Virus record (IMG/VR): IMGVR_UViG_3300029288_000082 | Span: 97,120-161,119 of that record | DNA from: a virus | Lineage: Duplodnaviria > Caudoviricetes | DNA: 64,000 nt | Strand: one strand, 5' to 3' | Shown here: one piece after another, positions 1 through 64,000 of the stretch | Layout: each line of letters opens with the position of its first letter | Position numbering within the stretch: the stretch's first letter is position 1 | Program-made: the position numbers and the translations under genes | Notes under the pieces: model-generated | The model's database searches: none | Seen by the model: only the letters and a program-made list of their open reading frames with translations | What the model was told of the DNA's origin: nothing

Positions 1-337
1 CGGTGATCTGGCCCGACAGGCCGTTCGCGTCCAACGTGAGGCCATCGCCCCCAGCCTTCAGGAATCCCCCGAACCACGGCGTCCACCAGTCGGGCCGCGA
101 TGCGTACCCGATGCGCGCCTGCGCGTGCATGCCAATGGCAAACGGCGTGTCGCTCCCCAGCATCGCGATCGCCTCGTCGTACGGCGCATCGAACGTGAGC
201 TGCAAGGTGGCCGTCCGGCCAAACTCGTACAGCATCGCGACGCCCGTCAGGAACGGCGCGCTCGGGGGCGCAAAGATCCACTCCCTGCCCGATTTTGGGC
301 TCTTGAACCGAACCTGCGCCACGGGATCGGTGAACAT
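1..337 (-). CDS. Baseplate hub-like protein (gpD/gp27-like), N-terminal part; runs off the window edge
   Basis: My translation from ATG 337 is open to the edge (MFTDPVAQVRFKSPKSGREWIF...AQARIGYASRPDWWTPWFGGFL...). It lies directly after the LysM-like gene and tape measure, the usual hub position. Confidence 0.55.
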   Translation of the reverse strand, partial: MFTDPVAQVRFKSPKSGREWIFAPPSAPFLTGVAMLYEFGRTATLQLTFDAPYDEAIAMLGSDTPFAIGMHAQARIGYASRPDWWTPWFGGFLKAGGDGLTLDANGLSGQIT

Positions 338-340
338 GCG

Positions 341-706
341 TCAGCTTCCCTGCGGGAGGAGCTTGCGCTCCACCCACTCCCGCCGAGGGATCTTCAGGAG
401 GCGCCCCACGTACAACTGCACGTCCGGCAGGTCCATGCCGTTGCGTGCCGCGATGACCCACCCGCGATCGCTGCGGCTGTAGTAGCGCAGCGACAGGATG
501 TCCAGCCGCATGCTGGGGCTGTCCACGACGTAGTCGTCCTCGTTCTCGGTCACCCCCTCCCAGGAAGGCATGACGAACGGCTCGCGGAACCGCACGGGGG
601 ATCCCACCTCCAGGTCCCACACCACCGCCTCCGCCATGAAGCGCATCGGCGATCCAGCGTCCGCCGTGAGCACGCGCGCGGGGATGGTCGGGGTCGGCGC
701 AGGCAT
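341..706 (-). CDS. LysM/gp53-like baseplate or tail-X protein
   Basis: Motif RLDILSLRYY...WVIAARNG..P...LYVGRLLKIP; located immediately after the tape measure. Confidence 0.75.
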   Translation of the reverse strand: MPAPTPTIPARVLTADAGSPMRFMAEAVVWDLEVGSPVRFREPFVMPSWEGVTENEDDYVVDSPSMRLDILSLRYYSRSDRGWVIAARNGMDLPDVQLYVGRLLKIPRREWVERKLLPQGS

Positions 707-709
707 TGA

Positions 710-3700
710 TCAGCCTCCCAGTACAACCTCTCCACCCGACCCAACCTTGCCGCGGGTGATGAGGTCGCTCTTCGCGATGGTTTCCGTGTTCGCGCGGATC
801 TTGTCCAGGATCGCGCGCTGCTTCGCGCTCTCGTTGATGATGGCCATGGTCACCCCGGCCATCCCGGGGATGTTCAGCATGGCGCGCATCTGGGCCTTCA
901 CGTCCTCGGTTTTTCCCTCCACCGTCACCGTGCTCTGGAGCGACCCGCCGAAGTCGCGCATCATCATGTTCGCCACGTCTGCCAGCAAGCTCTTCTTCCG
1001 CGCCAACTCCTCCATCTTGGCCTTGTAGGCGTCGAACGTCGCGTACACCGAGGCGTCCAGGGTGTCGTTCACCGCCTGGGTCACCAGATCCACGCTCGTC
1101 GTGATCCCGCTAGCGAAAGACTCCATCAGCGCCATGCCAGCGTTGAACGCCGGATCAGCCGGTCCTCCAGCTCCAACGTTTGCCAATGGTCCGTCCAGAA
1201 TCGGAGAATGTGACGTCAGGCGATCCGCCACCGTCTGCGCAGCGATATCCGCTCCCTTTACCATCGCATCAATGCTCGGCTGTTCAGTCATGCCACCGGC
1301 GAACCCCAGGCTGACTTCTGCACCGGCATTCATCGCGCCCACCGCTGCCTGCCCGAACGCCTCGCTCACCTTCTGCGCGGCAGCCTGCGCTGCAAGCTGC
1401 GCCTGCGATTCCACGTTGGTCAACCGCTGCTGGGCCTCCTCCATCTGGATCTTCGCCTCGGCCCGGACCTCTTCCTGGCGGATGATCAAGTCCATGGCCT
1501 TCTTCACACCGACCGTCAGCGCATCGTCCTTGATGCCAGCAGCACCGGCTGACTTCGTGATCTGCGCCTGTACCCCCTTCAAGACGGCAGACGCCTTCGC
1601 TGCCTCCGTCTCGGCTTGCGTCAGCGCCGATAGCCCTTCTGGTGTAGTAATGTCCTTCCCCTGCAACCCCGACAGGGCCTTCTTGGCTTCCGCTTCCTGG
1701 TGAGCAGCCACTGACAACTTGTCCGCCTGCGCCTGCCACCCAGCCATCCACTTCTGTTCACGCTCGACCTGTTTCTTACCCTTCTTCTCGCCCGCGATGT
1801 CCGCGCCAGTGCCGATGCCAAACGCCTCCAGCGCGCCCGTTGCAGCCACCCCCTGCCCTTCCACCATCGCTGTCCAATTCTTCTTGTGCTTTTCAAACCC
1901 TTCCTTCACCTGCGCAAGACGGTCTTGCATATCCTTGGCCCGCTCTGATGCAAGTTTCGCTTCTAATTCTTTTCCCTTCTTCTCTGCGTACTCTGGATAT
2001 GCCAACTGCAATACAATATCCTGCAACCCAACAGACACTTCCTGGATGAACTTCTGCACCTTCAGCGCGAACCCGTGGATGTAGTTGCGCATCGACTCCA
2101 GCATGTTGGAGAAGTACCGCGAGATCGAGACATCGCCTTCCTGGGATGCCTGATCCATTCCGCTTCCAAACATACCAGCAATGGTCTGTGTCAACCCTAC
2201 TGTGCTCACTCCGGCGATCCGGATTGCTCCCTCTCCAGCGGTCATGATGCTATCACGAGCACGTCCAATCCATTTGGCCGTGGTCGTTGCCCACGATGTA
2301 TCCAATTCAGCCGAATCGAACGTCGCCAGTTCATTCAAAGCCGCTTTGCGGTACTCTACGCTCTGAAGCGCGATCTGCTGCGACACCGCCGTAGACGCGC
2401 GGATACCGTTGGCGATGCCACTCACCAGCGATGATCCAGCGTCCTCCCCGGCACCCTCCAGGTTTATGTCTTTTACCAAAGACTTCGACTTTTTTACCGC
2501 ATGCTCCATCCCATCATCGAAGTTATTCTTGAAGTTGTACCACCAGTCTTCGATGGCCCATCCTGCGTCCTGCAACCCCTCCTTCACGTTGAGTTTGAAC
2601 TCGCTGAACTCGGGGTCCTTCTGCAACCCATCCCACCACCCCTTGATGCTGTCGCCCATCCCGGAGAAGCTGTCCTTCACGTCCTCCCACGTCCATGAGT
2701 CCCACCACTCCGAAACGCTGTCCACGACCTCCTTGCCCAGCCCCCACAGCATCTTGCCCAGGCCCTTGGCCGCCTCCCAGATGGCGCCCCCCAGGTTCTC
2801 GATGAACTTGGTCCCAGCCTTCCCAAGCTCCCCTTCTGCTTCCTTGCCAGTGATCCACCCCCAGATGGCCTTGGGGATGAACGTGAGTGCATTCCACACG
2901 AAGCTACCGATGCTCTTTCCCACCTGCGCCCAATCGATCTTGGCCAGAAAATCGCGGATCTTTCCCGCAAGTCCTCCCACCCAATCGAGTGCTTTGGAAA
3001 AGACCTTACCCAGGTCCATCCCCCTCTTGGAAAGCATCTTTATGCCGACCACGACGCCGCCAATCACTAACCCGATGAGTCCTAGCTTTCCAATGAATCC
3101 ACCCAGTCCCCGTGTGAGCAATCCACCCGGCCCAGTCAGGATGGACAACTGGCCGAACAACGACATGACTGGCCCCGCCGACGTTGCCACCGACCCCAAC
3201 GCCGATCCTGCCAGCTCAACGATGGCCGAGAACTTGGCCATCTCCTTGTTGGACCCCTCCAAGTCCATGATCAACCCTCTGAACCCCAGCTGGTTCGCCG
3301 CCGACAGCCGCTTGATCAGCGGCCCCCATGTCTCGTCCGACGCCAGCTGCTTGGTCTGCGCTGCCACCTCGTTGTAGGCCCGCCCCATGTCTCCCACGAA
3401 CCGCACCACGTCCTTGCGGGCGATAGCCCGGAACTTGGTCTCGAAGCTGGACTTCATGAGGTCCATCGACTCCTGGAGCGTGCGGCCCGTGCTGAACGCC
3501 TGGTTGGCGTAGTCCTTCAGCGAGAACTTGCCATCCGACGTGATCTTGCTGACCCGCTCCAGCGCCTTGGCGCCAGAATCCCCGCGCTGCGCGAGGTACC
3601 CCAGCCCGTTCGCCGCCTCGCCCAGCGCCCCGCTGAGTTCAGACAGCATGGCCTGCTGCTGCGCACCACCCGTGCCGAAGCGATCGAACACCCCCTGGAG

Positions 3701-4672
3701 CAACTGCGTGCCCTTCACCGCGTCGCGCGACCCCACCTCGATGATGTTCACCGCCTCGTCCATCCCCACGCCCAGCTTGGTCATCCATTGGAACAGCGGA
3801 GAGTCATCAAGGGACCCGATGCCGTACTTCATCGCCCGCTCAATCGCAACCGCCTGATCCGCGAACATCTGGGCCGTCTGCTGGCCCAACTGGACCGCCT
3901 CCTCCTCGCTGCTGCCCATGGACCGGAACGCGCCCGAGAGGCGCACGGTGGACTCGGTGAGCGCCATCATCTCGTCGCCGCTACGCCGCATCTCCGGGGG
4001 CACCTTCTCGAACGTCTTGGCCAGGCCCTCCAGGTTGCCCTTGAGCTTCTTGAGCGGTTCCACGCCCACGCCCGCCTTGCGTCCCAAGTCGGTCAAGCGA
4101 TTGATGTACTTGACCTCGTCCGCCGCGCTGGCCTGCCACCACGCCCCCAGGCCGCCCATGGCGTCGGTCAGCTGGTCCATCTCGATCCCGGTCGTCTCCG
4201 TGATCTTCACCCAGTCCTTGGCCGAGTACCCCAGCGCGTCCAGCGCCTCCTTGGCAGGCCCCGTCGCCTGGTTCATCCCCTTGAACACCTTCGCCACCGT
4301 CTCCGCGCCGACGTTCAGCGAGATCGCCATCGACGAGATCTGGCCCGTCATCCGCCGGGCTTCCTTGCCCGTCAGGTTCAGGGATGCCACAAACGGCTTG
4401 GCCGCCTTGGCGTTGGCCACGGCCATCGCCTCCAGGCTGTTGGTCAGGTTGCCCGTGTCGCCCGTCAGGGAGCGCACATCCGACGCGATGGAGGCGATGT
4501 TGAACTGCTTGATGCTCTCGAAGAACCCCGGGACGTCCGACTTCTTGGCGATCTTGGACTGGGTCTCCATCGTGTCGTTGAGCTTGTCCATGCTGGACTG
4601 CGCCGACGACATGGCGGCCTTCATCCCCACGTCCCGCGCCCCCATGCCCCATGAGATGCCCAGCAGGTTCAC
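710..4672 (-). CDS. Tape measure protein (1320 aa)
   Basis: Long Ala/Gly-rich helical protein with a hydrophobic central segment and Trp-spaced repeats; downstream of the chaperone and tube genes. Confidence 0.9.
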   Translation of the reverse strand: MNLLGISWGMGARDVGMKAAMSSAQSSMDKLNDTMETQSKIAKKSDVPGFFESIKQFNIASIASDVRSLTGDTGNLTNSLEAMAVANAKAAKPFVASLNLTGKEARRMTGQISSMAISLNVGAETVAKVFKGMNQATGPAKEALDALGYSAKDWVKITETTGIEMDQLTDAMGGLGAWWQASAADEVKYINRLTDLGRKAGVGVEPLKKLKGNLEGLAKTFEKVPPEMRRSGDEMMALTESTVRLSGAFRSMGSSEEEAVQLGQQTAQMFADQAVAIERAMKYGIGSLDDSPLFQWMTKLGVGMDEAVNIIEVGSRDAVKGTQLLQGVFDRFGTGGAQQQAMLSELSGALGEAANGLGYLAQRGDSGAKALERVSKITSDGKFSLKDYANQAFSTGRTLQESMDLMKSSFETKFRAIARKDVVRFVGDMGRAYNEVAAQTKQLASDETWGPLIKRLSAANQLGFRGLIMDLEGSNKEMAKFSAIVELAGSALGSVATSAGPVMSLFGQLSILTGPGGLLTRGLGGFIGKLGLIGLVIGGVVVGIKMLSKRGMDLGKVFSKALDWVGGLAGKIRDFLAKIDWAQVGKSIGSFVWNALTFIPKAIWGWITGKEAEGELGKAGTKFIENLGGAIWEAAKGLGKMLWGLGKEVVDSVSEWWDSWTWEDVKDSFSGMGDSIKGWWDGLQKDPEFSEFKLNVKEGLQDAGWAIEDWWYNFKNNFDDGMEHAVKKSKSLVKDINLEGAGEDAGSSLVSGIANGIRASTAVSQQIALQSVEYRKAALNELATFDSAELDTSWATTTAKWIGRARDSIMTAGEGAIRIAGVSTVGLTQTIAGMFGSGMDQASQEGDVSISRYFSNMLESMRNYIHGFALKVQKFIQEVSVGLQDIVLQLAYPEYAEKKGKELEAKLASERAKDMQDRLAQVKEGFEKHKKNWTAMVEGQGVAATGALEAFGIGTGADIAGEKKGKKQVEREQKWMAGWQAQADKLSVAAHQEAEAKKALSGLQGKDITTPEGLSALTQAETEAAKASAVLKGVQAQITKSAGAAGIKDDALTVGVKKAMDLIIRQEEVRAEAKIQMEEAQQRLTNVESQAQLAAQAAAQKVSEAFGQAAVGAMNAGAEVSLGFAGGMTEQPSIDAMVKGADIAAQTVADRLTSHSPILDGPLANVGAGGPADPAFNAGMALMESFASGITTSVDLVTQAVNDTLDASVYATFDAYKAKMEELARKKSLLADVANMMMRDFGGSLQSTVTVEGKTEDVKAQMRAMLNIPGMAGVTMAIINESAKQRAILDKIRANTETIAKSDLITRGKVGSGGEVVLGG

Positions 4673-4705
4673 CGATGCCTCCTACCAGCGAACACGTGTG
4701 CGCTC

Positions 4706-4918
4706 CTACCTTCGCCTGCGCGCATGCCGCCGCGCGGATGCCGCCTGCTGCTCCGCCTGGGAGCGCCGCGACTCTTCGAGGCGCCCCTTCTGCTCCACGA
4801 ACCGCTTGCGGCGGCTGTATGGCATGCCCATGATGCTGTCGTAGGTGCCACCTTGCAGCTCCATGAGGAAGAACACCTCGCTCTCCTGCGCCGCTAGGGC
4901 GCCGAGGGGAAGAAAAAA
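4706..4918 (-). CDS. -1 frameshift extension of the tail chaperone (G/GT-like; gp51-like peptide)
   Basis: In-frame slippery heptamer T TTT TTC at 4918-4912. The -1 frame reads FLPLGALAAQESEVFFLMELQGGTYDSIMGMPYSRRKRFVEQK and stops at 4706. Confidence 0.75.
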   Translation of the reverse strand, partial: FFLPLGALAAQESEVFFLMELQGGTYDSIMGMPYSRRKRFVEQKGRLEESRRSQAEQQAASARRHARRRR

Positions 4919-5751
4919 CTGGGCTGCCCCAGGTTCAAGTCGTCCCGCCACTCATGCTGACACGACGGACACGCAAAGTCTACTACCGTGTCCACGTGGC
5001 CTTCGTACTGCTCGAAGAGGGCCCGGATCTCGTTGCGGTCCCGCGTGGGGAGCCCCTTCAGGCACGCCATGGCCTCCTTGTGCTTCCGATCGCGCTCGAC
5101 GGGCACGCCGTCGATGGCCTCCACGCGCGTCAGCAGCCCCAGCGTCAGCGTGTCCTCCTTGCGCTTGCCCTTCGCGCTCAGCCACTCCTCGTCCGCCGCG
5201 GTCATGACGTGCCAGCGCACCACGCGCCCGGAGGACAGCGTGTGCTCCCACACCCGCTGCGTCCGATCCTGCATCGGCCGGATCTCGACCTGCGCGAGGT
5301 CCAGCGTGTAGCGCACCTCGTCGCGGCATTCCGGGCTGGGGCACTGCACCTTGACCTCGTACTGGTCGCCCAGTGACACGCGCCGGATGGCCAGGAGGGC
5401 CACCATGCGATCGCTGGCCGTCAGCGCCGCCACCGCTGCGTTGAGCGCCGCCCGATCATCGATGTTGCCAAGCCGGTGCGTGCAGTTCAGGATGATCTGG
5501 TTGAGCCGCTGAAGCACCGGGCCCTTCGCCGTCAGCAGGTCCTCCTCGTACCCCGTCATCTCGCCCACCACCAGCTCGCTGTGCACGCTCCCCTCCCGGT
5601 CCAGGTAGCCGCACGGCAGCTCCACCGTCAGCACGGTGGGGCGGATATCGGACCGATCCCAGTCCTGCTGCACCGCTGCCAGCTTCTCCTTGGTCGGCAC
5701 GATCGGCGCCTCCGGCGCCCCCTGCTCGCCCTTCTGATCCTGATCCGTCAT
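4894..5751 (-). CDS. Tail assembly chaperone / gp26-like hub assembly protein with Cys pairs (CPSPEC, CPSC)
   Basis: VELPCGY...MTGYEEDLL...LLAIRRVSLGDQY pattern; precedes the tape measure; ends in FFFP. Confidence 0.75.
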   Translation of the reverse strand: MTDQDQKGEQGAPEAPIVPTKEKLAAVQQDWDRSDIRPTVLTVELPCGYLDREGSVHSELVVGEMTGYEEDLLTAKGPVLQRLNQIILNCTHRLGNIDDRAALNAAVAALTASDRMVALLAIRRVSLGDQYEVKVQCPSPECRDEVRYTLDLAQVEIRPMQDRTQRVWEHTLSSGRVVRWHVMTAADEEWLSAKGKRKEDTLTLGLLTRVEAIDGVPVERDRKHKEAMACLKGLPTRDRNEIRALFEQYEGHVDTVVDFACPSCQHEWRDDLNLGQPSFFFPSAP

Positions 5752-5942
5752 TGCTCTTGCACCTTTCTATGTGCCCGCTGCGCATCCAGCGACAGCAGCT
5801 CTGCTTCGGCGCGGCGCTCCTGCCGCACCCAGCCGACGATCAACTCGCGCACCACGTCCGAGAGCGACCGCCCCAGGCGATCCGCGCGATCCCGGAACTC
5901 CACCAGCACGTCCTCTTGGATTTCCATATTGAGCCTCGACAT
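5748..5942 (-). CDS. Ribbon-helix-helix (CopG/Arc-like) DNA-binding protein
   Basis: MSRLNMEIQEDVLVEFRDRADRLGRSLSDVVRELI fits the RHH pattern; GGAGG RBS; ATGA overlap with the chaperone start. Confidence 0.75.
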   Translation of the reverse strand: MSRLNMEIQEDVLVEFRDRADRLGRSLSDVVRELIVGWVRQERRAEAELLSLDAQRAHRKVQEQ

Positions 5943-5958
5943 GCTACCTCCTGCGCAC

Positions 5959-6051
5959 AGTCTACGCATGATCTGCGCACGCGGTCAACCATCCGGCCCC
6001 AAAAAAGTGCAGGCATAGGGTTGACAAACGCAATGGAGGCATTATTATAGT
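5959..6051. promoter_or_regulatory. Divergent sigma70-like promoter pair
   Basis: Minus strand: TTGACC-18-TAGACT (5988-5959). Plus strand: TTGACA (6021-6026) followed by TATTAT/TATAGT (6043-6051). Confidence 0.65.
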
Positions 6052-6096
6052 CCCAAGATGCCGGGCGCTAAGCCCAGGCCAACCGAGGAGGATCCA

Positions 6097-6234
6097 ATGA
6101 AGATCGAACGCATCCGACGCCGGGTCATGCAGATCACCTACGACGGCCGCTCCCCGGAGATGGAGGCCCGGGCCAGCGCGCTCGCGCTCGCGCTGGGCGC
6201 GCGCGGCTACACCGTGACGCTGGTGAAAGCGTAG
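6097..6234 (+). CDS. Small hypothetical protein (45 aa; not in the ORF track)
   Basis: GAGGAGG RBS; MKIERIRRRVMQITYDGRSPEMEARASALALALGARGYTVTLVKA*; first gene after the plus-strand promoter. Confidence 0.65.
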   Translation: MKIERIRRRVMQITYDGRSPEMEARASALALALGARGYTVTLVKA

Positions 6235-6311
6235 GGAACTGGACGCGCACACGTGTGCGCATGATCGTGCCCACAACGGTGCCACGCACCGTTCAACCAG
6301 GAGGAGAAGCC

Positions 6312-7100
6312 ATGAACGAGACCGAGACCCCCAAGACGATCGACGGGCTGATCGTGGAGCTGCAGGAGGCCGAGGAGCGCCGCGACGACGCCCTGGCCGA
6401 CTACGGCCGCGTGCTCCAGGAGAAGCTGGCGCTGGAGGCGACCTGCGAGACCCTGCAGGTGCTCGTGGCCTCCGCCGAGGGGGCCGCCACGGGGTACAAG
6501 GCCGCGGTCGCCGACCTCGCGGCCCGGCTCCAGCTGGCCGAGGCCGAGCGCGACGCGCGCGCCCTGGACGAGGAGTGGCGGGCCAAGCGCATCGAGATCC
6601 AGAAGCTCCGCGACAAGTGCGAGCAGATGCGCAAGAACCTGATCGCCGTGGACGCCCGGGCGGACGAGCGGTACGAGGCGCGCGTCGTCGAGATCTGCGC
6701 CGAGCGCGACCGGGCCATCGCCGCCGCCCAGGCCGACGCAGCTGCCCAGATCGCCACCGCGGAGGCCGGCGTCGCGGAGCGCATCGCCACGATCCGGGCC
6801 GAGGCCGCCCAGACCATCACCGAGCGCTGCGCCCAGTCCGATGCCGCCGCGCGGCTGGCCACGGTCGCGCACGGGGAGGCCGACGCCCGGGCCGCCGCCG
6901 CCACGCAGCGGGCCGAGATCGCGGAGCGCAACCTGGCCATGGTCCGCCAGGCCAACGTCCACCGGGTCGATGCCCTTCGGGACGCGGTGGCCCTGACGTT
7001 CGCCTGGGAGCGGCGCGACACGCGAAAGGTCAAGTCGGCGGACGACCTGATGCAGCAGCTCCAGAAGACGCTGTACCAGGCGATCGCCGTGGCGCGGTAG
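6312..7100 (+). CDS. Long coiled-coil protein
   Basis: GGAGGAG RBS before MNETETPK; Ala/Glu/Arg heptad-rich; strong GC3 codon bias. Confidence 0.75.
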   Translation: MNETETPKTIDGLIVELQEAEERRDDALADYGRVLQEKLALEATCETLQVLVASAEGAATGYKAAVADLAARLQLAEAERDARALDEEWRAKRIEIQKLRDKCEQMRKNLIAVDARADERYEARVVEICAERDRAIAAAQADAAAQIATAEAGVAERIATIRAEAAQTITERCAQSDAAARLATVAHGEADARAAAATQRAEIAERNLAMVRQANVHRVDALRDAVALTFAWERRDTRKVKSADDLMQQLQKTLYQAIAVAR

Positions 7101-7171
7101 GTGCGGAGGATCCCCCCTCCCCCTGGGCAGAACCTGCGAGGTCCGGCATGGCCGGGCGAAGGAGAAGAAAG

Positions 7172-7393
7172 ATGGACCGCAGCGACTTGGGAACCGACAC
7201 GACCCTGGTGATCAACCTCGACGCCGAGATCTGGGCGGCCTGCCCCGACGAGCCCCTCAGCGCGGCCCCCCCGCTGCGCCTGGCGCCCGACCTGCGCTGG
7301 CGCGACCTCTACGACGAGGACGAGCCGGGATGCCTGTTCGACCGCTACCCGCGCACCGGCCGGGCCCGCAGCCGCCGGCGGCACGCCGCGTAA
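7172..7393 (+). CDS. Hypothetical protein
   Basis: AGGAG upstream of MDRSDLGTDTT; GC3 bias. Confidence 0.55.
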   Translation: MDRSDLGTDTTLVINLDAEIWAACPDEPLSAAPPLRLAPDLRWRDLYDEDEPGCLFDRYPRTGRARSRRRHAA

Positions 7394-7396
7394 CCA

Positions 7397-7801
7397 CTAC
7401 TGCGCAGGAGACAGCACGGGATCGGCGGCTGGATCGACGGTGGGATCGGGGGCGGGCCCGGGCGCCTCCTCGGCCTGGGCCATGCCCCGCAGGGCGGTCC
7501 GCACGGACGCGGCGCTGGCGCCGCTCACCTTGCCGCCCACCCGCTGGAGGCAGTTCACGATCACGGGGTAGAGCGCCTGCCGCAGCTCCGCCAGGACGGC
7601 CCCCGCGTCCCCCTCCTTGCCCACCACGGCCTGGAGGCGGGGCTTGACCTGGCTCCCTCCCAGCAGCGCCTCCAGGAGGCGCTCCACCTCCGCCTGGCTG
7701 GTGCGGAACGCGGGCGCGCCCTCCTCCAAGGACTCCTGGCGGGGCTCCCGAGTGGACTCCCGCATGAGCTGCCGCAACTGCCGTGCCTTCTCCGTCAACA
7801 T
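7397..7801 (-). CDS. Hypothetical protein, possibly virion-associated
   Basis: ORF with RBS (AAGGA) inside the structural operon. Confidence 0.65.
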   Translation of the reverse strand: MLTEKARQLRQLMRESTREPRQESLEEGAPAFRTSQAEVERLLEALLGGSQVKPRLQAVVGKEGDAGAVLAELRQALYPVIVNCLQRVGGKVSGASAASVRTALRGMAQAEEAPGPAPDPTVDPAADPVLSPAQ

Positions 7802-7823
7802 CGTCGCACCGTCCTTTCGTTCA

Positions 7824-8567
7824 CTAGCTGCGGGCCGCGCCCTTCAGCTCGCGCGCGCCCTTGGAGAGCACCCCTGCCGACACCGTGGCCCCGGCCGCCG
7901 CCAGCGCCTTGGCCACCAGCGCCTCCAGCGGGCCCTGGATCATGCCCGCGAACATCTGCGCCTGCCCCTCGTCGTCGAAGGTCCGGGTGAGCAGCACCTC
8001 CAGCTTGGGCGCCCCCAGCATGGCCTCCGCCATCCGCCCCACGACGCCCGCGCTGACCGCCTCGTCCACGCCATCCAGCTCGCGCAGGATGTCCTCGAAG
8101 CGAACCCCCATTGGGGCGCGCGCCGGAGCGGATGGCGCAGCAGCACCGGGCCTCTGGGCAACTGTCTTCTTCTCTGCCTTCCTCTTTTTCTCCCGAGCCT
8201 TGTTCACTTTGAGCAAGGTATTTTTTTGCCCCCGTTCAAAGTGACCGACCACACTGGCCTTCACACACTTCCCGAAGACCATCTTCATTCCAGGCGGACA
8301 CCCGCGCCCCAGCGCCTCGTCCATCTCCTCCTGCGTCGCCCCCGGAGCCGCCCCCTTGGCCCGGGCGATCTTGGCGCACAGCGCCTCCGGGTCGTCCACG
8401 CCGCCCTTACAGCGCATAAACTCGACGCAGCTCTGGAAGCGCTCCCCCTTCTCCCCCTTGAACCGGCCCGTCTCCGAGTCGATGTACTTGGCCTTGCACG
8501 GCTCGTCGGCCTCGGCCATCAGCACTTCCACCTCGACCTGCTCCAGGATCTCTCGCATGCTTCCCAT
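7824..8567 (-). CDS. Hypothetical, putative internal head protein
   Basis: GGAGG RBS; leader MREILEQVE; contains CPPGMKMVFGKCVK. Confidence 0.7.
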   Translation of the reverse strand: MGSMREILEQVEVEVLMAEADEPCKAKYIDSETGRFKGEKGERFQSCVEFMRCKGGVDDPEALCAKIARAKGAAPGATQEEMDEALGRGCPPGMKMVFGKCVKASVVGHFERGQKNTLLKVNKAREKKRKAEKKTVAQRPGAAAPSAPARAPMGVRFEDILRELDGVDEAVSAGVVGRMAEAMLGAPKLEVLLTRTFDDEGQAQMFAGMIQGPLEALVAKALAAAGATVSAGVLSKGARELKGAARS

Positions 8568-8732
8568 GATCCATTCCTCCAGATCCCTACGGGGATCCCG
8601 TAGGCGAAACCGCGGGCAGCGGCGCGCCGGTGCTCACCGACACGGGCAGCGGGACAATCCCGCTGGTCTGACGTAAGCGCGGGTCCCGCCGACGGCGCCG
8701 ACGTTTTCCCTGCTGCATGTCCACGATACCCT

Positions 8733-9083
8733 TCACCGACCTCGCTCCCGTGGCCGCAGGGCCACCTCCGCTCCGCGATCCGTGCGCTGCGCATCCGCGC
8801 GATCAACATCTTCCACCATCGCGAAGATCTTGGCAAGCTGCTGGGCTACCATCATGGCGTGGCGCCCCTCGATCTGCATCGTGATCGCCATGGGTCCCGC
8901 CGGCGTGGGGCGCGCTGCAAACCTATAACTGGACACCAGCCGCCCCCGCACCGCGCGCTCCCCACGCATGCGCAGGAAGCTCAGCAACCGGCTCTCCGTG
9001 CGCGTGAGGGCGCGCTCCTTTGCTGCCGCGACCGGGGGAACCTCGTCCAGGAGCGCCCGCAGGCGCTCGCTCTCGCGGGCCAT
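8733..9083 (-). CDS. Hypothetical protein
   Basis: ATG 3 nt after the amidase stop (MARESERLRALLDEV). Confidence 0.6.
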   Translation of the reverse strand: MARESERLRALLDEVPPVAAAKERALTRTESRLLSFLRMRGERAVRGRLVSSYRFAARPTPAGPMAITMQIEGRHAMMVAQQLAKIFAMVEDVDRADAQRTDRGAEVALRPRERGR

Positions 9084-9085
9084 GC

Positions 9086-9766
9086 TCACGGGATCGCATC
9101 CATGAGATGGTCCAGCAGGTAGCGGCCATCTGCATGCCCAGCGAAGTCGCGGTGCGCCACGATGCCAGGGCCCGGCTTCGCGGACCACCCCAGTGGGGGC
9201 TTGCGCCACCCCCGGATCCGCGGCTGGGGCGCCCCCAGGTCGCGCGTGGGGAACACCACGGGGATCCCCAGGTGGTCGCACAGCCAGGGCACCAGGACCA
9301 CCGTCACCGCCAGCTGGATCGGCAGCGGAGTCACGTAGAGGCGCTTGGCCCCCTTGGGCACCCAGCACCACCACGGCGCCGACACGATGATGCCGTGCGG
9401 CTCCCGCGCCAGCTCCGGCCGGTACGGGTTCACCACCTCCAGGCCCACCGACACCTTGTTGACCTGCCCCGCGTGCCAGCACACCTCCGTCGCCAAGTCC
9501 GCGTGGTTGTGGATCACGCCGTCCTTCCCCAGCACGAGGTGGATGCCCAGCTTGCGGCGCCGGATCGTGTCCGCGCAGCCCGTCGCCGAGTTGCCCGCCG
9601 TCTCGTGCAGCACGAAGGTGGTCAGCAGCTTCAGGCGCTCGGCGTTGGCCAGGTGCGGCTCGCCGTCGTCCTTCCAGTTGCGCGCCGTGCCCCCCGCCTC
9701 CAGCACGATCCGTGGCAGCGGCAAGCGCTCGCCACGCACGATGAGGTTGTTCGATGGCTCGCTCAA
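9086..9766 (-). CDS. N-acetylmuramoyl-L-alanine amidase (Amidase_2-type endolysin)
   Basis: FVLHETAG, GIHLVLGKDG, CWHAG..N..SVGLEV and IVAHRD Zn-amidase motifs; TTG start with GGAGG RBS overlapping the upstream TGA. Confidence 0.85.
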   Translation of the reverse strand: MSEPSNNLIVRGERLPLPRIVLEAGGTARNWKDDGEPHLANAERLKLLTTFVLHETAGNSATGCADTIRRRKLGIHLVLGKDGVIHNHADLATEVCWHAGQVNKVSVGLEVVNPYRPELAREPHGIIVSAPWWCWVPKGAKRLYVTPLPIQLAVTVVLVPWLCDHLGIPVVFPTRDLGAPQPRIRGWRKPPLGWSAKPGPGIVAHRDFAGHADGRYLLDHLMDAIP

Positions 9767-10194
9767 ATGACACCTCCTGCCTTCCGGATGCGCCGGAACG
9801 CCCGGACCATGGACCGCAGCGGCACGCTGCCCTCCGCCGTCCACTGGACCGCCGTCAGGACCATGCCCACGCCCACGAGGTCGGCATCCTCGGGCGCCTC
9901 CACGGCCCCGAGCTTCCCCTCCTTCTCGAACCAGAATCCGTAGGCGTCCCGCGTCCAACGCACGGTCGCCGTTGCGGGCCCCGCCGGATCGTGGGGCACC
10001 AGGACGACCACGCGCAGGTCGCCCACCTCCTTGCCCTTGGGCCCCCGCAGGCGCGAGGCGAAGCGCGCCGTCGCCCGGGCCACCCCGTCGGACGGCCGCT
10101 GTGGCAGGCGCGCCCGGGCCGCCAGGCGGCGGTCGAAGATCGCCTCCATGATGCGGTCAAGAATGCCCGCCGCTACTGCCGTCCGCGCATCCAC
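9763..10194 (-). CDS. Hypothetical protein
   Basis: Tightly packed ORF within the operon. Confidence 0.6.
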   Translation of the reverse strand: MDARTAVAAGILDRIMEAIFDRRLAARARLPQRPSDGVARATARFASRLRGPKGKEVGDLRVVVLVPHDPAGPATATVRWTRDAYGFWFEKEGKLGAVEAPEDADLVGVGMVLTAVQWTAEGSVPLRSMVRAFRRIRKAGGVI

Positions 10195-10195
10195 G

Positions 10196-10501
10196 TCAGA
10201 TCTTCCCGGCCTTGCGCTTCGCGCTCAGCTCCCGCCGCAGCCCCTCCGGACTGGTGTCCTTCTTCCGGGCCTTCTTCATGGCCTTCGGCATGCCAAGTGG
10301 CTCCCCGCCGTCGTCCGGGAAGAAGATCTCGCTGCCGTTCACCGTGCGCCAGTGCCCCTTCTTGCCCTGGAACTCCCACGTGTCGTCGCCGACCTTCTTG
10401 GAGACCGTCCTGCGCTTGGCCTTCCGCAGCGCATTCCAGAGCTTCTCCGCGCCCCCCGCCTCCTCCAGCGCCTCGAACACCTGCTCCATCGTCACCGACA
10501 T
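10196..10501 (-). CDS. Small basic protein, putative internal head protein
   Basis: Leader MEQVFEALEEA; HWRTVNG motif; Lys-rich. Confidence 0.7.
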   Translation of the reverse strand: MSVTMEQVFEALEEAGGAEKLWNALRKAKRRTVSKKVGDDTWEFQGKKGHWRTVNGSEIFFPDDGGEPLGMPKAMKKARKKDTSPEGLRRELSAKRKAGKI

Positions 10502-10505
10502 GGCA

Positions 10506-11420
10506 TCACCCTGCTTTCCAGGAGGCGAAGAGCTTCTGGGCCTGCTTCAGCATGGCCTCCAGCGCGTCCACCTCCTCGTCGTGCTGCTTGTTCAGCTCCT
10601 CGCGCTCGCGCTTGTCCTTGGCATCCATCGGCGTCCCAGCCCCGTAGATGCGCGCCCGCAGATGCTGGATCTCCTGCCAGTGCCGCTGCAGCTCGGACAG
10701 CGCAAGCGAGAACCGCGCCCCCTCCCGGCTCTCCTCCATCAGCGCCCGCTTGGGATCGGCCGCCGCCGCCTCTGGGATCGTCACGCGCACGGTCTTCCCC
10801 GCGCTGTGCTTCACCGGGTAGGTCGGCACCCGGCCCGAGTTGCTGAACCACGCCCGCACGCCGTCCAGCAACGCCTGGGCCTTGTCCTCCAGCGCGTGCA
10901 TGGCAGCCTCGTGCTGCTTCCAGTTCTTTTTGGCCTCCTGCAGCGCGACCTCCTTCCACGCATCGCCCAACCCATTCACGATGCTAGCCAGTGCGGCCTG
11001 GGACCCGTGCGACGCTTCTGGCGCTGGCACGCCAGCCAGCGATGCCAGATCCTTGGCGATCCACTTGCCGTCCCGCGCGCTGTCAAGCACCCTTCGAACA
11101 GCCCGGTCGATCTTGAACTTGTCGATGGGCTTGTCAGACGGAAGCTCGTCGATCACGGCATCCGCGAAGTGGCGGCCGCCCTTCCCATCCAGGAACTCCC
11201 GGATGGCCTTGGATGGGATGCCCTGATACTTCTGCACGAACACCCGGAACGCTCCGTTCCACGCCTCATCCGGAGGTACAGATCCAGACGGAGCGTCTGA
11301 TAGTCTGCTCGACATTGTCCCGAAGAACCCCCACGACGTGTTCTCCGTGGGCAACACCTGCCCCTGCCGCTTCCCTACCGCTTCGCAGATCTGCTGCCCC
11401 AGCTGCCGCAACGTTCCCAT
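10506..11420 (-). CDS. Hypothetical, putative internal head protein
   Basis: AAGGAG RBS before MGTLRQLGQQICEA. Confidence 0.7.
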   Translation of the reverse strand: MGTLRQLGQQICEAVGKRQGQVLPTENTSWGFFGTMSSRLSDAPSGSVPPDEAWNGAFRVFVQKYQGIPSKAIREFLDGKGGRHFADAVIDELPSDKPIDKFKIDRAVRRVLDSARDGKWIAKDLASLAGVPAPEASHGSQAALASIVNGLGDAWKEVALQEAKKNWKQHEAAMHALEDKAQALLDGVRAWFSNSGRVPTYPVKHSAGKTVRVTIPEAAAADPKRALMEESREGARFSLALSELQRHWQEIQHLRARIYGAGTPMDAKDKREREELNKQHDEEVDALEAMLKQAQKLFASWKAG

Positions 11421-11461
11421 CAGCTTCTCCTTTTTCTCAGCGAACACGTGTTCGCCATCTA

Positions 11462-12298
11462 CTACGCGCGCTCCTCCAGCACACGGAACACGTCCTCCAT
11501 CGACTCCTTGCGGACCCGCGCCTTCCCCTTGCTCCTCCCCTTGGGCGCCGCCCCGCGCTTGGGCGCCACGGCCGGCGCACCCTTCTTCTTGCCCGGGGCC
11601 GCCCCCTTCTTAGCGGGGGCCTTCCGGGCGCCCTTCGCGGGCGCCGCAGCGGCCTGGGGAGCCCGCTTCTTGGCCGGCGCCTTCGCCGCGCCGCCCGGGC
11701 CGTACGACGCCGCCCGGGCTCCCTTGCCCGCTCGCTCCTGCGCGCGCGCGGCCTGCCCGGACGCGAACGCGTGCGTCTCGCCTGCCCGGGACGCCGCTTG
11801 GTAGGTCCCCTTGGCCGCCGCGTAGGACGCCTTGCCAGCGGCCCGCCCCTTCACGTCGCGCACCTTCTTGGCCGCCTGCCGGGCCTGCTTGCCCGCCTGT
11901 GTGAAGCGGAAGCTGTGCGCCTGCACCCCCCGCTTGGCCGTGACGGCCGCCTTGCCCACGGCCTTGGCCGCGCCCGCGACCCCCTTGCCCACCTTCACGA
12001 TCTTGCCGAAGACCATCTTGGTCCCGGGCGGCAGCTTCTTCTTGACGGCCGCCGCCTTGCCCTTGAGCCAGCTGCCCAGCCCCTCCAGCGCCAGCTCCTG
12101 CTGCGCCGTCAGCGGGCCATCCGCAGCCGCCTCCAGCAGGTCCGCCAGGAAGTCCAGCCGATCCGCGTCCGCCTCCTCGAAGAGATCTGCCAGCATGTCG
12201 CCGTCCGCCTCCATGAGGAGCGCCAGCGCCTCCTCCCCCTCGACCTCGAACAGCGGCCCCCCCTCGATTCCCTCAAACACGTCCTGCATCGTCCTCAT
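11462..12298 (-). CDS. Protein with acidic N-terminus and Lys/Ala/Pro-rich histone-H1-like C-terminus
   Basis: GGAGG RBS; KAPAKKRAP...KAPAKKGAAPGKKKGAPAVAPKRGAAPK. Confidence 0.75.
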   Translation of the reverse strand: MRTMQDVFEGIEGGPLFEVEGEEALALLMEADGDMLADLFEEADADRLDFLADLLEAAADGPLTAQQELALEGLGSWLKGKAAAVKKKLPPGTKMVFGKIVKVGKGVAGAAKAVGKAAVTAKRGVQAHSFRFTQAGKQARQAAKKVRDVKGRAAGKASYAAAKGTYQAASRAGETHAFASGQAARAQERAGKGARAASYGPGGAAKAPAKKRAPQAAAAPAKGARKAPAKKGAAPGKKKGAPAVAPKRGAAPKGRSKGKARVRKESMEDVFRVLEERA

Positions 12299-12308
12299 GG
12301 CGACCCTC

Positions 12309-12776
12309 CTACTCTGCTTCCTCTTGTAGCGCACGCGCCGCTAGCTGGTCCAGATCCTTCGGCAACGAAGCCGCGCGCGCTGGCATGGGCGCAGCAGTCA
12401 CGGGCACTACCTCCACCACCGGAGGAACCGCTCCCCCCTGGCCAGCCCCGGCCACCATGGGCATCCGCATGTAGCCCGTGCTCACAGACGCACGCTGGAG
12501 CAACATCGCGTTCACCGTCTCGCGCAATGCAGTTTCCGCAGCATCCATCCGCTCCATGCGCTCGCACATCGACTCTATGCGCGCCTTCAGCAGCTGGTAC
12601 GCCACATCCGCCTTGGCCTCCGCCTTGTCATCCGTGTCGTCCAAGAATTCCCAGAACCCTGGCACCCCCATGGCCGCCACAAGAAGGACTGCAACCGTAG
12701 GGAGCCCAGCACGCTTCAACATGGAAGCCTTCTCCGCGATCTCGGAAATTCCACTCTGCTTGTCGGTCTTCGCCAC
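12309..12776 (-). CDS. Single-TM plus coiled-coil membrane protein (possible lysis accessory)
   Basis: GGAGAGG RBS, GTG start; hydrophobic LPTVAVLLVAAMGVPGFW segment followed by a coiled coil. Confidence 0.6.
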   Translation of the reverse strand: MAKTDKQSGISEIAEKASMLKRAGLPTVAVLLVAAMGVPGFWEFLDDTDDKAEAKADVAYQLLKARIESMCERMERMDAAETALRETVNAMLLQRASVSTGYMRMPMVAGAGQGGAVPPVVEVVPVTAAPMPARAASLPKDLDQLAARALQEEAE

Positions 12777-12788
12777 GGTACACCTCTC

Positions 12789-13268
12789 CTAAACTTCGTC
12801 TGGCTCGGTATCGTATCCACCGCACTTCGGACACTTCACCTCGAACGTGCTCTTGCCCAGCTTCTTCCGAAAGCGCGCGCCACACTCGTTGCACAGCATC
12901 CGCGTGCCAACAGCCTCGGCAACGATGTCCTCGCTGACAACCTTGGTCGCGCCAATGACCACCGTCGTCTCGTCGCTCAGGAAGCCGCCCGTGATGCGGA
13001 ACAGCACGCCGTCCCCCTGCCGCTCCCACCGCACCTGCACCGGCCGGTACGCCGGGTCTCCACCCTCCTTCCGGTGGTGGAACTCCGCCACCTCGCGCTC
13101 CCGCAGCGGCCCCCGGCCGTTCCACCACTCGCCCCCCAGGCCGATCTCCAGTGCCCCGTCCAGGGGGTGCCAGATGAAGTCCAGCAGCCCCTTCGTGGCC
13201 GCGATGCGCAGCGTCGAGGCGAAGCCCTCGTTCACCGCTCGGTCCAACTGCTCGATCAAGTGCCTCAT
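12789..13268 (-). CDS. Hypothetical protein with C-terminal Zn ribbon
   Basis: CNECG...CPKCGG; leader MRHLIEQLDRAVNEG. Confidence 0.7.
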   Translation of the reverse strand: MRHLIEQLDRAVNEGFASTLRIAATKGLLDFIWHPLDGALEIGLGGEWWNGRGPLREREVAEFHHRKEGGDPAYRPVQVRWERQGDGVLFRITGGFLSDETTVVIGATKVVSEDIVAEAVGTRMLCNECGARFRKKLGKSTFEVKCPKCGGYDTEPDEV

Positions 13269-13271
13269 GAT

Positions 13272-13856
13272 TTAGAACCTCCCAGCTAATCCCTCTCTCG
13301 CAGAGAAGATCCGCAGTTCGGTGAACGCTTCAACTTGAACATCGAGTTCCATGATGCTGACCTCGCCAGAGGTGGCATCCATATCAGACCCTGGCTTGTA
13401 CCTGGTCGGAATTGCGTTCCACAATAACCAAACTCTACCTGGAAGAAACTGCGATGATTCCCATGCCTCAATAGCAATCGGAAGCATAACTTCCAAATCG
13501 TCCTTGTTCTTTGTGTTGATGTTCGTGAACTGGATCAGCAGCAGGTTGCGCGGCACCATGTCGATACCGCGGAGCGCGCGCGTGATCCACTGGTAGAACG
13601 TGTCGTCGTAGCAGCGCGCGCCGCGCATCAGCGTGATCGCGCCCACGCTCCCCCCGCTGTACACGTACTTTTTGTACATGGAGTTGACCTGCTTGACCTC
13701 GTCCACCTCCAGCGTCAGCTCGGGCATCGTGATGCTCTGGTAGCCCATGATGGGCGACCCCAGCACGAAGAAGGGGAACGTGGACGAGGGCACCAGGTCC
13801 AGCAGCCAGAAGCGGTGACTTTGGAGGAGGTCCTCCAGCGGGTGACGATTCGGCAT
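13272..13856 (-). CDS. Tail tube-like protein 2 (gp19 family)
   Basis: GYQSITMPE, ITLMRG..., WLLWNAIPTRYKP..DMDATSGEVSIMELD. Confidence 0.85.
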   Translation of the reverse strand: MPNRHPLEDLLQSHRFWLLDLVPSSTFPFFVLGSPIMGYQSITMPELTLEVDEVKQVNSMYKKYVYSGGSVGAITLMRGARCYDDTFYQWITRALRGIDMVPRNLLLIQFTNINTKNKDDLEVMLPIAIEAWESSQFLPGRVWLLWNAIPTRYKPGSDMDATSGEVSIMELDVQVEAFTELRIFSAREGLAGRF

Positions 13857-13883
13857 CTTGGGCGCCTCCTCGCCCGCCGGGGA

Positions 13884-14417
13884 CTAGGAGTTGAGCAGCT
13901 CGACCTTCTCCAGGGCGAAGTCCACCTCGGCCAGCGACACCTCGCCAGACATCGAGTCGAAGTCCGCGGACGGCTTCACGCGCATGGGGATGCAGTTGTG
14001 GCACACGACGCGCCGGAAATCCGTGCTCTGCGCAGATTGCGCTGCATCGGCCATTTCCGCGCGCTGGTAGTGCCAGATGGTCACGTCAGACCGGAACTTC
14101 TCGCCAGTGACAGCCCGCATCACCCAGTCGTAGAACGCCATATCCCGCTTCGCCACGCCCCGCATCAGCGTGCAGTCGGACACGGTGGGAGGCCCCGCGT
14201 ACTTCTGCGTCCAGGTCCAGGTGCCCTCCCTGTACTCCGACGCCTCCAGCGAGATCTCGGGGATGGTCACCGACTGGAAGCCCGCCTGGCCGCCACCCTC
14301 GAACGGTTCGAGGCTTGCCCCACGCTCGGGCGTCTGGAGCAGATCTGTCCCATCCTCGTTCACCGCCGAAGCGTGGAACCGGAAGCCCTGCATGAGATCG
14401 TCTACCGTCGCGCGCAT
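13884..14417 (-). CDS. Tail tube protein (gp19 family)
   Basis: FRFH, AGFQSVTIPE...EYREG...TLMRGV...FYDWV...DFDSMSGEVSLAEV. Confidence 0.9.
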   Translation of the reverse strand: MRATVDDLMQGFRFHASAVNEDGTDLLQTPERGASLEPFEGGGQAGFQSVTIPEISLEASEYREGTWTWTQKYAGPPTVSDCTLMRGVAKRDMAFYDWVMRAVTGEKFRSDVTIWHYQRAEMADAAQSAQSTDFRRVVCHNCIPMRVKPSADFDSMSGEVSLAEVDFALEKVELLNS

Positions 14418-14437
14418 GTCACTCTCCTTCGCTCGCG

Positions 14438-14920
14438 CTACCGCCCGGGCGGGTAGCTCTCCGCGCCCAGGATGGGCGCCATGTCAAACGTGTTCTGGCT
14501 CCAACCCGGCCCCGTGAACACGACCACCCGGCCGTTGCCCGGCGCCATCACTGCCGCCGAGGTCACCTGGATCGCCCATCCCGGCGGCACCAGGATTCCG
14601 CCCCCCTCGCGCGACACGTACTCGCCCGACGCCGCCGCCACCTGGTTCAACTGGTAGATCACGCCGTCCGGGTCCACCAAGTTGATCGTGATGTTGCCGC
14701 CGCCGTTCAGGTTCCACACCACCCGCTCCAGGCGCCACCCGTTCCCGAAGCCCACCGGCAGCTGGAACAGGCCCGCCACCGTGCACGCCATCCAGCGCCG
14801 GTAGCCGCCCCGGAACAGCGTCTCCTCGCTGTCGGTCCCGTCGGGGGCCACCCCCGTGAGCTGGTTGCCCGCCGCGATCTCGTGGACCATCACCTGCGGG
14901 ATGCGCCGGATCTCAGCCAT
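14438..14920 (-). CDS. Hypothetical tail-region structural protein
   Basis: Beta-rich ORF between sheath and tube, with RBS GAGGTGGAG. Confidence 0.7.
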   Translation of the reverse strand: MAEIRRIPQVMVHEIAAGNQLTGVAPDGTDSEETLFRGGYRRWMACTVAGLFQLPVGFGNGWRLERVVWNLNGGGNITINLVDPDGVIYQLNQVAAASGEYVSREGGGILVPPGWAIQVTSAAVMAPGNGRVVVFTGPGWSQNTFDMAPILGAESYPPGR

Positions 14921-14961
14921 GCTCCACCTCGAACCTATTTACACATCTTCCAGTCATGTGC

Positions 14962-17900
14962 CTAACCAATCGAACGTTGGCTGAACCGGAAACAAATATA
15001 TTCCGCCGGCTTGTTGCAGGCGATGCCCACGTCGCAGTAGACGATGCCCTGGTCGACTGTGTTCTGCGGGTTGTTGGACCGGTTGCAGATCACGAAGAAG
15101 GCCTCCTCGGGGGTGCTGCCGGCGAAGTAGCCGCCCTGGTAGAGGCCGGACAGGAAGTTGGTCAGCTGGGTGGTGATCGCGTTCCAGAGCGGCGGCCCGT
15201 TGTTCTTGAAGACGTGGATGTGGGTGGCGTTGAACACGCTCTTCTCGACGAACATGAACAGCCGCCGCATCTGGATGTAGGGCCACTCGCCACCGGCCAC
15301 GTCCAGGGAGCGCACGCCCCAGACCACGCGGCCAGTGATGGGCCACTCTACGAGGCAGTTGATCTTGTTCTCGGTGCAGTAGCCCACCTGGGCCTGCGTG
15401 AGCGTGTACTCCAGGCCCTGCGACCAGGACAGGGATCCGTCCTCCATGCCGCCGGGCGCCTTGCCCACGTTCTTGTTGCTGTCCGTGCGCGCGTACACGC
15501 CCGCGACGTGGCCGCCCGGGGGCACGTCCACCACGGTGGAGGTGATCGGGTCGCGCACCTTGATGTGCGGGTAGTAGATGGCGCCGAAGGAGCTGTAGCG
15601 GTTGAGCGTGAAGCGCTTCCAGGTCACGGCCTCCTGGTACTCCAGGCCGAACGGCACCGCGCAGATGACGAACTTGTCCTTCATCAGCTCAGCGTAGGTG
15701 AGCAGCGCGTCGATGACGTAGGGGTCGGTCTGGAAGTCGGCCGCCACCAGCTGCATCAGCTCGTCCACCTTGCCGAAGGCGTACAGGCCGCGCATGTCGG
15801 CCGCCAGCAGCGGGCTCACGATGTCGTCGCTGTCGGTAGCGGATCCATCCAAGCCGCCGGTCAGCAGACCCTCGATGGACGAATCCGGCTCGGCGTAGTA
15901 GTCCGCCAGCTCGCCGCCCGTGAGGGAATCGGCACCGAACACGTCCAGCGGCGCCGTGATGCCCAACGCGGTGAGCGTACCCGCGGGCACCGGGTTGGAG
16001 AAGGTCAGCTCGGCTGTCGCCCCGGTCAGCAGCGTGCGGGTGGTCTGCGTGCCGTCGCCGTTGTCATCCACCACCACGACCCCGGGCAACCCGGCCTCGA
16101 CCAGCGCCTCGTATTCATCCGCGCGCACCGCTTCGATGTCGTCCACGTCGCCGGTGCCATTCACGGGCGGGTTAAGCCAATCCAGCAGCGCGTCCGCCGT
16201 CCCGCCAGCGACGTGGGCCACGGTGGAGTTGAGCCCCCACACGTCGGACGTGACGCGCATGTTGACGCCGTCCAGGGACGCGAACGCCCCGGGCACCTGC
16301 GCGTTGACCGCGTTGATCGCATCCGCAACCGCCCACACGCCACCCAGCGGCGGCGTGAACGTCACCGTGCGCTGCGTCCCGCCGATGTCCAGGATCGTCG
16401 TCAGGCCATCCAGCAAGAGGCCCGCACCCCACACCGTCGACTCGGTGAGGTACCCCTGCGTGGCGTTGAACGTGATCGTGGCGGGGGCGCCCAGGCCGTT
16501 TGCGTCGAGATCGAAGCTGCAGCCAGGAGTGAGGACCCACGGCCCCGCCGTCGAGGTCTTCGATGCGGCCGTGGCCGTGGTGAACGTGCCGGCCGGCCCG
16601 GCCGCGGGGTCGCCCGCGATCTTCCAGGTCAGCACGATCTCGCCGGTGTCGTAGTCGATCGTGTTGGTGCCCGACGTGTTCAGCTCGAACTTGGTCGGGG
16701 ATCCCACCACCGGAGGCGTCAGCGTGGCCGGGTCGGCGATGCTCAGCACGCCGTTGCCATCGTCGATCACCGTCACGGGCTGCGCATAGGTGCAATCGAT
16801 CAGCACCGCGGAGTCCACCACGAATGTGTCAGCCGCTGGCGTGAGGTCGATCGCGATGGCGCCGGTGGTGTAGGTGATGGTGCCGACGCCGAACCCGCCA
16901 TAGGTCAGGTTTCCAGCGCCGTCGTCTACCAGCACGCTGCCAGGGCCGCCGCCCGTGAGGTTGGCGGTGATCAGCACGCTGCCCGCCACCAGCGCCGCCG
17001 GGGTCCACGTCAGGTTGGGCACCGCCGTGATCGGGTTGGTGCCCGTGCCGATGCGGGTGAGGTGCTCGATGAAGCGGAACTCGGCCACGAACGTGGTCGG
17101 GAACACGTCGTGCGCGAGCTGGTACTGCCAGCCCTTCCAGACGCCATCGTACGGGTCTGGCACGACCAGCGAGGACCCGTCGCTGTGCTGCTGGTAGGTG
17201 TAAAGGTTCTCGTTGAGGTACGCGGTACCAGCCAGCTCAGGCGGGTTCTGGGCGTTGCCGTAGTCCGTGACGGTGACGTACTGCGACCCGTTGATGGCGT
17301 CGTTCATCACGGTCACGATGTAGTTCTTGCTGGTCTCGTCGTCGAACACGACATCGGAGAAGGTCTCCAGCGTGCTCCACGCGCGGTCGGTCGGATCCTG
17401 GTTGAGATCCTCCTGGATGGTGATCGTGAACCGCGACCAGCTGGCTGTCGAGGAGGTGAGATAGTCGTCGCTGCCCGGCGTGATCAGGACGCGGAAGTAG
17501 TTGCCCACGAGGCCCGGCCACTGCATCTCGAACCGCAGCACGCGGTAGGTGTAGTCGGCCAGGATGCGCCGCGGCGTGCCCGTGTACTCTCCGGGCACCG
17601 CCAGGTCGATGGTGATCTCGCCCGAGTCGTAGTCGATGCTGCCCGCGCCGCCCGTGCCCGTGCCGAGGACGTGCACCATGGTGCCCGCGCCATCGTCCGC
17701 GAACGCGTTCACCAGCGCCGGGTTGGCGTTCTCGAACGTCACCGTCGCGGTTCCGGGCGTCACCGGCACGTGGTCGACCTGCAGCTCGTAGTGGCCCGCC
17801 GGGTCGGCGGTCACGCTCAGCTGCTCGTCCACGGCGTCCAGCTCGTAGTCCCAGGAGGCGTTGTCCGCGTCGTCGTGCGTGGCGCGCACCACGTACAGGC

Positions 17901-18135
17901 GCTGGCCGCCATTCTGGAAGAAGGCGTACGCCATGGTGGGCAGCAGCCCCTTCTCGGTGAAGCTGCCGAACTTGGTGACGAACTCGGTGAACGACGTGCA
18001 CAGGACCGGATAGTCCACCTCGCCCCGCGTGGTGAAGCCGATCAGGCCCAGGTTGGAAGTCGTCACGCCCGAGATCGGGCCGGGTCCGCTGGAGACCTCC
18101 TTGATGTAGACGCCCGGGTAAGTGAATTCAGACAC
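14962..18135 (-). CDS. Contractile tail sheath protein (1057 aa, with large insertions)
   Basis: YPGVYIKE N-terminus; YYPHI, PPGGHVAGVYARTD...GKAPGG, WGVRSL, YIQMRRLF and KPAEYI sheath motifs. Confidence 0.95.
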   Translation of the reverse strand: MSEFTYPGVYIKEVSSGPGPISGVTTSNLGLIGFTTRGEVDYPVLCTSFTEFVTKFGSFTEKGLLPTMAYAFFQNGGQRLYVVRATHDDADNASWDYELDAVDEQLSVTADPAGHYELQVDHVPVTPGTATVTFENANPALVNAFADDGAGTMVHVLGTGTGGAGSIDYDSGEITIDLAVPGEYTGTPRRILADYTYRVLRFEMQWPGLVGNYFRVLITPGSDDYLTSSTASWSRFTITIQEDLNQDPTDRAWSTLETFSDVVFDDETSKNYIVTVMNDAINGSQYVTVTDYGNAQNPPELAGTAYLNENLYTYQQHSDGSSLVVPDPYDGVWKGWQYQLAHDVFPTTFVAEFRFIEHLTRIGTGTNPITAVPNLTWTPAALVAGSVLITANLTGGGPGSVLVDDGAGNLTYGGFGVGTITYTTGAIAIDLTPAADTFVVDSAVLIDCTYAQPVTVIDDGNGVLSIADPATLTPPVVGSPTKFELNTSGTNTIDYDTGEIVLTWKIAGDPAAGPAGTFTTATAASKTSTAGPWVLTPGCSFDLDANGLGAPATITFNATQGYLTESTVWGAGLLLDGLTTILDIGGTQRTVTFTPPLGGVWAVADAINAVNAQVPGAFASLDGVNMRVTSDVWGLNSTVAHVAGGTADALLDWLNPPVNGTGDVDDIEAVRADEYEALVEAGLPGVVVVDDNGDGTQTTRTLLTGATAELTFSNPVPAGTLTALGITAPLDVFGADSLTGGELADYYAEPDSSIEGLLTGGLDGSATDSDDIVSPLLAADMRGLYAFGKVDELMQLVAADFQTDPYVIDALLTYAELMKDKFVICAVPFGLEYQEAVTWKRFTLNRYSSFGAIYYPHIKVRDPITSTVVDVPPGGHVAGVYARTDSNKNVGKAPGGMEDGSLSWSQGLEYTLTQAQVGYCTENKINCLVEWPITGRVVWGVRSLDVAGGEWPYIQMRRLFMFVEKSVFNATHIHVFKNNGPPLWNAITTQLTNFLSGLYQGGYFAGSTPEEAFFVICNRSNNPQNTVDQGIVYCDVGIACNKPAEYICFRFSQRSIG

Positions 18136-18233
18136 GGATTGCCTCCTTGTTCGGCTCGGAGAATTTTCTCGCGTGCATCATGACCGGTCCTCAGTCGTCG
18201 AGGATTTCAGGCCACCTCGCTGGCCTTGCTAGA

Positions 18234-18698
18234 TCAGAAGTGGCGCCGCCGCTTGCTGCCCCGCCGCTCGCCGTCCTTGTGATCCACCGCCTCCGCGCCG
18301 GCTTCTTCCACCGGCGCATCAGATCCATGTGCGACCGGCGCCGCAGCAGCTTCCCCCGCCACCACCGCCAGCTCGTGCTCCGTGAACTCCGGCTTGCCCA
18401 CCGGCTTCTTGGGGGGCATCTCCTTGGACTTCGTGACGCCCTTCTCCGCGAAGTACCGGGCCAGAGCGGACTTCGGCACCACGTCCGCCACCTTCTGGTC
18501 GGTGACCGCCACGTTGGTGCGGAGGGGCGCCCCCGCGGGCCGCCCCGTGCGCCGCAGCACGCCCCGGCGCAGGAGAGCCTGCGCCGCAGGCGTCATATCC
18601 ACGATCTCCACCTTGGTGTGCGGCGCCACAGCCACGGACTTGGTGCGGCTCACTGGGATCCCTGTCGGAACGCTACCGGAGTAGTAGTACCAGCTCAT
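18234..18698 (-). CDS. Hypothetical protein preceding the sheath
   Basis: ORF with RBS (AGGA) and GC3 bias. Confidence 0.65.
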   Translation of the reverse strand: MSWYYYSGSVPTGIPVSRTKSVAVAPHTKVEIVDMTPAAQALLRRGVLRRTGRPAGAPLRTNVAVTDQKVADVVPKSALARYFAEKGVTKSKEMPPKKPVGKPEFTEHELAVVAGEAAAAPVAHGSDAPVEEAGAEAVDHKDGERRGSKRRRHF

Positions 18699-18870
18699 GC
18701 AGTCCTGCTATCTTTCTGGCGCGCAACGGTGCGCACCGGCGTCGAGGTTTTCAGGCCACCTCGCTGGCATTGCAAACTCAAAAGTTGCACGCGCACACGT
18801 GTGCGCGCCAGCGCTCCCCTCTCCACAGGCGTCACTTCTCCAATGTCCTCTGGAAGCTGTTGCGGATTCA

Positions 18871-19566
18871 TCATGACGGACGGTACCTGGCGTAGGTCAC
18901 GTCGGACACCACCTGTTGCACGGCCGGCATCTCCACGGGATCGTGAAGGTCGATTTCTGCGCGTACCGTGAAAGAAATGGTCCATGCCGCTGTCCTGTCT
19001 GCGATGTCAGCAAGTTCGGATGTCTCCGACACGCTGATCTCTCCTGCGTCATATTCTCGCACATCGCCTAAGCTGTCAATCACCCGGAAGATGAACCAGG
19101 GGGGCAGGCAGCGCCGCAACACGTAGTGCAGGATAAGGTGAGCCTCCTGGCGACGCCGCGCCATGACCTGAAGATCGTAGGCCAGGTCCATCGGGGTGCC
19201 CCGCCACTGATTCTCGTAGCGGTCGTAGCCCACCGTCCCATCGGGAAGCGTGATTTTCTGGGCCCCCTTCGCGGGCGCCCGGGCCACCCACTGGTACCAC
19301 GGGTGCCGATCAAAGGCCGGGGTCATGGATGTCATCTTGAAGGTGACGCAGGGCAGCACGAACGACTGGTAAGCATCCTCGGGCTCCAGGTACAGCAGGG
19401 GGACCCGATCGTCCAGGTGGGCCAGCTCGGAGCGCACGCCCGGGACCGCCAGCACGTTGACCCCGCGAAGGTCACCGTCCACCTCGTAGGTGGCCACCTC
19501 CGCGCCCAGCGTCAGCGGCACGCCGGCATCCCAGCTCCGGGCGTTCAGCGTGCCGAGGATGGTCAT
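18871..19566 (-). CDS. Tail terminator / sheath stabiliser (gp15-like)
   Basis: LPCVTF...FDRHP...PMDLAYDLQV...WTISFTVRAE pattern; located upstream of the sheath. Confidence 0.65.
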   Translation of the reverse strand: MTILGTLNARSWDAGVPLTLGAEVATYEVDGDLRGVNVLAVPGVRSELAHLDDRVPLLYLEPEDAYQSFVLPCVTFKMTSMTPAFDRHPWYQWVARAPAKGAQKITLPDGTVGYDRYENQWRGTPMDLAYDLQVMARRRQEAHLILHYVLRRCLPPWFIFRVIDSLGDVREYDAGEISVSETSELADIADRTAAWTISFTVRAEIDLHDPVEMPAVQQVVSDVTYARYRPS

Positions 19567-19646
19567 ATCGTGTTCCTATCGATGCGCACCGCAGCCTTCA
19601 CGCAATGGGCTTAGCGAACACGTGTTCGCTGCTGGGCAACCCTGGG

Positions 19647-19826
19647 CTATTCGCCCTCGCAGGGGCAGATGTCCACGTGGCCCTGGGCCGCGAGATCGTT
19701 GATCACGTCCACGGCATCGTCCAGGTCGGCCTCGCGGGAGGCCAGCCGCCGGTGCAACAGCTCGTTCTCGATGGCCCCCAGCGAGTGGTTCAGCGTCCGC
19801 AGCTTCTCATCCTGTGTCGTCGGCAT
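19647..19826 (-). CDS. Small hypothetical protein (59 aa)
   Basis: GAGGAGG RBS; MPTTQDEKLRTLNHSLGAIENELL...CPCEGE*. Confidence 0.55.
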   Translation of the reverse strand: MPTTQDEKLRTLNHSLGAIENELLHRRLASREADLDDAVDVINDLAAQGHVDICPCEGE

Positions 19827-19853
19827 CCTAGAACCTCCTCTGTGTCTTCTGCG

Positions 19854-20717
19854 CTACCGTCTCGGTACGAAGGGCGCCAGCTCCGCCATGAAGGGCGCAC
19901 CCGCGCGCAACTGGTCCATACTAATCCGGTCTTCGACATCTGGCAAGACGAAGACGTTCTCGCGCCCCGTTTCCACATAGCGCTCCAAGCGCCGGAGAGC
20001 ATCCGGCACGGCGTTCAGCGTCTCCACGATGGCCGGCCGCCAGTGCGCGCGGGGCGCGTCGCCGTCCAGGCCGAACTCCCGGCGCAGCACGGCATGGGCC
20101 AGGTCCTGCTGCACCTCGATGCGCTGGCCGCCCACCGTGCGCTCCAGCTTGGGGCTCTTCGCCCCCGCCTCCAGCAGCTCCGCCAGGATGCGCTCGCGCT
20201 GGCCCTGGATCCGGCGCGTCAACGCCTGGATCTCGTCGGGACGCGCCGTCCGCAGGATCACCCGGGCGTCATTGGGCGCCAGCTGCACCGGCAGCAGCTC
20301 CGCAGGCCAGGGCCCCCAGCGCGTCAGCACGCTCACCCAGCCGGGCGACGCCGAGTGCGGCCGCACGTAGAGGGCGCTCCGGGGCGCCTGCCCCTCCGCC
20401 AGCACGGCCGTCTGGTGGGCGAAGTAGATCGCCACCGCGTCCTCGTCCTGGTCACCGCCCTGCACCAGGGCGATGCGCAGGTCCTCCGCGTAGCGCTGGT
20501 CCGTGCCGTTGAGGTGCACCTCGGGCGCGTGCGCCCGCAGGCGATCGCGCAGGAAGCCGGCCAGGGACAGCAGGAAGAGGTAGCGCCCCCGATCCACGCG
20601 CTCGGGCAGGTGCGCCACCACCCGGTTGTAGGTCTCCACCGTCTCCCGTAGCGGGTAGACCGCGGGCGCCGTGGACATCGTAGCCAGCGGGGGGCGGCGG
20701 TAGCGGACACGCTGCAT
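19854..20717 (-). CDS. Neck / tail-completion protein (putative)
   Basis: REFG...PRAHWRPAI motif typical of head-tail joining proteins; position upstream of the tail terminator. Confidence 0.55.
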   Translation of the reverse strand: MQRVRYRRPPLATMSTAPAVYPLRETVETYNRVVAHLPERVDRGRYLFLLSLAGFLRDRLRAHAPEVHLNGTDQRYAEDLRIALVQGGDQDEDAVAIYFAHQTAVLAEGQAPRSALYVRPHSASPGWVSVLTRWGPWPAELLPVQLAPNDARVILRTARPDEIQALTRRIQGQRERILAELLEAGAKSPKLERTVGGQRIEVQQDLAHAVLRREFGLDGDAPRAHWRPAIVETLNAVPDALRRLERYVETGRENVFVLPDVEDRISMDQLRAGAPFMAELAPFVPRR

Positions 20718-22790
20718 GCCCCCAGGATAGCACGGGGGCGCGCTGCTGGCGACTCTACTTGAGGGCGGCGCGGGACAGCTCCTCGATATCCCGCAGGTGC
20801 CCGATGATGATCTGGTCGTCCGTCTCGATGGACTGCACGACCGCCGCGTGCGCGTGCGCGTTCACCTCGCGCAGCGCCACCATCAACCGCTCGACCTCGG
20901 CCCGCAGTTGCCCGGCGTCTTCGAACGAGGCGGCTTCAAGGTCACTCTCACTTTTCAGCGCCTCGTCGCGTTCGGCGGTCAGGCGGGCAACCTCGGCCTC
21001 CAGTTCGGCGATGCGCTTCGCCTGACGACTTTCCTGGACCCGCTCCAGACTTTCCTCACGCGCCTTCCGGCTTTCCTCGCCGGCTTGAGACGCGGCTAAC
21101 CTGCCGTATTTCCAGGGCTTCAATCCTCGGCACGGTCGTTGCTCTGCGCTCATCTCGACCTCCATACCGCTTCGGCCGCCGCCGCGTCGTACTGGGCACA
21201 CTCCGCGCACCGGTACCAGCCCGTGCCTGCGCAATTGCGAGCAATGCCCACGGCTTCGACGCGCCCAGCTGGGACGAAGCACGGCTCGCCCTCCTCCCCC
21301 TTCCCCGCGAGGGCGGCGCGGGCCCATCCCGCTGCGTCTTCACACTTGGTTTCGCACTCGATCACGGTTAGCGTTTTTCTCAGCCGCTCGTTCTCGGCCA
21401 GCGCCTCGTCGCGCTCGCGGATCAACTGCGGCACCATCTTACCAATAAACCGTCGGCAATGGTCTCCAGGTGCGGCGCCAAGCATCTTGGCAAGCGCCTG
21501 TATATTCCACTCGCGTTCGACTCGCAGCGCCTCCCCCTTCCATCTATCAAGCCGGTCTACCTCTGCTACCGCCCGCCGTGCCGCGTCCTCGGCGTCCATC
21601 GGACCCTCGGCCCCCACCGCCCCGATCAGGATCTGCGCCGTCGTCCGGAGGCGTTCCCGCAGTTGATCGATCTGCCCCAGCAGGCACGCCTCGCAGGCGT
21701 AGTACGGATCGCCTTCGCCCATCGGCACCCCGTTCACGTGCGGGACGTTGCTGCGCTTGTGCAGCGCGACGAGCATGTGGTCCTTCCCGTGCCGGGCGCA
21801 CTCGTTTGGCGGGGTGATCACCTGGATGAAGTTGATCTCGTCGCTCATGGCATTCCTCCCTCATCCTCAACCAGCCCGCGCTGGCGCAGTTCTTCCCACG
21901 CCGGCTTGCACACGACAGGATCACCGGACCGCGGCCCGCGCGGCACCGGCTGGTGCGCGCAGGTGCTCCCCCGCGCTGGGGCCCACGAGAAGTGGGGGCA
22001 CTTGTTGGGCGCGATCCCCTGCACCAGCGCCATGCAGCCCTCCCCGCTGTGCTCCCGGATCAGCAGATCCTGCTCGCGGCGGAGATCATCGATGCGCCTC
22101 TGTAGCTCGCGCAGGCGCGCCTCGCGCGACGACTCCCATCGGTGCTGGAGGGCCGCGCCCTTCAGCTCCCGTCTCTTCCGCTTCGGGGTCTTCCCCGCGC
22201 GTCCCCGCCGCAGCATCCAATAGCGAACGGCATCGCTCGGATCCCCCCAGTCCTCAAACGCGGCCAACCGGCTGTCCCGTGTCGTGGCACGCCAGCACCG
22301 CCGCACCGCCGCAACGATCTCCGCCTGGTGGTCGGGCCCCTCATCGCCGTCCCCCCAGCGCCGATAGTAGGCGGCCAGGATCTCTGCATCAGTCACTTTG
22401 GCTTCCATGCTTCCTCTTGTTCCTTTGAGCGCACACGTGTTCGCTGGGATCGACGATCTGGCGCTGGGCCTCGCGGGCCTTCCGCGCCAGCTCGGCCCGG
22501 GCATCATCCAGGGCGCGGCACTTGCCGCAGGCCCCGCAAGCGCGCCCGTCGTCCCGCACATCAGCCCTCCTGCTCGAACCGATCCGCCTGTTCCCGGAGC
22601 GCGCCCGCGATCGTGCGCCGCTCCGACGTGTTCAGCGCCGCCGGGGCCACCGCGCGGAGCACCTGGATCGCATGCACGGCCATGCGCGCGGGAGCTTCGC
22701 GCGCCCCCGGCTCCGCCAGGATCTGCGCGACATCCTCGGGCCCCACCTCCACCTCCACCTCGTGGTCGATCGTCACCCACCGGCGCACCT

Positions 22791-23084
22791 TCATGGAGCC
22801 CTCCTTCCTATCCGCGCCCTGTCCGCCTCCGTGACGAGCCGCGCACACTGCCCCGACACGAGGTACCGCATCACCAGCAGATCCCGCTGGCGCGCCGACA
22901 GCCGCGCCGGGCAGTCCCCCGATCCGCCCACACAGGGGGCCACTGGGTAGAAGCAGTCCGCCCGGGCCTCAGCCAGATCCGCTGCGCGCGCGTCCCCAGA
23001 GGCCAGCGCCGACACGTCCGCGGCCTCGGGGGCACACCCGAGCAGCAGCGCCCCGAAAATCCACGCGATCGTCCGCATCTTCAT
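22791..23084 (-). CDS. Putative lipoprotein
   Basis: MKMRTIAWIFGALLLGC signal peptide with lipobox; Cys-rich body. Confidence 0.6.
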   Translation of the reverse strand: MKMRTIAWIFGALLLGCAPEAADVSALASGDARAADLAEARADCFYPVAPCVGGSGDCPARLSARQRDLLVMRYLVSGQCARLVTEADRARIGRRAP

Positions 23085-23530
23085 CCCTCCTGTAAGTTGG
23101 GGTGCGCCAGATCCCCCCATCCTCGGCAATCCGGGCACACCGTGATCGGCCGGTTGCCCCACGCGCTCCCGCCCGGCAGCAGGTGGTGGCCATCGTCCGG
23201 GTAGCCCAGCTCCCCGTGGGCGTCGCAGCGCGAGCACGGGCGCACCTTGCCTTCCCGGCGCAGCAGAGCCTGCGCGGCAGGCTGGTAGTGCAGCAACTGG
23301 ATCGCCACCGTGCGCAGCGCCAGGATGCGCTCGGGGGGCACGGGCTCCGGGCAGATCCACTCCCAGCAGCGTGGCGCCTCGCCATCCAGTACTACGCTGA
23401 ACACGTAGTTGCCACCCATCAGCACCGCCGAGTCGAACTGGGCGGTGAAGTAGGTGCCGGCCCGAAAGCCATCCCGCAGGATCAGATCGGCCGCCTCCGC
23501 AGATGTCCCGTGATGCAGTATGTGCATCAC
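23081..23530 (-). CDS. Putative ADP-ribosyltransferase-fold protein with C-terminal Cys pairs
   Basis: LHHGTS...ILRDGF..GTYFT resembles the HGT/YFT motifs of PARP-like ARTs; CSRC...CPDC. Confidence 0.45.
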   Translation of the reverse strand: MMHILHHGTSAEAADLILRDGFRAGTYFTAQFDSAVLMGGNYVFSVVLDGEAPRCWEWICPEPVPPERILALRTVAIQLLHYQPAAQALLRREGKVRPCSRCDAHGELGYPDDGHHLLPGGSAWGNRPITVCPDCRGWGDLAHPNLQEG

Positions 23531-24820
23531 TCACTTCTCCACTGCGAGGGCGACGCTGGCGATGCTGATCGCCTTCTTTTTTCCCATCGCGTAGTTCCAG
23601 TCGGGATCATCGCATGGCGAATCCAGCATTGCCAGGCCCTTGCTCGGCGCGTATCTGTCCACCACTTTCTGATCCATGTCCGTCCAGGTTGCGACAATAT
23701 GGTTTAGTGCAGCTGTCAGCCGCTCGACCTTTTCCCGCGTTGTGCTGGCCTTCCCGGCGGTGATGCTGAGATTGTCCTCCAACTCGACCACCCGAGCCTT
23801 CATCCGCTCGACCTCGGCACGGAGCGAGGCACGTTCCTCGTCCATCCGATCCACCTCGTCTGCGGACATGATGCATTCGCACCTGATTGGACTCATTTTT
23901 TCGCTCATCTCTCACTCCTTCCCCGCAAAGTCGGCAACACCTTCCGCTGCTATAATTCGCAGCACACCGTACTCGCCCAACCCCTCGATGCGCTGCACGA
24001 TGCATGCGCCACACAGCATCCCCGCGCCAGGTTCCTTGCCCGCGGGCCGGATGCGATCCCACAGCACATCGGGCAGGTCGATGTCCACCCGATAGCGATG
24101 CCCGCACTCCTGACATGTGCAGCTCACGGTCTATCCTTCCCCGCGAGGGCGGCTCGGACCAGTCGCCCGATGTGCTCGTCGCTGTACCGGCCGTCGTTGA
24201 TCTTGGCGGAAAGATCCCCAAGTACCTCGCTCACCGTGCCACGCAGCACCACGTCCAGATCCTCTTTCAGCCGTTCGAGGAACTGCTCGGGGCCATCGTC
24301 GCTCGACAGCAGATAGTCGATGCGCCGGACGAACACGTGTGCGCAGCGAAGGCACGCCACGCCCTCCCTGAACCGCGCGAGGACCTCCGCCGGATAGTGG
24401 CGCCCCTTGTGATCCCCGTACCGGTTCACCTCCGTCGAGTCGTTCTCCGCGATCACCTGCTCGATCTCGTCGGCGATCAGGTAGTAAGGCGTGTCGCCAA
24501 AGTGGCCCCCGCTCATCGGCGCACCTCCGTCCCGTACCGCACGAGGTAGTCCGCCTCGTTGTCCGCGCGCCCCTGCGGGTACGTCGAGGATCCGTGGTTG
24601 TCGAAGATCCGGTCCTTGCGGTTGATCCGCCCGCGCAGCTCGTACCCGCTCCGGAACGTGTGATGCCAGTTCTGGGCCGCCTCGGGGTCGGCGTGCGTGT
24701 ACTCGCCGCTGCGCTGATCCATCCACTGCAGCAGTTCCTTGCGACTCAGGAATTTTTTGACGACCGTCTGCGGGTTGCGCAGGTCCGTTGATTTCTCAAC
24801 TCCGTACAGCATCTCTCCTC

Positions 24821-25195
24821 CTACTCCTCCGGGGTAGCAGACGGTCCACCTCGAACACAACGAGCATGGCTGCGTCGCGTCTTGTCGTAGAAGTCCACGC
24901 TGCCGTTGTTGAAGTGCACGTACCAAGCGTAGGACGTGGACGCAGCACGGGGCAGCGACGACGACCAGAACCACTCGGACGGTTGGTCCGGAAACTCAGA
25001 TGCAGGAGCGACTTGCTTGAAGTCGATCAGCGTGACCAGCTCCTCGATGGTCGGCAGTCGCCATCCGTCTCCGAGCTTCGCGGCATAGGTCATGGCCTCG
25101 TCCCACGACAGATCCGTGGCGTAGTCCGTGCGCCATTCGAGGCCGGTACTCGTGTCCCTGATCGTAGCATGGGTGGTCGCCTGGAATCGCTCCAT
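24821..25195 (-). CDS. DUF1566 (Lcl C-terminal, CLec-fold) protein
   Basis: DTSTGLEW, SWDEA..YA, GWRLPTIEEL, FWSSS, AWYVHFNNG and ARCVR motifs. Confidence 0.85.
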   Translation of the reverse strand: MERFQATTHATIRDTSTGLEWRTDYATDLSWDEAMTYAAKLGDGWRLPTIEELVTLIDFKQVAPASEFPDQPSEWFWSSSLPRAASTSYAWYVHFNNGSVDFYDKTRRSHARCVRGGPSATPEE

Positions 25196-25785
25196 CGTCC
25201 TACTCCTCTCTCGGCTCGCGCCGCCGCTCCGTCGTCCACGTTGCCTCGGTCGCGGGCAGCACCTCGCCCGCCTTGCGCTCCGTCACGAACGGGCACCAGT
25301 GCGGCGGGTTTGCGGTTTCAGCGCACTGGATCATGCACGGGCCGCTAACCATGCCGAAATCATCGCACTGGTAGCAAAAAAACGTCCGCATCGCGCCTCC
25401 TCCTACGTGGTCGCGGGGGTCAGCGGCCCCCGCCACAGCACCAGCACGCGGTTCATGCCCCGGAAGCTGGCCGGGGACAAGCCCGGCCCCGACGCCGTCC
25501 GGTAGATGCGCCGGTCGCACGCCTCGATCGCGCCGGTCACGCGGACCACCTCCGGCTCGCGCGCCGTGACGATGCCCCCGTAGGCGTCCAGAGCATCCTC
25601 GACCACCCACGCCCAGAAGTAGCCCTGCGCCCCCTCCTCCACGTCGGGCACCGCCGCCAGACGCCACCCCGCGATGCCAACCTTCGTCTCCATGCGTTCT
25701 CCCCTTCCGCGCGTCCCACCGCGCTGCCTCGCCCGGCCCCCACGCCGCGCGAGCACCCCCATCTTAGCACACACGATCGCGTTTG

Positions 25786-26189
25786 TCAACCCTCGGGATC
25801 CTCCCCCTCGGGGTCCCGGTCCCGGCCCAGCCCCCGCAACGGCATCTGCCGCACGCCCACAACCCGCTTCCTGTCCCGCAACGCCAGCTGCATCTGCAGC
25901 CGCGCGATGGCCCGGTCCCGGTCCGCCAACGCCGCCTCCAGCTCCCGCACCCGCTCCCGCAGCGTCGGCGCCCGCGCCGCCCCCACCGCCGCGTCCACCA
26001 CCACCCGCGGCGCCACCAGCACCTCCGCCCCCCGCCCGCTCCCCGTCTTCCGCCGCGCCCCCGTCGCCACCACCAGCCCCAGCCGCTTCAGCTCCCAGAT
26101 CCGCGGGCTCGCCGTCTGGTGCGACAGCTTCAGCGCCTGCTCCACCTCCCAACACGTCGCCCCCCCCCCACACCCGTGCACGTGCCGGG
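25786..26189 (-). CDS. Winged-helix DNA-binding protein with coiled-coil tail; 5' end interrupted by the tnpB element
   Basis: GATCWEVEQALKLSHQTASPRIWELKRLGLVVATGARRKTGSGR. Removing the element restores ATG GGT ACC CGG CAC in frame. Confidence 0.65.
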
Positions 26190-26191
26190 TA

Positions 26192-27449
26192 GTGGCCTGT
26201 TTTGAAGCGCCGTGCGCCCTGCGAACAGTGTGGTCCGTTCCTGGGCTCACGACTCGGCCTTCGCGGATCCTGGCCGTCCTCCAGACCGAGGCGCGGCTCC
26301 CCGCTGGCTCCTACCGAGCCATACGATGTTCCTTGCTGCATTCAGGTCCCGATCCAGGACCAGCCCGCATGATGGGCACCGGTGCACGCGCGTCGCCAAT
26401 GACTTCGGCACCAGAGCGCCGCACCCGCTGCACCCCTGTGACGTCCCACGTGGGTCCACTCCCACCACCTCGCGCCCAGCCTCTTCCGCTTTGACGCGAA
26501 GCCAGTGTAGGAAGGAACCCCACCCGGCGTCATGTACAGATCGCGCTAGCCGCCCCGTGGCCATCCCGCGAATGTTCAGATCCTCCACGCAGATCACCCC
26601 ATACGTCGCTACCAGCTCCCGCGCCACCTTGATGTGCCCCTCCCGCCGCACGTTGGCCACGTGCTCGTAGCGCCGCGCCAGCAGCAGCACCGCCGCCCGG
26701 CGCCGCTGGCTACCCCGCTTCCGGCGCGCCACCCGCCGCTGTGCTCGGGCAAGCGCCCGCTGTGCTGCCTCCAGCGGCCGCGGGTTCTCGAACACCTCGC
26801 CATCGCTGGTCACCGCGAAGTGCGCCAACCCCAGGTCCACCCCCACGTCGATGGAGGAGGGCGGCAGCGCCTTTCGCGGCACTTCCACGCACGCGAATGT
26901 CACGAACCACCGCCCCCCCGCATCCCGCGTGAGACGCATAGCCTTCGGCACGCCCTCCAGTGGCCGATGCTGCCGGAACTTCACCTTGCCCAGCAACGGA
27001 ACCTGCACCCGCTTGCCGCCCCCGCAGATCGGCACGCGGCCCCCCAGATCCTCGATCATCAACGTGTCCCAGCGATGCGCTCCCCGAAAGCGCGGATACC
27101 CTGGTCGGCCCCCCTGCTTGCACCGCCGGAAGAACCCATGGAACGCCCGCTCTAACCGCACCAGCGCCCCCCGGAGGACCATCACGGGCACCCCCGCAAA
27201 CTCCGGGCACTCCAGGCGCAGCGCGGGCAGCTCCCCCATCTGCGCATAGCAGGAAAGCCCGCGCCGCTGCCGATCCCATGCCTCCCGCCGCTGCTGCAAC
27301 GCAGCGTTGTACAACGCCCGCGTGAGGGCCAACCACGTCTTTAGGATGCGCTGCTGGGCCTGCGTCGGCGCAAGCCGGTATCGGTAGGAACGGACCACGC
27401 TGGTAACATAAGACCGCATTGCTGCGTGTCAACCTCTAAACCCTGCCAC
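26192..27449 (-). mobile_element. Non-autonomous tnpB-only element with short terminal inverted repeats and TA duplication
   Basis: GGG-TA-GTGGC at 26187-26196 and GCCAC-TA-CCC at 27445-27454; contains only tnpB and its promoter. Confidence 0.6.
26247..27398 (-). CDS. tnpB: RNA-guided endonuclease TnpB
   Basis: RSYRYRL N-terminus; RuvC motifs VGVDLGL, VEDL and DRDLNAARNI; CSGC/CPSC Zn finger; D-E-D triad intact. Likely GTG start 7 nt after TTGACA-16-TATGTT (27432-27405). Confidence 0.92.
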   Translation of the reverse strand: MVRSYRYRLAPTQAQQRILKTWLALTRALYNAALQQRREAWDRQRRGLSCYAQMGELPALRLECPEFAGVPVMVLRGALVRLERAFHGFFRRCKQGGRPGYPRFRGAHRWDTLMIEDLGGRVPICGGGKRVQVPLLGKVKFRQHRPLEGVPKAMRLTRDAGGRWFVTFACVEVPRKALPPSSIDVGVDLGLAHFAVTSDGEVFENPRPLEAAQRALARAQRRVARRKRGSQRRRAAVLLLARRYEHVANVRREGHIKVARELVATYGVICVEDLNIRGMATGRLARSVHDAGWGSFLHWLRVKAEEAGREVVGVDPRGTSQGCSGCGALVPKSLATRVHRCPSCGLVLDRDLNAARNIVWLGRSQRGAAPRSGGRPGSAKAES

Positions 27450-27743
27450 TACCCATCCTAGCACACCTATTGCGCGTTTGTCAACAGGTCCAGGCCCGGG
27501 CCCGCGGAAAATCCGGCGTTTGCGTCCGCCCTGCCCGGCAACGTTTTCGGATGGGAGTCGCACCAAGGGGGGTGGCGCGTGTTCTGGTCATTGGTGCGGG
27601 GGAAGGCACGTTTGGGCGTGGGGGGCTTCTGTTCAGGGCGCTGGGGGGGTGGATGCATGGGGCGCGTCCGGCCGCCAGCGTGCCCCGTGGGCGTCCCCTG
27701 GGGGGCACGGAGGCGGGGGCTCGGTCAACGGGGGGCGCGCTCG

Positions 27744-28496
27744 CTAGGGCGTGGGATCGGACGGGGCGCCCTGGGAGAGCGCCGTTCGGCGGCGTCCGTA
27801 GGCGGGGATACCCAGGGCGCGGCGCAGGCGGAACACGACCAGCGGGTGCACGCCAGCGATTCTGGCCACGGCGGAGTCAGACATGGTGCCCAGCAGGGGC
27901 GTGGCCACGGCGCGCCAGAGATGCCAGTACGGGGGGATACCCAGCCGGCGACGCTGCTTGCTGATCACGCTCGCGGACACGCCCTGCTGCTGCGCAAGGT
28001 CTACATCCAGCACCTGGCCGTAGGGCAGGTCCGGCGGCAGATTCGAGGCTAAGGGGCCAGCGCTACCTGGGGGCCAACACGCCGGGATGCCCATGCGCTT
28101 GCGCACCTGGTGCACAGCCTGGCGCGTCACGCCCAGCCGGCGCGCGATCTCCGTGTCCGACACCTGCCCGAGGGGCTGATCATCCCACGGTGGAAGCAGT
28201 ATTGCAGATCGCTTGCAGCGGGGCAGGCCCAGACGCCGCCGGAAGCAGCCCACGGTGCTCACGGACACCCCCACGCGACACGCCACGTCGACATCAGTCA
28301 TCGTGCCGAGCAGAGGCTCCACCTTCGCCTGCCAGGGGGGCACCACCTTCTTCTTCGGATGGTAGCAACGGCGAATGCCCAGCCGGCGCCGGTGGTGGCC
28401 CACGGTGGCACTCGTGCAGCCCAGCTCCCGCGCGATCTCGCGGTCCGGCAGCACGCCCAGGGTCGGCAGCGCCGCCCAGTCCACGGGCACCGTCAT
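27744..28496 (-). CDS. Tandem-repeat HTH DNA-binding protein (5 repeats)
   Basis: Five repeats of LG..sD.eiAr.lGv....V...RrrLGI. Confidence 0.75.
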   Translation of the reverse strand: MTVPVDWAALPTLGVLPDREIARELGCTSATVGHHRRRLGIRRCYHPKKKVVPPWQAKVEPLLGTMTDVDVACRVGVSVSTVGCFRRRLGLPRCKRSAILLPPWDDQPLGQVSDTEIARRLGVTRQAVHQVRKRMGIPACWPPGSAGPLASNLPPDLPYGQVLDVDLAQQQGVSASVISKQRRRLGIPPYWHLWRAVATPLLGTMSDSAVARIAGVHPLVVFRLRRALGIPAYGRRRTALSQGAPSDPTP

Positions 28497-31400
28497 GGCG
28501 CGTCCCCCTCCAGCACGCGGATCATCTGCTGGCGGGAGGGGGTGAAGTCCCAGTCTGGCGCGCCCAGCCCGAAGAAGCCGCCAGGGCGGGGCTGGATGCG
28601 GTCGAAGCAGATGTGGACGAGGGACCCCGCGGCCTCGGGGGGCGGCGTCACCGCCACGGTGCCGCGGTGGCCGGCGCGGATGGGGGCGGCGTGGGCAGCC
28701 CAGCGCTCGTCCTGCAGCAGCTCCACGCGCTTGCCCACCAAGTCGCGCAGCGTCATGACTGGCCCCCCTCCTCCAAGATCACGTAGTCGGTGCTCCGGGC
28801 CTTGGCACGCGGGCGAATGCGGCTCTTCTTGACCCGGGTCGTGCGCCCACGCGGGAACCACTTCACCAAGACCCTCTCCTCCGAAAGGATCTCAATCACC
28901 TTGCCCTCCCGGTAGACCGTGCACCGGGGGTCGTTATCGTGAATCCTCGTTCCAACCTTGATCTCCATCTCCTACTCCTTCCTAGTGAGGAAGGCGCACT
29001 TGCGGGCACATGGTGCCTTGTATCCGCATACAGGACACCGACACTCGTGGTCATCGACCACCTGCCGCAGCCGCTCGTTCTCCTCCCGCGCCTCGTCACG
29101 TTCGTCTGTCAGGCGCTTCGCCGTCCATGCGAGAGAGTCGTACTTTACAAGGATCTCAGCTACGAGAGTCGATTGATCGCCGCCAGCAGCAACCACCGCC
29201 TCCGCTCTGTTGCGCAGGTCTGTTCGCATCTCACTACCTCTTCCCGGCGAGTGAAACTCAGCATCCGATCATCCTGTTGATGGCCTGCATTCTCAGGTTG
29301 TCCGCTACCCATGTTGCCGCCTTCAGGCACTTACTCGATCTCTGCGCGGCCTGGCGTGCGTTCTCGTCATCCTGGTCACCCTTCCGCTTCCTCGGCGGCA
29401 GCAGCTCCACCGGATCGAAGGCGTTGAGGTAGCACGTCCGCACCTTCTTGCGCCCATGTCTGTTAATCGCAAGGTGCGGGCATCCCCAGCCACAATCGCG
29501 GATCTCAGCAGTCGAGACCTTGATCACGGTGACCGCGTACACCTTTCCGTCTTGCAAGGTCATGGCTTCACCTCCCGAACGATGCACTTCCGACATCGCA
29601 GCGGGCGTCCTCGGCTGTCCTTCGATATGGGCCACCCGAACAGATCGCAAAAGTCCTGCTCGAACGATGACCTCCAGACCCACCAGGAACAGCGACCGCA
29701 CCGCTTCCGATCCAACGAGACACTCGCCTCCACCGCGACTTTCACCTTCATGGCGCTCCCTCCAGCATCCGTGCCAGCCGTGCCGCGCGCTTCCGCGCCA
29801 CCCGCTCGCGCACCTCCGCAAGCGTCGGCTGGGACCTGGCCCACTCAAGGTGTAGTTCGTTCAGACGCTCAAACTCCTCCCTCGATAACCACTCTGACTC
29901 CGACATGTGCAACCCTCGGATGCACGGATCTTTCGAAGCCTCCATTCTCGCACGGCCAACCGCCACGAGAGCATCCAACTCAGCTACAATCTCCTCCGGT
30001 GACCGGGCCATCGTCACTCCCATCCGCCGAATGGCAGCCATGCCTCCTCGCCGGTCCCGCCCTGCACTGTGCAGTTGACACAGTTGCGCCGGTTGAACGC
30101 GTACAGGCAGTGCTCGCACTCTGGCTGCTGTTTCGGGTCGCGCTGCGCAATCAAGTGCGCGAGCTGCTCCTCGGTCATGCGCGTCTCGGTGTCCATCAAT
30201 AAACTCCCATCATCTTCGCAATTGCATCCCATTTTCAGCGAGCAACCCTTTGATTTCTTTTAGGCTTTTTCGCCCAAGCATCTTTGATGCAACCAGATCC
30301 TCCTCGGTACAAAGGATCAGCTCGCTGATCATTTCGATGCCCATTCCCTGCAAGCCATTCATCGAGCGAACGGACAACTCCAGATCCTCGACACGACCGC
30401 CCGGCAACTCCTTGACCTCGGCAGCACGGTCCCTGCGCCTCTCGGCTCTCTTCCGGCGAACAGACACAGTCGTTGAAGTAACACCATGCTCCCTGGCGAC
30501 CTGCGATTGGGTCTTTGTGCGCAGCTCATCCAGTAGCTCTTCGTCGGTCAGCCACATCTTCCTGGAAGAGCAGCCTCTATGGCAGAACCGCGCGTTTGGA
30601 TTGGTCGTCGTGAACGTCTTTCCGCACCGACAAACGACCGTCCTGATCTTCGGCCCAGCGAGCTTCCATGCCAGACGCACCAGGCCATTCGCCTGATCCA
30701 CGGCGATCTTCCCTTGCTCCTCGAAGCCCGCCACCTCGACGGCGCGGATCGCCCCCTCGCACGCCTCGGCCCACACTTCGATGGGCGTTCTTTCTTCGTC
30801 GTTTGTCATGCTACCCGCCTCCTTGCCTGCCGCTCCTCCCAGAGCTGCCTGAGCCACCCAACCGCCTCCGCGTGCGTGTTGAACGGTCGCGACACGTCCG
30901 GGTGCAGCCCGTGAGCGGGCCACGCCTCCGCCCGGACCACGGGGCCCCGGTCGCAGATCCCGTCGCGCCAGTCCACCACGTGGCCGAGCTTGTGCCACCA
31001 GCCGTACCCGGGCCACGTCACCAGCAGCCGCACCTCGTCCGGGTGCAGCGGGTGGCGCTCCTCCTTGTACTGGTACTGTCGCATCATCCCCTCTCGTCGT
31101 GCTCGGCGAGCCACGCTCGCACGTCCACCTGCCGCCGGACCACCGGCTCGCACATCCACGGCTCGTACTCGGCCAGCACCACCGCGTGGTAGGCCGCCTC
31201 GGCCGCCAGCATCGCAGGAGTCGGCTCCGTCCACCCTCCGTCCGGGTCGCCGTACTCCTCGTCGATGCACTCCAGCGTCCGCTCCAGCGTGTCTCCGGGG
31301 CGCATCATCAACTGCACCCGAGCGAACCCCACCACCTCAATCTCGTCCGGCAGGTTGTCCGCCCACTTGCCGCCAGGAAGCGCAAACTCCTCCAGGTAGT

Positions 31401-32295
31401 AGTCGATGGCCTCCTCCATCGTCTCGTGCGTCAGCTCCGTCTCGTGGCCGCCGACAGACCAGTACACGACCTCACGGCCGGTGGGATCGCCTTGTGTCTC
31501 GCGCCATGCGGTCATATGGCCTCCTTATTGCCAGTGCCATTCGCCAGCGATCTGCTCCGCCGTCTCGTCTAGCACCTTCGCCCGCTCCTCCCAGCGTTCC
31601 GCATTGGGTCGATTCTGCATCGAGTCCGCCAGCGCGTTGCTGGCCATGTTGCGGCAATCGGTCGCCTTGCGCCGTAGGAACGCCAGGATGCCATCGCGCT
31701 CTCCCATCACAATCTCACGGGTCATCTTGTCGTCCATCAATCGTTCTCCTTCCCGGCGAGGGCGGCGCGGAACATCTCCAGCTGTTCCTTCGCTTCGTAG
31801 CAGACTCCGGCCTCTTCGAACTGATCGAGGTATTCCGCGAATGCCTCCGCGCTTTCTGCTCGCGCTGCGTCCAGGTCGCGCTCTAGCCCCTTCACGAGGC
31901 AGCAGGACTCGTTGTGCGCGGACCCCGCTGCGTGGGAACAGGCGAGCGAACGCAGCCGCTCGTTCTCGACCAACAAGCATACACCGCAGTGCAGCTCGTC
32001 CTCCCCCGGCGCCGAAAAGAGGTACGCCTCCCCGTGGGTGCACGATCCGACGCTCACGGCTCCACCTTCACCACCACCAGCCCCACCTCGGTGGCCCACC
32101 GCTCCGCATCGGCCCGCGTCAGGAACGCGTTGAACCAGAACTCGCGGTCCACCATCGCCTCGATGGCCCACATCCACTCGCCGTTCTCGTCGTTGCGGCG
32201 GATGGCCACCTCGCGGGACTGGGCCAGCAGCACCTTGGCCCTCCCCCGCTCGATGGGGTTCGCAAACAGCTCCAGCGCCTTGTCACGGTCGTCCA
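28493..32295 (-). other. Accessory cluster of small coupled hypothetical genes, several Cys/Zn-finger-like
   Basis: ORFs such as 28753-28968, 28972-29229, 29258-29563, 29560-29751 and 31084-31515, with overlapping start/stop codons and RBSs. Confidence 0.65.
30210..30809 (-). CDS. Zn-finger/HTH protein fused to an RNA polymerase alpha-subunit C-terminal domain
   Basis: CRCG...FCHRGC, then TQSQVAREHGVTSTTVS, then VEDLELSVRSMNGL..MGI..ISELILCTEEDL..SKMLGRKSLKEIK, which matches the RpoA CTD pattern. Confidence 0.85.
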   Translation of the reverse strand: MTNDEERTPIEVWAEACEGAIRAVEVAGFEEQGKIAVDQANGLVRLAWKLAGPKIRTVVCRCGKTFTTTNPNARFCHRGCSSRKMWLTDEELLDELRTKTQSQVAREHGVTSTTVSVRRKRAERRRDRAAEVKELPGGRVEDLELSVRSMNGLQGMGIEMISELILCTEEDLVASKMLGRKSLKEIKGLLAENGMQLRR

Positions 32296-32328
32296 TCCCT
32301 GCCTCCCTTCGCGCACACGTGTGCGCTC

Positions 32329-33267
32329 TCACTCGCCATGCAGCAGGCGCTGCAGGTGGGCCCAGTCGGTCTGGAAGCCCGCGGCGCCGGGGTGGCCCCC
32401 GCCCGTGCCGTAGGGCCCCGCAGCCCCGAGCTGCTTCGCCAGCGCGCCCAGGTCCGGCACGTCCCGGCCCTGGGGCCGGTACATGCTCACGGAGATCTGC
32501 CCCGAGGCCACGACACTCCACGCCACGAACAGGTCCACCTCGGCCGACCGGGGGTCGCGCTCGAACGGCGTCGAATTGAGCCCCGGCGCGTTCACCACCA
32601 GGGCGCGGTAGCCCGCGAACGGCCCCACCGCGGCGCCGGCCTGCATCCTGTCATCCTCCACCCGCTGCTGGTAGCGCATCAGGATGGCGCCGTACTCATG
32701 TGCGTCCTGGACCACGGCGCGGTCGCCATCTTGGCAGAACACCTGCTGCCAGAAACCATGGTTCGTCGCGGGGTCGCTGTCGATGGCGCGCAGGTACAGT
32801 TGCAGGGGCCGCACAAGCCGATCCCAGGCCGGGTGGTCGCGCCGGAACACGTCCCAGGCCGCCACCAACTCGATGACCTCCGGCAACTGCCGTTCGTGGA
32901 AGCACCAGTTCCACGTCAGCTCGCAGGCGGCACGACCCTCCTCGCGCACGCCCTGCACCCCCAGCAGCAGGGGCTCCTCCGCCTCGGCTACCAGGGACGT
33001 GCGGTGGTGGTCGATCCAGGTGAGGTGCGCCTCCTGGAGCCGACAGTGCTCCACGAAGGCCCGCATCCGGGCCACGGGCTGCAGCATGAAGTCGAGCAGG
33101 TACACGCGGTCGTACTGCTGGATCACCGCATCGTCCCACGCCATGCCGTAGTCGATGGGGTGAAAGATCAACTCCGCGCCCGGCCGCTCGCGCCGCAGGT
33201 GCTCCTGCACGATGCCCGCGCTGGCGTGCCCGTCCGCGTCCATGTGGTAGATCAGGTGTATCTGCAT
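32329..33267 (-). CDS. DHH/DHHA1 family phosphoesterase
   Basis: YHMDADG, LLDF, WIDHH and GGGHPGAAGF motifs. Confidence 0.9.
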   Translation of the reverse strand: MQIHLIYHMDADGHASAGIVQEHLRRERPGAELIFHPIDYGMAWDDAVIQQYDRVYLLDFMLQPVARMRAFVEHCRLQEAHLTWIDHHRTSLVAEAEEPLLLGVQGVREEGRAACELTWNWCFHERQLPEVIELVAAWDVFRRDHPAWDRLVRPLQLYLRAIDSDPATNHGFWQQVFCQDGDRAVVQDAHEYGAILMRYQQRVEDDRMQAGAAVGPFAGYRALVVNAPGLNSTPFERDPRSAEVDLFVAWSVVASGQISVSMYRPQGRDVPDLGALAKQLGAAGPYGTGGGHPGAAGFQTDWAHLQRLLHGE

Positions 33268-33317
33268 CGCGTCCCTCCCGGTGGATGCCCCGATCCTGCC
33301 ACATCCGGTGGCGTTTG

Positions 33318-33629
33318 TCAACGGGGATCCTGATCCGGCTGTAGCTGTGCCGATGACGAGGAGACGATCATGGAAGCGAAGCTGGACGCCTGGCGCACGT
33401 GGCGGTGCAGGTGAAGCACCGACGAATTCATGTAGCCGTTCACATACTGCTGCGGCACGGTTGCCTGCAAGCATGCGATAGCCCCCTCCAGCACGCGAAT
33501 CATCTTCCTGCGCTGAACATCGGCCTCCTCCAAGCTCGGAATCTTGACCTTCTTTTTCGCCTTGGCCACCTTCTTCGCTCCGCTCTTCTTCTTCGCGCCG
33601 TCCTTTTCCATCGCCACGTCCTTCTTCAT
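33318..33629 (-). CDS. Lys-rich hypothetical protein
   Basis: ORF between the promoters at 33711 and 33321. Confidence 0.5.
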   Translation of the reverse strand: MKKDVAMEKDGAKKKSGAKKVAKAKKKVKIPSLEEADVQRRKMIRVLEGAIACLQATVPQQYVNGYMNSSVLHLHRHVRQASSFASMIVSSSSAQLQPDQDPR

Positions 33630-33721
33630 CGCGCACTTCCTTCCCGTGCTACATCGTAGCAGCGCACCCTCCATGCCTCGCCATATTAACGCGAACGTGG
33701 CCGTTTGTCAACGGGGATTGT

Positions 33722-34144
33722 TCACTTTTTGGGGGCGGCCACGAGGCGCTCGTTCACCACCACGCGCATGCCACGTCGCGCCAGGATCTGCCGCAGCTGG
33801 GGCTCGTGCTTGCGGCAGCACCCCAGGGAGCCCCCGCTGGCGCCGTGGAACGTGACGCCGAACACGGCCGGTTGGCCGCAGATGAAGCAGTAGGTGGCCA
33901 GGTGTGGCCGGGGCCCGCGGTAGCGCGGGAAGGCCCGGCCCGCCGCCGGCCCCCCGCAGTCCGCCACGGCGCAGGCGCAGGGGCGGCCCGCTGCCTGCTC
34001 CCGGGCCTCCCAGTAGTGGGTGCACCAGGCGCACACGGCGCTCAGCCCCGTCTCGATCTCGCGCTGGGCCAGGGCCTCCGTGAGGGCGCCCAGGCCGGTG
34101 CCCGCGTCGATCACGGGGCGCACACGTGTTCGCTCCTCGGTCAT
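33722..34144 (-). CDS. Cys-rich (Zn-binding) hypothetical protein
   Basis: CAWC, CAC...CGGP and YCFICG motifs; GGAGG RBS. Confidence 0.65.
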   Translation of the reverse strand: MTEERTRVRPVIDAGTGLGALTEALAQREIETGLSAVCAWCTHYWEAREQAAGRPCACAVADCGGPAAGRAFPRYRGPRPHLATYCFICGQPAVFGVTFHGASGGSLGCCRKHEPQLRQILARRGMRVVVNERLVAAPKK

Positions 34145-34157
34145 CGCGCCCCCCTCC

Positions 34158-34424
34158 CTAGTTGCTGCGCCAGATCCCCAATACGTCATCTACCGCGCGC
34201 GACGGCTGCGCCAACACGTCTTCCGGCATCCACCCAGCAAGACGCATGCCTTCCCATGCGCTCTGAATGAGTTCCTTATCGGATACGTCCCCGGGATCGC
34301 CCATGTTCCACGCTCGGATCTCCTTCTTCATGCGCTTCACGTACGGCTTCAGCGCCGCGAACACCTCGTTGGGCACCACCTTCTCCCGCGAGATCGCCTC
34401 GAACACCGCTTTCATCGTCGTCAT
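34158..34424 (-). CDS. Hypothetical, putative internal head protein
   Basis: Leader MKAVFEAISRE. Confidence 0.6.
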   Translation of the reverse strand: MTTMKAVFEAISREKVVPNEVFAALKPYVKRMKKEIRAWNMGDPGDVSDKELIQSAWEGMRLAGWMPEDVLAQPSRAVDDVLGIWRSN

Positions 34425-34429
34425 CGTGC

Positions 34430-34630
34430 TCACCCCTTGGGCCGCGGCCCGTACTCGCGCACCACCGGCATCCGGCCCGGGCAGATCACGCGCACCCTGG
34501 CCCAGTTGCCCTCCCGCTCCAGCGGCACCACCCGGCAGCCCGGGTTGCGCTGCTCCGCGTGCTGGATGATGGCCGGCGTGCAAGCCCCGGCCAGCAGCGC
34601 GGCCAGCACCAATGCCGCGGCGCGGATCAC
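34430..34630 (-). CDS. Small putative lipoprotein
   Basis: GTG start; IRAAALVLAALLAGAC lipobox; two further Cys residues. Confidence 0.55.
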   Translation of the reverse strand: MIRAAALVLAALLAGACTPAIIQHAEQRNPGCRVVPLEREGNWARVRVICPGRMPVVREYGPRPKG

Positions 34631-34989
34631 AGCCCGAGTTCCTTCTCGGCGGCCGCCTGGGCCTTCTCCAGCGAGGAGAAGCGCCCGATCACCTGCGTCT
34701 GCCCGCGCACCCCCGGGACCGCCGTCTCGGCCCGGAACTTGTCGCGCGCCTCGTCGTCGTCCCACCACGTGATCCAGGCGACATCGGAGTACTTGCTGCT
34801 CAGGGTAGCCTTGTTGGCCTGCCTGGGATCATCCCCCTTTCCCCGGAGATCGGAGCGCCAGCTGTACTCCGCCTTCCGCTTGGCCGCGCGCTCGGCATCC
34901 ATGCGATCCCGGGCCGCAGCGCTGGCCCCACCGCCCATACCACGGAACCGCGCCGCCTCGAACAGGTCGGCCATCCGTACCGTCGCCAT
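34627..34989 (-). CDS. Hypothetical, putative internal head protein
   Basis: RBS GGAG/AGGA; leader MADLFEAA. Confidence 0.65.
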   Translation of the reverse strand: MATVRMADLFEAARFRGMGGGASAAARDRMDAERAAKRKAEYSWRSDLRGKGDDPRQANKATLSSKYSDVAWITWWDDDEARDKFRAETAVPGVRGQTQVIGRFSSLEKAQAAAEKELGL

Positions 34990-35028
34990 GGTCCTACTCC
35001 TTCTTGCTCGCGCGCACACGTGTGCGCC

Positions 35029-35844
35029 TCAGTCATACGTGCTGTACGAGTGGTAGTCCAGCCCCGCGTCGGCCATGGCCCGCGCCAGCTCGTGGTAGGA
35101 CCACCGGCGGATCTGCGCCTCGTGCTCCTGCACCCACGCATAGAAGTTGGCGATGGCCGTCCTCTTCGCCCCGTGCACGGGCGGGATGTGGTTGGTGGTG
35201 TCCTCCAGCCCCTTCGCCCGCTGGCGCACCGAGAAGTCCTTCGCCGAGGCTTCCAGCTCGAACGTGGGCGTAACGATCTTCACCTTGGCCCCAGGCGCCC
35301 CCGCTGGGGCCTCCACGTCCACCCCGCGAAGCCGCGTCTCCTCCACCGCCACAGCGTGCGCACCATAGGAGCCGCCCAGCTTCGTCGCCTCCTGCACCGC
35401 GTCCTTGGCCGCGCGTAGCGCCTGCGCGTAGGTGCGCGCCGTAGCGATGGCTCCCAGCGCCTTCTCCAAGAGGCTGGCCACGGGCAACGAGAAGTCCCAG
35501 TCGAGGTTGTACAGCGCGAACTCGTCCACCTGCTTCCCGCGCTTCCCCGCGTTCGTCAAGTCGGTCACGCGCAGGGCGCTCGTGTACCGGTGCAGGCGCA
35601 ACCCCTCCCGCTCGACCGTCTTCCCCAGCGGGACACCCGCGTTGCCCAGCGGGCGCTTCTTGGCCGACGGGCCTCCCTGGGGTGGCTCCGCGCTGGCCGA
35701 GGAGATCGTGGAACGCGCGGGCTGCTCGTCCCCACCCTGTCCCCCGGGGATCACCTGGAGCTTGACCCCGGTGCGCGTCACCGCCTCCAACCGTTCCAAG
35801 AGCGCCCGCATGGTCCCCCCCATAGATTCTAGCATGTCCTTCAT
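35029..35844 (-). CDS. Hypothetical, putative internal head protein
   Basis: GGAGG RBS; MKDMLES...MRALLERLEAV. Confidence 0.7.
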   Translation of the reverse strand: MKDMLESMGGTMRALLERLEAVTRTGVKLQVIPGGQGGDEQPARSTISSASAEPPQGGPSAKKRPLGNAGVPLGKTVEREGLRLHRYTSALRVTDLTNAGKRGKQVDEFALYNLDWDFSLPVASLLEKALGAIATARTYAQALRAAKDAVQEATKLGGSYGAHAVAVEETRLRGVDVEAPAGAPGAKVKIVTPTFELEASAKDFSVRQRAKGLEDTTNHIPPVHGAKRTAIANFYAWVQEHEAQIRRWSYHELARAMADAGLDYHSYSTYD

Positions 35845-35887
35845 CGCGTCCTCCAGCGGCGAACACGTGTGCGCCGATCAATCTCAG

Positions 35888-36523
35888 CTAGTCCAGATCC
35901 TTGTCGTAGTCGATGGATCGCCCGTCGATCTCCGCCATGAGGCGGTACGCCAGCGTCAGCGGCCCCACGCTGCCACCTGGGTGCGCGTTGGACCAGAAGG
36001 GCACGCTGTCCCCGACCGGCGCCACGACAGATATGTTGATCTCGCCGCCGTTGTCCGTCAGCTCGTAGGACTTGCTGCCATAGCTCACGACAACGGATTT
36101 GCGCGCCTTGCTGACCCCGACAAGGCGCGCCCCCATGGCCCGCGCTACCGTTGCCCAGTCGTATTCGATCATGGGTCCGTGCTGCCCCGGACGATCCTTC
36201 TTCCCCTCGTGAAGTTGCTCCATCGAGCGCAAAAGATGATCCATTTTACTCTCCTCGAAATTCTCTCCGCTCACCACTTCCAGCGGAACCTCGGCATCAA
36301 CCGGAATCGACTCGTGCTCGCCGCGCCGCTTGGGCGGGTACACCAACGTGCCAGACAGTTGCACCAACGTGGGATTGCCAAAGGTGCTCGACGAGACCCT
36401 GGTGGGCTTCTTCGCAATGCGCATCACCCACGTAACCTTCTCGCCGCGCACCACGACGCAGGTTCCCTGTTCCGCACGCCTCGGAAGAACCTTGCGCATC
36501 ACCTTGAATTTATTATCCATCAT
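35888..36523 (-). CDS. Hypothetical protein
   Basis: ATGA overlap with the gp14-like gene; internal MDHLLRSMEQLHEG. Confidence 0.6.
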   Translation of the reverse strand: MMDNKFKVMRKVLPRRAEQGTCVVVRGEKVTWVMRIAKKPTRVSSSTFGNPTLVQLSGTLVYPPKRRGEHESIPVDAEVPLEVVSGENFEESKMDHLLRSMEQLHEGKKDRPGQHGPMIEYDWATVARAMGARLVGVSKARKSVVVSYGSKSYELTDNGGEINISVVAPVGDSVPFWSNAHPGGSVGPLTLAYRLMAEIDGRSIDYDKDLD

Positions 36524-37077
36524 CCGACCTTTCTTTCCGGGACAAACTGCGACCGGCGCTTCAGCAGCAGCTTCCAGCCCACCACGCTGGCGGTGTCCAG
36601 CACGTTGCCGGAGGACCCGGCGTTCACCACGTCCCACCACAGGCCGAACACGTAGGTCACGTCGCCCTCTTTGGGTACGCGCGCGGCGAACGACCGGCCG
36701 GCCACGGCGGCCTCCCAGTGCAGCACCGCCACGTACAGGGTGGCGTCGTACTCGACCTGCTTGCCCTCGGCCCGGGCGCTGGGCTGGCGCTGGTCCGCCT
36801 CCTGGTACTCGATGGCGCACTGGAACGTGAGCGGGGCCTCCCCCCCGGCCACGTCGGGCGAGAAGTTCCAGCTGGTGGGATGGTGCTGCGGCGTGCCCCG
36901 GGGGTCCATGCCGCCGTACAGCGGGTCGTTGTCCGGCTCGCCGTACAGCGGGTCCACGTGCTTGCCCCGGTTCAGGGAGTAGTACTCGCAGGTGGGGCCG
37001 ACCAGCGCGATGCGCTCCGCCTCCAACTGCTTGAAGTACGCGATCTCCGTGGGGCAGCTGCCGTAGACTAGGGCCAT
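36520..37077 (-). CDS. Neck / head-closure protein (T4 gp14-like)
   Basis: ERIALVG..CEYY....DPLYGE and PKEGD motifs. Confidence 0.7.
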   Translation of the reverse strand: MALVYGSCPTEIAYFKQLEAERIALVGPTCEYYSLNRGKHVDPLYGEPDNDPLYGGMDPRGTPQHHPTSWNFSPDVAGGEAPLTFQCAIEYQEADQRQPSARAEGKQVEYDATLYVAVLHWEAAVAGRSFAARVPKEGDVTYVFGLWWDVVNAGSSGNVLDTASVVGWKLLLKRRSQFVPERKVG

Positions 37078-37081
37078 GGGT

Positions 37082-37651
37082 TTACCGATCCTCGACCTTC
37101 GACACCTTGAACCGCTTGTCCTTCTTTAACTCGTCCACGCCGCCCGACCGCATGTCGATGAGGAGGGTGTCCCCCGATCCGCCCACGTTGCCGTAGCGCT
37201 CCGCCTCGGACCACGCCTCGTCCCGGGTCATCCCCACGGGCTCCACCGTGACCTGCACGGGGTAGAAGTCAGCCACCTTCACCGTGTCCGCCTTGCGCCC
37301 CTTCCGCAGCGCCTCGAAGTTGCGCTCCAGCTTCTTCGCCCAGGGGTAGGACGCGCCCCCGTAGCGCTTCGACCAGTTCTCGACGCCACGCGAGATAAGA
37401 TCCTGGGCAATCCATCGCTCCATCTGCACCGGGCGCTTGTAGTCCGGCCCCTGCACGTACTCGATGCGATCCTTGCCCACCTTCGTCACGATGATGTGAG
37501 TCGGTGACGAGGAAGCACCAAGGAAGTACTCGGTGTTCGGTTGCAGCTCGATGGTGTTCTTTGGTTGCTCGATGCCACGGTCGCCGATCACCCCGCGCAT
37601 CTCGTCCATGGCATTCCCCAGTTGCTCGCTCAAGTGTCGTAGCCGTCCCAT
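37082..37651 (-). CDS. Hypothetical, putative internal head protein
   Basis: Leader MGRLRHLSEQL..AMDEM. Confidence 0.65.
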   Translation of the reverse strand: MGRLRHLSEQLGNAMDEMRGVIGDRGIEQPKNTIELQPNTEYFLGASSSPTHIIVTKVGKDRIEYVQGPDYKRPVQMERWIAQDLISRGVENWSKRYGGASYPWAKKLERNFEALRKGRKADTVKVADFYPVQVTVEPVGMTRDEAWSEAERYGNVGGSGDTLLIDMRSGGVDELKKDKRFKVSKVEDR

Positions 37652-37666
37652 GTGTGCCGATCCTTT

Positions 37667-38086
37667 CTACTTGCTTCCGACGGGAACACCCGCCTTTTTC
37701 AATGCTGCCAGGATATCGCTGGCCACCACCTTCGCATCCCCAGCCTTCACCGTGTCATAGGACTTGCGCAGGTGAAGACCACCGGCAGACCGCGCACCAT
37801 AGACGTGAAACAGCGCCATGTGCTCGTCCCTGCTGTTCGAGGAACTGACCATGAGCGACGCCCGATCTGGCCCGCTGCCCTGCAACATGAAGCTGTCGCT
37901 TTCATCTTCCCCACGCGGAGCCCCCTTCATCGTACCAGCTCGATGCCCGTCGATATCGAACTTCCACCCGTCCAGTTGGCGCTCCAAGATCCCCTGGATC
38001 GCGGTCAGGAAGACGAACGACTTGCTGGCCTCGTTCTTCGGCTGCCTCCGTACCGCCTCTTCGATGCTGTCAAGAAGTGCACGCAT
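37667..38086 (-). CDS. Hypothetical, putative internal head protein
   Basis: GAGG RBS; leader MRALLDSIEEAV. Confidence 0.65.
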   Translation of the reverse strand: MRALLDSIEEAVRRQPKNEASKSFVFLTAIQGILERQLDGWKFDIDGHRAGTMKGAPRGEDESDSFMLQGSGPDRASLMVSSSNSRDEHMALFHVYGARSAGGLHLRKSYDTVKAGDAKVVASDILAALKKAGVPVGSK

Positions 38087-38129
38087 TGTTCTTCCTCTAC
38101 ATCCCGTAGTTGGATGTGCGCTCATATGG

Positions 38130-39989
38130 TTATCGATCCCCCACCTGCACCGGCTGTCCGTCGCGGACGCGCACGGTGGTGCCTCCCATCTTCTTGATCT
38201 CGGCGTACGTGTCGCCGGTGTAGCGCCCCCGCGTGTATGGGTACTCCGTCTCCTTGCCACGGAAGCCCATCAGGCCATCGCGGCTGCCATACATGCTGCG
38301 CTGCCGCGCGATCAGCTCGTCGATCCCGTCCGGCGTGCGCCCCCGCGTGTGCACGTAGATCGCGCCCTTCGCCGGGACCTCCCCGAAGTAGCCCCGCACG
38401 AGCGACCACACGACGTACTCGATCCGGTCGCCGTCCTGCTTGTAGGTGATGTTCGGCGGCGCCGTCTGCACAGACCCGCTGACCGCCTCGCCCATGTTAT
38501 AGGCGCGCTCATCATCCTTTGCTGCTTGGAACTCGCGGGCCGCCTGTTCGGCCGCCTTGCCCGCCAAGGTGGACCGGTCGTGGGGGTAGTAGAACACGCG
38601 GTCCCCCTTCTTGAAGGGCGTCCCCTGCGCATCCTTGCCCGCGTACTTTGCCGTGATCCAGTAGGGATCGCGCCCGCGACCAGAACGGCTCCCAAACCCC
38701 TCTTCCATCTCTCCAAGGATATCGCTCATGCTGCCCAGATCACTTGGCGCGTCCTCCTGCGTAGAGAGCACATCCACCGCCCCCATGCGATCACAGGCCG
38801 GGCAGCGCACGACAGGATTCCCATCCTCGTCCATGTCCGTGTCGCGCCCGATGCGCACCTGAAAATGGTGGCCACAGTCTGGCTCCATGCAGCGCACGCG
38901 AGCGCGGAAGGCACGCTTTGCCCGCTTCTGACTCTTGTCCTCATCCAATGCTATATCGGCCGCGGCCTGGTGCTGCGCCAGCGTCAGCGCCTCGGCGTCG
39001 TCCGTGGGGTAGCGGCCCTCCCGCATGCCATACAGGGCCTGGCACTCCCAGATGGTGCGCCAGTCCTCATGGTTGAACACGTCCTCGTGCTTCTTGCGGC
39101 CCGGCATGGGCGTCGTGCCCTCGCGGCTTTTCGCCTTGGCGAAGGTCTTGGTGAGGTAGCCCCCCTGCCCCTGCTTGCCGTCCCAGCACCGGATGTCCTT
39201 GCCCGCGCCCCGCGCCTCGCGCCCACAGGGCCGCTTGGTGCCCGCGAAGTGCAGCTTGGCGCCCTTCTTGGTGGCCTTCAGGCGCCGCTGGCGGCCATCG
39301 GACCACGACCCGCCATCGCTGAGCCCCTCGCGGCTGGTGAACACGCCGCGCGTGTCGTGGTAGGGGTTGAAGTCCACGCCCCGCTCCGCGCGCGGCTCCG
39401 CGCTGCCCCGGGGGGACGGCTTCCGGGGCTTCCGCTTGGCCAGCGCTGCGGCCGGCCGCTTGGCCAGCGCCTTGGCCCGCTCGTCCAGCACCACGCCCAC
39501 GTCCTCGGCCAGCGCCTCGAACGCCTCCTCGTCCTCGGGCTCCAGCTGGTCGTAGTAGGCCAGCATGGCCATCTGGATCACGTCCGGCTTCAGGACCAGC
39601 ACCAATGGCGTGAAGTGCACGCTGTACTGGTGCGCCTGGTCGTCCATGACCAGCGCCACCTCGCCCGGCACCACCAGCCCCGTCTCCAGCACGAAGTCGT
39701 ACAGATCCTGGGCGTCCAGGGGGTTGTCGAAGGCGAACACCAACTCCGCGTCGGACTGCTTGCCCTGCCACGGGCGCAGGTCCCGGCGGTCCTGCATGCG
39801 CACCTGCGGCACGTGCTCGATGCTGCCGATCTCGCCGTCCTCCTGGATGGCCCGCTGGGCCGCCGCCCGCATGCGATCGGCCCGCACCTCAGCGGCATCG
39901 GTGAACCCCAGCAGCCGCCGCTCCTCCGGCGTCGCGATCTCCTCCAGCAGCTTGGCCCCCTCGCGCAGCTCCCCGAGATGCTCCAACAT
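38130..39989 (-). CDS. Multidomain virion-associated protein (619 aa)
   Basis: FNPYHDTRGVFTS motif, Zn ribbon (CMEPDC...CPAC), internal MSDILGEMEEG; lies between the neck genes. Confidence 0.7.
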   Translation of the reverse strand: MLEHLGELREGAKLLEEIATPEERRLLGFTDAAEVRADRMRAAAQRAIQEDGEIGSIEHVPQVRMQDRRDLRPWQGKQSDAELVFAFDNPLDAQDLYDFVLETGLVVPGEVALVMDDQAHQYSVHFTPLVLVLKPDVIQMAMLAYYDQLEPEDEEAFEALAEDVGVVLDERAKALAKRPAAALAKRKPRKPSPRGSAEPRAERGVDFNPYHDTRGVFTSREGLSDGGSWSDGRQRRLKATKKGAKLHFAGTKRPCGREARGAGKDIRCWDGKQGQGGYLTKTFAKAKSREGTTPMPGRKKHEDVFNHEDWRTIWECQALYGMREGRYPTDDAEALTLAQHQAAADIALDEDKSQKRAKRAFRARVRCMEPDCGHHFQVRIGRDTDMDEDGNPVVRCPACDRMGAVDVLSTQEDAPSDLGSMSDILGEMEEGFGSRSGRGRDPYWITAKYAGKDAQGTPFKKGDRVFYYPHDRSTLAGKAAEQAAREFQAAKDDERAYNMGEAVSGSVQTAPPNITYKQDGDRIEYVVWSLVRGYFGEVPAKGAIYVHTRGRTPDGIDELIARQRSMYGSRDGLMGFRGKETEYPYTRGRYTGDTYAEIKKMGGTTVRVRDGQPVQVGDR

Positions 39990-40001
39990 TTCGTCCCGCT
40001 C

Positions 40002-40721
40002 CTATCCCGTCAGAAACCCGACGGGCATCTGGATCTGGCGGATCTTCTCCGTCAGCTCCTGCTCCTTGGCCTCGGCATTGGCGTACATGCCGTCGCCATC
40101 CATGCCGAACGACCCGGTGGCCGACGGCTTGTCGCTGTACTTGGTGCGGATCATGGCCAGGATCTTCATGGCCTGCACCAGGGCGTACTCCCGGAACAGC
40201 CACGTCTCCGTATTGCTGAGGCGCCGCATGTCAACCTCGGTGGACAGGTAGACGACGCCCACGCGCTGGCCCCCGTCGGGGGGCGGCGCCAGGAGGAGCA
40301 GGCGCCGGGCCCGGTCCCACTCCCAGTCCAGGTCGGAGCTGACCACGCGCTTGCCCAGCTCGCGGTACTGCATCAGCTGCACGATGGTGGAGTAGCCGCC
40401 GTAGCCCGTGTAGACCCAGGTGTAGGGGTTGACCTCCACGTCGGCCCAGGAGAACAGCCGCGTCAGGTCGTCGCTCACCGGGTAGGTGACGTCCACCACG
40501 CAGTCGATGTCGCTGGCGATGTCCGCTTCCGCGATCTCGCTCGTGCCCGTGGTGGTCAGGAACACCATCTTGGGCTGGCCCACCCAGGCCCGCCAGAAAT
40601 CCTTCGCCGTCAGAATGGCCACGTCCAGCTGCTCGTCCGTCAGCTCCACGCAGATCACCCCGTCGCCCAAGCGACGCTTGATCCACACCCGCAGCTCGGT
40701 ATCGGTCAGGGCAGGCTGCAT
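40002..40721 (-). CDS. Neck / head-tail adaptor (T4 gp13-like)
   Basis: LRVWIKRRLG..VICVELTDEQLD.AI; WLFREYAL...K.IL..IR.KY; C-terminal P.GFLTG. Confidence 0.85.
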   Translation of the reverse strand: MQPALTDTELRVWIKRRLGDGVICVELTDEQLDVAILTAKDFWRAWVGQPKMVFLTTTGTSEIAEADIASDIDCVVDVTYPVSDDLTRLFSWADVEVNPYTWVYTGYGGYSTIVQLMQYRELGKRVVSSDLDWEWDRARRLLLLAPPPDGGQRVGVVYLSTEVDMRRLSNTETWLFREYALVQAMKILAMIRTKYSDKPSATGSFGMDGDGMYANAEAKEQELTEKIRQIQMPVGFLTG

Positions 40722-40982
40722 CTAGTTGCCCCACAGGCTCCGCTTGAGCGCCTTCAGCACGATGCCACACTCCCACTCGATGTCCTGCACGAGATCCTGC
40801 GCATCCTGTGCCTCCACGGGGCCACGCCCGAACGCTTCCGTCATCGCCCGGATGGCCGCCTCTACCTTGGCGAGACGCTCGCGTGGGAACGGTTCGCTGC
40901 GCCGACGATCGCGTTCCGTGCTGTCAATGGGAGGCGGCTTCTTCGCCTCCAGCAGCTCCAGCAGCTCCCGCATCGTTTCCAT
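40722..40982 (-). CDS. Hypothetical, putative internal head protein
   Basis: Leader MRELLELLEAK; GAGG RBS. Confidence 0.7.
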   Translation of the reverse strand: METMRELLELLEAKKPPPIDSTERDRRRSEPFPRERLAKVEAAIRAMTEAFGRGPVEAQDAQDLVQDIEWECGIVLKALKRSLWGN

Positions 40983-40989
40983 GCTACCT

Positions 40990-41649
40990 CTACTTCTCCG
41001 CCGCCGTCTTCTTCCAGTCCCGCGCGGGCTTGCCGGTCAGGATCTTGTAGATGGCGTTCTGGGAGCGCTGCACCAGGCTGTGCAGCTGGGCCTCGCTCAC
41101 GTTGGAGCGCCGCAGCGCGCTCATCAGCGCCTGGCCCGCCTGGGCCAGCACGTAGTTCATCTGGTCGCCGTCCAGCCGCTGCACGGTGACCACGGCCTTC
41201 TTGATGTCGTCGGGCAGCGCGTTCACGTCCACGCTGCTCGTGTCGTCGGCCACGGCCGCCTGCTCATCCGGCGTGGGCTCCTCAGCCGGCGCCTCCGCCC
41301 CCGCGTCCACGGGCTCCGCGGTGTTGCCCGCCGCCTCCGCGTCGTCCCCCTGCTCGCCCAGCGCCCGGAGCCGCGCGCGCACGCGCACGTCCGGGTGCGC
41401 GTCCACCAGCAGGTCCGGCGCCTCCTCGGGCAGCTCGGGATCCTCCGGCAGGAACAGGTAGAAGTCGCCGTGGTAGAAGTGGGAGACCGTGCCCTCCTCG
41501 CGCAGCGTCACGCCGAACGGCGTGGCCGCGCACACCTCCCCGCGCGCCACCCGCGCGCCCATGCGCGTGCACACCTCCACCACCTCGCCGATGCCCAGGG
41601 TGCCGTGGGGCACCGCTGCGTCCAGCCTCCGCTGCGCCTCCGCCAGCAT
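40990..41649 (-). CDS. Hypothetical protein
   Basis: GGAG RBS; acidic linker and helical C-terminus. Confidence 0.65.
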   Translation of the reverse strand: MLAEAQRRLDAAVPHGTLGIGEVVEVCTRMGARVARGEVCAATPFGVTLREEGTVSHFYHGDFYLFLPEDPELPEEAPDLLVDAHPDVRVRARLRALGEQGDDAEAAGNTAEPVDAGAEAPAEEPTPDEQAAVADDTSSVDVNALPDDIKKAVVTVQRLDGDQMNYVLAQAGQALMSALRRSNVSEAQLHSLVQRSQNAIYKILTGKPARDWKKTAAEK

Positions 41650-41653
41650 CTCC

Positions 41654-42088
41654 CTACCTCCGCCCGCGGCGCTTCTCCGCCTTGGGCTCCCGGGCAGCAG
41701 ACGGCGCTGGCTCCGGCTCCGGTTCCGGCTCTGGATCGGGATCCGGCTCGGGCGGCAGCACCACCGCGCGCGGCGGCGGCTCGGGTGGGGCCTCCTCCCG
41801 CACCACCTCCACCACCGCCGGCACGGGCAGGGGCTGGATCATCTGCGGCGCCGCCGGGGGCGCGGGGGGCGGCCCGGGGGGCGCCGGGGCCTCCCCCTCC
41901 TCCCGGATGCGGATCAGCACGCCCTCCGCCACCCAGTCCCCGAAGTCCAGGTCCGACTCCACGGCCACGCCCCGCTCGAACACCACCGTCTCCGCGCAAC
42001 GCAGCGGGTCCTGCCCCTCGCGCGGGATCTCCCGGATCCCGTCGATGGGCAGCCGCGTGTAGCCGCGCGCCAGCATGTACTTGGTCAT
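41654..42088 (-). CDS. Pro-rich hypothetical protein
   Basis: AAGGAG RBS; PEPDPDPEPEPEPEP tract; promoter TTGACC-17-TAGAGT at 42173-42145. Confidence 0.65.
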   Translation of the reverse strand: MTKYMLARGYTRLPIDGIREIPREGQDPLRCAETVVFERGVAVESDLDFGDWVAEGVLIRIREEGEAPAPPGPPPAPPAAPQMIQPLPVPAVVEVVREEAPPEPPPRAVVLPPEPDPDPEPEPEPEPAPSAAREPKAEKRRGRR

Positions 42089-42177
42089 TTGGGCTGCTCC
42101 TTGCAGCGGGCGCCCTCCATGGCACCCGCGATTCGACAGCCCCCACTCTACCCGGATTGCACAGATAGGTCAAAGGG

Positions 42178-42864
42178 TCAGACGAGAACGGGAGCCTCCG
42201 CGCTTGGATTCGCCTTCCAGCACGCCGCCATGATCTCCTCGCGGCGCCGCTCCTGCGCATCGATCATGGACCGGAAGGCGTCCTCCTCGCGCATGCGCCC
42301 TTCCCCGCCCGCCGCCTTGCCTACCATCCATTGGCCCATGTCGTCGAACCGCGCATTGCGCCGCAGCATCCCGCTCCCCGTCTGCCCATGCCAGAAGCGG
42401 TATGGCGCCGCGTACCGGAAAATACCCCGCCGATCATCGCGCGCGAAGTATGCTTCCTCCGGATCGTAGCTGCAATCGCCCAGCAGGAAGAACGCCCCCC
42501 ACACGAACGACACAGCCGGCCGCAGGCAGATGTCCCGCACCATCGTGTCGAAGAAGCGCGCCATGCCCCACTCGTCCAGGGCGGCCCGGGTCGTCCGCCG
42601 GATCTCGCCCAGGTACGCCTCATCCAGGGCGAACCTCAACCCGTCCATCCACGCCGTCCACGCCTCGTCCAGCGCCGGCACCCACGGCAGGTCCAAGTCC
42701 GGGTGGTACTGCCGACACCACGCCTCGTGCCGCTCGCGCAGCCGCGCGTCCCGCGCAGCCCAGTCCAGCCGGTACACCGGGCGCCCCTCCAGGCGCCCCG
42801 CCCCCGCCTCCCCGTCCCGCACCAATTCAGGAAACAATAGAGATCCGCGCATCGTCTTGAACAT
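42178..42864 (-). CDS. Hypothetical Trp-rich protein
   Basis: GGAGG RBS before MFKTMRG. Confidence 0.65.
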   Translation of the reverse strand: MFKTMRGSLLFPELVRDGEAGAGRLEGRPVYRLDWAARDARLRERHEAWCRQYHPDLDLPWVPALDEAWTAWMDGLRFALDEAYLGEIRRTTRAALDEWGMARFFDTMVRDICLRPAVSFVWGAFFLLGDCSYDPEEAYFARDDRRGIFRYAAPYRFWHGQTGSGMLRRNARFDDMGQWMVGKAAGGEGRMREEDAFRSMIDAQERRREEIMAACWKANPSAEAPVLV

Positions 42865-42956
42865 GGTGGCCTCCACCGTGGTTGTAGCTGCGGGCCCGTC
42901 CCGCAGCGATCCAGATCGTGTTAGGGGATACCACGCTACGCGCGGTTTGTCGATTT

Positions 42957-43124
42957 AAAAAGGGGCCCCCGGGGTGCTTGGCTCCGCCTCCACATTCCCG
43001 GCTGGCCCCACGCTGGATCGGCGTGCCCGCGGCGTCATGCGCTCATCGTCGAACGCGGGCCTCAAGGGCCTCTACTCCCGACAGAAGGAGTGCGATCAAC
43101 TTAGCGGGCACGCCCATCCAACGC
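42957..43124 (-). ncRNA. Candidate structured ncRNA (about 170 nt)
   Basis: Promoter TTGACA-17-TAGAAT (43158-43130); ~21-bp closing stem enclosing three hairpins; second GGGGCC/GGCCCC domain followed by TTTTT; no credible ORF. Confidence 0.6.
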
Positions 43125-43203
43125 TCATGATTCTACCGCTTCGCGGGATGTTTGTCAACAGAAAAATGCGCCCCCGCGCGTCGGCGAACACGTGTGCGCT
43201 GGG

Positions 43204-44950
43204 TCATGGCTCCTCCTCTCCCGCCGCCTTCTTAGCGTGGCACCCCCGGAAGTGGTTGCAGTTCGCGCACACGACGCTTCCCGGGAACCCGAGTGGTACG
43301 AAGTGGTCGCAGATGGGACTCTCACCCACCGAGTAGGCGCATAATGGATCGCAGACCGCGTCCTGCGCTGTGGGCCAGCCCATGGAAGAGGAGGCATTCA
43401 CCGCCTCCTGCGTCCCTGGAAGATCGGGCGCGTCCGGAACATCCTTCACCGGCGGTAAACCCAGCGCGGCGTGGTCCAAGGCCTCCATGCTCACCGGGCC
43501 GACCGCGTCCTCCAACGGGCCGCCCTTGTAACTCGCAGACTGGTGGTACAACACCAACGCGCCCGTCTCGTCCACCTCCAAGGTGATGAGGTGGTGGTAG
43601 CCGTCCGGCGCCGGGTACCGCACCGCCACGCGATTGCCGCGCCAGAATCCCTCGATCTCGATCACGTGCCCGTCCCCGCTCCAGTCGATGCGCATCTAGC
43701 CCCCCTGCTTCGCGCGCCCCGCGGCATTGCGCCGCACCTGGTCGAGCACGTCGCAAAGCGCCACGCCCCTGGCACGCCCCGCGATCCGCCACAGCGTGCC
43801 GATCCCCACGGGCGCATCCGCATCATCCGGGGACATCCTCATCCGGTCCTCCAGCGCCCGCAGGATGTCGGCGGCCGCCCGGATGCCGTTGTCCGCATAG
43901 CGGTTCGGCCACCGACTGGACGACTTCTTCACCCCCTGCATGAACGCCAGCGCCCACACCATCTGCTCCATGGCCGCGGGCAACTTGATCGCAGGATCAT
44001 CACCCTCCGAGGCTGCCGCCGGCGGCCCGGCATCCACTGGCGCCCCCTCCTCGGCCGTCGGATCCGCGGCCAGCATCGCCTCTTCCGCCTCCAGCGCGGC
44101 CACCCCCGCCCGCAGGCACGCCCGGCAGAAGTGCTCGTTCGACAGGAGCGGGAACACTATCACCGCCTCCGCCTCTTGCCCGCAGGCGTCGCAGGTGTAG
44201 CGCGGCAGGCCGCCGCCAAGTGCGGCCCCGCGTGCATCAGCAGCTCCCCCGGCACCCGCACCTCGTACCCCGCCACCGTCCCCGTCATCCGCGCGTAGTT
44301 CTCTTCCATGACCGTCCTCCTGCGTTACGCGGCTCCCGCCGCGCAGCCTCCCGTCAACCCCGCTACAGTACCACGCCCCTCCGCATTTGTCAACAGTAGA
44401 AAGGAAAAAAGCGCACACGTGTGCGCCGCCCCGATCAGCCGTCCGCGCCCACCACCTCCCCGGGGGGAGCCGCCTCCCGCCGGAACACCGCGTAGAGCTG
44501 GCCGCCATCGGCTGTGGTACCCGCGTCCTCCAGGTGGTAGTCCGCGCCCGCCTCCAGCACCCGCTCGATCTCCCAGCGCCGGAACAACCCGGGGACCCGC
44601 ATGAACTCGTCCTCGTCGTCGTCCTCCTCCTCCTCTGGATCCAGATCGGGCTCCCCTCCCTCCCCTGGCCGGGCCTGCGGCAACGGCCCCGCCCTCCCAT
44701 CCACCAACCGCAGGAGGGCGACGATCGCCGGGTGCGGCCGCACCCCCGGGGCCGCCTTCAGCTTCGCAATGATCGCCGCTAGCGTAGACTCGCCGCGCTC
44801 CTCCTGCCACCACACCTGTTCGAGCCCCGCGGCGACCTGCCGGACCGTCGCGTCGTCGGTGCCCCGCACGGCGAACACGCCGCCCAGAACCAGCACCACC
44901 TCCTCGAACAACTCCGCGCGCGCATCCCTCTTCCCGTCATCCCGTCGCAT
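43204..44950 (-). other. Accessory hypothetical genes (43204-43695, about 43696-44309, 44435-44950)
   Basis: ORFs downstream of the promoter-like sites at 44393 and 45071. Confidence 0.55.
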
Positions 44951-45203
44951 CTTCCGCTCCTCTCGTTGTGGGCCTGCTCGGCCGTTCGAAGGGGAAACGC
45001 GGGTTCGGCACGCAACCTGGGACAACAGCACCTTCTTTTTTCGCACCACACAATCCGCTCGCGTTTGTCAACAGCAAAAAACCAGCCCCCATTCGCAGCA
45101 TTGGTGCCTCCCACGGGCGCCCTCGCCAACGTTTTTGGAGCGGAGCGCACCAAGGGGGGTGCTGGGGTCGTGGGGGGGGATTGGTGCGTGGGGATGGCAC
45201 GGG

Positions 45204-45677
45204 TCACCGCAGGGTGTAGGCGGCGAAGGGGCAGCGGCGTGCGGTGTCTGGTATCAGGGTGGCTGGGACGTCCTCCAGGAACATCCATCCTTGGTCTGTG
45301 GTGGCCTGGGGGAAGTTGGCGACGCGGATGGCGTCGCACTGCTTCGAGTAGGCGACGATGAGGGCGCGGTGGTAGCCGGTTCGCTTGTGCCAGACGTCCA
45401 TGGTGAGGGGCAGGTTGGGGTGGTGCGCGAGATTTCGCAGGTCGGTCCAGTGGGTGAAGGCCGGGTGGGGGGCGCGGCGGATCTGGAGATCTCGCTCTGC
45501 GCGGACGACCTGGATGGCGGCTCCGTCGCGTGCGTGGATGAGGTCCACCAGGCGCTCGTACTCGGGGTCGCCCAGGTGGCAGTGGATGCAGCCGGTCAGG
45601 ACGTAGTAGGCGTTCAGGGCGGCGACCAGTTGGCACTCGCTGTAGAGCTGGCGGTTGATGAGGTGGCGCCACTTCAT
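45204..45677 (-). CDS. Papain-fold cysteine peptidase (C39-like), putative
   Basis: Q....C in QLYSECQLVAALNA, H in GYHRALIVAY, N in IRVAN. Confidence 0.6.
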   Translation of the reverse strand: MKWRHLINRQLYSECQLVAALNAYYVLTGCIHCHLGDPEYERLVDLIHARDGAAIQVVRAERDLQIRRAPHPAFTHWTDLRNLAHHPNLPLTMDVWHKRTGYHRALIVAYSKQCDAIRVANFPQATTDQGWMFLEDVPATLIPDTARRCPFAAYTLR

Positions 45678-45928
45678 GGGGCGCCGGCGTCCGGGGTGGC
45701 GGCGCAGGGGGGGCACGGGGGGCAGGCCTGTGCCTGGGCGCGGCGCTCGGCGCTCTCCAGGCAGCGCACGAACATGCGCTCGGCGCGGGGGGCCTCCTCG
45801 CTGGACCAGGGCACGACGCGGTCCACGGCCAGGCCGCAGGCGTAGCCTGGGTCGGTGATCTGGGGGGCGAAGTTGTCACAGGCCGCGCTGGCAAGACAAG
45901 CCAGCATGGCGATCAGCAAGGGGCGCAT
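45674..45928 (-). CDS. Putative lipoprotein
   Basis: AGGAGG RBS; MRPLLIAMLACLASAAC. Confidence 0.55.
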   Translation of the reverse strand: MRPLLIAMLACLASAACDNFAPQITDPGYACGLAVDRVVPWSSEEAPRAERMFVRCLESAERRAQAQACPPCPPCAATPDAGAP

Positions 45929-45944
45929 GCGTTCCTCCTTGGCG

Positions 45945-46187
45945 CTAGGCCCCACAGGTGGGGCACTTCTTGATGAGGGCGCTGAAGGAGATGGGGGCAT
46001 CGACAACGGGTAGCAAGGGTGCGTCCTCCCCGCAGCCCTCCCGTATCATCGGCTCGACCTGCAAGCACCCATCCGTCCTCACGCTGATGCGGATGGCGTG
46101 CTCGCCGTCGTCTCCCACGACGGTCAGCGGTTCCTCGGGTTCGAGGGCGCTCACCGTCATCTCGCCGGCGTAGTTCCACTGTGGCAT
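45945..46187 (-). CDS. Small hypothetical protein
   Basis: AAGGAGG RBS; ends in CPTCGA. Confidence 0.6.
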   Translation of the reverse strand: MPQWNYAGEMTVSALEPEEPLTVVGDDGEHAIRISVRTDGCLQVEPMIREGCGEDAPLLPVVDAPISFSALIKKCPTCGA

Positions 46188-46294
46188 GTGATCCTCCTTG
46201 GTGCGGGCGCCCCCGGGGGGCGCACACGTGTTCGCTTGGGGGGCTCCTTCCGGCCCCCACCATGGCACAAGCGGATCGCGTTTGTCAACGAGAA

Positions 46295-46945
46295 TCAGAT
46301 GTGATCAACGCCGGGGGAAAACCGAGCGTATGGAATGCCAGCGGTGGCCAGCAGCTTCAGTCCATCCTGGTCGCGGTATGCCTCGCCGTACCAGACGCGC
46401 TGCACGCCCCCCAGGTTGATCAGCCGCTTGGCGCACATCGGGCAGGGCATGTGCGTGACGAAGACGATCTTCTTCTCGTAGCGCGGCGCGTCGCAGTTGA
46501 TGACCGCGTTCTCCTCAGAATGCAGGCAACCACAGACGCCAGACTCGTCACGATCGCAGGTGTTGGGCAGGCCGCTGGCGTTGCCGTTGTAGCCCACGGC
46601 CAGCACCTTGCGGAAGTCGGTGGAGGTGATCACGGTGCCCACCTGCAGCCGCCGACAGGTCGAGCGCCGCGCGATCTCCCGGGCCAGGGCCATGTAGACC
46701 GCCTCGAAGGAGGGGCGCGCGTCGGGATCTGGCGAGCGATAGGTGCCCACGCTTACCCCCAGCGCCACCACGGTGCCCTCCCGCAGCCGGGTGCCCGCGC
46801 TGTCGTACACGGGCGCGATGCCCACCTCCATGTGCACCTCCGCGTCCCCGCGGTCGACCTCCGCCGAGATCTCGGCGCCATAGCGCGCCAGCAGGGCCTC
46901 CAGGTCGGCCCGGAATTGCACCTCGATGGGCTGTTGCACGGTCAT
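46295..46945 (-). CDS. dCMP deaminase with N-terminal extension
   Basis: RSTC.R.QVG, GYNG, HSEENAV and PCPMCAK motifs. Confidence 0.9.
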   Translation of the reverse strand: MTVQQPIEVQFRADLEALLARYGAEISAEVDRGDAEVHMEVGIAPVYDSAGTRLREGTVVALGVSVGTYRSPDPDARPSFEAVYMALAREIARRSTCRRLQVGTVITSTDFRKVLAVGYNGNASGLPNTCDRDESGVCGCLHSEENAVINCDAPRYEKKIVFVTHMPCPMCAKRLINLGGVQRVWYGEAYRDQDGLKLLATAGIPYARFSPGVDHI

Positions 46946-47294
46946 GGGGTCCACCTCCTGGGCGGCGTCGCGCCCGGCAACGAGAGCTGGTCCTGCACGG
47001 GCGCGGGGGCGCGCTCGGGCTGGGGCGCGGCCACGGGGCGGCCCCGAGGGGGCAGGGGGGCAGCAGCGGGGCCGGGGGGCGCCGCTGCCGCCACCGGGGG
47101 GGGCACCGTGGGGCGGGCCGTCGGCGGGGGCACGCTGGCCCCTGCGGGGCGCCACAGGCCCGCGGCCTCGTAGGCCATCTCCAGGAAGCTCCAGATCTGT
47201 GCCTGGGCCGGCGCGTAGCCGAACTTGGCCTGCCGCGAACGCGTGCGGCGCTCGAACTCGCCCTGGGTCGCCTGCTGGCCCGGGGTCATCGTCG

Positions 47295-47959
47295 TCATGC
47301 CGCCCCCGTGGGCAGCAGCCCCTCGGCCGCGACCAGCCGTGCGTAGGCCTCCCGGGCATGGTCGGGACCCCGCGTATCCATGCAGCGCACGATCCCTATG
47401 GAGAGGACCCCTATCTCCATGGGGCACCCTCGGCACTCCCACCCGCGACAGGGTAACGCGAACTGCTTGTGCAGGAATGGATTCCGCACCGGCTTCAGCG
47501 GGTGGGCCCGGGCCGCGATCAGCAGGGCCAGCTTGCCCCGGGCGCCGTAGGCCGAGACCAGCGCCGCCCGATCCTCGTCGCCCAGGCGCGCCAGCTTCGC
47601 CCAGGTCCAGGGCTGGGGATCATCCAGGTTCAGCGTCATCGGGGATCCTCCTCCGGCAGGTAGCCGAGCTTGGCCGTCATCGCGACGTAGACCGGAAGGG
47701 CTCGGTTTTCACAACCGAAAATATTGCGGATCATCGAATTGTGCATATACAATCGATGAGCAGACATCGGGCATCTTGCGCATGGCCAACAACACGGGAT
47801 GGCCGTAAACGGCGCTCCGTGCATCATCCAAGCCGCCATGATTGCCGCCTTCCCCCTGTAGCCGTAGTTGCTGACGAACTGCTTCAGTTTCTCATCGCGC
47901 AGCTTCGCGATCTGCTTCCAGGTCCAGGGCTTTGTGTCGGTCAGGTCGATCGTGGGCAT
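47295..47959 (-). CDS. Two tandem paralogous Cys-motif proteins (47295-47639 and 47636-47959)
   Basis: Shared N-termini L.D..PWTW...A.L.DE.....VS.YG.RGK and a shared PC..W.C..CPM motif. Confidence 0.7.
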
Positions 47960-49660
47960 CGGGCACCTCCTCCGCGCACACGTGTTCGCATCCACGGCCT
48001 GCATTTTACCGCTCTCCGTGCGCTTTGTCAACGATGACCGCCTCCGCGTGCGCCGCCAGCTCCGCCGCCTGCGCGTCCAGCTCCGCCTCGTACCGCGCCG
48101 CGCAGGCCGGGCAGATGCCGTCGGTCACCTCGACCACGCGGCGGTCCAGGGGCGCCACGGGCATCCCCCAGGTGGTCCCCGACCGGACCCGGCCACACCA
48201 GGCGCAGCGGTGGATCATCAAGTACCTCCTGCTAAGCAGGCGGTTTGTGAGTGAACCATGCAGAACACGGCTCCCCACGATAGGCTGCTTGACACACAGC
48301 CCATCCGCTCCGGTCGTGCCGAAGCGGTACGGAAGGCGGCAAGTCCAAATGCCATAGAGGTCTTGGAGACCGTTGGCAGCTTGATCGCCTTCATGTCACA
48401 ATACCAAATCCATTCGCCAAAATCAACCTTACTGGCGATTCCCCTGTCGGCCAAACCCGACAGTCCACTCACCTTCATGGCGCCCCCCGGGTGGCCGTCC
48501 AGACCGTCGGGCACCAGATCGGGTCGGTGACGACGGCCTTGGTTCTCTCGCGCCACGCCTTGAACGCGGCCAGCACCGGCTCGTGCCGGCACCCCGCACA
48601 AGCCTCCCGGCCGCAGAACGCCGACGTGCAGCAGCTCGGGTACACCCGCGTGCGATCCTCCCGCGGCAGCGAACACGTGTGCGCGGTCATGCTCAGTCCT
48701 CCTCTCACGAGCACACCGCAGCATCCAGCGGCGCATCCGACGCGTCGGTGTAGAGACACACAGTCGCACCAGCCATCGACCACATGATCGCGGCGTGGAT
48801 CGGCGCGGCAGACGATATCATCTCGGCAATCAGCGGGAGATCTTCGGACGCCGCCGCGAAATCTGCCGTGGCGAACGATCGGTGTTTGCCTGGTTCATCA
48901 GGAAAACGCGTCCATTCCGGCTCGCCGCACAACTCGGTCAATTTGGATAGAAGTTCGTCGCGTGTCATGCTCCCCCCGTGATCCGGCGGGCCAGCGCACG
49001 CAGGCGCGCCGCCTGCTCAGTCGCAGGCCGCATCCCGATCTCGTCGTTGCGGTCCGCGACGATCGCCAGCGCGAACCGGATGTCCTCGATCTCGTCGTCC
49101 GTCAGGGTGATCTCATGCGTGTCCATCTCACTCCTCCTCTCGCTGCGTCCTCAGCAGCACCGAGCCGTCAAGTGGGACTCACCCCGCGGGGGAAGAGGGG
49201 CCCCGGCTCCCGGGGTGCCTCGACGACTCGGGGCCGGTGAGGACCGGCCCGGAACCTAGCAGCCGCACACCCAGTCCAGGTCGCCAGCCGGGCCGTGCTC
49301 GCCGCAGCGAGGGCACACCACGGACAGCGCCGCGCGGAACTCGTCAGCGATCCGCTCCCGCGCGACCGCCTCGTACTCGGTCCGCTCGGGGATGAACGCG
49401 ACACCAGGCCCCTCCGTTACGTCGGCCTCCCACTCCTCGTGCGCCCACGTGCGGATCGATTCGGCCAGTTCGCCGACCAGCTCGTCCACGCTCGCGACCT
49501 CGAACGGCCCGCAGTCCCCGAACCTCTCGTCGTTGTTGTACAGCAGCATTTTCCCTCTCTCCTTCTGCGGCGTCCCTGCCGCGTTGCCATGCTCACACAA
49601 TAACCGCTTGGGTTGCGTTTGTCAACCACCCTGGCGTCCCCCCTGGTCGATTGTTTCTAA

Positions 49661-51271
49661 CTACCCGGAATCGCGGGCCTTTTTCTGCACCCGAGCGCGG
49701 TACGCTGCGGCATCTGCGACGCTACAGCACGCCCGGCAGGCGCCGGACAGGCCATCCCGGGCCCGGGCCCGCCGGGCAAACGCGGCCAGGGGCAGCACGG
49801 CGCCGCACCGGCAGCACTGCTTCCGGCCCTCCGCGGCGTACGGGTTCTCCTTGCGCAGGGCCAGCTTGGGCTTGCTGCCCCCGATGTGCCCCCCCAGGGC
49901 CTCGCACACGTACACGCCCCCGTTCCGGGCCAGGTTGCGCGCGTACGTCCGCGGCAGCACCACGTGGTCCACCCCGCAGTAGGGACAGAACACCGTCACC
50001 GAGGCCGCCTGCTCCTTGGCGTAGTGCCGGTCCCGGATGGCCTTCCGCTGCGCCTTGGCCCGGTCCTCGTAGGTATGATCGTCTTGCTGGGTGGCCAAAT
50101 ATCGATGGGCCCACGCTATGACCCGAGCATCCTTTCCGAGAGCGCTATCACGCTCCGTCCACACCCGCAGAGGCACACCTCGCGCGATCGCGTAGGCAGT
50201 TGAATCCGCCAGCTGATCCTTGACGTCCGGCTCATCCAATCGCGAGAACGGCTTGACCTCCCAGATCTCCTCGTGGCCATCCGAAAAAGTCACCAGGAGA
50301 TCTGGGTTGCGCCAGCGACCGTCCGCTGCCTGGAACGTCTCGCAACGCCGCACCGCGGCCACGAGCGGATCCTGGTCCAACTCGAACAGGCAACGCAGCT
50401 CGTAGGATGATCCGAAATAAACCGCGCCGCCTCCCTTGGCAGTGGGAAACACCCCACGCACATGAGCGTGCCTGTACACGCCATCCGCGTGCATCTGAGC
50501 AGTGGACGCCGACCGACGTGCTCGACGCTGGTCCCGCACCTCTGTGTTCAGGCAGTAGATCCAGCACACCTTCCCAGCGTCGTACACCCTCGTCAACCCG
50601 CGCTCCTGCGCCCACTCCCACTCCGTGAGGTCCGCCGGACACCCCGTGTGGCTCTTGCGCTGGCTCTGCTTCGAGACACGGCGGCCGTCCCGCACGTAGA
50701 AATAGTCGGGCCGGTAGGTCTTGTGCCGCGCGAACCCAATCCGCTCATACACGGCACCGGGCGTAAGGCGGTTGTCGCTGTAGCTCACGATATCGTCGTA
50801 CTGGCGCTCCCGAGCCCAGGCCACCGCAGCCGAGAACAGCCGGGACGCGCCGCCCACCACCTGCACCCCGGGCGCGAAGCACAGCCGATCCAGCACGATC
50901 CAGTTCTGCGAGATCTGTCGCGGGTGGCGCCCAAGGGACAACACGCCAACCAGATCCTCCCCATGGAACAGGCCGAACCGCACCAGGGCCAGCCGGTTGC
51001 TACCCTGCACATGACAGCGATCCAGGAATGGGGTGGCTTGCGCCCGTGGAATCTCCCGCACCGCGCAAGCCCGAGCCCCTACCCGTCTCTCGAACAGGCC
51101 AGCGCGGGCCTGCACAAAGGCTTCACACTGCGGCCTCCGACGCTCCCATTCATCTGAGAACAGAAACACCTGATCGGGCTCCCCAGCTAACCCATGTGCC
51201 AGTCTCGACAGCACCGATGCATCCCCAAGGTCAATCACCGCCACCATGATTTTTCCCACCTTGAATTCCAT
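49661..51271 (-). CDS. Free-standing homing-endonuclease-like protein (GNAT/Hef-like domain, TnsA-like PD-(D/E)XK nuclease, Zn fingers)
   Basis: FLDRCHVQG...VVGGASRL...SYSDNR...G.VYERIGF; F.SSYEL...NPDLLV...IWEVKP; lies directly after the MCP. Confidence 0.7.
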   Translation of the reverse strand: MEFKVGKIMVAVIDLGDASVLSRLAHGLAGEPDQVFLFSDEWERRRPQCEAFVQARAGLFERRVGARACAVREIPRAQATPFLDRCHVQGSNRLALVRFGLFHGEDLVGVLSLGRHPRQISQNWIVLDRLCFAPGVQVVGGASRLFSAAVAWARERQYDDIVSYSDNRLTPGAVYERIGFARHKTYRPDYFYVRDGRRVSKQSQRKSHTGCPADLTEWEWAQERGLTRVYDAGKVCWIYCLNTEVRDQRRARRSASTAQMHADGVYRHAHVRGVFPTAKGGGAVYFGSSYELRCLFELDQDPLVAAVRRCETFQAADGRWRNPDLLVTFSDGHEEIWEVKPFSRLDEPDVKDQLADSTAYAIARGVPLRVWTERDSALGKDARVIAWAHRYLATQQDDHTYEDRAKAQRKAIRDRHYAKEQAASVTVFCPYCGVDHVVLPRTYARNLARNGGVYVCEALGGHIGGSKPKLALRKENPYAAEGRKQCCRCGAVLPLAAFARRARARDGLSGACRACCSVADAAAYRARVQKKARDSG

Positions 51272-51364
51272 GCCGGAATGGTAACCAAACAATGAAACAA
51301 AAGCAAGGGGGGAGATAGCGCGGCCCTGTTTGGGGCCGCACCAATGGAAATGTAGAGGGGGAAG

Positions 51365-51380
51365 CGTGGCTTACGCCACG
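51365..51380 (-). terminator. Hairpin downstream of the major capsid gene
   Basis: CGTGGC-GTAA-GCCACG (GNRA loop) 8 nt after the stop codon; the U-tract is weak. Confidence 0.4.
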
Positions 51381-51387
51381 AAAGAGG

Positions 51388-53010
51388 CTAGACCGTGGTC
51401 ACGGTGGGCAGGCCGGCGCAGGTGATGACGCCGTAGTACTCCGGCCGTAGCATGCGACTCGCGTAACGGGTCCTCACGCCTTTGCGCACGCGGAAGTCGG
51501 CCGGGTCGAGGAAGGACGGGGTGATCTGGAGCGGCACGTAGGGGGCGTAGACGTAGCCGGCGTCCAGGTAGCTGTTGCCCTTGAGGCCGACCAGGACCTT
51601 GTTGGCGGCCATGTAGGGGTCCTGGTAGACGGCGTAGCGCCTGAGCAGGGTGCCGACGCGGGCGATGCCGAAGTCCGAGGTCAGCGGCCCGTAGGACGGC
51701 GACTGGACGTTCTGCTCGATGCTGGCGAAGTCGCCGTGGGTCGAGAGCTGGTCCAGCAGGGCGCCGACGCCCGGGGGCACGACGATGAAGTTGGCCGGCG
51801 ACCGACCGCTGGCCCGGTGGATCTCCGCGCCCACCGCGCTGATCTTGGTGATCAGGTTGCGGATGGTCTCGATCTCGCCCGCGGTGCCCGCCGTGTAGGC
51901 GTAGGTGTAGGTCGCGGCGAACCGCGCGCCCGTCACCAGGGCGTCCACGATCTCGCGGTCGACCTCCAGCAGCACCTCGTTGGCGAACGTGCTGACCAGC
52001 TCGGTCTCCGCGTCGATGCCGTGCAGCGCCCGCATGTCATCCGCCGCCTCCACCGACCAGTGCGCCTTGAGCTTGCGGCTCTCGGCCTTCACCGTGTACA
52101 GGGCGATGTCCAGCCCGATGGACGGGACCTCGGCGCCGTTGGTGGACCCCACCTGCTCCCAGTTCACGTAGTACTGGAGGTAGATGACCGTGTTGTTCTG
52201 GAAGATCGACGCGACGCCGGTCTCGTCGAACGCGGAGATGGACCACGCGCCGGTGCCCACGACCAGCGTGCCCACCGTGGTGCCGTACTGGTCCACCAGG
52301 TTGTTGGTGACGCCGGTCGGGTCCAGCGTGGCCACGATGTCCAGCCAGCCCGTGGTGGCGTTGTCGCGCGTGCGGTAGTAGGCCACCACCGAGAAGGTGC
52401 GCTGGGCGTCCACGCCCGGGGCCCGCATGGGCGACCAGGCCGGCAGCCGACAGTTGGCCGACACGTTGGTGAGCGGGCCCGCGCCGCCGCCCGTCTGCGT
52501 GCAGACCACGTCGTAGTCCACGTACTCCGAGGAGTAGTAGCGCGCGAAGTTCTCGTTGATGTTGTCGCCCGCACCCAGCTGGCCACCGTAGTTCTGGTTG
52601 TACGGCTGGTTGGTGATGCCCAGCTGCGGGATCTTGGTGCCCTTGCGGTCGTCGTACTTCTTCTCGTAGTAGAAAATTCCACCCACGGGAGAAGTCATAG
52701 GTTGAACGGATACCAATTGATTTGCGATGAGGTTGGGGAACACCCGGCGCAGCACCGGGAACGCGTACTTGGTGAACGCGCCCGCGTTGGTGCTCAGGGT
52801 GTCCTCCTGCAGCTCCTTCACGTGCCCCATCTGGTTCTCCAGCAGCATCGCCGTGCACCGGCGGATGTAGCGGTGGTTGATGGGGTCCTGCGGCGAGCGG
52901 GGCGACAGCATCTTGGCCCAGCGCTGCTCGCAGGCCGCGCTGTAGCTCTCGTCGAAGATGGTGCCCTTGCCCTTGTTGCCCTGTTCGAGGATCTCTCGTG
53001 CTTCGGTCAT
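51388..53010 (-). CDS. Major capsid protein (T4 gp23-like)
   Basis: FPVLRRVFPNLIANQLVSVQPMTSPVG, ESRKLKAHWSVEAADD, EVDREI, YAPYVPL and TRYA motifs. Confidence 0.97.
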   Translation of the reverse strand: MTEAREILEQGNKGKGTIFDESYSAACEQRWAKMLSPRSPQDPINHRYIRRCTAMLLENQMGHVKELQEDTLSTNAGAFTKYAFPVLRRVFPNLIANQLVSVQPMTSPVGGIFYYEKKYDDRKGTKIPQLGITNQPYNQNYGGQLGAGDNINENFARYYSSEYVDYDVVCTQTGGGAGPLTNVSANCRLPAWSPMRAPGVDAQRTFSVVAYYRTRDNATTGWLDIVATLDPTGVTNNLVDQYGTTVGTLVVGTGAWSISAFDETGVASIFQNNTVIYLQYYVNWEQVGSTNGAEVPSIGLDIALYTVKAESRKLKAHWSVEAADDMRALHGIDAETELVSTFANEVLLEVDREIVDALVTGARFAATYTYAYTAGTAGEIETIRNLITKISAVGAEIHRASGRSPANFIVVPPGVGALLDQLSTHGDFASIEQNVQSPSYGPLTSDFGIARVGTLLRRYAVYQDPYMAANKVLVGLKGNSYLDAGYVYAPYVPLQITPSFLDPADFRVRKGVRTRYASRMLRPEYYGVITCAGLPTVTTV

Positions 53011-53030
53011 GACTCTCTCTCCTTTTGTGG

Positions 53031-54674
53031 TTAGTCGGTCAGGCCGGCCAGCCGCTGCATCTCCTCGTAGGAGTTGCCGAAGGGATCCTTGTCCCCTCGG
53101 GTGCTGCTAGACCCGCGCCGTCCCTCGGACAGTTCCCGCTGGTCGCCGTGGCCGCGCTGCAGCCGCCGGCGCATCTCCCGCAGGTCCTCGTCCAACATGT
53201 CCGTCCGTCCGTACCGCGTCACGACCGCATCAACCTCGGCCTTGGAGGAGACGTCCTCCATCAGGCCCAACACCTCTCTACCGTTCGCCAATTGTGCTAC
53301 CTTCGCCGCCTTGTAGGCGTCCAGGGCCTCGGCCCGCAGAGCGTCCACCCGGGCTTCAAACCGGGTGCGCTCCTCGGCCAAGGTCTGCTCCGCCTGCTCG
53401 GCCTGGGCCTGCGCCTCCTCCAGGGAGGACAGCATGCCACGGCTCAACTCAGCTGCCTTGCCCAACCGCGCGTCCAACGATGCTACCTTTTCCTGCAGGG
53501 ACGACATCTCGCCCCGCAGCGTCGTGTTCTCTTCCAGGAGCCGCTGCTCTGCCGCCGACGGCCCCGGCGCCGGTAGCCGCTCATGCAGGAGCGCCAGCCG
53601 CTGCTCGACGTCCTGCTCCGACGTGAACTGCACGCCCTCCAGCAGGGCGCGGGCGGCCTCCGCCGTCTCCCCCTGCCCCAGCTGCCGCTCCACCAGCAGC
53701 TGCAGCCGAACCTGCTGCGCCTCGGCCACCGCCGCGTCCCGCGCCGCCTCGGCCTCGGTGCGCGCCAGCGTCTCGGCCTTCATGGCATCCCGCACCGCCC
53801 GCTCGTCGGGCTGGGTACGATAAGCGCCCACCATCTCCGCGATCTGCGCCAGGGTGGCCCGGGCCGCGCCCACCGATGGGTCGGCCGCGTACTCCTCGCG
53901 CAGCTGCTGCCCCAGGTCCTCCCGCGCCTCCAGCAGCGCCGCCGCCAGGCGTTCCTCGAACGCCTCCGTCATCTCCGTGCGAACACGTGTGCGCTCGGCC
54001 TCCACCGCCGCGTCCACGCCGGCCACGACCTTCTCCTTGGCCTTGGCCACGGCGTCCGCCGCCGCCTGCTCCTGGAGCTGCTGCGCCACCTCGGGGAACT
54101 CCGCCAGGAACTGCTCGGCCAGCGTGGCCGGATCCGCCTCCTCCACCGACTCCATGGTGATGGTGGGCACGGCCGTGCGCACCGCCGGGTCCGCCACGAA
54201 GTCGTAGGTCCGCAGCACGAAGTCGTCCTGGACCTCCTCGCCCTCCACCTTGCCAGACGAAGGGCGCGTGCTGCCGAAGCCCCGGCTGGACACCGGCACC
54301 GGGATCCGCGCCTCCACCAGCGCCCGCAGGTCGCGGCCCGTCGTGGTGTTCAGTATCTCCGCCTCGCCCATCACCCGCCCGTCCGCCTCCAGCCACAGAT
54401 CCGTGATCACGTGGCTCACCAGGGACAGCGAAGATTTCCCGCTCTGCGGATGGTCGAGCTGTCCGAGCACGCGCCGGTTCTCCAGGTCTTCCTTCAGCCG
54501 CTTGATCTCCCGCTCCATCAGCTTGGTGCTGTAGATTCGGCCGTTCAACGTCGGCGTATCGCAGCGCCCGAACTCTCCGCGCGCCACCAGCTTGCCGGAC
54601 CCAGGGGCGCCACGTGCCTCGGTCAACTCGAACACCGATGGCGCCGTGGTCTCGATCAGCAACTGCTTCGACAT
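53031..54674 (-). CDS. Prohead protease (gp21-like) fused to a coiled-coil scaffold
   Basis: NGRIY, LGQLDHP, VSSRGFGS and YDFVADP catalytic motifs, then a long Ala/Glu coiled coil; RBS before MSKQLLIE. Confidence 0.9.
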   Translation of the reverse strand: MSKQLLIETTAPSVFELTEARGAPGSGKLVARGEFGRCDTPTLNGRIYSTKLMEREIKRLKEDLENRRVLGQLDHPQSGKSSLSLVSHVITDLWLEADGRVMGEAEILNTTTGRDLRALVEARIPVPVSSRGFGSTRPSSGKVEGEEVQDDFVLRTYDFVADPAVRTAVPTITMESVEEADPATLAEQFLAEFPEVAQQLQEQAAADAVAKAKEKVVAGVDAAVEAERTRVRTEMTEAFEERLAAALLEAREDLGQQLREEYAADPSVGAARATLAQIAEMVGAYRTQPDERAVRDAMKAETLARTEAEAARDAAVAEAQQVRLQLLVERQLGQGETAEAARALLEGVQFTSEQDVEQRLALLHERLPAPGPSAAEQRLLEENTTLRGEMSSLQEKVASLDARLGKAAELSRGMLSSLEEAQAQAEQAEQTLAEERTRFEARVDALRAEALDAYKAAKVAQLANGREVLGLMEDVSSKAEVDAVVTRYGRTDMLDEDLREMRRRLQRGHGDQRELSEGRRGSSSTRGDKDPFGNSYEEMQRLAGLTD

Positions 54675-54917
54675 GGCTTCTTCCTCGCTCATTGGTGCGG
54701 GCCCCGTCGGCTCACCACTGCTTCCACCGCTTGAATTGGAGGCCGGTGCGGGCGATGGGATTTCGATCTGTCTTGCGCTTGGCAGCGGACGAGACGCGGC
54801 GCCCCGTTTTGTTGCCATCAGGCCGGACAGCTTGCTGTGCCCCATCGAGCCCACTCAGCTCCCGCCTCCCGGACGGATACGCCGTCCTGCGCTTGCGCCC
54901 CTCGTCAGCGAGGGGCC

Positions 54918-55868
54918 CTACCGGTTTCCCGGGACTCCGTCCAGCCGGTCCAGCGAGCGGGTGATCAGAGCCACCACCGGCCGCAGCTCGGCCAGGAAGG
55001 CGTCCGGAGCCATCACGGCCTCGTCCAGCCGCCCCGCCTCGTAGGAGGACGCCAGCGGCGCGACCGCCTCGTTGAACACCTCGGTCACGGCCACGTCGTC
55101 GAACTCCTGCGCCAGCAGGTCGATGACGTTGTCCACGTGCTCCAGGATCTCGTTGCGCACGTCCTGCGGCTTCTCCACGCTCTCGGAAAGCAGGTTCTCC
55201 AGCTCCACCGCGAACTCGGAGGTCTGGCCCTTGGGATGGCGCCGCCCAGCCAGCCGCTCCGACTTGGCGACGGATTTCCGCCCCTTCCCCATGGCCCACC
55301 GACCGGATGTTCTGGTGATACGCGCCAACTTGCCCGACCCACCAACCGCCTGTGCGGAGCGAATACATGGGCTCTTGGGATCCTTCGGGTCCTTCTTCCG
55401 ATAACCCTTTTTGCAGACGTAACTGGCCTGCATCGACATGGATCCAGCCTTGTAGCGCCTGGTGCGCTTCCCCATCGCCTCGCCCATCAGCCGCTCCGCC
55501 ACCGCCGTGGCGCGCTCGCGAACGCCAGGGATGTTGGACGGGATCCGCTTGGCCTTGAGGTTCTCGATCAGCTGGCCAACCTGCTCCTCGGACAGCGCGT
55601 CGAAGGGCAGCGCCTCGATGCGGTCGAAGAGGGCGGGCGTGACGAACGGCCCGTCGATCGGGTCGTGCACGGACTCGTCGTACTCCTCGTCATCGTCCTC
55701 TTCCTCTTCCTCGTCCGGGTCGGGCTCGTCCTCGGGCGGGGCCCCCTGCTCCGTCATGGAGAGGGGCGTGCCCAGGGCCAGCTTGGCCATCCGGTCCTCG
55801 GTCAGGTCGCCCAGGCCGAGCGCCTTCAGGTCCTCGTTCAGCGTGTTCTCTGGAATCCTCGGTTTCAT
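54918..55868 (-). CDS. Putative prohead core protein (acidic/basic), with probable -1 frameshift extension to 54712
   Basis: Between portal and protease; poly-D/E tract plus K/R-rich segment; ends in G GGA AAC CGG TAG followed by a hairpin. Confidence 0.7.
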   Translation of the reverse strand: MKPRIPENTLNEDLKALGLGDLTEDRMAKLALGTPLSMTEQGAPPEDEPDPDEEEEEDDDEEYDESVHDPIDGPFVTPALFDRIEALPFDALSEEQVGQLIENLKAKRIPSNIPGVRERATAVAERLMGEAMGKRTRRYKAGSMSMQASYVCKKGYRKKDPKDPKSPCIRSAQAVGGSGKLARITRTSGRWAMGKGRKSVAKSERLAGRRHPKGQTSEFAVELENLLSESVEKPQDVRNEILEHVDNVIDLLAQEFDDVAVTEVFNEAVAPLASSYEAGRLDEAVMAPDAFLAELRPVVALITRSLDRLDGVPGNR

Positions 55869-56881
55869 GTGCTCGCCTCCGCGCCTTTCTGGGCCCGCCC
55901 TACCAAGTAGGCGGCCACAATCTTCATGACCCTTGCTCGCCCGGCCCACTGATCGTGGGCCTCCGCCATGCGCTCGATATCCTCCGTGGTCCACAACTGA
56001 TCAACCTTGGCGAGCACCCCATACAGGGTCTGCGCTTCAACGAGCAACGACTCACGGATGGCACCATTGGTTCTGTCTTCATCATCGTCACGCCCACCAT
56101 CAAACACCAAATCACGAATCTCGTCAACAATCCCCCCGCACACGCCAGCGAGGAGACCAACAGACTCACGCAACTCCCCATCGAACTCGGGCAACCGGGA
56201 ACGCGGCAGCTTGGCGTAGGCCGTATGGGGCACCGCAGCCTCCAGCTCGCGGATGCTACCCCACATCTTGGTGCGGATGCGCTCCTGGTTCGCCTCGTAT
56301 AGCGCCCACCAGTGCTGATCGTCCGTCGCATCCATCGCCGCTTCTGCCAACCGCAGCGCTGCACCCAGCGTGTACGGCTCGCCCGGCCGCAGCAATCCTG
56401 CCACCGCGCGCACACGTGTGCGCTCCGGCGCCGTGCCCTGCATCATGCCCGCCACCAGCGCGCGCAGCTCCTCCCGCACCAACCCGGGCAGTTGCGCCTC
56501 CTCGAAGACCGGGATGGCGCTGGGCCGCACGTCCACCTGATCACCGTGCGCGTGCGCCTCGTGCAGCGCGCCGTCCGGCGTCTGAAACAGGCACCGAGGC
56601 AACATGGTCTTGGGATCGACCTGCGTGGCGATCACATCCACGCCCACGCCGACCGCCGCCCGGATGGACGCCTCCGCGCGCTCCAGCATCTCCTCTAGGC
56701 TGCCCACCGTCCACTGCGCCAGGTCCTCCGCGCGCACAAAGCGCCCCCCGCGCGACTTCTTCTTGCCGACGGGGACGCCGATCGGCCCCTCACCCTTCCC
56801 CGTAGCGAGCCCGCGCCCCGCCCCACCGGACCGCCGCTTCTTCCCGGGATCGGCACACGTCTCGATCATGGTCTCCGCCAT
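55865..56881 (-). CDS. Hypothetical head-module protein
   Basis: GAGG RBS directly after the portal; ATGA coupling to the next gene. Confidence 0.7.
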   Translation of the reverse strand: MAETMIETCADPGKKRRSGGAGRGLATGKGEGPIGVPVGKKKSRGGRFVRAEDLAQWTVGSLEEMLERAEASIRAAVGVGVDVIATQVDPKTMLPRCLFQTPDGALHEAHAHGDQVDVRPSAIPVFEEAQLPGLVREELRALVAGMMQGTAPERTRVRAVAGLLRPGEPYTLGAALRLAEAAMDATDDQHWWALYEANQERIRTKMWGSIRELEAAVPHTAYAKLPRSRLPEFDGELRESVGLLAGVCGGIVDEIRDLVFDGGRDDDEDRTNGAIRESLLVEAQTLYGVLAKVDQLWTTEDIERMAEAHDQWAGRARVMKIVAAYLVGRAQKGAEAST

Positions 56882-56885
56882 GGGA

Positions 56886-59627
56886 TCACCTCGTGCGCGG
56901 CGCTCCACGCCGCAGCCGCTTGGCGACGCCATCTACGGCGCCGCCCGTTCGCTCCACCGCCCGCAGCAGACGCCCCTCCATCTGCCGCACCTCCTGCAAC
57001 GCCTTGTCCAACCGAGGATCCACGCCCTCCGCTGGCGCCCCACCAGCACCACCCATACCAGGAGATCCACCCATCATCTCGCCGCCCGTCGTAGGCGCCC
57101 CCAAGGCCAAGGCGCCCTCGGGCCCCAGCTCGGGGAACCGTTGCATGATATCAGCCTGCACCGATGCTTGCGCCAGCGCCTGCGCCTCCGCCTCGTTGGC
57201 TTTGGCCTCGGACGCGAACAGCGCGTCCTCGTCGCTCAGGTGGAAGATGTTGGCCATGATCCATGGCGACGTGAAGAACGGCTGCAACGCCGCGGCCAGC
57301 GCGGCCCGCGCGTTCCACACCTCCACCTGCTGCATCTCGAAGATGGCGCTGGGCGCGCTCATCTGAAGCGCCCACTTCACGCTGTCCGGGTCGATGTTCA
57401 GCGCCGCAAGGTGCACCCGCACCACCTGATTGAGCCCCGCGATCCACTCGCGCTGCACTCTTTCAATCAGGCGAGAGAAAGCAACGTCCTCTTGAGTCAA
57501 GGCGCTCCGGTTCGTCACCTCAGTGCCGCCCAAGTACTGCGGCGGAATCCGCAATCCGCCATACAGCTTCTTGAGGAAGTACTCCATGACGCCGGTCTCG
57601 TCGTAGTCGGGACCAGCCAGCGGCTCAATGCGCGTGCTCTCCTTGCCCCCGCGCGTCGGGACAAAGAAATCCTCGGAGTTTTTGACGAAGATCCCAGCGT
57701 CCAAGGCGAAGTTGTGCCACACGTCCACGGTGATACACCCTGTGTCCTGAGTGTCAGATAGCCACTCCACGCTGATCACCTTGTGGTTTTCCGTCGCCGC
57801 AGTGCAAAACGCCCGCCAGTCATCGTACCCGGCCTGCTGCACAAACGACCGAAGGTTGTGCACGTCAAAGATCGTGCGTTTCCTGTTCGGATTCAGTGTG
57901 CGCAGCTCTTCGAAGAGCGGAGAAGACTGCACCGCCGCAGTAGCGTCGCGCATCCGAAGCGTTGGGTTCTCTTGCACCATCCTCCGCAGCTCGGGCAGTA
58001 AACCATCTGGATACTTGATCGCGATCTTCTCCGAGCGGATGGCGTTGTCGGCCTTGTGCTTCGGACTCTGATTATACACGATGAGGTGACGCCCAGAGTT
58101 ACGCGCTCGGTTGCGTCGGGCGATCTCCCCCGGGTGATCCTTGGCCCACTTCCGCACCCGCCTGACCAGCGCACCGGCATGCCGCAATCCGTGCTCGGCC
58201 GGGCTCACTACTTCCAGGTTCTCCGGGTAATTGTTGCGCCGCCGTTCGTCTATGTGGTGCACTATCATCCCTGTCGGATCACCCAGGTATGCCTCCGCCA
58301 CTAGCCGGTGCGTCTGCCCCAACGCCTTCCACCTCTCAGTGCCGCGCTCGCGGTGATCTTGGTGCACAACGTACTCGTATCCATTGTTTGCAATGCCCCG
58401 GTAGAGCGGCATCACGGAATCGCCCGGCTCCAGGAACTGTGCCTCCTTGTATGTGCCGTTTCGAAGAAGGAACTGGTGATCAGGAGTCGCGACTACCTCT
58501 TGGCAGTTGTCCAGGGTCACGCGCACCACTTGGGCAGTGCGCCGCGTGACGCCTGCCCACGAGATCTTTCCAGGCTTCACGTGCTTTGTCTCAGGATCGA
58601 TGGAGTACACGTAGTTCTGCACCCCGGCCTCGTGATCCATGATCAAGTCGCGCAAGGTGCGAACCGTGCTGTTGAGCAACGGGATGCGTGTGTCCAAGGA
58701 AAGGCACATTTCAAGCGGGTTGAACCGGAAATCGATCTTACCAGTGGCCGGGTCGACGATCCGCTTCTTCTTGTAGCGCCGCCGCACGTCATCGACCAGC
58801 GCCTTTGCCTCGCGCGGGGGGATCTCGCCAGTGTCCACGTAGAACGCGAAGCGCCCCGGCGCCTTGGTGAGCTTCATCACCAGCGAGTTGTCCTCCAGCA
58901 TGAGGATGCGCTTCCACACCCAGCGCACAGCATCGATCATGCTGAACCCGTAGAGGGCGCGCATCTGCTTCCCGCGCATGCGCCAGTGCACCACCTCCCA
59001 CGGCTCGAAGAACACCAAGCCGCCCGCCGCCTCGCGATCTTTGATGCGCTGCAGATCCTCGCTGGTGCTGATCGGCACCGAGAACATCCCGGTCGGATCC
59101 TGCACGAAGCCCACCAGCTCGCCACGGTCGTTCACGATGCGCCGCACCGTGGGCGGCGGCAGCCAGTTCAGGCCCAACACGCCGCGATCGTTCACTACGA
59201 TCTCGGCCATTGCGTTCCCATATTTACAGAAGGTGCGCACTGCGGCCCAGAGGTCGTCTTCAATGCGGATCCGGCGATCCAGCATGTCGTTGATGATATC
59301 GCGAACGATCTTATCCTTGGAGGTAGCCCAGATCACACGGCCATGCACCGCGTCAGCCACCGTGGCGCTGTCGGCGTACACGTCGAGGGCCGCCGAGATC
59401 AGCTCCGTGTCGTCCATGTTCTCGTAGTCGGCGTACCGCAGCAACAGATCCGAGTCGACCGCGAGCATGGTGGCCAGCTGCTGGTAGGGCGCGGACAGGC
59501 CGGTGTCGAGGTTGGAGGGGAACACGCGGGGCATAGCGCCCTCGCCAGAGTTGCCGCGAGCCAGGGTGGTTACCTGCCCCGTGGTCTGCCGCCGGAAGAA
59601 CCGCGCGATGCTATCCCGCCAGCCCAT
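56886..59627 (-). CDS. Portal protein (T4 gp20-like), containing an intein
   Basis: YENMD..ELISAALDVYAD, CKYGN, VVHWR, WKRILMLED, RFAFYVDTG, EDFFVPTRGG and EDVAFSR motifs. Confidence 0.95.
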   Translation of the reverse strand: MGWRDSIARFFRRQTTGQVTTLARGNSGEGAMPRVFPSNLDTGLSAPYQQLATMLAVDSDLLLRYADYENMDDTELISAALDVYADSATVADAVHGRVIWATSKDKIVRDIINDMLDRRIRIEDDLWAAVRTFCKYGNAMAEIVVNDRGVLGLNWLPPPTVRRIVNDRGELVGFVQDPTGMFSVPISTSEDLQRIKDREAAGGLVFFEPWEVVHWRMRGKQMRALYGFSMIDAVRWVWKRILMLEDNSLVMKLTKAPGRFAFYVDTGEIPPREAKALVDDVRRRYKKKRIVDPATGKIDFRFNPLEMCLSLDTRIPLLNSTVRTLRDLIMDHEAGVQNYVYSIDPETKHVKPGKISWAGVTRRTAQVVRVTLDNCQEVVATPDHQFLLRNGTYKEAQFLEPGDSVMPLYRGIANNGYEYVVHQDHRERGTERWKALGQTHRLVAEAYLGDPTGMIVHHIDERRRNNYPENLEVVSPAEHGLRHAGALVRRVRKWAKDHPGEIARRNRARNSGRHLIVYNQSPKHKADNAIRSEKIAIKYPDGLLPELRRMVQENPTLRMRDATAAVQSSPLFEELRTLNPNRKRTIFDVHNLRSFVQQAGYDDWRAFCTAATENHKVISVEWLSDTQDTGCITVDVWHNFALDAGIFVKNSEDFFVPTRGGKESTRIEPLAGPDYDETGVMEYFLKKLYGGLRIPPQYLGGTEVTNRSALTQEDVAFSRLIERVQREWIAGLNQVVRVHLAALNIDPDSVKWALQMSAPSAIFEMQQVEVWNARAALAAALQPFFTSPWIMANIFHLSDEDALFASEAKANEAEAQALAQASVQADIMQRFPELGPEGALALGAPTTGGEMMGGSPGMGGAGGAPAEGVDPRLDKALQEVRQMEGRLLRAVERTGGAVDGVAKRLRRGAPRTR
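57678..58706 (-). mobile_element. Intein in the portal (343 aa) with in-frame HNH endonuclease
   Basis: Begins CLSLDT; block B ATPDHQFL; HNH THRLVAE...VHHID...NN.PENL; ends HNFALDAGIFVKN|S. Confidence 0.92.
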
Positions 59628-59671
59628 GAGCCCTCCACCAGCAGCAGCGAACACGTGTGCGCTTGTCGCCC

Positions 59672-62600
59672 TCAGTCATCGTCGCCCCCGAAGTAGATCG
59701 GGGCCAGCAGCTCATCGCTGCGCGTCGCCCGCGTTGCCTGCCGCACTTCGCTCACGTCCACCTGCTCCAGGGGCACCAGCGGCGTCACCCATTGGTGCTC
59801 GTGCGCCACGATCTCCCCCATGGGTGTATCAGCATCCGCTCCCCACGGCAAGCGAGCCGCCCGCTGAGATAACCCGAGGACCACACCAGCAACGCTATCA
59901 GCGCAGTCCTTGGTACTGTGACGGGTGTGGTCCACCTTGCCCTTGATCCGGTCGTACTCCAGGGCGCGCAGCTCGCCCAGCAGGATCGGGTAATTGTAGT
60001 ACTCGATGCGCCGCTCGTAGATGGCGCTCTTGAGCGCGTTGTAGCCATCCATCGAGGTATCCAGGGAGAGGATCTCAGCGTGCACGCCGTGCCGCCGCAG
60101 TTGCTGGTGCATCTCCACGTACATGTAGGTGTCCGTGGACACGCCCGCAATCGGGAAGCCATGAGCCTGCAACGCGTACACGAGGTTGCGCAGGTCCGGC
60201 AGGTAGATCTGCTCACCAGGGGGCGGACGAATTGCCAGCATGGCCTCGATGATGAAGTGGGGAGCCACGTCTTGGTAGCGGTTGCCGTCGCCGTCGCGCC
60301 GCACCACTTCAACGTACCGATCGATCCTGCCCATGCAAAATCCCGTGCTATCCCCAGAGATCGACACGTCGATGTGGACCCAGCGGGGGGCACGCGGCGC
60401 CTCCCGTGGAACCCACGCCTCCTCAGTGAAGCCGCCTGGCAGCCGACGTTCCACCGGTCTGCACAGGTACTGCCAGTCCCATCCGCCCGGGCTGCCCGAG
60501 ATCCAGGTCTCGGCGCTGAACGGATGGCGGCGATCCTTCTGCACGCAAGAATCGATGGCCTCCACCCGCTGGAAGAATGCGCTGATGGCCTGTGTGCTGA
60601 TGCCAGCGATGTCGCGCAGCGAATCCTCCAGGTTGCCCTCGAAATCATCGCGGTACTCAGCAGGCACCTCAATCACCCACGCCTCGTGCTCCTCCAGATA
60701 CTCATCGTCCAGCGCATCCACCTCCTCTGGCGACAGGATGCGGCTGCGCAAGCTACTGTGGGCGCACAGCACATGGAACACCTCCCCGCAGAAGAACTCT
60801 TCTGGGCGAGCTGACCACTGCGAGTGCTCCAGCACGTACACGTCCGGATCATCCGCCGCCTCCCGGATCTTGCGCTCAGTGAACGAGTCCACCGTAGCAG
60901 CAGACGAGGCCAGCACCACCATCCCGGGGAGGTCGCCCGCCACCCGCTGGAAGCGCGACTTGATGCGGCGCACCAACGACCGGTACACCTTCTCCACGAT
61001 ATCGAAATGGGCCGCCGTCAGCTGCTTGCCCAGTGTCTGCTGGATTTGCTGGGCGTTGCGTTTGGGAGGGAAGTTGGTATTGTGCACCACACATCCGTCA
61101 GCCACGAACGTGCGGCAGGTAGTCTCGATGCTGTAGGTCTGCTCCGGGGGAAGCAAACAAACGCTCGTCACCCGATCAAGGTGGAACTCGGGGGGTAGGT
61201 CGGCAACGCGCAAGCACTCGGGACGGCATCCCCCAAGGGCGCGACCGTCCGCATGGTCCGGACCCGCACCCGCTTCTGTCGCACTCCCTCCATGAACGCC
61301 TCCGTCACGAAGGGGCCGGTCCACACGCTCGGCAGCGGCTTCGAGTTCAGAGACAGCAGGAAAGGCATGCACCGCTCCTGGGCCCACGCCCACAGCGCCA
61401 GCACCCGCGCACGATCCCGCGCCTTGTAAAAGCTCGTCTGCGACTTCGCCTCGACCAACACTTGCACCCCGTCGTCTCGGGTCACCAGAAAATCCGGAAC
61501 CGTGAGGCGCCGCTGCCCCGCAAGCGTGTACGGGATAAACTCCAGCTGATCCTCGCCCACGACACTGCGCACCCCCGGCGTCGCACACAGGTGCAGGGCC
61601 AGGGATTGCTCGCGTGACGACCGGCATGGCACCGTCCCGCCACATGGCGACGACACATGGAACCGGTACGTCCGCGTCCGATTCTGGATCGACCGCGCAT
61701 TCCCCTCCGAAATCCGCTGCCGATCCGCATCCGTGTGCGGGTGCCCCGGCCTTCCCTTGCGCACCGCACTCATCCTTGCGCGGGCCTCTGCCGAGTGATG
61801 TTGTCCCTTCCGCGGCATCGTCTACCCTCCAGACCGTTTCGTCCCCGACCTGCACCGCAGCCGTCGGCACGTAGATCAGGGTGTCACCGCGCCGCACCAA
61901 CACCGGGTGGTCTGGAGAAAGTTCCACGGCGCGAGGCGAACACGTGTTCGCAGCTTCGAGGCGCACCAAGGGTTGCACCGAGGACGCGCGCATCCGGAAC
62001 GGCACCCAGTGCCGCTGCCCAGTTGTGTGATCCAGTGCTTCCACCAGTAATCCATCGCGCGCATCCTCTCCAGCGTCCCAAAGATCTCCGACCGACCGCA
62101 CCTCAAAAGTGGCACCGTTTTGCACAGTTAGCAAGCATTTTTTACCTACGCACTCATCACAGATAGCGGCCACGACGGCCTGCCCGATGGCCCGCTCCGC
62201 ACCATACGAACCCACCGTCACCGAGATGTTGTTGGGAAACAGAGTGTAGTCGGTGGAAAACTTGGGCGGGAACCGCGCCATGAAGTAGGGCGACAGCTTG
62301 ATCTTGTCGTCCACCGCGGTCTTGAGCACCGCCCGGCAGATCGGCAGCGACTTGCTGACCAGCATCAGCACCATCTGCGTGCCAGCCCCCACGCCGAACG
62401 TGGTCTGCGGGTTCTTCAGGCAGCTCAACTCGTACAGCAGTCGGCAAAAAATTACACTGGCAACAAACGTCTTTCCATATCCGAGGCTGCCTGCCAGTAA
62501 TACCTCCCGGTACGGAGCAGAGAACAGGTTGATCAGTACATCCCGCAACTTTGGATACAGCGTGGTCATGGAGTCGCCAAGGTAGAAGGGGTCCTCTAGA

Positions 62601-62815
62601 AACTGGGCCATCGGCACCGGGATCGTGTGGTACAGCCCCTCCTCTAACTCCCGGCCCATGGCGGCCGCCACTTCTAAATCCCCCTCGACCAACAGCGCAT
62701 CGAACAGCTGCTTGGCCTCCGGGGGCAACCCCGCCAGCGAATCCTTCACCGCCCGCGTGTCGTCGCCCACCGTGCGCTCGCTGCGCCGACGCCCGTCCTT
62801 GCCCACCCGGATCAC
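59672..62815 (-). CDS. Terminase large subunit, containing an intein
   Basis: Walker A GSLGYGKT; Walker B AAICDE; coupling motif LASS; nuclease VHIDVS..GD and KVDH...TKDCAD. Confidence 0.93.
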   Translation of the reverse strand: MIRVGKDGRRRSERTVGDDTRAVKDSLAGLPPEAKQLFDALLVEGDLEVAAAMGRELEEGLYHTIPVPMAQFLEDPFYLGDSMTTLYPKLRDVLINLFSAPYREVLLAGSLGYGKTFVASVIFCRLLYELSCLKNPQTTFGVGAGTQMVLMLVSKSLPICRAVLKTAVDDKIKLSPYFMARFPPKFSTDYTLFPNNISVTVGSYGAERAIGQAVVAAICDECVGKKCLLTVQNGATFEVRSVGDLWDAGEDARDGLLVEALDHTTGQRHWVPFRMRASSVQPLVRLEAANTCSPRAVELSPDHPVLVRRGDTLIYVPTAAVQVGDETVWRVDDAAEGTTSLGRGPRKDECGAQGKAGAPAHGCGSAADFGGECAVDPESDADVPVPCVVAMWRDGAMPVVTRAIPGPAPVCDAGGAQCRGRGSAGVYPVHACGAAAPHGSGFSGDPRRRGASVGRGEVADELLQGAGSCAGAGAVGVGPGAVHAFPAVSELEAAAERVDRPLRDGGVHGGSATEAGAGPDHADGRALGGCRPECLRVADLPPEFHLDRVTSVCLLPPEQTYSIETTCRTFVADGCVVHNTNFPPKRNAQQIQQTLGKQLTAAHFDIVEKVYRSLVRRIKSRFQRVAGDLPGMVVLASSAATVDSFTERKIREAADDPDVYVLEHSQWSARPEEFFCGEVFHVLCAHSSLRSRILSPEEVDALDDEYLEEHEAWVIEVPAEYRDDFEGNLEDSLRDIAGISTQAISAFFQRVEAIDSCVQKDRRHPFSAETWISGSPGGWDWQYLCRPVERRLPGGFTEEAWVPREAPRAPRWVHIDVSISGDSTGFCMGRIDRYVEVVRRDGDGNRYQDVAPHFIIEAMLAIRPPPGEQIYLPDLRNLVYALQAHGFPIAGVSTDTYMYVEMHQQLRRHGVHAEILSLDTSMDGYNALKSAIYERRIEYYNYPILLGELRALEYDRIKGKVDHTRHSTKDCADSVAGVVLGLSQRAARLPWGADADTPMGEIVAHEHQWVTPLVPLEQVDVSEVRQATRATRSDELLAPIYFGGDDD
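61079..62152 (-). mobile_element. Intein in TerL (358 aa), inserted directly after Walker B DE
   Basis: Begins CVGKKC; block B LSPDHPVL; ends TYSIE...FVADGCVVHN|T. Confidence 0.9.
61168..61818 (-). CDS. NUMOD3 plus TnsA-like PD-(D/E)XK endonuclease, nested out of frame in the TerL intein
   Basis: GGAGG-7nt-ATG; KGQHHSAEARARMS..RKG (NUMOD3); RSSRE, IPY, PDFLV and LVEAK motifs. Confidence 0.85.
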   Translation of the reverse strand: MPRKGQHHSAEARARMSAVRKGRPGHPHTDADRQRISEGNARSIQNRTRTYRFHVSSPCGGTVPCRSSREQSLALHLCATPGVRSVVGEDQLEFIPYTLAGQRRLTVPDFLVTRDDGVQVLVEAKSQTSFYKARDRARVLALWAWAQERCMPFLLSLNSKPLPSVWTGPFVTEAFMEGVRQKRVRVRTMRTVAPLGDAVPSACALPTYPPSSTLIG

Positions 62816-62930
62816 GGCGCCCCCCCAGCACCAAGGGGGGAACCCAGCGCACACGTGTTCGCTCTAAAGACCGAACGATCGCCGGTCGTCTCCTGCGGAT
62901 TTTTCGCAGTTTTCTGTGAATCGTTCGGCA

Positions 62931-63752
62931 TCACTGCCAATCTCCGTCGTCCTGTTCGGCCAGCAGGTCGATCTCGGCCTCCACGGGCTCCCCGTGGTCG
63001 TCCTCGGCCGCCACGGCCACCGGCGTGGGCGCGCACAGGCCGTCCACGGTGTCCAGGTCCGTCCGGCCCGCCAGGCGCATGATCCGCTTCAGCAGGCCGA
63101 GCACCTGCGCGCGCTGCACGGGATCCGCGAAGGCGCGCGCCGCCCCCTCACCGTAGCGGTCCTTGATCTCCTGCAGCCGCTCCGCGCTCACCGTCAGCGT
63201 CCCCAGGTCGCGCGAGCCGGTCAGGCCCAGGTCCATTTTGATCTCGTGCATCCGGGCCACCAGGTCGATCAGCGACTTGGCGTGCCGGTCCACGTTGGGG
63301 TCAATTACCCCCGTCCGCCGCTCCATCCCGTGCGCTAAATCCAGCCGGTACAACAGAACCTCGTACGCCCGCTCCAGGCGGCGCAGGTCCTCCAGCCGAT
63401 CGTTGAATTCGCGCTGCGCCTTCACCACCAGGTGCGGGAGCCGCGGCGCGATCAAGTCCGCCGGCACCACCTCGGCGTGCATGAACAACCGCAGGTCCTC
63501 CGCCAGCGTCGCCCGGGGGATATCCGTGCTCTCCCCCTCCTCCTCCTGCACGTACCGCGCGATCTCCGGCATCGGGTACCCCGCGCAGATGCGCTCGTAC
63601 ACCTCCTGGAAGCACCGCAACCCCTTCACCCGCTTGTGCGGCACCCGCGCCAGCGACTTCCCCTTGCGCCGCCGCCCCACACCACGCTGCGCTACCACCA
63701 CACACCCCCCAGCACCAAGGACGCACACACGCCCACGCCGTTTGTCCAGCAC
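62931..63752 (-). CDS. Putative terminase small subunit (start uncertain)
   Basis: Directly upstream of TerL; N-terminal helix-turn-helix-like region, central coiled coil and acidic tail. Confidence 0.5.
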   Translation of the reverse strand: MLDKRRGRVCVLGAGGCVVVAQRGVGRRRKGKSLARVPHKRVKGLRCFQEVYERICAGYPMPEIARYVQEEEGESTDIPRATLAEDLRLFMHAEVVPADLIAPRLPHLVVKAQREFNDRLEDLRRLERAYEVLLYRLDLAHGMERRTGVIDPNVDRHAKSLIDLVARMHEIKMDLGLTGSRDLGTLTVSAERLQEIKDRYGEGAARAFADPVQRAQVLGLLKRIMRLAGRTDLDTVDGLCAPTPVAVAAEDDHGEPVEAEIDLLAEQDDGDWQ

Positions 63753-64000
63753 AAAAATTCCCGCGCCGATCCGCCATTGGTGCCGATGCCGCTTGGGCCG
63801 CTTGGGCCGCGGGGGCCGCGGGAGCCGAGGGGGCCGCGGGGGAGGATAGCGCTGGGTCGGATGCTGCCTGGTCTGATTCCTTTTGGGCTGTGGGAGGATC
63901 TACGTGGGATCGTTGGTAGCGCCCAAGGGTAGGAGGAGGGGGGAGGGGTGGGATCGGGTGGGAGGACGGGCAGTTGGGTGTAGATCGTCAGGGGGGGAAA

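Follow-up and report, generated by a model that had tools for sequence, protein, structure and literature searches.

A dispersed array of a 16-bp palindrome runs through the genome of an uncultured T4-like phage, and this array is non-random, restricted to the phage and kept by selection on the DNA itself. The palindrome is most likely a putative docking site for a paired DNA-binding protein on double-stranded DNA. The array is a conserved property of an uncultured T4-like family. To the fuller proposal, namely that the 16-mers are docking sites of a two-fold symmetric and most likely phage-encoded protein, perhaps a roadblock or insulator, we give about even chances. The window analysed here, a stretch of 64,000 nucleotides, belongs to a 161-kb T4-like phage contig (C2) with about 220 genes, nearly all on one strand. 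Searching the window with the pattern GCGMACACGTGTKCGC returned 20 exact matches and a 21st copy at 24329 with one mismatch (ACG... for GCG...), reproducing the number and positions of the copies given in the preliminary description. No exact match appeared in 100 dinucleotide-preserving shuffles, which averaged 0.27 matches when up to two mismatches were allowed. The whole contig carries 42 copies, and the assembly's remaining 204 contigs (3.4 Mb; the host assignment of this bin is uncertain) have no 12-mer core at all, in keeping with the phage-specific system that had been suggested. Across 185,579 species genomes, the matches listed (n=120) included single chance matches only.

The C2 palindrome turns out to be one lineage's form of a family-wide element, RCGAAC-N4-GTTCGY, which occurs 9–33 times in each of six related phage genomes (major capsid protein 57–78% identical, GC 51–64%) against an expectation of about 0.15. 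The arms CG-n-AC and GT-n-CG are invariant across the family; every copy in the relatives fits CGAAC-N4-GTTCG, whereas in C2 the A/T-form copies do so and about half of the half-sites read CGCAC. The centre, by contrast, is fixed per lineage (ACGT, CYRG or T..A): it is nearly uniform within each genome and changes in concert at orthologous sites. The centres of the invariant arms lie 10 bp apart, that is, one helical turn, the base beside the centre (positions 7 and 10) is symmetric and lineage-dependent, and the central step is usually a flexible pyrimidine–purine. A 15-bp version with the same arms and a 3-bp spacer is present in unrelated phages of 34–60 kb.

The lineage-specific centres bear directly on the analogy with chromosomal parS that had been drawn earlier. 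Like parS, the site is a 16-bp palindrome, but the shared CACGTG core is found in the C2 lineage only, the relatives carrying CCCGGG, CCTGGG, CTCAAG or CTCCAG in its place. The parS reading therefore fails, the conserved part of the element being CGAAC/GTTCG and the arms of parS being unlike those of the present motif. Chromosomal parS sites are few and clustered, whereas the sites described here are dispersed and more evenly spaced than random. A search for a partition-type ParB with the parS-binding HTH found none, the sole ParB-like domain being a ParB_N fused to a DNA methylase and encoded outside the window.

Copies concentrate at short gene junctions, as had been noted: 23 of 41 are strictly intergenic, against 12% of positions (p = 2e-11), and the usual layout is a stop codon, 2–15 nt, the site, 11–23 nt and a start codon. 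Several further copies that count as lying within coding sequence are at uncertain gene starts. The site at 4688–4703 follows a stop codon by 2 nt and precedes the GTG of a 1320-aa ORF by 15 nt, and in G006, G009, G011, G012 and G013 the homologous gene has an orthologue of the site 11–15 nt ahead of it. Comparable junctions hold the copies at 11440–11455 (6 nt past a stop, 19 nt before the ATG of 10506–11420; also in G009), 32311–32326 (2 nt past a stop, 14 nt before the ATG of 32054–32296), 35012–35027 (1 nt past a stop, 22 nt before an ATG), 35859–35874 (13 nt past a stop, 14 nt before an ATG) and 59647–59662 (9 nt past the terminase-ORF stop, 19 nt before the portal ATG). The copy at 19614–19629, 17 nt past a stop and 47 nt before gene 18871–19566, has an orthologue at this junction in all six relatives tested, and that at 62847–62862 lies approximately 31 nt upstream of the large-terminase ORF. 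The preliminary description had placed copies before TerL, portal and tape measure; sites do precede the three ORFs in question, but the 1320-aa ORF has no family match and its tape-measure label is without support, while the 1060-aa terminase ORF matches large terminase weakly (phrog_2, E = 2.6e-6). Two more copies lie at 6245–6260, in the divergent region upstream of a ribbon-helix-helix (RHH) gene and between plus-strand genes 6097–6234 and 6312–7100, and at 18791–18806, in a 172-nt gap and within a repeat of about 120 bp common to the 3' end of a TnpB-like ORF (C2 13687–14892).

A further group of sites adjoins promoters, nine of the 42 copies lying within 25 nt of an early promoter. The four promoter placements reported previously hold. 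The copy at 43184–43199 (4 nt past a stop) precedes by 25 nt the -35 box of an early sigma70-type promoter, and that at 44411–44426 (8 nt past a stop) precedes a -35 box by 17 nt, with a T-rich tract in between. The copy at 46220–46235 follows a -10 box by 24 nt and has an ATG 32 nt further on; that at 47974–47989 follows the -10 box of the promoter at 48031 by 13 nt and has an ATG 14 nt further on. The geometry of sites relative to promoters is not fixed. The accessory regions, rich in promoters, have two to three times the site density of the structural modules, and the flanks of the copies are not conserved.

The remaining copies in the window fall within genes or at their margins. Those at 22429–22444 and 34118–34133 can be read either way: the first is within ORF 21845–22561 if the called start is right, or else precedes an alternative ATG by 20 nt, and the second occupies the extreme 5' end of gene 33722–34144 (ERTRVR) or lies just upstream of an alternative start. 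The copy at 48669–48684 is in a stretch of uncertain coding status. The one-mismatch copy at 24329–24344 encodes AHVF within CDS 24124–24516, and three further sites lie at 53979–53994, in the prohead protease/scaffold gene (ERTRVR), at 56408–56423, near residue 152 of the head-module gene 55865–56881, and at 61936–61951, in an inserted, intein-like part of the 1060-aa large-terminase ORF. The peptides previously listed for in-gene copies were recovered in the window for ERTRVR (three times), ANTCS and AHVF, but AHTCS occurs only at C2 79987, outside it; likewise, the copies assigned to the protease-scaffold and to a TerL intein are indeed in-gene sites, but the intein detected by Pfam sits in the portal.

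These in-gene copies show that selection acts on the DNA, as had been proposed, since orthologous sites within coding sequence keep the motif while their synonymous positions track the form of each lineage. The head-gene site at 56408 occupies the same codon positions in six genomes (C2, G006, G009, G011, G012 and G013), and the peptide RT(R/Q)VR is kept while the third positions switch between ACA-CGT, ACC-CAG, ACC-CGG and ACT-CAA (four genomes aligned: C2, G006, G009 and G013). At the terminase-ORF site, the motif is retained in G006 and G009 while the residues themselves change (NTCS, NPGS, NLGS). The protease/scaffold site at 53979 is lineage-specific, relatives encoding E(R/K/Q/S)RVR at this place without the motif. 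Outside coding sequence as well as within it, sites have stayed in position, with orthologues kept at six junctions across all clades.

The symmetry of the site points to the kind of molecule that reads it. Positions 4 and 13, described earlier as varying independently, assort independently over all 42 contig copies (A..G 11, A..T 11, C..T 10, C..G 10), and at positions 1 and 16 the combinations G..T and A..C are equally common (28 versus 24). Positions 7 and 10 stay complementary, though they would be loop bases in any hairpin. Asymmetric centres have no consistent orientation bias relative to transcription (34 versus 33 on the coding strand, pooled over G006, G012 and G013), and T-runs are not enriched 3' of the sites in any genome examined. 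Independent half-sites, the lack of orientation bias and the lack of T-runs together argue for a paired protein reading double-stranded DNA, in agreement with the dimeric reader first suggested, and not for an RNA hairpin. An RNA or single-strand hairpin with a 6-bp stem and a 4-nt loop, serving as a terminator, processing site or mRNA stabiliser just upstream of ribosome-binding sites, would suit the many copies that sit between a stop and a start codon, the perfectly complementary arms of the relatives (extended by weakly complementary flanks), the T-rich tracts after two copies and the presence of a KH-domain protein among the core genes. We nevertheless regard it as extremely unlikely: 21 of the 42 copies would suffer an A.G or C.U clash in mid-stem, the stem sequence shows no covariation across deep divergence, the would-be loop remains symmetric, a closing A..C is as common as G..U, and ordinary terminator hairpins of other sequence are present, for instance 3' of the capsid gene.

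The closest known case is the 17-bp dyad repeat of the Cluster O mycobacteriophages (Corndog and relatives), TGTTCGG-N3-CCGAACA, which occurs in more than 30 copies genome-wide and was proposed to be the site of a dimeric protein (PMC4351075). Both systems combine tens of copies, invariant inverted arms and a short variable centre without orientation bias; both have copies in short intergenic gaps, at gene 5' ends and in gene interiors, at positions mostly common to relatives, and the Cluster O repeat is absent from its host (PMC4351075), much as the present motif is confined to the phage contig. The half-site CGAACA is common to the two, but the Cluster O arms face the other way around a 3-bp spacer, and its phages are mutually very similar siphoviruses of about 70 kb, whereas the present array extends over T4-like phages that have diverged deeply, with a centre particular to each lineage and a conserved RHH candidate. 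Dispersed dyad repeats have thus been described in phages before, in Cluster O without explanation; what is new is that an entire uncultured T4-like branch (51–66% GC) has the array as a core property, conserved at depth, that particular sites have kept their places since these lineages split, that the recognised sequence has changed in a coordinated way at about 20–40 sites per genome, and that the 15-bp version with the same arms occurs in phages unrelated to this branch. These points suggest a widespread, uncharacterised layer of phage genome control or organisation.

Two further phage systems share the placement of the sites. The stoperators of Cluster A phages (L5 gp71 type) number more than 20, lie mostly in short intergenic gaps among both early and structural genes, and carry a bound protein that stops elongating RNA polymerase (PMC9283540). 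The stoperator analogy made earlier stands as far as the short-junction placement goes and breaks down beyond it: stoperators are asymmetric 13-mers in one orientation only, bound by a two-domain monomer and belonging to the immunity repressor of temperate phages (PMC9283540), whereas here the sites are palindromes without orientation, and the T4-like phage that carries them gives no sign of lysogeny. The PeSL elements of the T4-type phages RB49 and phi1 are about 50 intergenic repeats, each made of a strong sigma70-type early promoter and a palindromic element that insulates transcription units and marks shuffling points (PMC2839356). PeSLs differ in being G/C hairpins of variable sequence, which function as RNA terminators and are nearly confined to accessory regions (PMC2839356), while the present palindrome is a fixed 16-mer, with no maintained hairpin, that also populates core structural modules and gene interiors; a cassette of the PeSL kind does not describe it, a minority of copies adjoining a promoter, half having mismatched stems and none of the genomes showing the T-run.

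With these precedents in mind, we suggest, with less than even confidence, that the bound protein acts as a transcription roadblock or insulator against read-through. The reader would be two-fold symmetric, either a dimer or a dimer of dimers, and would recognise the arms one helical turn apart together with positions 7 and 10. Once bound, it would mark gene and operon junctions in a genome with nearly all of its transcription from one strand, and would be the protein-dependent analogue of PeSL terminator stem-loops and of stoperators. Against such a role stand the conserved site midway along the late head operon and the judgement of the Cluster O authors that a transcriptional role of their repeat is unlikely (PMC4351075). 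A more elaborate version, unlikely in our view, would make the array and an early-made binder a replication-coupled timer. The phage family lacks a T4-type late promoter motif and has its genes on one strand; early in infection, bound sites would stop read-through from about 30 early promoters into the structural operons, and replication to hundreds of genomes, each with about 40 sites, would titrate a fixed pool of binder, so that late genes would then be expressed through read-through. The lattice of bound sites might, in addition, compact the DNA. If true, such a timer would offer a T4-like phage a novel means of tying late expression to replication, and it would give a function to Cluster O-type repeats.

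In most genomes the spacing is more even than random (CV 0.56–0.84 versus approximately 0.97; combined p ~2e-6, from genomes that are not independent), which counts against a roadblock and fits an architectural role at least as well. Protein-bound sites would in that case organise the phage DNA, by bridging it, condensing it or anchoring it for replication or packaging, and would leave transcription alone, the intergenic bias merely reflecting the cost of encoding a fixed 16-mer in genes. The in-gene sites kept where long operons leave no gaps, the loose promoter geometry and the lack of orientation bias all suit such a lattice, as does the resemblance of the candidate RHH protein, with its long C-terminal helix, to MatP. 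On the other hand, the excess of sites in promoter-rich accessory regions and the nine that adjoin promoters sit poorly with it, and for C2 alone the even spacing is modest (p = 0.03–0.04), so we consider an architectural lattice possible but doubtful. The sequence, in turn, raises the prospect of host LexA-type boxes, with the phage either recruiting LexA, so that its expression is tied to DNA damage, or soaking it up and derepressing SOS genes. The conserved CGAAC-N4-GTTCG reads like a Gram-positive-type SOS box, alike in its pentamers, 4-bp spacer, size of 14–16 bp and layout of invariant and variable positions, and the inner 14 nt of the A/T form are one base off the S. aureus umuC box CGAACACGTGTTCT (PMC11442139). 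The LexA operator, however, serves a host regulon of roughly 10–30 promoter-proximal sites with varied centres (PMC11442139), whereas the phage has about 20–40 near-identical sites; half of the C2 half-sites are GCAC and not GAAC, LexA needs neither near-uniform centres nor their concerted shifts, and the 3-bp spacer of the 15-bp version in other phages would not fit LexA spacing. GAAC-N4-GTTC is absent upstream of the assembly's lexA (C88) and recA (C103), for which the host assignment is unsure, and outside the phage contig it is at chance level (49 copies in 3.4 Mb). Searching 24 relatives of the binned organism for a LexA domain (E <= 1e-5) turned up matches in only four, and three of these matches lie in open frames of 380–640 aa. 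LexA boxes are thus distinctly unlikely.

Very unlikely, too, is that the identical 16-mers at gene boundaries serve as recombination linkers, short patches of homology for shuffling modules between co-infecting relatives. The accessory regions, in which relatives differ from one another, are rich in copies, PeSL repeats have been documented to recombine (PMC2839356), as Cluster O repeats are inferred to do (PMC4351075), and the 120-bp repeat that holds the copy at 18791 resembles an IS-element end. But the unconserved flanks, the six sites fixed at the same junctions of conserved modules throughout the family, and the strict 16-bp conservation with symmetric, lineage-specific changes, which need a sequence-specific reader, speak for recombination as probably a side effect and not the selected function.

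Returning to the protein that would occupy the sites, we think it probably phage-encoded. Four candidate binders in the window had been put forward, and one of them, the 64-aa RHH protein encoded on the minus strand at 5748–5942, is conserved family-wide, being a core gene present in all clades. The other three are not: no relative has a homologue of the multi-HTH protein or of the alpha-CTD protein, and the 'wHTH', in which Pfam detects no HTH, is matched in part by a single relative. The RHH protein matches the 'Arc-like repressor' family phrog_6506 (E = 4.5e-6) and the PDB profiles of Arc and ParG, which align at its GRS turn (the G-x-S/T turn at the start of helix B), and its homologues match PF01402/PF07878. 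An AlphaFold2 model (pLDDT 87.5) has an N-terminal strand region and two helices and, at the C-terminus, a long helix through which higher-order assembly could occur. Foldseek places it closest to ParG, Arc, CopG and MatP, the last represented by 3VEA/4D8J; the fold resembles that of proteins binding palindromic operators. MatP, an RHH protein with a coiled coil, organises DNA in E. coli through dispersed palindromic matS sites as a chromosomal macrodomain system, but it has no sequence relation to the candidate beyond the RHH fold.

Naming this protein as the binder is nonetheless tentative, and we would call it the best candidate without thinking it likely. Its promoter (TTGACC-N17-TAGACT, minus strand, 5943–6010), read directly from the sequence, contains no full 16-mer site, some relatives carry a different palindrome over the -10 box of this promoter, and the predicted base-contacting residues (R, N, E/D) are constant despite the lineage-specific centre, all of which count against it. 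Many core proteins are unannotated, so another binder could hide among them. Even so, the RHH protein is the only recognisable sequence-specific DNA binder among the 67 core genes, and gene and motif are co-distributed in every family member examined, a pattern that is not independent of shared ancestry. A sigma70-type promoter equivalent to that at 5943–6010 precedes the gene in relatives, and this conserved RHH gene, probably expressed early, offers a concrete protein with which to test the array.

Within the window, a search for GCGMACACGTGTKCGC returned 20 exact matches, all lying exactly where the preliminary description had placed them, and none in shuffled sequence; when mismatches were tolerated, the sole additional copy was the one at 24329. 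Across the complete phage contig (C2; 161,119 bp, 66.4% GC), of which the window covers bases 97120-161119, the palindrome is present in 39 exact copies, or 42 if variants of the outer bases or the centre are included. The suggestion that the motif belongs to the phage rather than to its surroundings was supported by the absence of the 12-mer core from the other 204 contigs of the assembly (3.57 Mb in 205 contigs, 60.6% GC outside C2), all exact copies being found in C2. A scan of 185,579 species genomes gave no clue to the host (among the matches listed, at least 120, every locus in the 80 displayed contained a single hit), and the S. aureus SOS box was the only hit of a literature search for the motif sequence.

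C2 is a T4-like myovirus, with genes for a gp23-type capsid protein, a gp21-type protease, a gp20-type portal that contains an intein, a tail sheath, gp25 and baseplate proteins, and nearly all of its ~220 genes are carried by the minus strand. It has no close cultured relatives (megablast returned no match, and the capsid of the closest one is 37% identical), and the contig ends show no terminal repeat. The host assignment is uncertain because the bin may be mixed: its 3.57 Mb are roughly double the 1.8 Mb of a same-genus relative, and the sampled relatives, ranging from the same genus to the same class, have 1.1-3.0 Mb. The GC content of the phage contig is 6 points above that of the rest of the bin; no CRISPR-like links between the two were found, and their sole matches are a 77-nt stretch, possibly tRNA-like, and 28 nt shared with a second contig.

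Alignment of the copies together with 50 nt of flanking sequence showed that the 16-mer is sharply bounded, with almost no information on either side. Strictly intergenic positions account for 23 of 41 copies, compared with 12% of all positions (p = 2e-11), and several further copies called as in-gene stand at doubtful start codons. Typically the site follows a stop codon after 2-15 nt, and a further 11-23 nt that include a ribosome-binding site lead to the start codon. Sites are spaced more regularly than random placement would give (CV 0.56-0.84 versus ~0.97; per-genome p between 0.0004 and 0.25), with a combined p of ~2e-6 from genomes that share orthologous sites and are hence non-independent; against a null in which sites were placed at gene junctions, the regularity in C2 gave p = 0.04. 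Sites are denser in the promoter-rich accessory regions: the window has five of them from 43 to 49 kb, for example, against one every 5-9 kb across the structural modules.

The array extends to a whole family of phages. IMG/VR holds ~25 contigs that carry the exact motif and are syntenic with C2, at a protein identity of 50-75%, while capsid-based retrieval provided further relatives (57-78% capsid identity) that at first seemed to lack the motif and turned out to have identical arms around a different centre. Counts of the family form RCGAAC-N4-GTTCGY in whole fetched records, where ~0.15 copies per genome are expected, gave 42 copies in C2 (161 kb; arms GCGMAC, main centre ACGT), 18 in G001 (90 kb; ACGT, TCGT), 33 in G006 (169 kb; CTGG, CCAG, CCGG), 9 in G009 (58 kb; CCGG) and, among complete genomes, 29-30 in G011 (195 kb; TCCA, TGGA), 22 in G012 (176 kb; TTGA, TCAA) and 26 in G013 (157 kb; TTGA, TCAA). 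Positions 2-3, 5-6, 11-12 and 14-15 are invariant, position 1 is G or A and position 16 is C or T; positions 7 and 10 vary symmetrically and by lineage (A/T, C/G or T/A), the central step is pyrimidine-purine in most copies, and variation at positions 4 and 13 is peculiar to the C2 lineage. The likeness to parS put forward earlier, built on a CACGTG core, does not survive this comparison: the arms are the constant part and the core is confined to one lineage, and the resemblance is therefore accidental. A 15-bp palindrome with identical arms, GCGAAC-GNC-GTTCGC, occurs in unrelated 34-60 kb phages and proviruses (loci L267-L346; genomes G016-G020) at 7-17 copies per genome, spread lengthwise; tblastn found no protein consistently common to C2 and these phages.

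Wherever the region is available for a clade, six sites occupy corresponding positions: before the homologues of a 1320-aa ORF, the gene at 18871-19566, the gp25-like gene, the gene that opens the replication module and a 140-aa gene, and near residue 152 in the head-module gene at 55865-56881. The product of this last gene is only 35-46% identical between lineages, yet the peptide RT(R/Q)VR and the motif are kept, and the third positions of the underlying codons (ACA-CGT, ACC-CAG, ACC-CGG, ACT-CAA) track the centre of each lineage. At the site in the terminase ORF the motif is retained and the residues differ (NTCS, NPGS, NLGS). Copies inside coding sequences are thus conserved at synonymous positions, as the preliminary description had anticipated if selection acts on the DNA. 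The comparison also shows that the recognised sequence has changed in concert. We consider it very probable that the array represents real, phage-specific and selected protein-binding sites on double-stranded DNA, and that it is a core feature of this T4-like phage family.

A hairpin formed by the 16-mer requires pairing of positions 4 and 13. In C2, the four combinations at these positions are equally frequent (11, 11, 10 and 10), and family-wide positions 1 and 16 combine as G..T, a wobble, in 28 cases and as A..C, a clash, in 24. Positions 7 and 10 are complementary throughout, even though they would be loop bases in a hairpin, and asymmetric centres show no consistent orientation preference with respect to transcription. 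A reading of the sites as intrinsic terminators was rejected, as no T-run follows them in any genome; ordinary terminator hairpins of other sequence do exist, for example after the capsid gene. Together, the independence of positions 4 and 13, the clash at 1/16, the symmetry of 7/10 and the lack of both orientation bias and T-runs argue for a reader of double-stranded DNA with two-fold symmetry, and a protein of this kind with recognition elements 10 bp apart would fit all the site evidence. We infer that the choice between A and C (T and G on the other strand) would be tolerable to a major-groove contact with an amino or keto group.

The other abundant repeat of C2 is a strong early sigma70-type promoter, GTTGACAAAC-N-TAnnnT, with ~31 copies, all on the minus strand; those in the window include 25789, 27484, 33711, 43158, 44393, 48031 and 49625. 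Nine palindromes have such a promoter no more than 25 nt away: six precede the -35 box by 7-25 nt and three follow the -10 box by 1-24 nt. No fixed geometry relates site to promoter. The T4 late promoter TATAAATA is essentially absent from C2 and its relatives, no genome having more than one copy per strand.

The protein that reads the sites is probably encoded by the phage itself. Family searches were performed on ~50 proteins from a core set of 67 genes common to C2 and at least three of the four large relatives, and they identified a single sequence-specific DNA-binding protein, the 64-aa product of the gene at 5748-5942 (minus strand); ~40 other core proteins examined with Pfam or PHROGs yielded no further DNA binder. 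By sequence and predicted structure it is an Arc-like ribbon-helix-helix (RHH) protein: it matches phrog_6506 ('Arc-like repressor'), a profile search of the PDB returned Arc and ParG with the G-R-S turn aligned, and the AF2 model, in which a strand region at the N-terminus is accompanied by one short and one long helix, has ParG, Arc-operator, CopG and MatP as its best structural matches. The gene is found in all clades, always directly upstream of the T4_baseplate gene, and is probably expressed early, since it has its own sigma70-type promoter. Against its being the binder, no full palindrome site lies in this promoter; in clade C (G011 ~10540-10570; also G012 and G013) a different palindrome covers the -10 box, e.g. 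TTGAGTA-GAATT-TACTCAA, which may be an autoregulatory operator distinct from the genome-wide motif. A further point against it is that the residues likely to contact bases stay the same when the motif centre changes; covariation of the strand residues with the centre follows clade only and was set aside as uninformative. RHH homologues outside the family were found neither in cultured phages nor in the five phages with the 15-bp motif. Although it is the sole candidate that we can name, its identification as the binder is doubtful.

Of the four binders proposed at the outset, only the RHH protein is kept across clades. The multi-HTH protein (27744-28496) and the alpha-CTD protein (30210-31016) are specific to C2, without a homologue in any relative, and the supposed wHTH (25786-26250) matches no HTH family and has a partial match in just one relative. 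The alpha-CTD protein, on the minus strand, is 268 aa long, has a clear RNA polymerase alpha C-terminal domain at its end (PF03118, E = 2.5e-16) and may be a transcription take-over factor. Among core proteins, the 140-aa protein with the conserved upstream site was discarded in the absence of a Pfam or PHROG match or of a DNA-binding motif by eye, as was a 101-aa protein (C2 39118-39423; L222:19118-19423), whose all-helical model matches no DNA-binding fold and which has no PDB match. The gene for the latter opens the replication module and has, in every case, a palindrome 62-96 nt upstream; the protein ends in a conserved N-D-(L/V)-G-F tail that could be a clamp-binding motif. A fusion of ParB_N with an N6/N4 DNA methylase (C2 29087-30547; L222:9087-10547; phrog_498, E = 9e-115), present in most relatives, is a common type of phage methylase and was rejected as a partition protein.

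As for function, we tentatively favour a reading in which the bound protein would serve as a roadblock or insulator, the genome being transcribed from a single strand. The PeSL cassettes of T4-type phages combine early promoters with terminator hairpins that halt spill-over into late genes (PMC2839356). Mycobacteriophage stoperators share the placement of the 16-mer, but they are asymmetric, oriented and bound by a monomer (PMC9283540). In Cluster O mycobacteriophages, TGTTCGG-N3-CCGAACA is present in 34 copies, for which a dimeric protein was proposed and a transcriptional role thought unlikely (PMC4351075); this repeat shares its behaviour and half-site with the 16-mer, whereas the half-sites are arranged oppositely. 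An architectural lattice ranks next after the roadblock, as a somewhat less likely reading. The sites could also be LexA-type boxes of the host, which we judge improbable despite the fact that the conserved positions of the motif coincide exactly with those of the Gram-positive-type SOS box and that the S. aureus umuC box is one base off the inner 14 nt of its A/T form (PMC11442139): C2 has GCAC half-sites, the centres are nearly uniform per genome and change in concert, no such box stands upstream of lexA or recA of the assembly, outside C2 the pattern is at chance level (the host being uncertain), and LexA is present in few relatives of the binned organism.

Several further elements accompany the array. 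The 528-aa protein encoded directly downstream of the capsid gene (49661-51247, minus strand) combines a Mom-like region with GNAT and TnsA-like nuclease regions; it may be a DNA-modifying enzyme, and clades A and B both conserve it. Five TnpB genes (IS605 OrfB/Cas12f-like) are located on C2, at 26247-27419 of the window (minus strand) and in four other places, and relatives have them too. A ~120-bp repeat that holds a copy of the palindrome is found, with 73% identity, at window 18702-18838 and at C2 13681-13797, where it is located at the 3' end of an ORF resembling TnpB; the copy between the tail genes (18702-18838) may be a solo IS end. Within window 18150-18800, another repeat, GCCAGCGAGGTGGCCTGAAA(A/T)CCTCGACG, is present in two copies, one 5' of the sheath gene and one 5' of the gene that precedes it.

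Follow-up and report, generated by a model that had tools for sequence, protein, structure and literature searches.

Comparative evidence for programmed −1 ribosomal frameshifting in the last codons of a head-assembly gene of uncultured T4-like phages

Among tailed phages, the most familiar cases of programmed frameshifting are in tail chaperones and in a few capsid and tube genes. In phages T7 and T3 (10A/10B) and in Lactobacillus phage A2 (gp5A/5B), a −1 shift close to the 3′ end of a head gene lengthens the product at its C-terminus (cited in PMC10885494 and PMC5221750). In the tail module, the conserved −1 shift of lambda G/GT lies near the 3′ end, upstream of the tape-measure gene, and joins two modules of which one tethers the other in assembly, with neither product present in the virion (Xu, Hendrix and Duda 2004; PMC5009743). 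Lambda G/GT and its counterparts use heptamers of the family G GGA AAG/G GGA AAC, the latter being a recognized shift site (PMC5009743), and in Burkholderia phage KL1 (gp18/gp19) GGGAAAC directly before TGA is predicted for the tail-chaperone frameshift (PMC3483164). In phage T4, with the head gene order 20, 67, 68, 21, 22, 23, core genes lie between portal and protease; the prohead protease gp21 cuts at L/I-X-E, and the internal proteins have short, 10-residue N-terminal leaders that target them to the core and are then removed (PMC9026906).

Here we describe a locus in a 64,000-nucleotide stretch of DNA (the window) in which a programmed −1 ribosomal frameshift very probably occurs at the last codons of a head-assembly gene (gene A) of a deeply divergent, uncultured T4-like phage. 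An earlier note on this DNA had proposed a programmed −1 frameshift, and the proposal is supported by the retention of heptamer, stem, and −1 open reading frame (ORF) among relatives. The arrangement resembles T7/T3 10A/10B and A2 gp5A/5B in having a slip in the last codons of a head-module gene, a minor longer form in a ratio set by translation, and a heptamer accompanied by structure. It differs in that the shifted gene in those phages encodes the major capsid protein, whereas here it is a separate gene of ∼316 codons between portal and protease; moreover, the part that would be added here is short, very basic, apparently disordered, and encoded by a separate gene in related phages. The likeness to lambda G/GT is in a conserved −1 shift near the 3′ end that would join two modules, in the heptamer family, in the heptamer-stop arrangement (shared with KL1), and in conservation across phages of little sequence identity. 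In contrast to lambda G/GT, the shift belongs to the head module, where the prohead protease gene follows it, and its products probably enter the prohead. The site belongs neither to the capsid-extension nor to the tail-chaperone frameshifts, since the gene encodes neither a capsid protein nor a tail chaperone.

The head module and gene A

The window is the end of a 161-kb contig within a 3.6-Mb metagenomic bin. Gene A was not found in 60 genomes related to that bin and its relatives sit in viral and metagenome contigs, so the contig is most likely phage and not host DNA. A T4-type head module occupies the minus strand at 51 to 63 kb of the window, and all features described here are on that strand. 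The ORF list together with Pfam and PHROG profiles identifies a terminase with an intein (62854-59672) and a portal with an intein (59654-56886), which are followed, in this order, by a 355-aa ORF (orf355), gene A with its tail, a prohead protease (Peptidase_S77; Pfam PF03420, phrog_207) fused to a coiled-coil scaffold region (53031-54674), and a Gp23-type major capsid protein recognized with Pfam (53010-51388). The capsid protein has only 24 to 38% identity to those of cultured T4-like phages. Gene A is not between tail tube and tape-measure genes, being flanked by the portal on one side and the S77 protease and Gp23 capsid on the other; this is the same position as that of the T4 core genes, and T4 and the window phage both have an S77 protease. 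In homologous loci, Portal_T4 is likewise found upstream of gene A.

Gene A (54918-55868, including the 0-frame stop TAG at 54920-54918) encodes 316 residues (34.8 kDa), and its ATG overlaps the stop codon of the preceding gene (ATGA). The protein has an acidic N-terminus, a basic center, and an acidic, helical C-terminal domain; an AlphaFold model is helical, with a pLDDT of 69.6 and a pTM of only 0.29. We found 17 metagenomic homologues with 36 to 60% identity. Neither gene A nor the tail matched any family in Pfam or PHROG, and for gene A this includes the capsid-protein families, the Gp23-type capsid being encoded by its own gene. No relevant match was obtained by tblastn of gene A and of one tail against 50,697 phage records, blastn of the region returned acidic low-complexity matches only, and Foldseek comparison of the gene A model to BFVD gave no match at E ≤ 0.001. 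Alignment with hhalign of the gene A homologues (alignment A1) and of the fused and stand-alone tails (alignment A7, see below) to T4 gp67 and gp68 gave probabilities of 0.05 to 23% and no real alignment.

The first 12 residues of gene A (M1 to E12, 55833-55868) form a leader ending T-L-N-E, delimited from alignment A1, in which L10 is invariant and E12 nearly so, and (T/S)-L-x-E is present at residues 8 to 12 in 17/18 homologues. By this motif the leader looks like a T4-type capsid-targeting propeptide ending L-x-E. The T4 internal proteins (IPI-III, Alt) and the core proteins gp67 and gp68 have capsid-targeting sequences that gp21 cuts at L/I-X-E (PMC9026906, PMC3012670), and both gene A and the stand-alone tail genes described below match these by motif. 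From the synteny (portal to S77 protease) and the leader motif, we infer that gene A encodes a prohead-core or internal protein that is targeted to the core.

Conservation of the slippery site, the −1 frame, and the downstream stem-loops

The 0-frame of gene A ends GTC CCG GGA AAC CGG TAG, and contains the slippery heptamer G GGA AAC (54924-54930), which has the form X XXY YYZ in the 0 frame. It is followed by a 7-nt spacer, CGGTAGG (54917-54923), which holds the 0-frame stop codon, and by a stem-loop (54897-54916) consisting of GCCCCTCG, the loop CTGA, and CGAGGGGC, an 8-bp stem of seven G:C pairs and one U:A pair closed by the tetraloop CUGA. The predicted folding energy of the hairpin is −17.9 kcal/mol (z −3.8; none of 200 shuffled sequences folds as well), and the hairpin appears in both the minimum free energy and the centroid folds of its 76-nt context. 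The −1 frame (54712-54924) has 70 codons from CCG (54924-54922) to TGA (54714-54712), so that the product of slippage would continue after G N with P V G P L A D E G R K R R T A Y and end K R W K Q W. The shift would add 70 residues after Asn315, giving a predicted protein of 385 aa (42.5 kDa). The earlier note had described the gene ending, heptamer, spacer, hairpin, and −1 frame as far as the TGA, and on rereading of the sequence each of these is exact to the base. Between the gene A stop codon and the protease ATG at 54674 lies a gap of 243 nt. In a window of 67% GC, an open −1 frame carries little weight, since this frame also extends unbroken over 253 codons ahead of the heptamer, and GC3 in the tail is low (0.75, versus 0.89 to 0.95 in the neighboring genes); the single sequence therefore could not settle the question, whereas its relatives do.

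The DNA of relatives was drawn from three sources, with the addition of one distant locus (L033). The frameshift set comprises 41 related metagenomic or viral loci with 30 distinct tails, ranging in GC content from 0.37 to 0.73; these loci share ancestry, and the counts given for them are thus not independent. The earlier note had pointed to the conservation of heptamer, hairpin, and −1 ORF in related phages as one way to check the proposal, and had counted homologues without the heptamer and the −1 ORF as evidence against it; all three are found. G GGA AAC is present in 29 of the 30 distinct loci, and the thirtieth (L020) has TTA AAA AAC, containing the slippery heptamer A AAA AAC. In 12 loci the 0-frame stop codon comes immediately after the heptamer, and in the other 18 a single codon intervenes. 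A nearly invariant Gly-Asn closes the 0-frame C-termini of the gene A homologues, and the codon used for this glycine is an uncommon one: GGA accounts for 7.5% of Gly codons in the head genes of the window, and for 1 to 9 of 15 to 32 Gly codons in the homologues. The codon just ahead of this site specifies L, S, P, R, or E, and its third base is always G, although G3 is only 0.21 to 0.52. Judged from these patterns of codon use, the heptamer is conserved at the nucleotide level, beyond the need of the encoded protein.

The −1 ORF is 66 to 82 codons long and is the sole frame open in all loci, even in those with a GC content of 0.37 to 0.42. Its pN/pS is 0.37, compared with 1.24 and 1.34 for the other frames, and the entropies at the three codon positions of the −1 frame are 0.71, 0.54, and 1.33, with variation concentrated at third positions. 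Mean column identity is 62% for the tail (alignment A6) and 49% for the gene A body (alignment A1); in these alignments, the tail is conserved at least as well as the gene to which it would be joined. In the low-GC loci, the −1 frame opens just 1 to 8 codons ahead of the heptamer, a stop codon lying that close upstream, and the frame must therefore be entered at the heptamer. Within the scope of these comparisons, the frameshift signal and the tail are shown to be under selection.

A stem begins 6 to 8 nt past the heptamer in nearly all loci, and the 50-nt stretch after the heptamer exceeds background windows from its own locus in stability (median rank, 0.006). The stems themselves are of at least four unrelated types: that of the window, GGCGCCC/GGGCGCC, GGCCACC/GGTGGCC, a long stem of 22 bp, and CCGCTTATC/GGTAAGCGG. 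When nine sequences with mixed stems were aligned together the consensus was poor, the stems not being homologous, and we therefore analyzed them by subgroup. Loop length in the CCGCTTATC/GGTAAGCGG type ranges from 11 to 39 nt, and the indels of the peptide alignment fall exactly there. In the 22-bp type, 90.9% of cells pair, compared with 38 to 48% in slid controls, six pairs are changed on both sides (compensatory changes), and none of 500 shuffles reaches the covariation score, the structure having been derived from the same eight sequences that were used to score pairing and covariation. These covariation figures belong to the 22-bp subgroup; the stem in the window is without a close relative. 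At L033, the most distant of the frameshift loci, the heptamer is present and there is no significant downstream structure (z 0.33).

The basic tail, its stand-alone homologues, and alternative readings

The earlier note had described a basic tail of ∼70 aa, which agrees with the 70 residues, the pI of 11.7, and the 18 Lys and Arg residues that we find in the window; among the relatives, the pI of the tail is 11.3 to 12.0. A structure model (pLDDT 57) predicts the tail to be mostly disordered, with short helices at its C-terminal end. The most conserved part of the tail in alignment A6 is the C-terminal block D-R-N-P-I-A-R-T-G-L-Q-F-K-R-W-K-Q-W (54715-54768), in which the short helices are predicted; R56, N57, P58, A60, R61, T62, and W69 are invariant or nearly so, and the block is common to the stand-alone homologues of the tail. 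Near the start of the tail, L-A-D-E (54901-54912) is a putative prohead-protease site, at the place where the relatives have L-x-E followed by G or A. L/I-x-E is present in the first 20 residues of 27 of the 30 distinct tails, and in the frameshift clade L-x-E-(G/A) stands 6 to 17 residues past the slip site. The window is one of three exceptions in having A-D-E, which is nearer to the S/A-X-E motif reported for phiKZ (PMC9026906) than to L/I-X-E.

A search of 1.84 billion representative proteins with the tail profile recovered just 16 short ORFs, with no in-frame fusion and no other context among them, and a search of the ESM Atlas with the tail gave no usable match. Several of these ORFs are genuine stand-alone tail genes: five more distant T4-like phages (L028, L029, L031, L051, and L052) have the tail as a stand-alone gene, directly upstream of the S77 protease and with its own ATG or GTG; four of the five genes have a recognizable Shine-Dalgarno sequence, and that of L052 starts in an ATGA overlap. 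In the stand-alone proteins, 7 to 12 residues precede L-x-E, and the leader ends L-x-E in 5/5. Fused and stand-alone tails align from L-x-E-(G/A), through R-K-R-R-T-A-Y-x-S-G-R-x-E, to A-R-T-P-x-x-K-x-W (alignment A7), and this alignment places the L-x-E motif of the frameshift junction in the same column as the motif of the stand-alone leader. Two further loci have recognizable relatives of gene A. L033 has a remote gene A homologue (hhalign probability, 86.7%) with G GGA AAC TGA, and L032 has a clear one (99.9%) in which the heptamer is missing and the tail contains an ATG with a Shine-Dalgarno sequence, indicating that the tail can be expressed without a frameshift.

The stand-alone genes and L032 lend some weight to the idea that the −1 ORF is an independent small gene throughout, whose translation would be initiated separately, perhaps by a non-canonical route, or would resume by termination-reinitiation once the gene A stop codon has been passed, no frameshift being involved. 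We nonetheless regard this as improbable for the heptamer clade, where the −1 frame has no conserved start codon. As the earlier note had also concluded in finding no convincing start, there is no ATG, GTG, or TTG in the −1 frame between the heptamer and the −1 stop codon in the window; L006 likewise has no start codon, and in the other loci start codons are scattered and unaligned, with the conserved residues L7 and R14 to Y18 upstream of these internal starts. The maintenance of a slippery heptamer at synonymous sites in 30/30 distinct loci, including the swap to a different slippery sequence, also speaks against independent initiation, and a stable stem 6 to 8 nt past the heptamer would be expected to hinder and not to help initiation there.

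A change of frame by RNA polymerase (transcriptional slippage) and not by the ribosome would yield the same protein, and L020 does have a run of six A residues in TTA AAA AAC. However, the runs in GGGAAAC are three bases long, whereas known slippage runs are about nine (PMC5009743), and a precisely spaced downstream stem-loop is a hallmark of ribosomal frameshifting; transcriptional slippage is accordingly a most unlikely source of the longer form. Least credible of all, and already refuted by the relatives within the reach of computation, is the notion that the region is a spacer without coding function, or else the beginning of the protease gene, with heptamer and hairpin present by chance and the hairpin perhaps a terminator or processing site; high GC content keeping every frame open, the tail GC3 of just 0.75, and a protease frame open from GTG 54854 can be cited for it, but the −1 frame alone is under purifying selection, the tail is uninterrupted even where GC content is 0.37 to 0.42, protease homologues begin after the tail stop codon, and the hairpin has no U-run downstream and, in an Rfam search of the region, no RNA family matched.

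Ribosomal frameshifting at the heptamer remains the preferred reading, and it leaves the protease with a probable start at ATG 54674. Of the long ORF that opens at GTG 54854, just the part from residue 59 onward is matched by the PHROG protease profile. About 20 of the 30 distinct loci have the tail stop codon 1 to 4 nt ahead of a protease ATG that opens M-P-x-L-L-I-E, and ATG 54674 in the window opens M-S-K-Q-L-L-I-E, matching the conserved M-x-x-L-L-I-E. Upstream of this conserved start, the protease frame has a pN/pS of >1 and is interrupted by stop codons in most relatives. A protease start at 54854 or 54845, which the earlier note had named, with conservation of that frame, as evidence that would count against a frameshift, was rejected, because both the profile and the starts of the homologues lie after the tail stop codon. 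We also rejected read-through of the TAG into the protease frame, because there is a second in-frame stop codon (TGA 54857-54855) and the frame is not conserved.

Proposed role of the frameshift in head assembly

In the mechanism that we propose, the majority of ribosomes would read GGA AAC CGG TAG and release the 316-aa protein. A fraction would move back by one base at G GGA AAC, with the P-site tRNA-Gly passing from GGA to GGG and the A-site tRNA-Asn from AAC to AAA. The GC-rich hairpin that follows after 7 nt would aid this slip, as would probably the nearby stop codon. The slipped ribosomes would read 70 further codons to make the 385-aa form with its very basic tail (pI about 11.7), and the ratio of long to short forms would be set at translation. 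In E. coli, heptamers ending AAC shift far less than those ending AAG (PMC5009743); slip efficiency here could be low, which would fit a minor long form.

The tail is probably a packaged basic peptide that is cut loose after assembly, a view based on motifs and synteny. Because the tail homologues have their own L-x-E leader and L-x-E recurs at the frameshift junction, the prohead protease would be expected to free the tail inside the head. The frameshift would tether the basic peptide to the gene A protein at a fixed ratio, the S77 protease would release it inside the head, and the freed peptide may neutralize DNA charge or be ejected with the DNA. More tentatively, and with the balance of probability somewhat against it, we suggest that the frameshift replaces a capsid-targeting leader: in this clade an internal basic peptide that has lost its start would ride on the core protein at a ratio set by the slip and be freed by the S77 protease at the L-x-E of the junction. 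In the sister lineages, the basic peptide would enter the prohead by means of its own L-x-E-terminated leader. T4, unlike what is proposed here, is not known to load any core protein by frameshift. Translational coupling might in addition let the slip rate meter protease synthesis, an idea suggested by the long form ending 1 to 4 nt before the protease ATG in most relatives.

The recoding mechanism is itself textbook, and what is new is its location; a full-text literature search of incomplete coverage found no description of a frameshift in a prohead-core gene. Also new, on the strength of the alignments, is that sister lineages encode the tail as a gene of its own, and that it is probably an internal peptide set free by the protease. 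Gene callers treat the tail region inconsistently, leaving a gap of 200 to 260 nt, calling truncated fragments of 43 to 92 aa, or wrongly extending the protease; because they miss the frameshift, the annotation of such phages is systematically wrong at this place. The frameshift would lie within the prohead-core segment of a T4-type head module, and its site has been kept across a wide uncultured clade ranging from 37 to 73% GC, with gene A identity down to about 35%. The fused and stand-alone forms of one small basic protein would constitute a natural experiment on the setting of ratios by recoding, and they offer a testable model for how basic peptides may be loaded into the heads of T4-like phages.

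Leader and putative cleavage sites of gene A

Gene A (window 55833-55868, minus strand) and every homologue in alignment A1 begin with a conserved leader, M-K-T-K-L-V-x-x-(T/S)-L-x-E-(D/E)-L, which resembles a capsid-targeting sequence of T4, including the L-x-E at which such sequences are cut. Near the C-terminus, G-R-L-D-E is invariant in the same alignment and is a second candidate cleavage site.

Genes around the tail and elsewhere in the head module

In the related loci carrying the tail as a stand-alone gene, the upstream gene (~330-350 aa) has a long Asp/Glu run at its 3' end (L028:1480-1562; L029:2240-2313; L052:980-1056) in place of the L-G-N ending. No relationship between the L029 upstream protein and gene A was detected by hhalign.

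Intein-like inserts are present in the 922-aa portal (window 56886-59654, minus strand) and the 1060-aa terminase (59672-62854, minus strand). Among portals of homologous loci the insert is present in some, such as that of L004 (915 aa; Intein_splicing plus HNH_3), and absent from others, such as the 569-aa portal of L002. Directly 3' of the capsid gene is a 543-aa ORF (49661-51292, minus strand); its C-terminal motifs are rich in Cys, and it has no evident role in the head.

From the tail stop to the protease start

Where a 30-90-nt spacer separates the tail stop from the protease, the stop is followed by a palindrome that is perfect or nearly so (GCGAACACGTGTTCGC), or by a different GC-rich hairpin (L002:4188-4203; L004:4179-4194; similarly in L006, L007, and L009). 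This element is a possible terminator, processing site, or operator; a clear counterpart is absent from the window.

In a subgroup of loci (L012, L013, L014, L016, L018, L019, L020, and L023) the tail has an extra K-T-G-K-(R/K)-G at its C-terminal end. The codons of this motif (e.g., AAG AGA GGA) constitute the protease Shine-Dalgarno sequence, and the protease start lies 1-4 nt past the tail stop, an arrangement from which tail termination and protease initiation are predicted to be physically coupled in this subgroup.

Follow-up and report, generated by a model that had tools for sequence, protein, structure and literature searches.

How a single stretch of phage DNA could hold an uninterrupted intein inside a large terminase gene and, in another reading frame of the same letters, a nuclease gene with a start of its own, and what such a nuclease might do there, is the question raised by a 64,000-nucleotide stretch of viral DNA (hereafter the window; GC 64–67%). 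The host element is a T4-like phage, represented by a 161-kb contig that was binned with a bacterial genome. The original prediction had placed an intein in terL and a nested gene within it in the +1 frame, preceded by a GGAGG 7 nt before its ATG, and all of these positions agree to the base with our reanalysis (Table 1).

Table 1. Positions of the terL locus features in the window; slashes mark the intein–extein junctions.
Feature	Positions	Strand	Basis or remark
T4-type portal gene with canonical intein and in-frame HNH endonuclease	56886–59654	minus	Pfam
terL (large terminase) precursor ORF	59672–62854	minus	1060 codons, without stop throughout
Intein, 358 codons, between Walker B DE and TNF	61079–62152	minus	boundaries DE/C...VVHN/TNF
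N-terminal splicing region, intein residues 1–112, including Cys1 and block B SPDHPVLV	61817–62152	minus	AF2, codon diversity
Shadow-frame linker, intein residues 113–310, G/A/V/P-rich	61223–61816	minus	stop-free, protein unconserved
C-terminal splicing region, intein residues 311–358, ends VVHN	61079–61222	minus	AF2, codon diversity
Nested +1-frame gene, 216 aa, two NUMOD3 repeats and TnsA-like PD-(D/E)XK nuclease	61168–61818	minus	ORF, AF2, Pfam
Shine-Dalgarno GGAGG	61826–61830	minus	7 nt before nested ATG

The terL gene and its intein

The terL gene, whose true start is probably a GTG near 62815 according to alignment with relatives, contains the Walker A motif GSLGYGKT and the Walker B motif AICDE and adjoins a T4-type portal gene. 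The window exteins themselves had no matches in Pfam or PHROG and NCBIfam likewise gave nothing usable, while PDB sequence-profile searches with the C-extein or a full intein-less TerL found no terminase. Since the exteins lack a usable profile match, the TerL identity was taken from intein-less orthologues and from tblastn. The orthologues L013 (E 6.6e-10) and L064 (E 3.6e-10) match phrog_2 'terminase large subunit', the first 200 residues of the C-extein being 81% identical between L013 and the window, and the C-extein shares 32–34% identity with GenBank phage genes annotated as 'terminase large subunit' (E down to 4e-59). Together, the family profile reached through orthologues, the ATPase motifs and the portal neighbour indicate a large terminase. 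The portal ORF (Portal_T4 4.7e-49) has a canonical intein, with its endonuclease in frame as predicted (Intein_splicing 1.5e-11, HNH_3 3.1e-11).

The terL intein begins with Cys (62152–62150) directly after the Walker B sequence ...AICDE and ends with Asn (61081–61079; ...GCVVHN), followed by Thr of TNFPP, and the boundaries are the same in all relatives. Cys1, the His of SPDHP, the terminal VVHN and the following Thr are invariant in 12 aligned inteins, with the columns C1, DH and HP likewise invariant, and the residues of a class-1-type intein (Cys1, block B His, C-terminal His-Asn and Thr at +1) all appear to be in place.

Profile searches and structure prediction were applied to both frames. 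The AF2 model of the intein contains two confident splicing regions (pLDDT 84–94 and beta-rich for the N-terminal region, 79–96 for the C-terminal one) joined by a linker of pLDDT ~30 without secondary structure. The middle of the intein had been described as G/A-rich and free of motifs, which is borne out by 40 Gly and 38 Ala among the 198 linker residues and by the lack of any Pfam match for the intein-frame peptide; the linker is absent from mini-inteins of 180–190 aa. A Foldseek search with the intein model matched nothing but inteins (ranks 1–28, PI-PfuI, RadA and the TFIIB mini-intein among them) and, after these, some Hint domains of hedgehog and bacterial intein-like proteins, at probability 1.00; the predicted structure is a Hint fold with a disordered 198-residue linker. 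Curated intein HMM thresholds were not reached by the window intein: Pfam Intein_splicing gave no match, TIGR01445 reached 13.1 bits (E 0.14) against a cut-off of 24.5, and TIGR01443 14.5 bits against 15.6. Judged by these scores, the window intein reads as a divergent intein. It would nevertheless be expected to splice, because the host gene is essential, the catalytic residues are conserved and the host frame stays free of stops.

The nested gene in the +1 frame

The nested ORF runs from ATG 61818–61816 to TGA 61170–61168 and sits precisely in the gap that separates the two structured splicing regions, with the first ~18 codons of the C-terminal region overlapping the disordered tail of the nuclease. 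A TAG at 61824–61822 shuts the nested frame two codons upstream of this ATG, from which the nuclease would be translated.

The product had been read as NUMOD3 repeats plus a TnsA-like PD-(D/E)XK nuclease, and the motifs RSSRE, IPY, PDFLV and LVEAK are indeed found in it. The window protein itself scores just under the Pfam cut-offs, with 23.8 bits against 26.5 for the TnsA-like N domain (E 6.6e-5) and 19.0 against 20.4 for NUMOD3 (PF07460). Among 11 family members, six match TnsA-like N (PF08722) at E < 0.01 (best 8.8e-7) and 10 match NUMOD3 (best E 9.2e-34), and eight of the 10 more distant relatives that were scanned after a profile search pass PF08722 clearly, at 42–62 bits. The family profile also matches the I-TevI DNA-binding domain 1i3j through its NUMOD3 repeats. 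The AF2 model of the nuclease has a pLDDT of 83, above 90 in the core and below 50 in tail residues 196–216, and its best Foldseek matches are TnsA structures 1t0f and 1f1z (E 1e-5, rmsd 3.1–3.4 Å, ~130 columns), after which Bax1, Hjc and BstEII are listed. In the family alignment D109, E123 and K125 are invariant and E70 nearly so. The model suggests a restriction-endonuclease-like fold with E...D...(D/E)xK residues arranged as in TnsA.

The same phage has a second TnsA-like domain, in an ORF at 49661–51292, whose similarity to the nested nuclease is marginal (E 0.016). At E < 0.001, no paralogue of the nested nuclease was found elsewhere in the genome bin.

Relatives, empty sites and allele distribution

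The same layout recurs in no fewer than 14 distinct sequences from related phages, whose GC contents span 35–69% (the window, L002, L006–L012, L039, L055, L070, L072 and L083), and the short contig L082 additionally shows the same +1 nesting in an intein-like host frame. The structure recurs in independent assemblies from many samples. In every sequence whose frame was checked, the nuclease lies +1 to terL and at one extein site, while nuclease identity among layout-sharing sequences drops to 41% and below and the two nuclease subfamilies are linked only by family-profile search, with E about 1e-8. The start context of the nested gene is conserved as a Shine-Dalgarno sequence and ATG, followed by M(A/P)KKG..SEE. 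Across the nine loci analysed in detail (the window and eight relatives), the Shine-Dalgarno sequence is GGAGG in seven and GGGGG or GAGG in the rest, with a spacing of 5–8 nt, and it survives at loci with differing intein residues (WR vs VE); a stop closes the nested frame 1–32 codons upstream of the ATG in all nine. A search of 1.84 billion representative proteins gave 12 close nuclease clusters, all 106–470 aa long, and in none of them does the nuclease form an in-frame part of a long protein.

As to the reach of these searches, a profile scan of genome contigs with the nuclease alignment yielded no relative. The distant TnsA-like alignments were too diverse for locus searches, with a three-sequence alignment leading to one locus, L083, and P0003, P0005 and P0012 entered as gene maps only.

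About 37 relatives, L013 among them, are intein-less with an exact DE/TNF junction; at the same terL site, mini-inteins of 180–190 aa occur in four alleles. The mini-intein of L025 is an in-frame internal deletion of the nuclease gene from an L010-like intein, which retained the Shine-Dalgarno sequence, the ATG and the 3′ tail. The terL site family also includes tandemly duplicated nucleases and free-standing relatives. On the extein tree, the intein state requires 13 changes, at least eight of which are forced by well-supported branches (shuffled mean 14.8); the state is scattered over the tree, a distribution compatible by itself with gain or loss alike. AU tests that asked whether the nuclease and extein trees disagree gave no clear verdict: the extein data did not reject the group (window, L007, L002), with p 0.137, and the nuclease data rejected the group (window, L007, L008), with p 0.019, but this group had been chosen after inspection of the trees.

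Two pairs of filled and empty alleles bear on mobility. The flanks of L037 (empty) and L040 (filled) are 97.3% identical, with mismatches at -1, -4, -7, -10, -16, -18 and -24, and the L022/L024 pair repeats the -1 to -16 mismatch pattern. Such bunching at the insertion site looks like a short co-conversion tract. In addition, L043 and L045 differ by the presence or absence of a nuclease-less mini-intein between identical flanks, so that intein presence can change without a resident nuclease.

Selection in the two frames

The intein frame is open from end to end, as originally read, and its openness exceeds chance. Stops in the terL frame across the nested gene number zero in all nine analysed loci, against 5–33 in the third frame. 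When the nested genes were shuffled among synonymous codons, a mean of 3–25 host-frame stops arose and the probability of an open host frame ranged from 0.021 to < 5e-5; 2.1% of the shuffles left the intein frame stop-free for the window gene, and none of 20,000 did so in six of the eight relatives. Codons ending in T were found 0 times in 1008 positions before codons beginning with AA, AG or GA and 490 times in 2563 (19%) elsewhere (Fisher p 2e-77). Overprinting in the +1 frame costs the nuclease nothing, because the host-frame stops all take the form of NNT followed by AA, AG or GA, and changing NNT to NNC, which is synonymous, abolishes them.

This avoidance also qualifies one point of the original prediction. 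High third-position GC, proposed there to ease the overlap by making shadow-frame stops rare, is not what keeps the shadow frame open: L012, at 35–38% GC, retains the same layout by strictly avoiding T-ending codons in front of AA, AG and GA codons.

Comparison of homologues frame by frame, which had been put forward as a check on the nested gene, revealed that conservation is not confined to the intein frame. The GC3 > GC1 > GC2 pattern belongs to the nested frame from ~61800 to ~61250 and to the terL frame on either side. Pairwise nucleotide diversity at codon positions 1, 2 and 3 was 0.39, 0.30 and 0.575 for the core of the nuclease frame, and in the intein frame 0.41, 0.36 and 0.61 for the N-terminal splicing region and 0.34, 0.27 and 0.62 for the C-terminal one. 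In the linker, the most variable position is intein-frame codon position 1, which is nested-frame position 3. Protein-level selection therefore acts on the nuclease frame across the middle and on the intein frame at both ends. Both frames are maintained by selection, the shadow frame only for the absence of stops and the nuclease frame for its amino-acid sequence.

Function and origin of the overprinted gene

With the architecture, its conservation, the per-frame selection, the two folds and the empty sites observed as described above, the prediction of a separately initiated endonuclease overprinted in a contiguous intein gains comparative, statistical and structural support. We consider it likely that this TnsA-like gene, with its own Shine-Dalgarno sequence and ATG, serves homing by cutting intein-less terL. 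The two splicing regions are joined by a linker of ~200 codons whose DNA is overprinted by an independent gene. For ribosomes translating terL, the linker would encode a Gly/Ala-rich, disordered peptide, which protein splicing would remove along with the intein, and ribosomes initiating at the internal ATG would produce the nuclease. The most likely substrates of the nuclease are intein-less terL alleles, cut near the GAC GAG/ACN AAC junction, and repair of the cut allele would copy the whole element in. Cleavage specificity and homing are suggested here indirectly, by sequence comparison, namely by the sporadic distribution and by the bunching of mismatches at the insertion site in two filled/empty pairs.

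A working nuclease could also have no homing role, acting in the exclusion or degradation of co-infecting phage DNA or in host takeover, with the intein as a neutral shelter. TnsA-like N domains are common in other settings, such as transposases and restriction enzymes, the phage has its second TnsA-like domain, and a nuclease-less mini-intein also varies in presence between identical alleles. We nevertheless regard this explanation as improbable, given that the nuclease is bound to one extein site across deep divergence, that NUMOD3 repeats characteristically occur in phage homing endonucleases, I-TevI among them, and that the element is sporadically distributed with flanking mismatches clustered at the insertion site. 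Less credible still is a programmed +1 ribosomal frameshift that would take ribosomes out of the terL/intein frame and yield the nuclease as a fusion protein, even though the nested gene starts exactly at the end of the N-terminal splicing region and the splicing domain of canonical inteins aids DNA binding by the endonuclease. The nested-frame stop upstream of the ATG in all nine loci, which in the window is the TAG two codons away, and the retention of Shine-Dalgarno sequence and ATG in all nine argue against it, and a shifted ribosome would end at the nested stop, leaving a dead-end terL fragment.

That the nuclease is a decaying, formerly in-frame endonuclease domain, shifted by two compensating indels, and that the intein frame merely happens to be open, might have been suspected from the commoner occurrence of stop-free shadow frames at 64–67% GC and from the 2.1% of open window shuffles. 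This reading is already effectively refuted and highly implausible: at least 14 diverged sequences, one of them at 35–38% GC, share the frame offset, the start and the stop, the nested frame is under purifying selection with catalytic residues intact, the 1.84 billion representative proteins include no in-frame version, and host-frame stops are avoided far beyond chance. A sequencing or assembly artefact in the window contig, for which only the prior for metagenome assemblies speaks, has a negligible probability, since comparative data have already refuted it with the same structure in independent assemblies from many samples.

Returning to the proposed homing endonuclease, it may have originated as a free-standing gene that invaded a mini-intein, as the original prediction proposed. 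Free-standing relatives and same-site mini-inteins exist, but L025, the sole mini-intein with a readable history, is a deletion derivative. More tentatively, and with the balance somewhat against it, +1 overprinting might be a stable end state instead of a transitional form that later becomes a split intein or acquires an in-frame endonuclease domain, with the gene's own Shine-Dalgarno sequence and ATG providing early nuclease. Its persistence through 35–69% GC and two nuclease subfamilies would then be owed to stop removal by synonymous NNT to NNC changes. If so, these start signals could uncouple nuclease synthesis from terL, which is late and highly expressed, and so supply the enzyme in time to cut co-infecting genomes.

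Significance and comparison with known systems

An out-of-frame intein endonuclease is a layout known since 2015; what is new here is the nuclease type alone, and in our literature search no paper connected TnsA-like enzymes with inteins or with homing. NUMOD3 plus TnsA-like PD-(D/E)XK adds a nuclease class among inteins with a separate overprinted endonuclease gene. The terL site is unusually informative, as empty alleles, mini-inteins, a deletion derivative, tandem nucleases and free-standing relatives are displayed at one place, and the stop-avoidance rule (no NNT before AA, AG or GA) provides a simple quantitative signature of selection on a meaningless frame. Gene calls for L002 comprise only the nuclease and the 3′ half of terL; because gene callers split or miss such terL genes and profile searches do not recognise a protein interrupted in this way, annotation pipelines for phage metagenomes would gain from the pattern. 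If active, the mini-intein might become a splicing tool and the nuclease a cleavage tool.

The original prediction had allowed that alternate-frame intein endonucleases might have been noted before, and this is the case: an out-of-frame endonuclease overlapping the middle of Brucella phage terL was noted in 2015 (PMC4422536), in a report that gives no selection, frame or empty-site analysis. The likeness extends to the terL host gene and to an endonuclease gene in another frame over its middle, whereas the Brucella nuclease is an HNH enzyme with a zinc ribbon and the present one is NUMOD3 plus TnsA-like. Gosselin, Arsenault and Gogarten (bioRxiv 10.1101/2025.01.02.630785) described non-canonical inteins of actinobacteriophages, contiguous and many of them in terL, with the homing endonuclease in another frame or on the opposite strand, and proposed that a free-standing endonuclease gene invaded the intein and that transfer is still going on. 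The window element is non-canonical in the same sense, with an out-of-frame endonuclease ORF on the same strand and an uninterrupted host frame. In contrast to the +1-frame TnsA-like enzyme of T4-like environmental phages described here, their same-strand case is endonuclease VII-like and in frame 3, and their PD-(D/E)XK-type case is VSR-like and antisense; NUMOD3 and TnsA are unmentioned there. No cultured phage with the overprinted TnsA-like intein form was found in the GenBank phage collection. For a dnaX intein, work from 2025–2026 describes an out-of-frame endonuclease, a sporadic distribution and a per-frame selection analysis, and proposes secondary invasion of a mini-intein; the host gene there is cellular, unlike the phage terL here.

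'Fractured genes' (Dassa et al. 2009, PMC2677866) consist of a split intein whose halves flank a free-standing endonuclease gene, and include phage endonucleases of PD-(D/E)XK type (Vsr-like) at the intein's endonuclease insertion point, with one terminase case; the 3′ end of the endonuclease overlaps the downstream intein part by 6–69 bp. Their host frame is split into two genes that depend on trans-splicing, whereas here it is continuous, and a fractured gene or split intein is ruled out for this locus because the terL frame crosses the nuclease gene without a stop in all nine loci.

Among individual proteins, Bacillus phage Moonbeam gp26 (KM236246.1) likewise combines NUMOD3 with a TnsA-like domain, at 29% identity over 128 residues, and differs in being an 'endonuclease' gene of putative function that lies between genes, outside an intein. 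With TnsA of Tn7 (1f1z, 1t0f; PF08722) the window protein appears to share the nuclease core fold and the E...D...ExK arrangement at 16–17% sequence identity; TnsA, however, is a transposase subunit with a TnsC-binding C-terminal domain, which the window protein lacks, having N-terminal NUMOD3 repeats instead.

Gene layout and predicted products

The large terminase gene, terL, lies directly upstream of the T4-type portal gene and carries the ATPase motifs Walker A (GSLGYGKT) and Walker B (VVAAICDE). Its intein begins with CVGKKCLL immediately past the Walker B Glu and ends 358 codons on with FVADGCVVHN|TNFPP. The nuclease gene nested within it has a GGAGG 7 nt 5′ of its ATG, and a TAG shuts the nested frame two codons before that ATG. 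The original prediction, a terminase intein whose endonuclease is a separate gene in the +1 frame, was correct in all its coordinates and motifs when ORFs and sequence were checked, and its overall interpretation is supported with three qualifications: high GC3 is rejected as an explanation, the invasion origin is one that we infer, and the layout itself is not new. Profile searches with the exteins of the window alone gave no family match; two orthologues without an intein, L013 and L064, are matched by PHROG 2 (terminase large subunit; E 6.6e-10 and 3.6e-10), and the C-extein shares 32–34% identity with annotated terminase genes of cultured phages.

Features of the terminase region (window) and of related loci on viral contigs
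Source	Feature	Position	Strand	Description
Window	terL ORF	59672-62854	-	single open frame, 1060 codons
Window	terL intein	61079-62152	-	358 codons
Window	Nested nuclease ORF	61168-61818	-	ATG 61818 to TGA 61168; +1 frame of intein, 216 codons
Window	Portal gene, T4-type	56886-59654	-	canonical intein, Pfam Intein_splicing residues 325-659, in-frame HNH_3 448-489
Window	Prohead protease ORF	53031-54854	-	607 codons; Peptidase_S77 match at residues 89-225 only
Window	543-codon ORF	49661-51292	-	Mom-family/GNAT region (77-257) and TnsA-like endonuclease N domain (330-380, E 6.7e-5) in one frame
L002	terL region	5019-8579		public gene calls: nuclease (6001-7083) and 513-aa terL 3′ part
L010	Nested gene	3635-5065		477 codons; contig shared with L026
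L055-L057	Intein	2172-5000		943 codons
L083	terL with inteins	1265-6634		at least four inteins

The AF2 model of the nested protein, built from an 11-sequence alignment, had a mean pLDDT of 83 with a core above 90, and disorder was limited to residues 196-216, a stretch overlapping the beginning of the C-terminal splicing region. Its closest structures were Tn7 TnsA (1t0f and 1f1z; E 1e-5 to 8e-5, rmsd 3.1–3.6 Å across some 130 columns), and other PD-(D/E)XK nucleases ranked next; the catalytic residues D109, E123 and K125 are invariant and E70 is nearly so. The N-terminal repeats are NUMOD3 (Pfam match in 10 of 11 family members, with E down to 9e-34), and a profile of the family matches the I-TevI DNA-binding domain. 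For the intein frame (12 sequences, three of them mini-inteins), residues 1-112 and 311-358 were modelled at pLDDT 79-96 and residues 113-310 at about 30, without secondary structure; structural matches of the ordered part were limited to solved inteins and related Hint domains. No curated intein HMM matched above cut-off, indicating a divergent intein.

Coding frame and stop avoidance

The order GC3 > GC1 > GC2, typical of this phage at 64–67% GC, tracks the terL frame to about 61850, the nested frame from about 61800 to 61250, and then the terL frame again. In Pfam, the nested product matched TnsA-like N and NUMOD3, each slightly below threshold, and the intein-frame peptide had no match. 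Pairwise diversity across eight nuclease cores, aligned by codon, was 0.39/0.30/0.575 at nested positions 1/2/3; nested position 3 coincides with intein-frame position 1. For the splicing regions, intein-frame positions 1/2/3 gave 0.41/0.36/0.61 (N-terminal) and 0.34/0.27/0.62 (C-terminal). This indicates that protein-level purifying selection changes frame at both boundaries, acting on the nested frame across the middle and on the intein frame at both ends, and that the middle of the intein frame is constrained solely to remain open.

The host frame (that of terL and the intein) contained no stop across the nested gene in any of nine loci, against 5-33 in the third frame. When synonymous codons were permuted inside each nested gene, keeping protein and codon usage, shuffles yielded on average 3 to 25 host-frame stops, and the frame stayed open in 2.1% for the window and 0.3–0.4% for L002 and L007; in each of the other six loci, none of 20,000 shuffles left it open. 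Given the +1 offset, a stop in the host frame can arise only where a T-ending nested codon is followed by a codon beginning AA, AG or GA; across eleven genes, T preceded such codons in 0 of 1008 cases and ended 490 of 2563 codons (19%) elsewhere (Fisher p 2e-77). Since NNT and NNC are always synonymous under the genetic code, this avoidance should be free of cost to the nuclease. The suggestion that high GC3 eases the open shadow frame is contradicted by L012, a locus of 38% GC that follows the same rule with 38% T at third positions elsewhere; the T-avoidance rule accounts for the open frame there as well.

Relatives, empty sites and mobility

Relatives of the nested protein were recovered by word-indexed search (four) and, in larger number, by locus searches of viral contigs. 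All relatives for which DNA was available have the nuclease ORF in +1 register to a long ORF of the form DE|C...VVHN|TNF (L002, L006-L012, L039, L055-57, L070 and L072, with the more distant L082 and L083 nested likewise). These loci range from 35% to 69% GC, with nuclease identity to the window down to 41%, and the shared layout in such diverged relatives rules out an artefact of assembly as well as a pair of indels private to the window. The distant nuclease subgroup P0017/P0027 is again overprinted in the +1 frame; the intein that hosts it is very different, and in L083 occupies the same TerL Walker B site. The arrangement is therefore old.

Some loci are more elaborate. The nested gene of L010 carries the nuclease core twice in tandem and the L055-L057 intein has two nuclease matches, the host frame being open across the full extended nested regions of both. 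Several terL genes hold multiple inteins (L007, L009, L010, L011 and L083); those of L083 include one at the P-loop (with a LAGLIDADG-like region), one at Walker B (with the overprinted nuclease), one containing an HNH-like region and one at the contig end. A further FVADGVVVHN occurs in L011 at residue 281, which points to another site occupied by an intein of the same type. Public gene calls for L002 missed the terL 5′ third, an example of how the overprinted layout defeats gene callers.

The related terL alleles numbered 55, the window and 54 from viral contigs. The exact empty junction DE|TNF was seen in 37 and an intein with the +1 nuclease in 14; the remaining four have, at this site, a mini-intein of 180-190 aa that lacks a nuclease. 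On the C-extein tree, intein state was no less scattered than under label shuffling (13 changes, eight or more of them forced), and several nearly identical alleles differ in it. The empty L037 and filled L040 are 97.3% identical in their flanks, with nine mismatches within 50 nt upstream of the site, mainly at third codon positions (-1, -4, -7, -10, -16), and the 890 nt beyond contain only three; the -1 to -16 series recurs between L022 and L024. These bunched mismatches resemble short co-conversion tracts that homing may have left. Mini-intein L025 is an L010-like intein with an internal deletion of the nuclease gene, retaining its SD, ATG and last ~30 codons (flanks 99% identical). L043 differs from L045 and L047 in the presence or absence of a 184-codon nuclease-less mini-intein, with no mismatches in 550 nt upstream and four downstream. 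This difference is not explicable by a resident nuclease; it implies that the element was either lost precisely or mobilised by a nuclease provided in trans.

Genome context and origin of the nuclease

The window makes up the final 64 kb of the 161,119-base contig C2 (C2:97120-161119), which has 66.4% GC against 60.6% for its bin and 56–63% for other large contigs, one tRNA (tRNA-Pro) and no terminal overlap. With T4-like sheath, gp23, gp21 and gp20 genes in the window, C2 is probably a T4-like phage genome co-binned with a bacterial MAG. As terL and portal each carry an intein, two adjacent essential packaging genes host inteins with differing endonuclease layouts. The 543-codon ORF shows no more than marginal similarity to the nested nuclease (E 0.016); it may represent a further mobile nuclease that has either fused with a DNA-modification gene or inserted into one. 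The rest of the prohead protease ORF may represent a fused scaffold protein or a further insert.

Among 1.84 billion representative proteins, a profile search returned 12 close nuclease clusters, all of 106-470 aa and none an in-frame fusion into a long protein, and about 140 distant relatives. Eight of ten distant relatives scanned scored above the Pfam threshold for TnsA-like N, and NUMOD3 was present as well in two. The close relative P0012 sits between small genes on a 70-kb phage-like contig, and Bacillus phage Moonbeam has a free-standing NUMOD3 'endonuclease', gp26. Since relatives outside inteins exist, it is plausible that such a gene invaded a mini-intein.

Comparison with known systems

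Out-of-frame endonucleases have been described in actinophage inteins, as an endonuclease VII-like gene in frame 3 and as LAGLIDADG or VSR-like genes on the antisense strand (Gosselin et al. 2025 preprint, 10.1101/2025.01.02.630785), in a methylase insert with a hidden out-of-frame HNH (Arsenault et al. 2025) and in the cyanobacterial dnaX intein (Phillips et al., 2026 preprint); a split-intein version is also published (Dassa et al. 2009, PMC2677866). The searchable literature yielded no link of TnsA-like or NUMOD3 nucleases to inteins, and the cultured phages of the GenBank collection no close nuclease homologue. The terL intein with its overprinted nuclease is an element of a known kind, new in its nuclease class and frame register.
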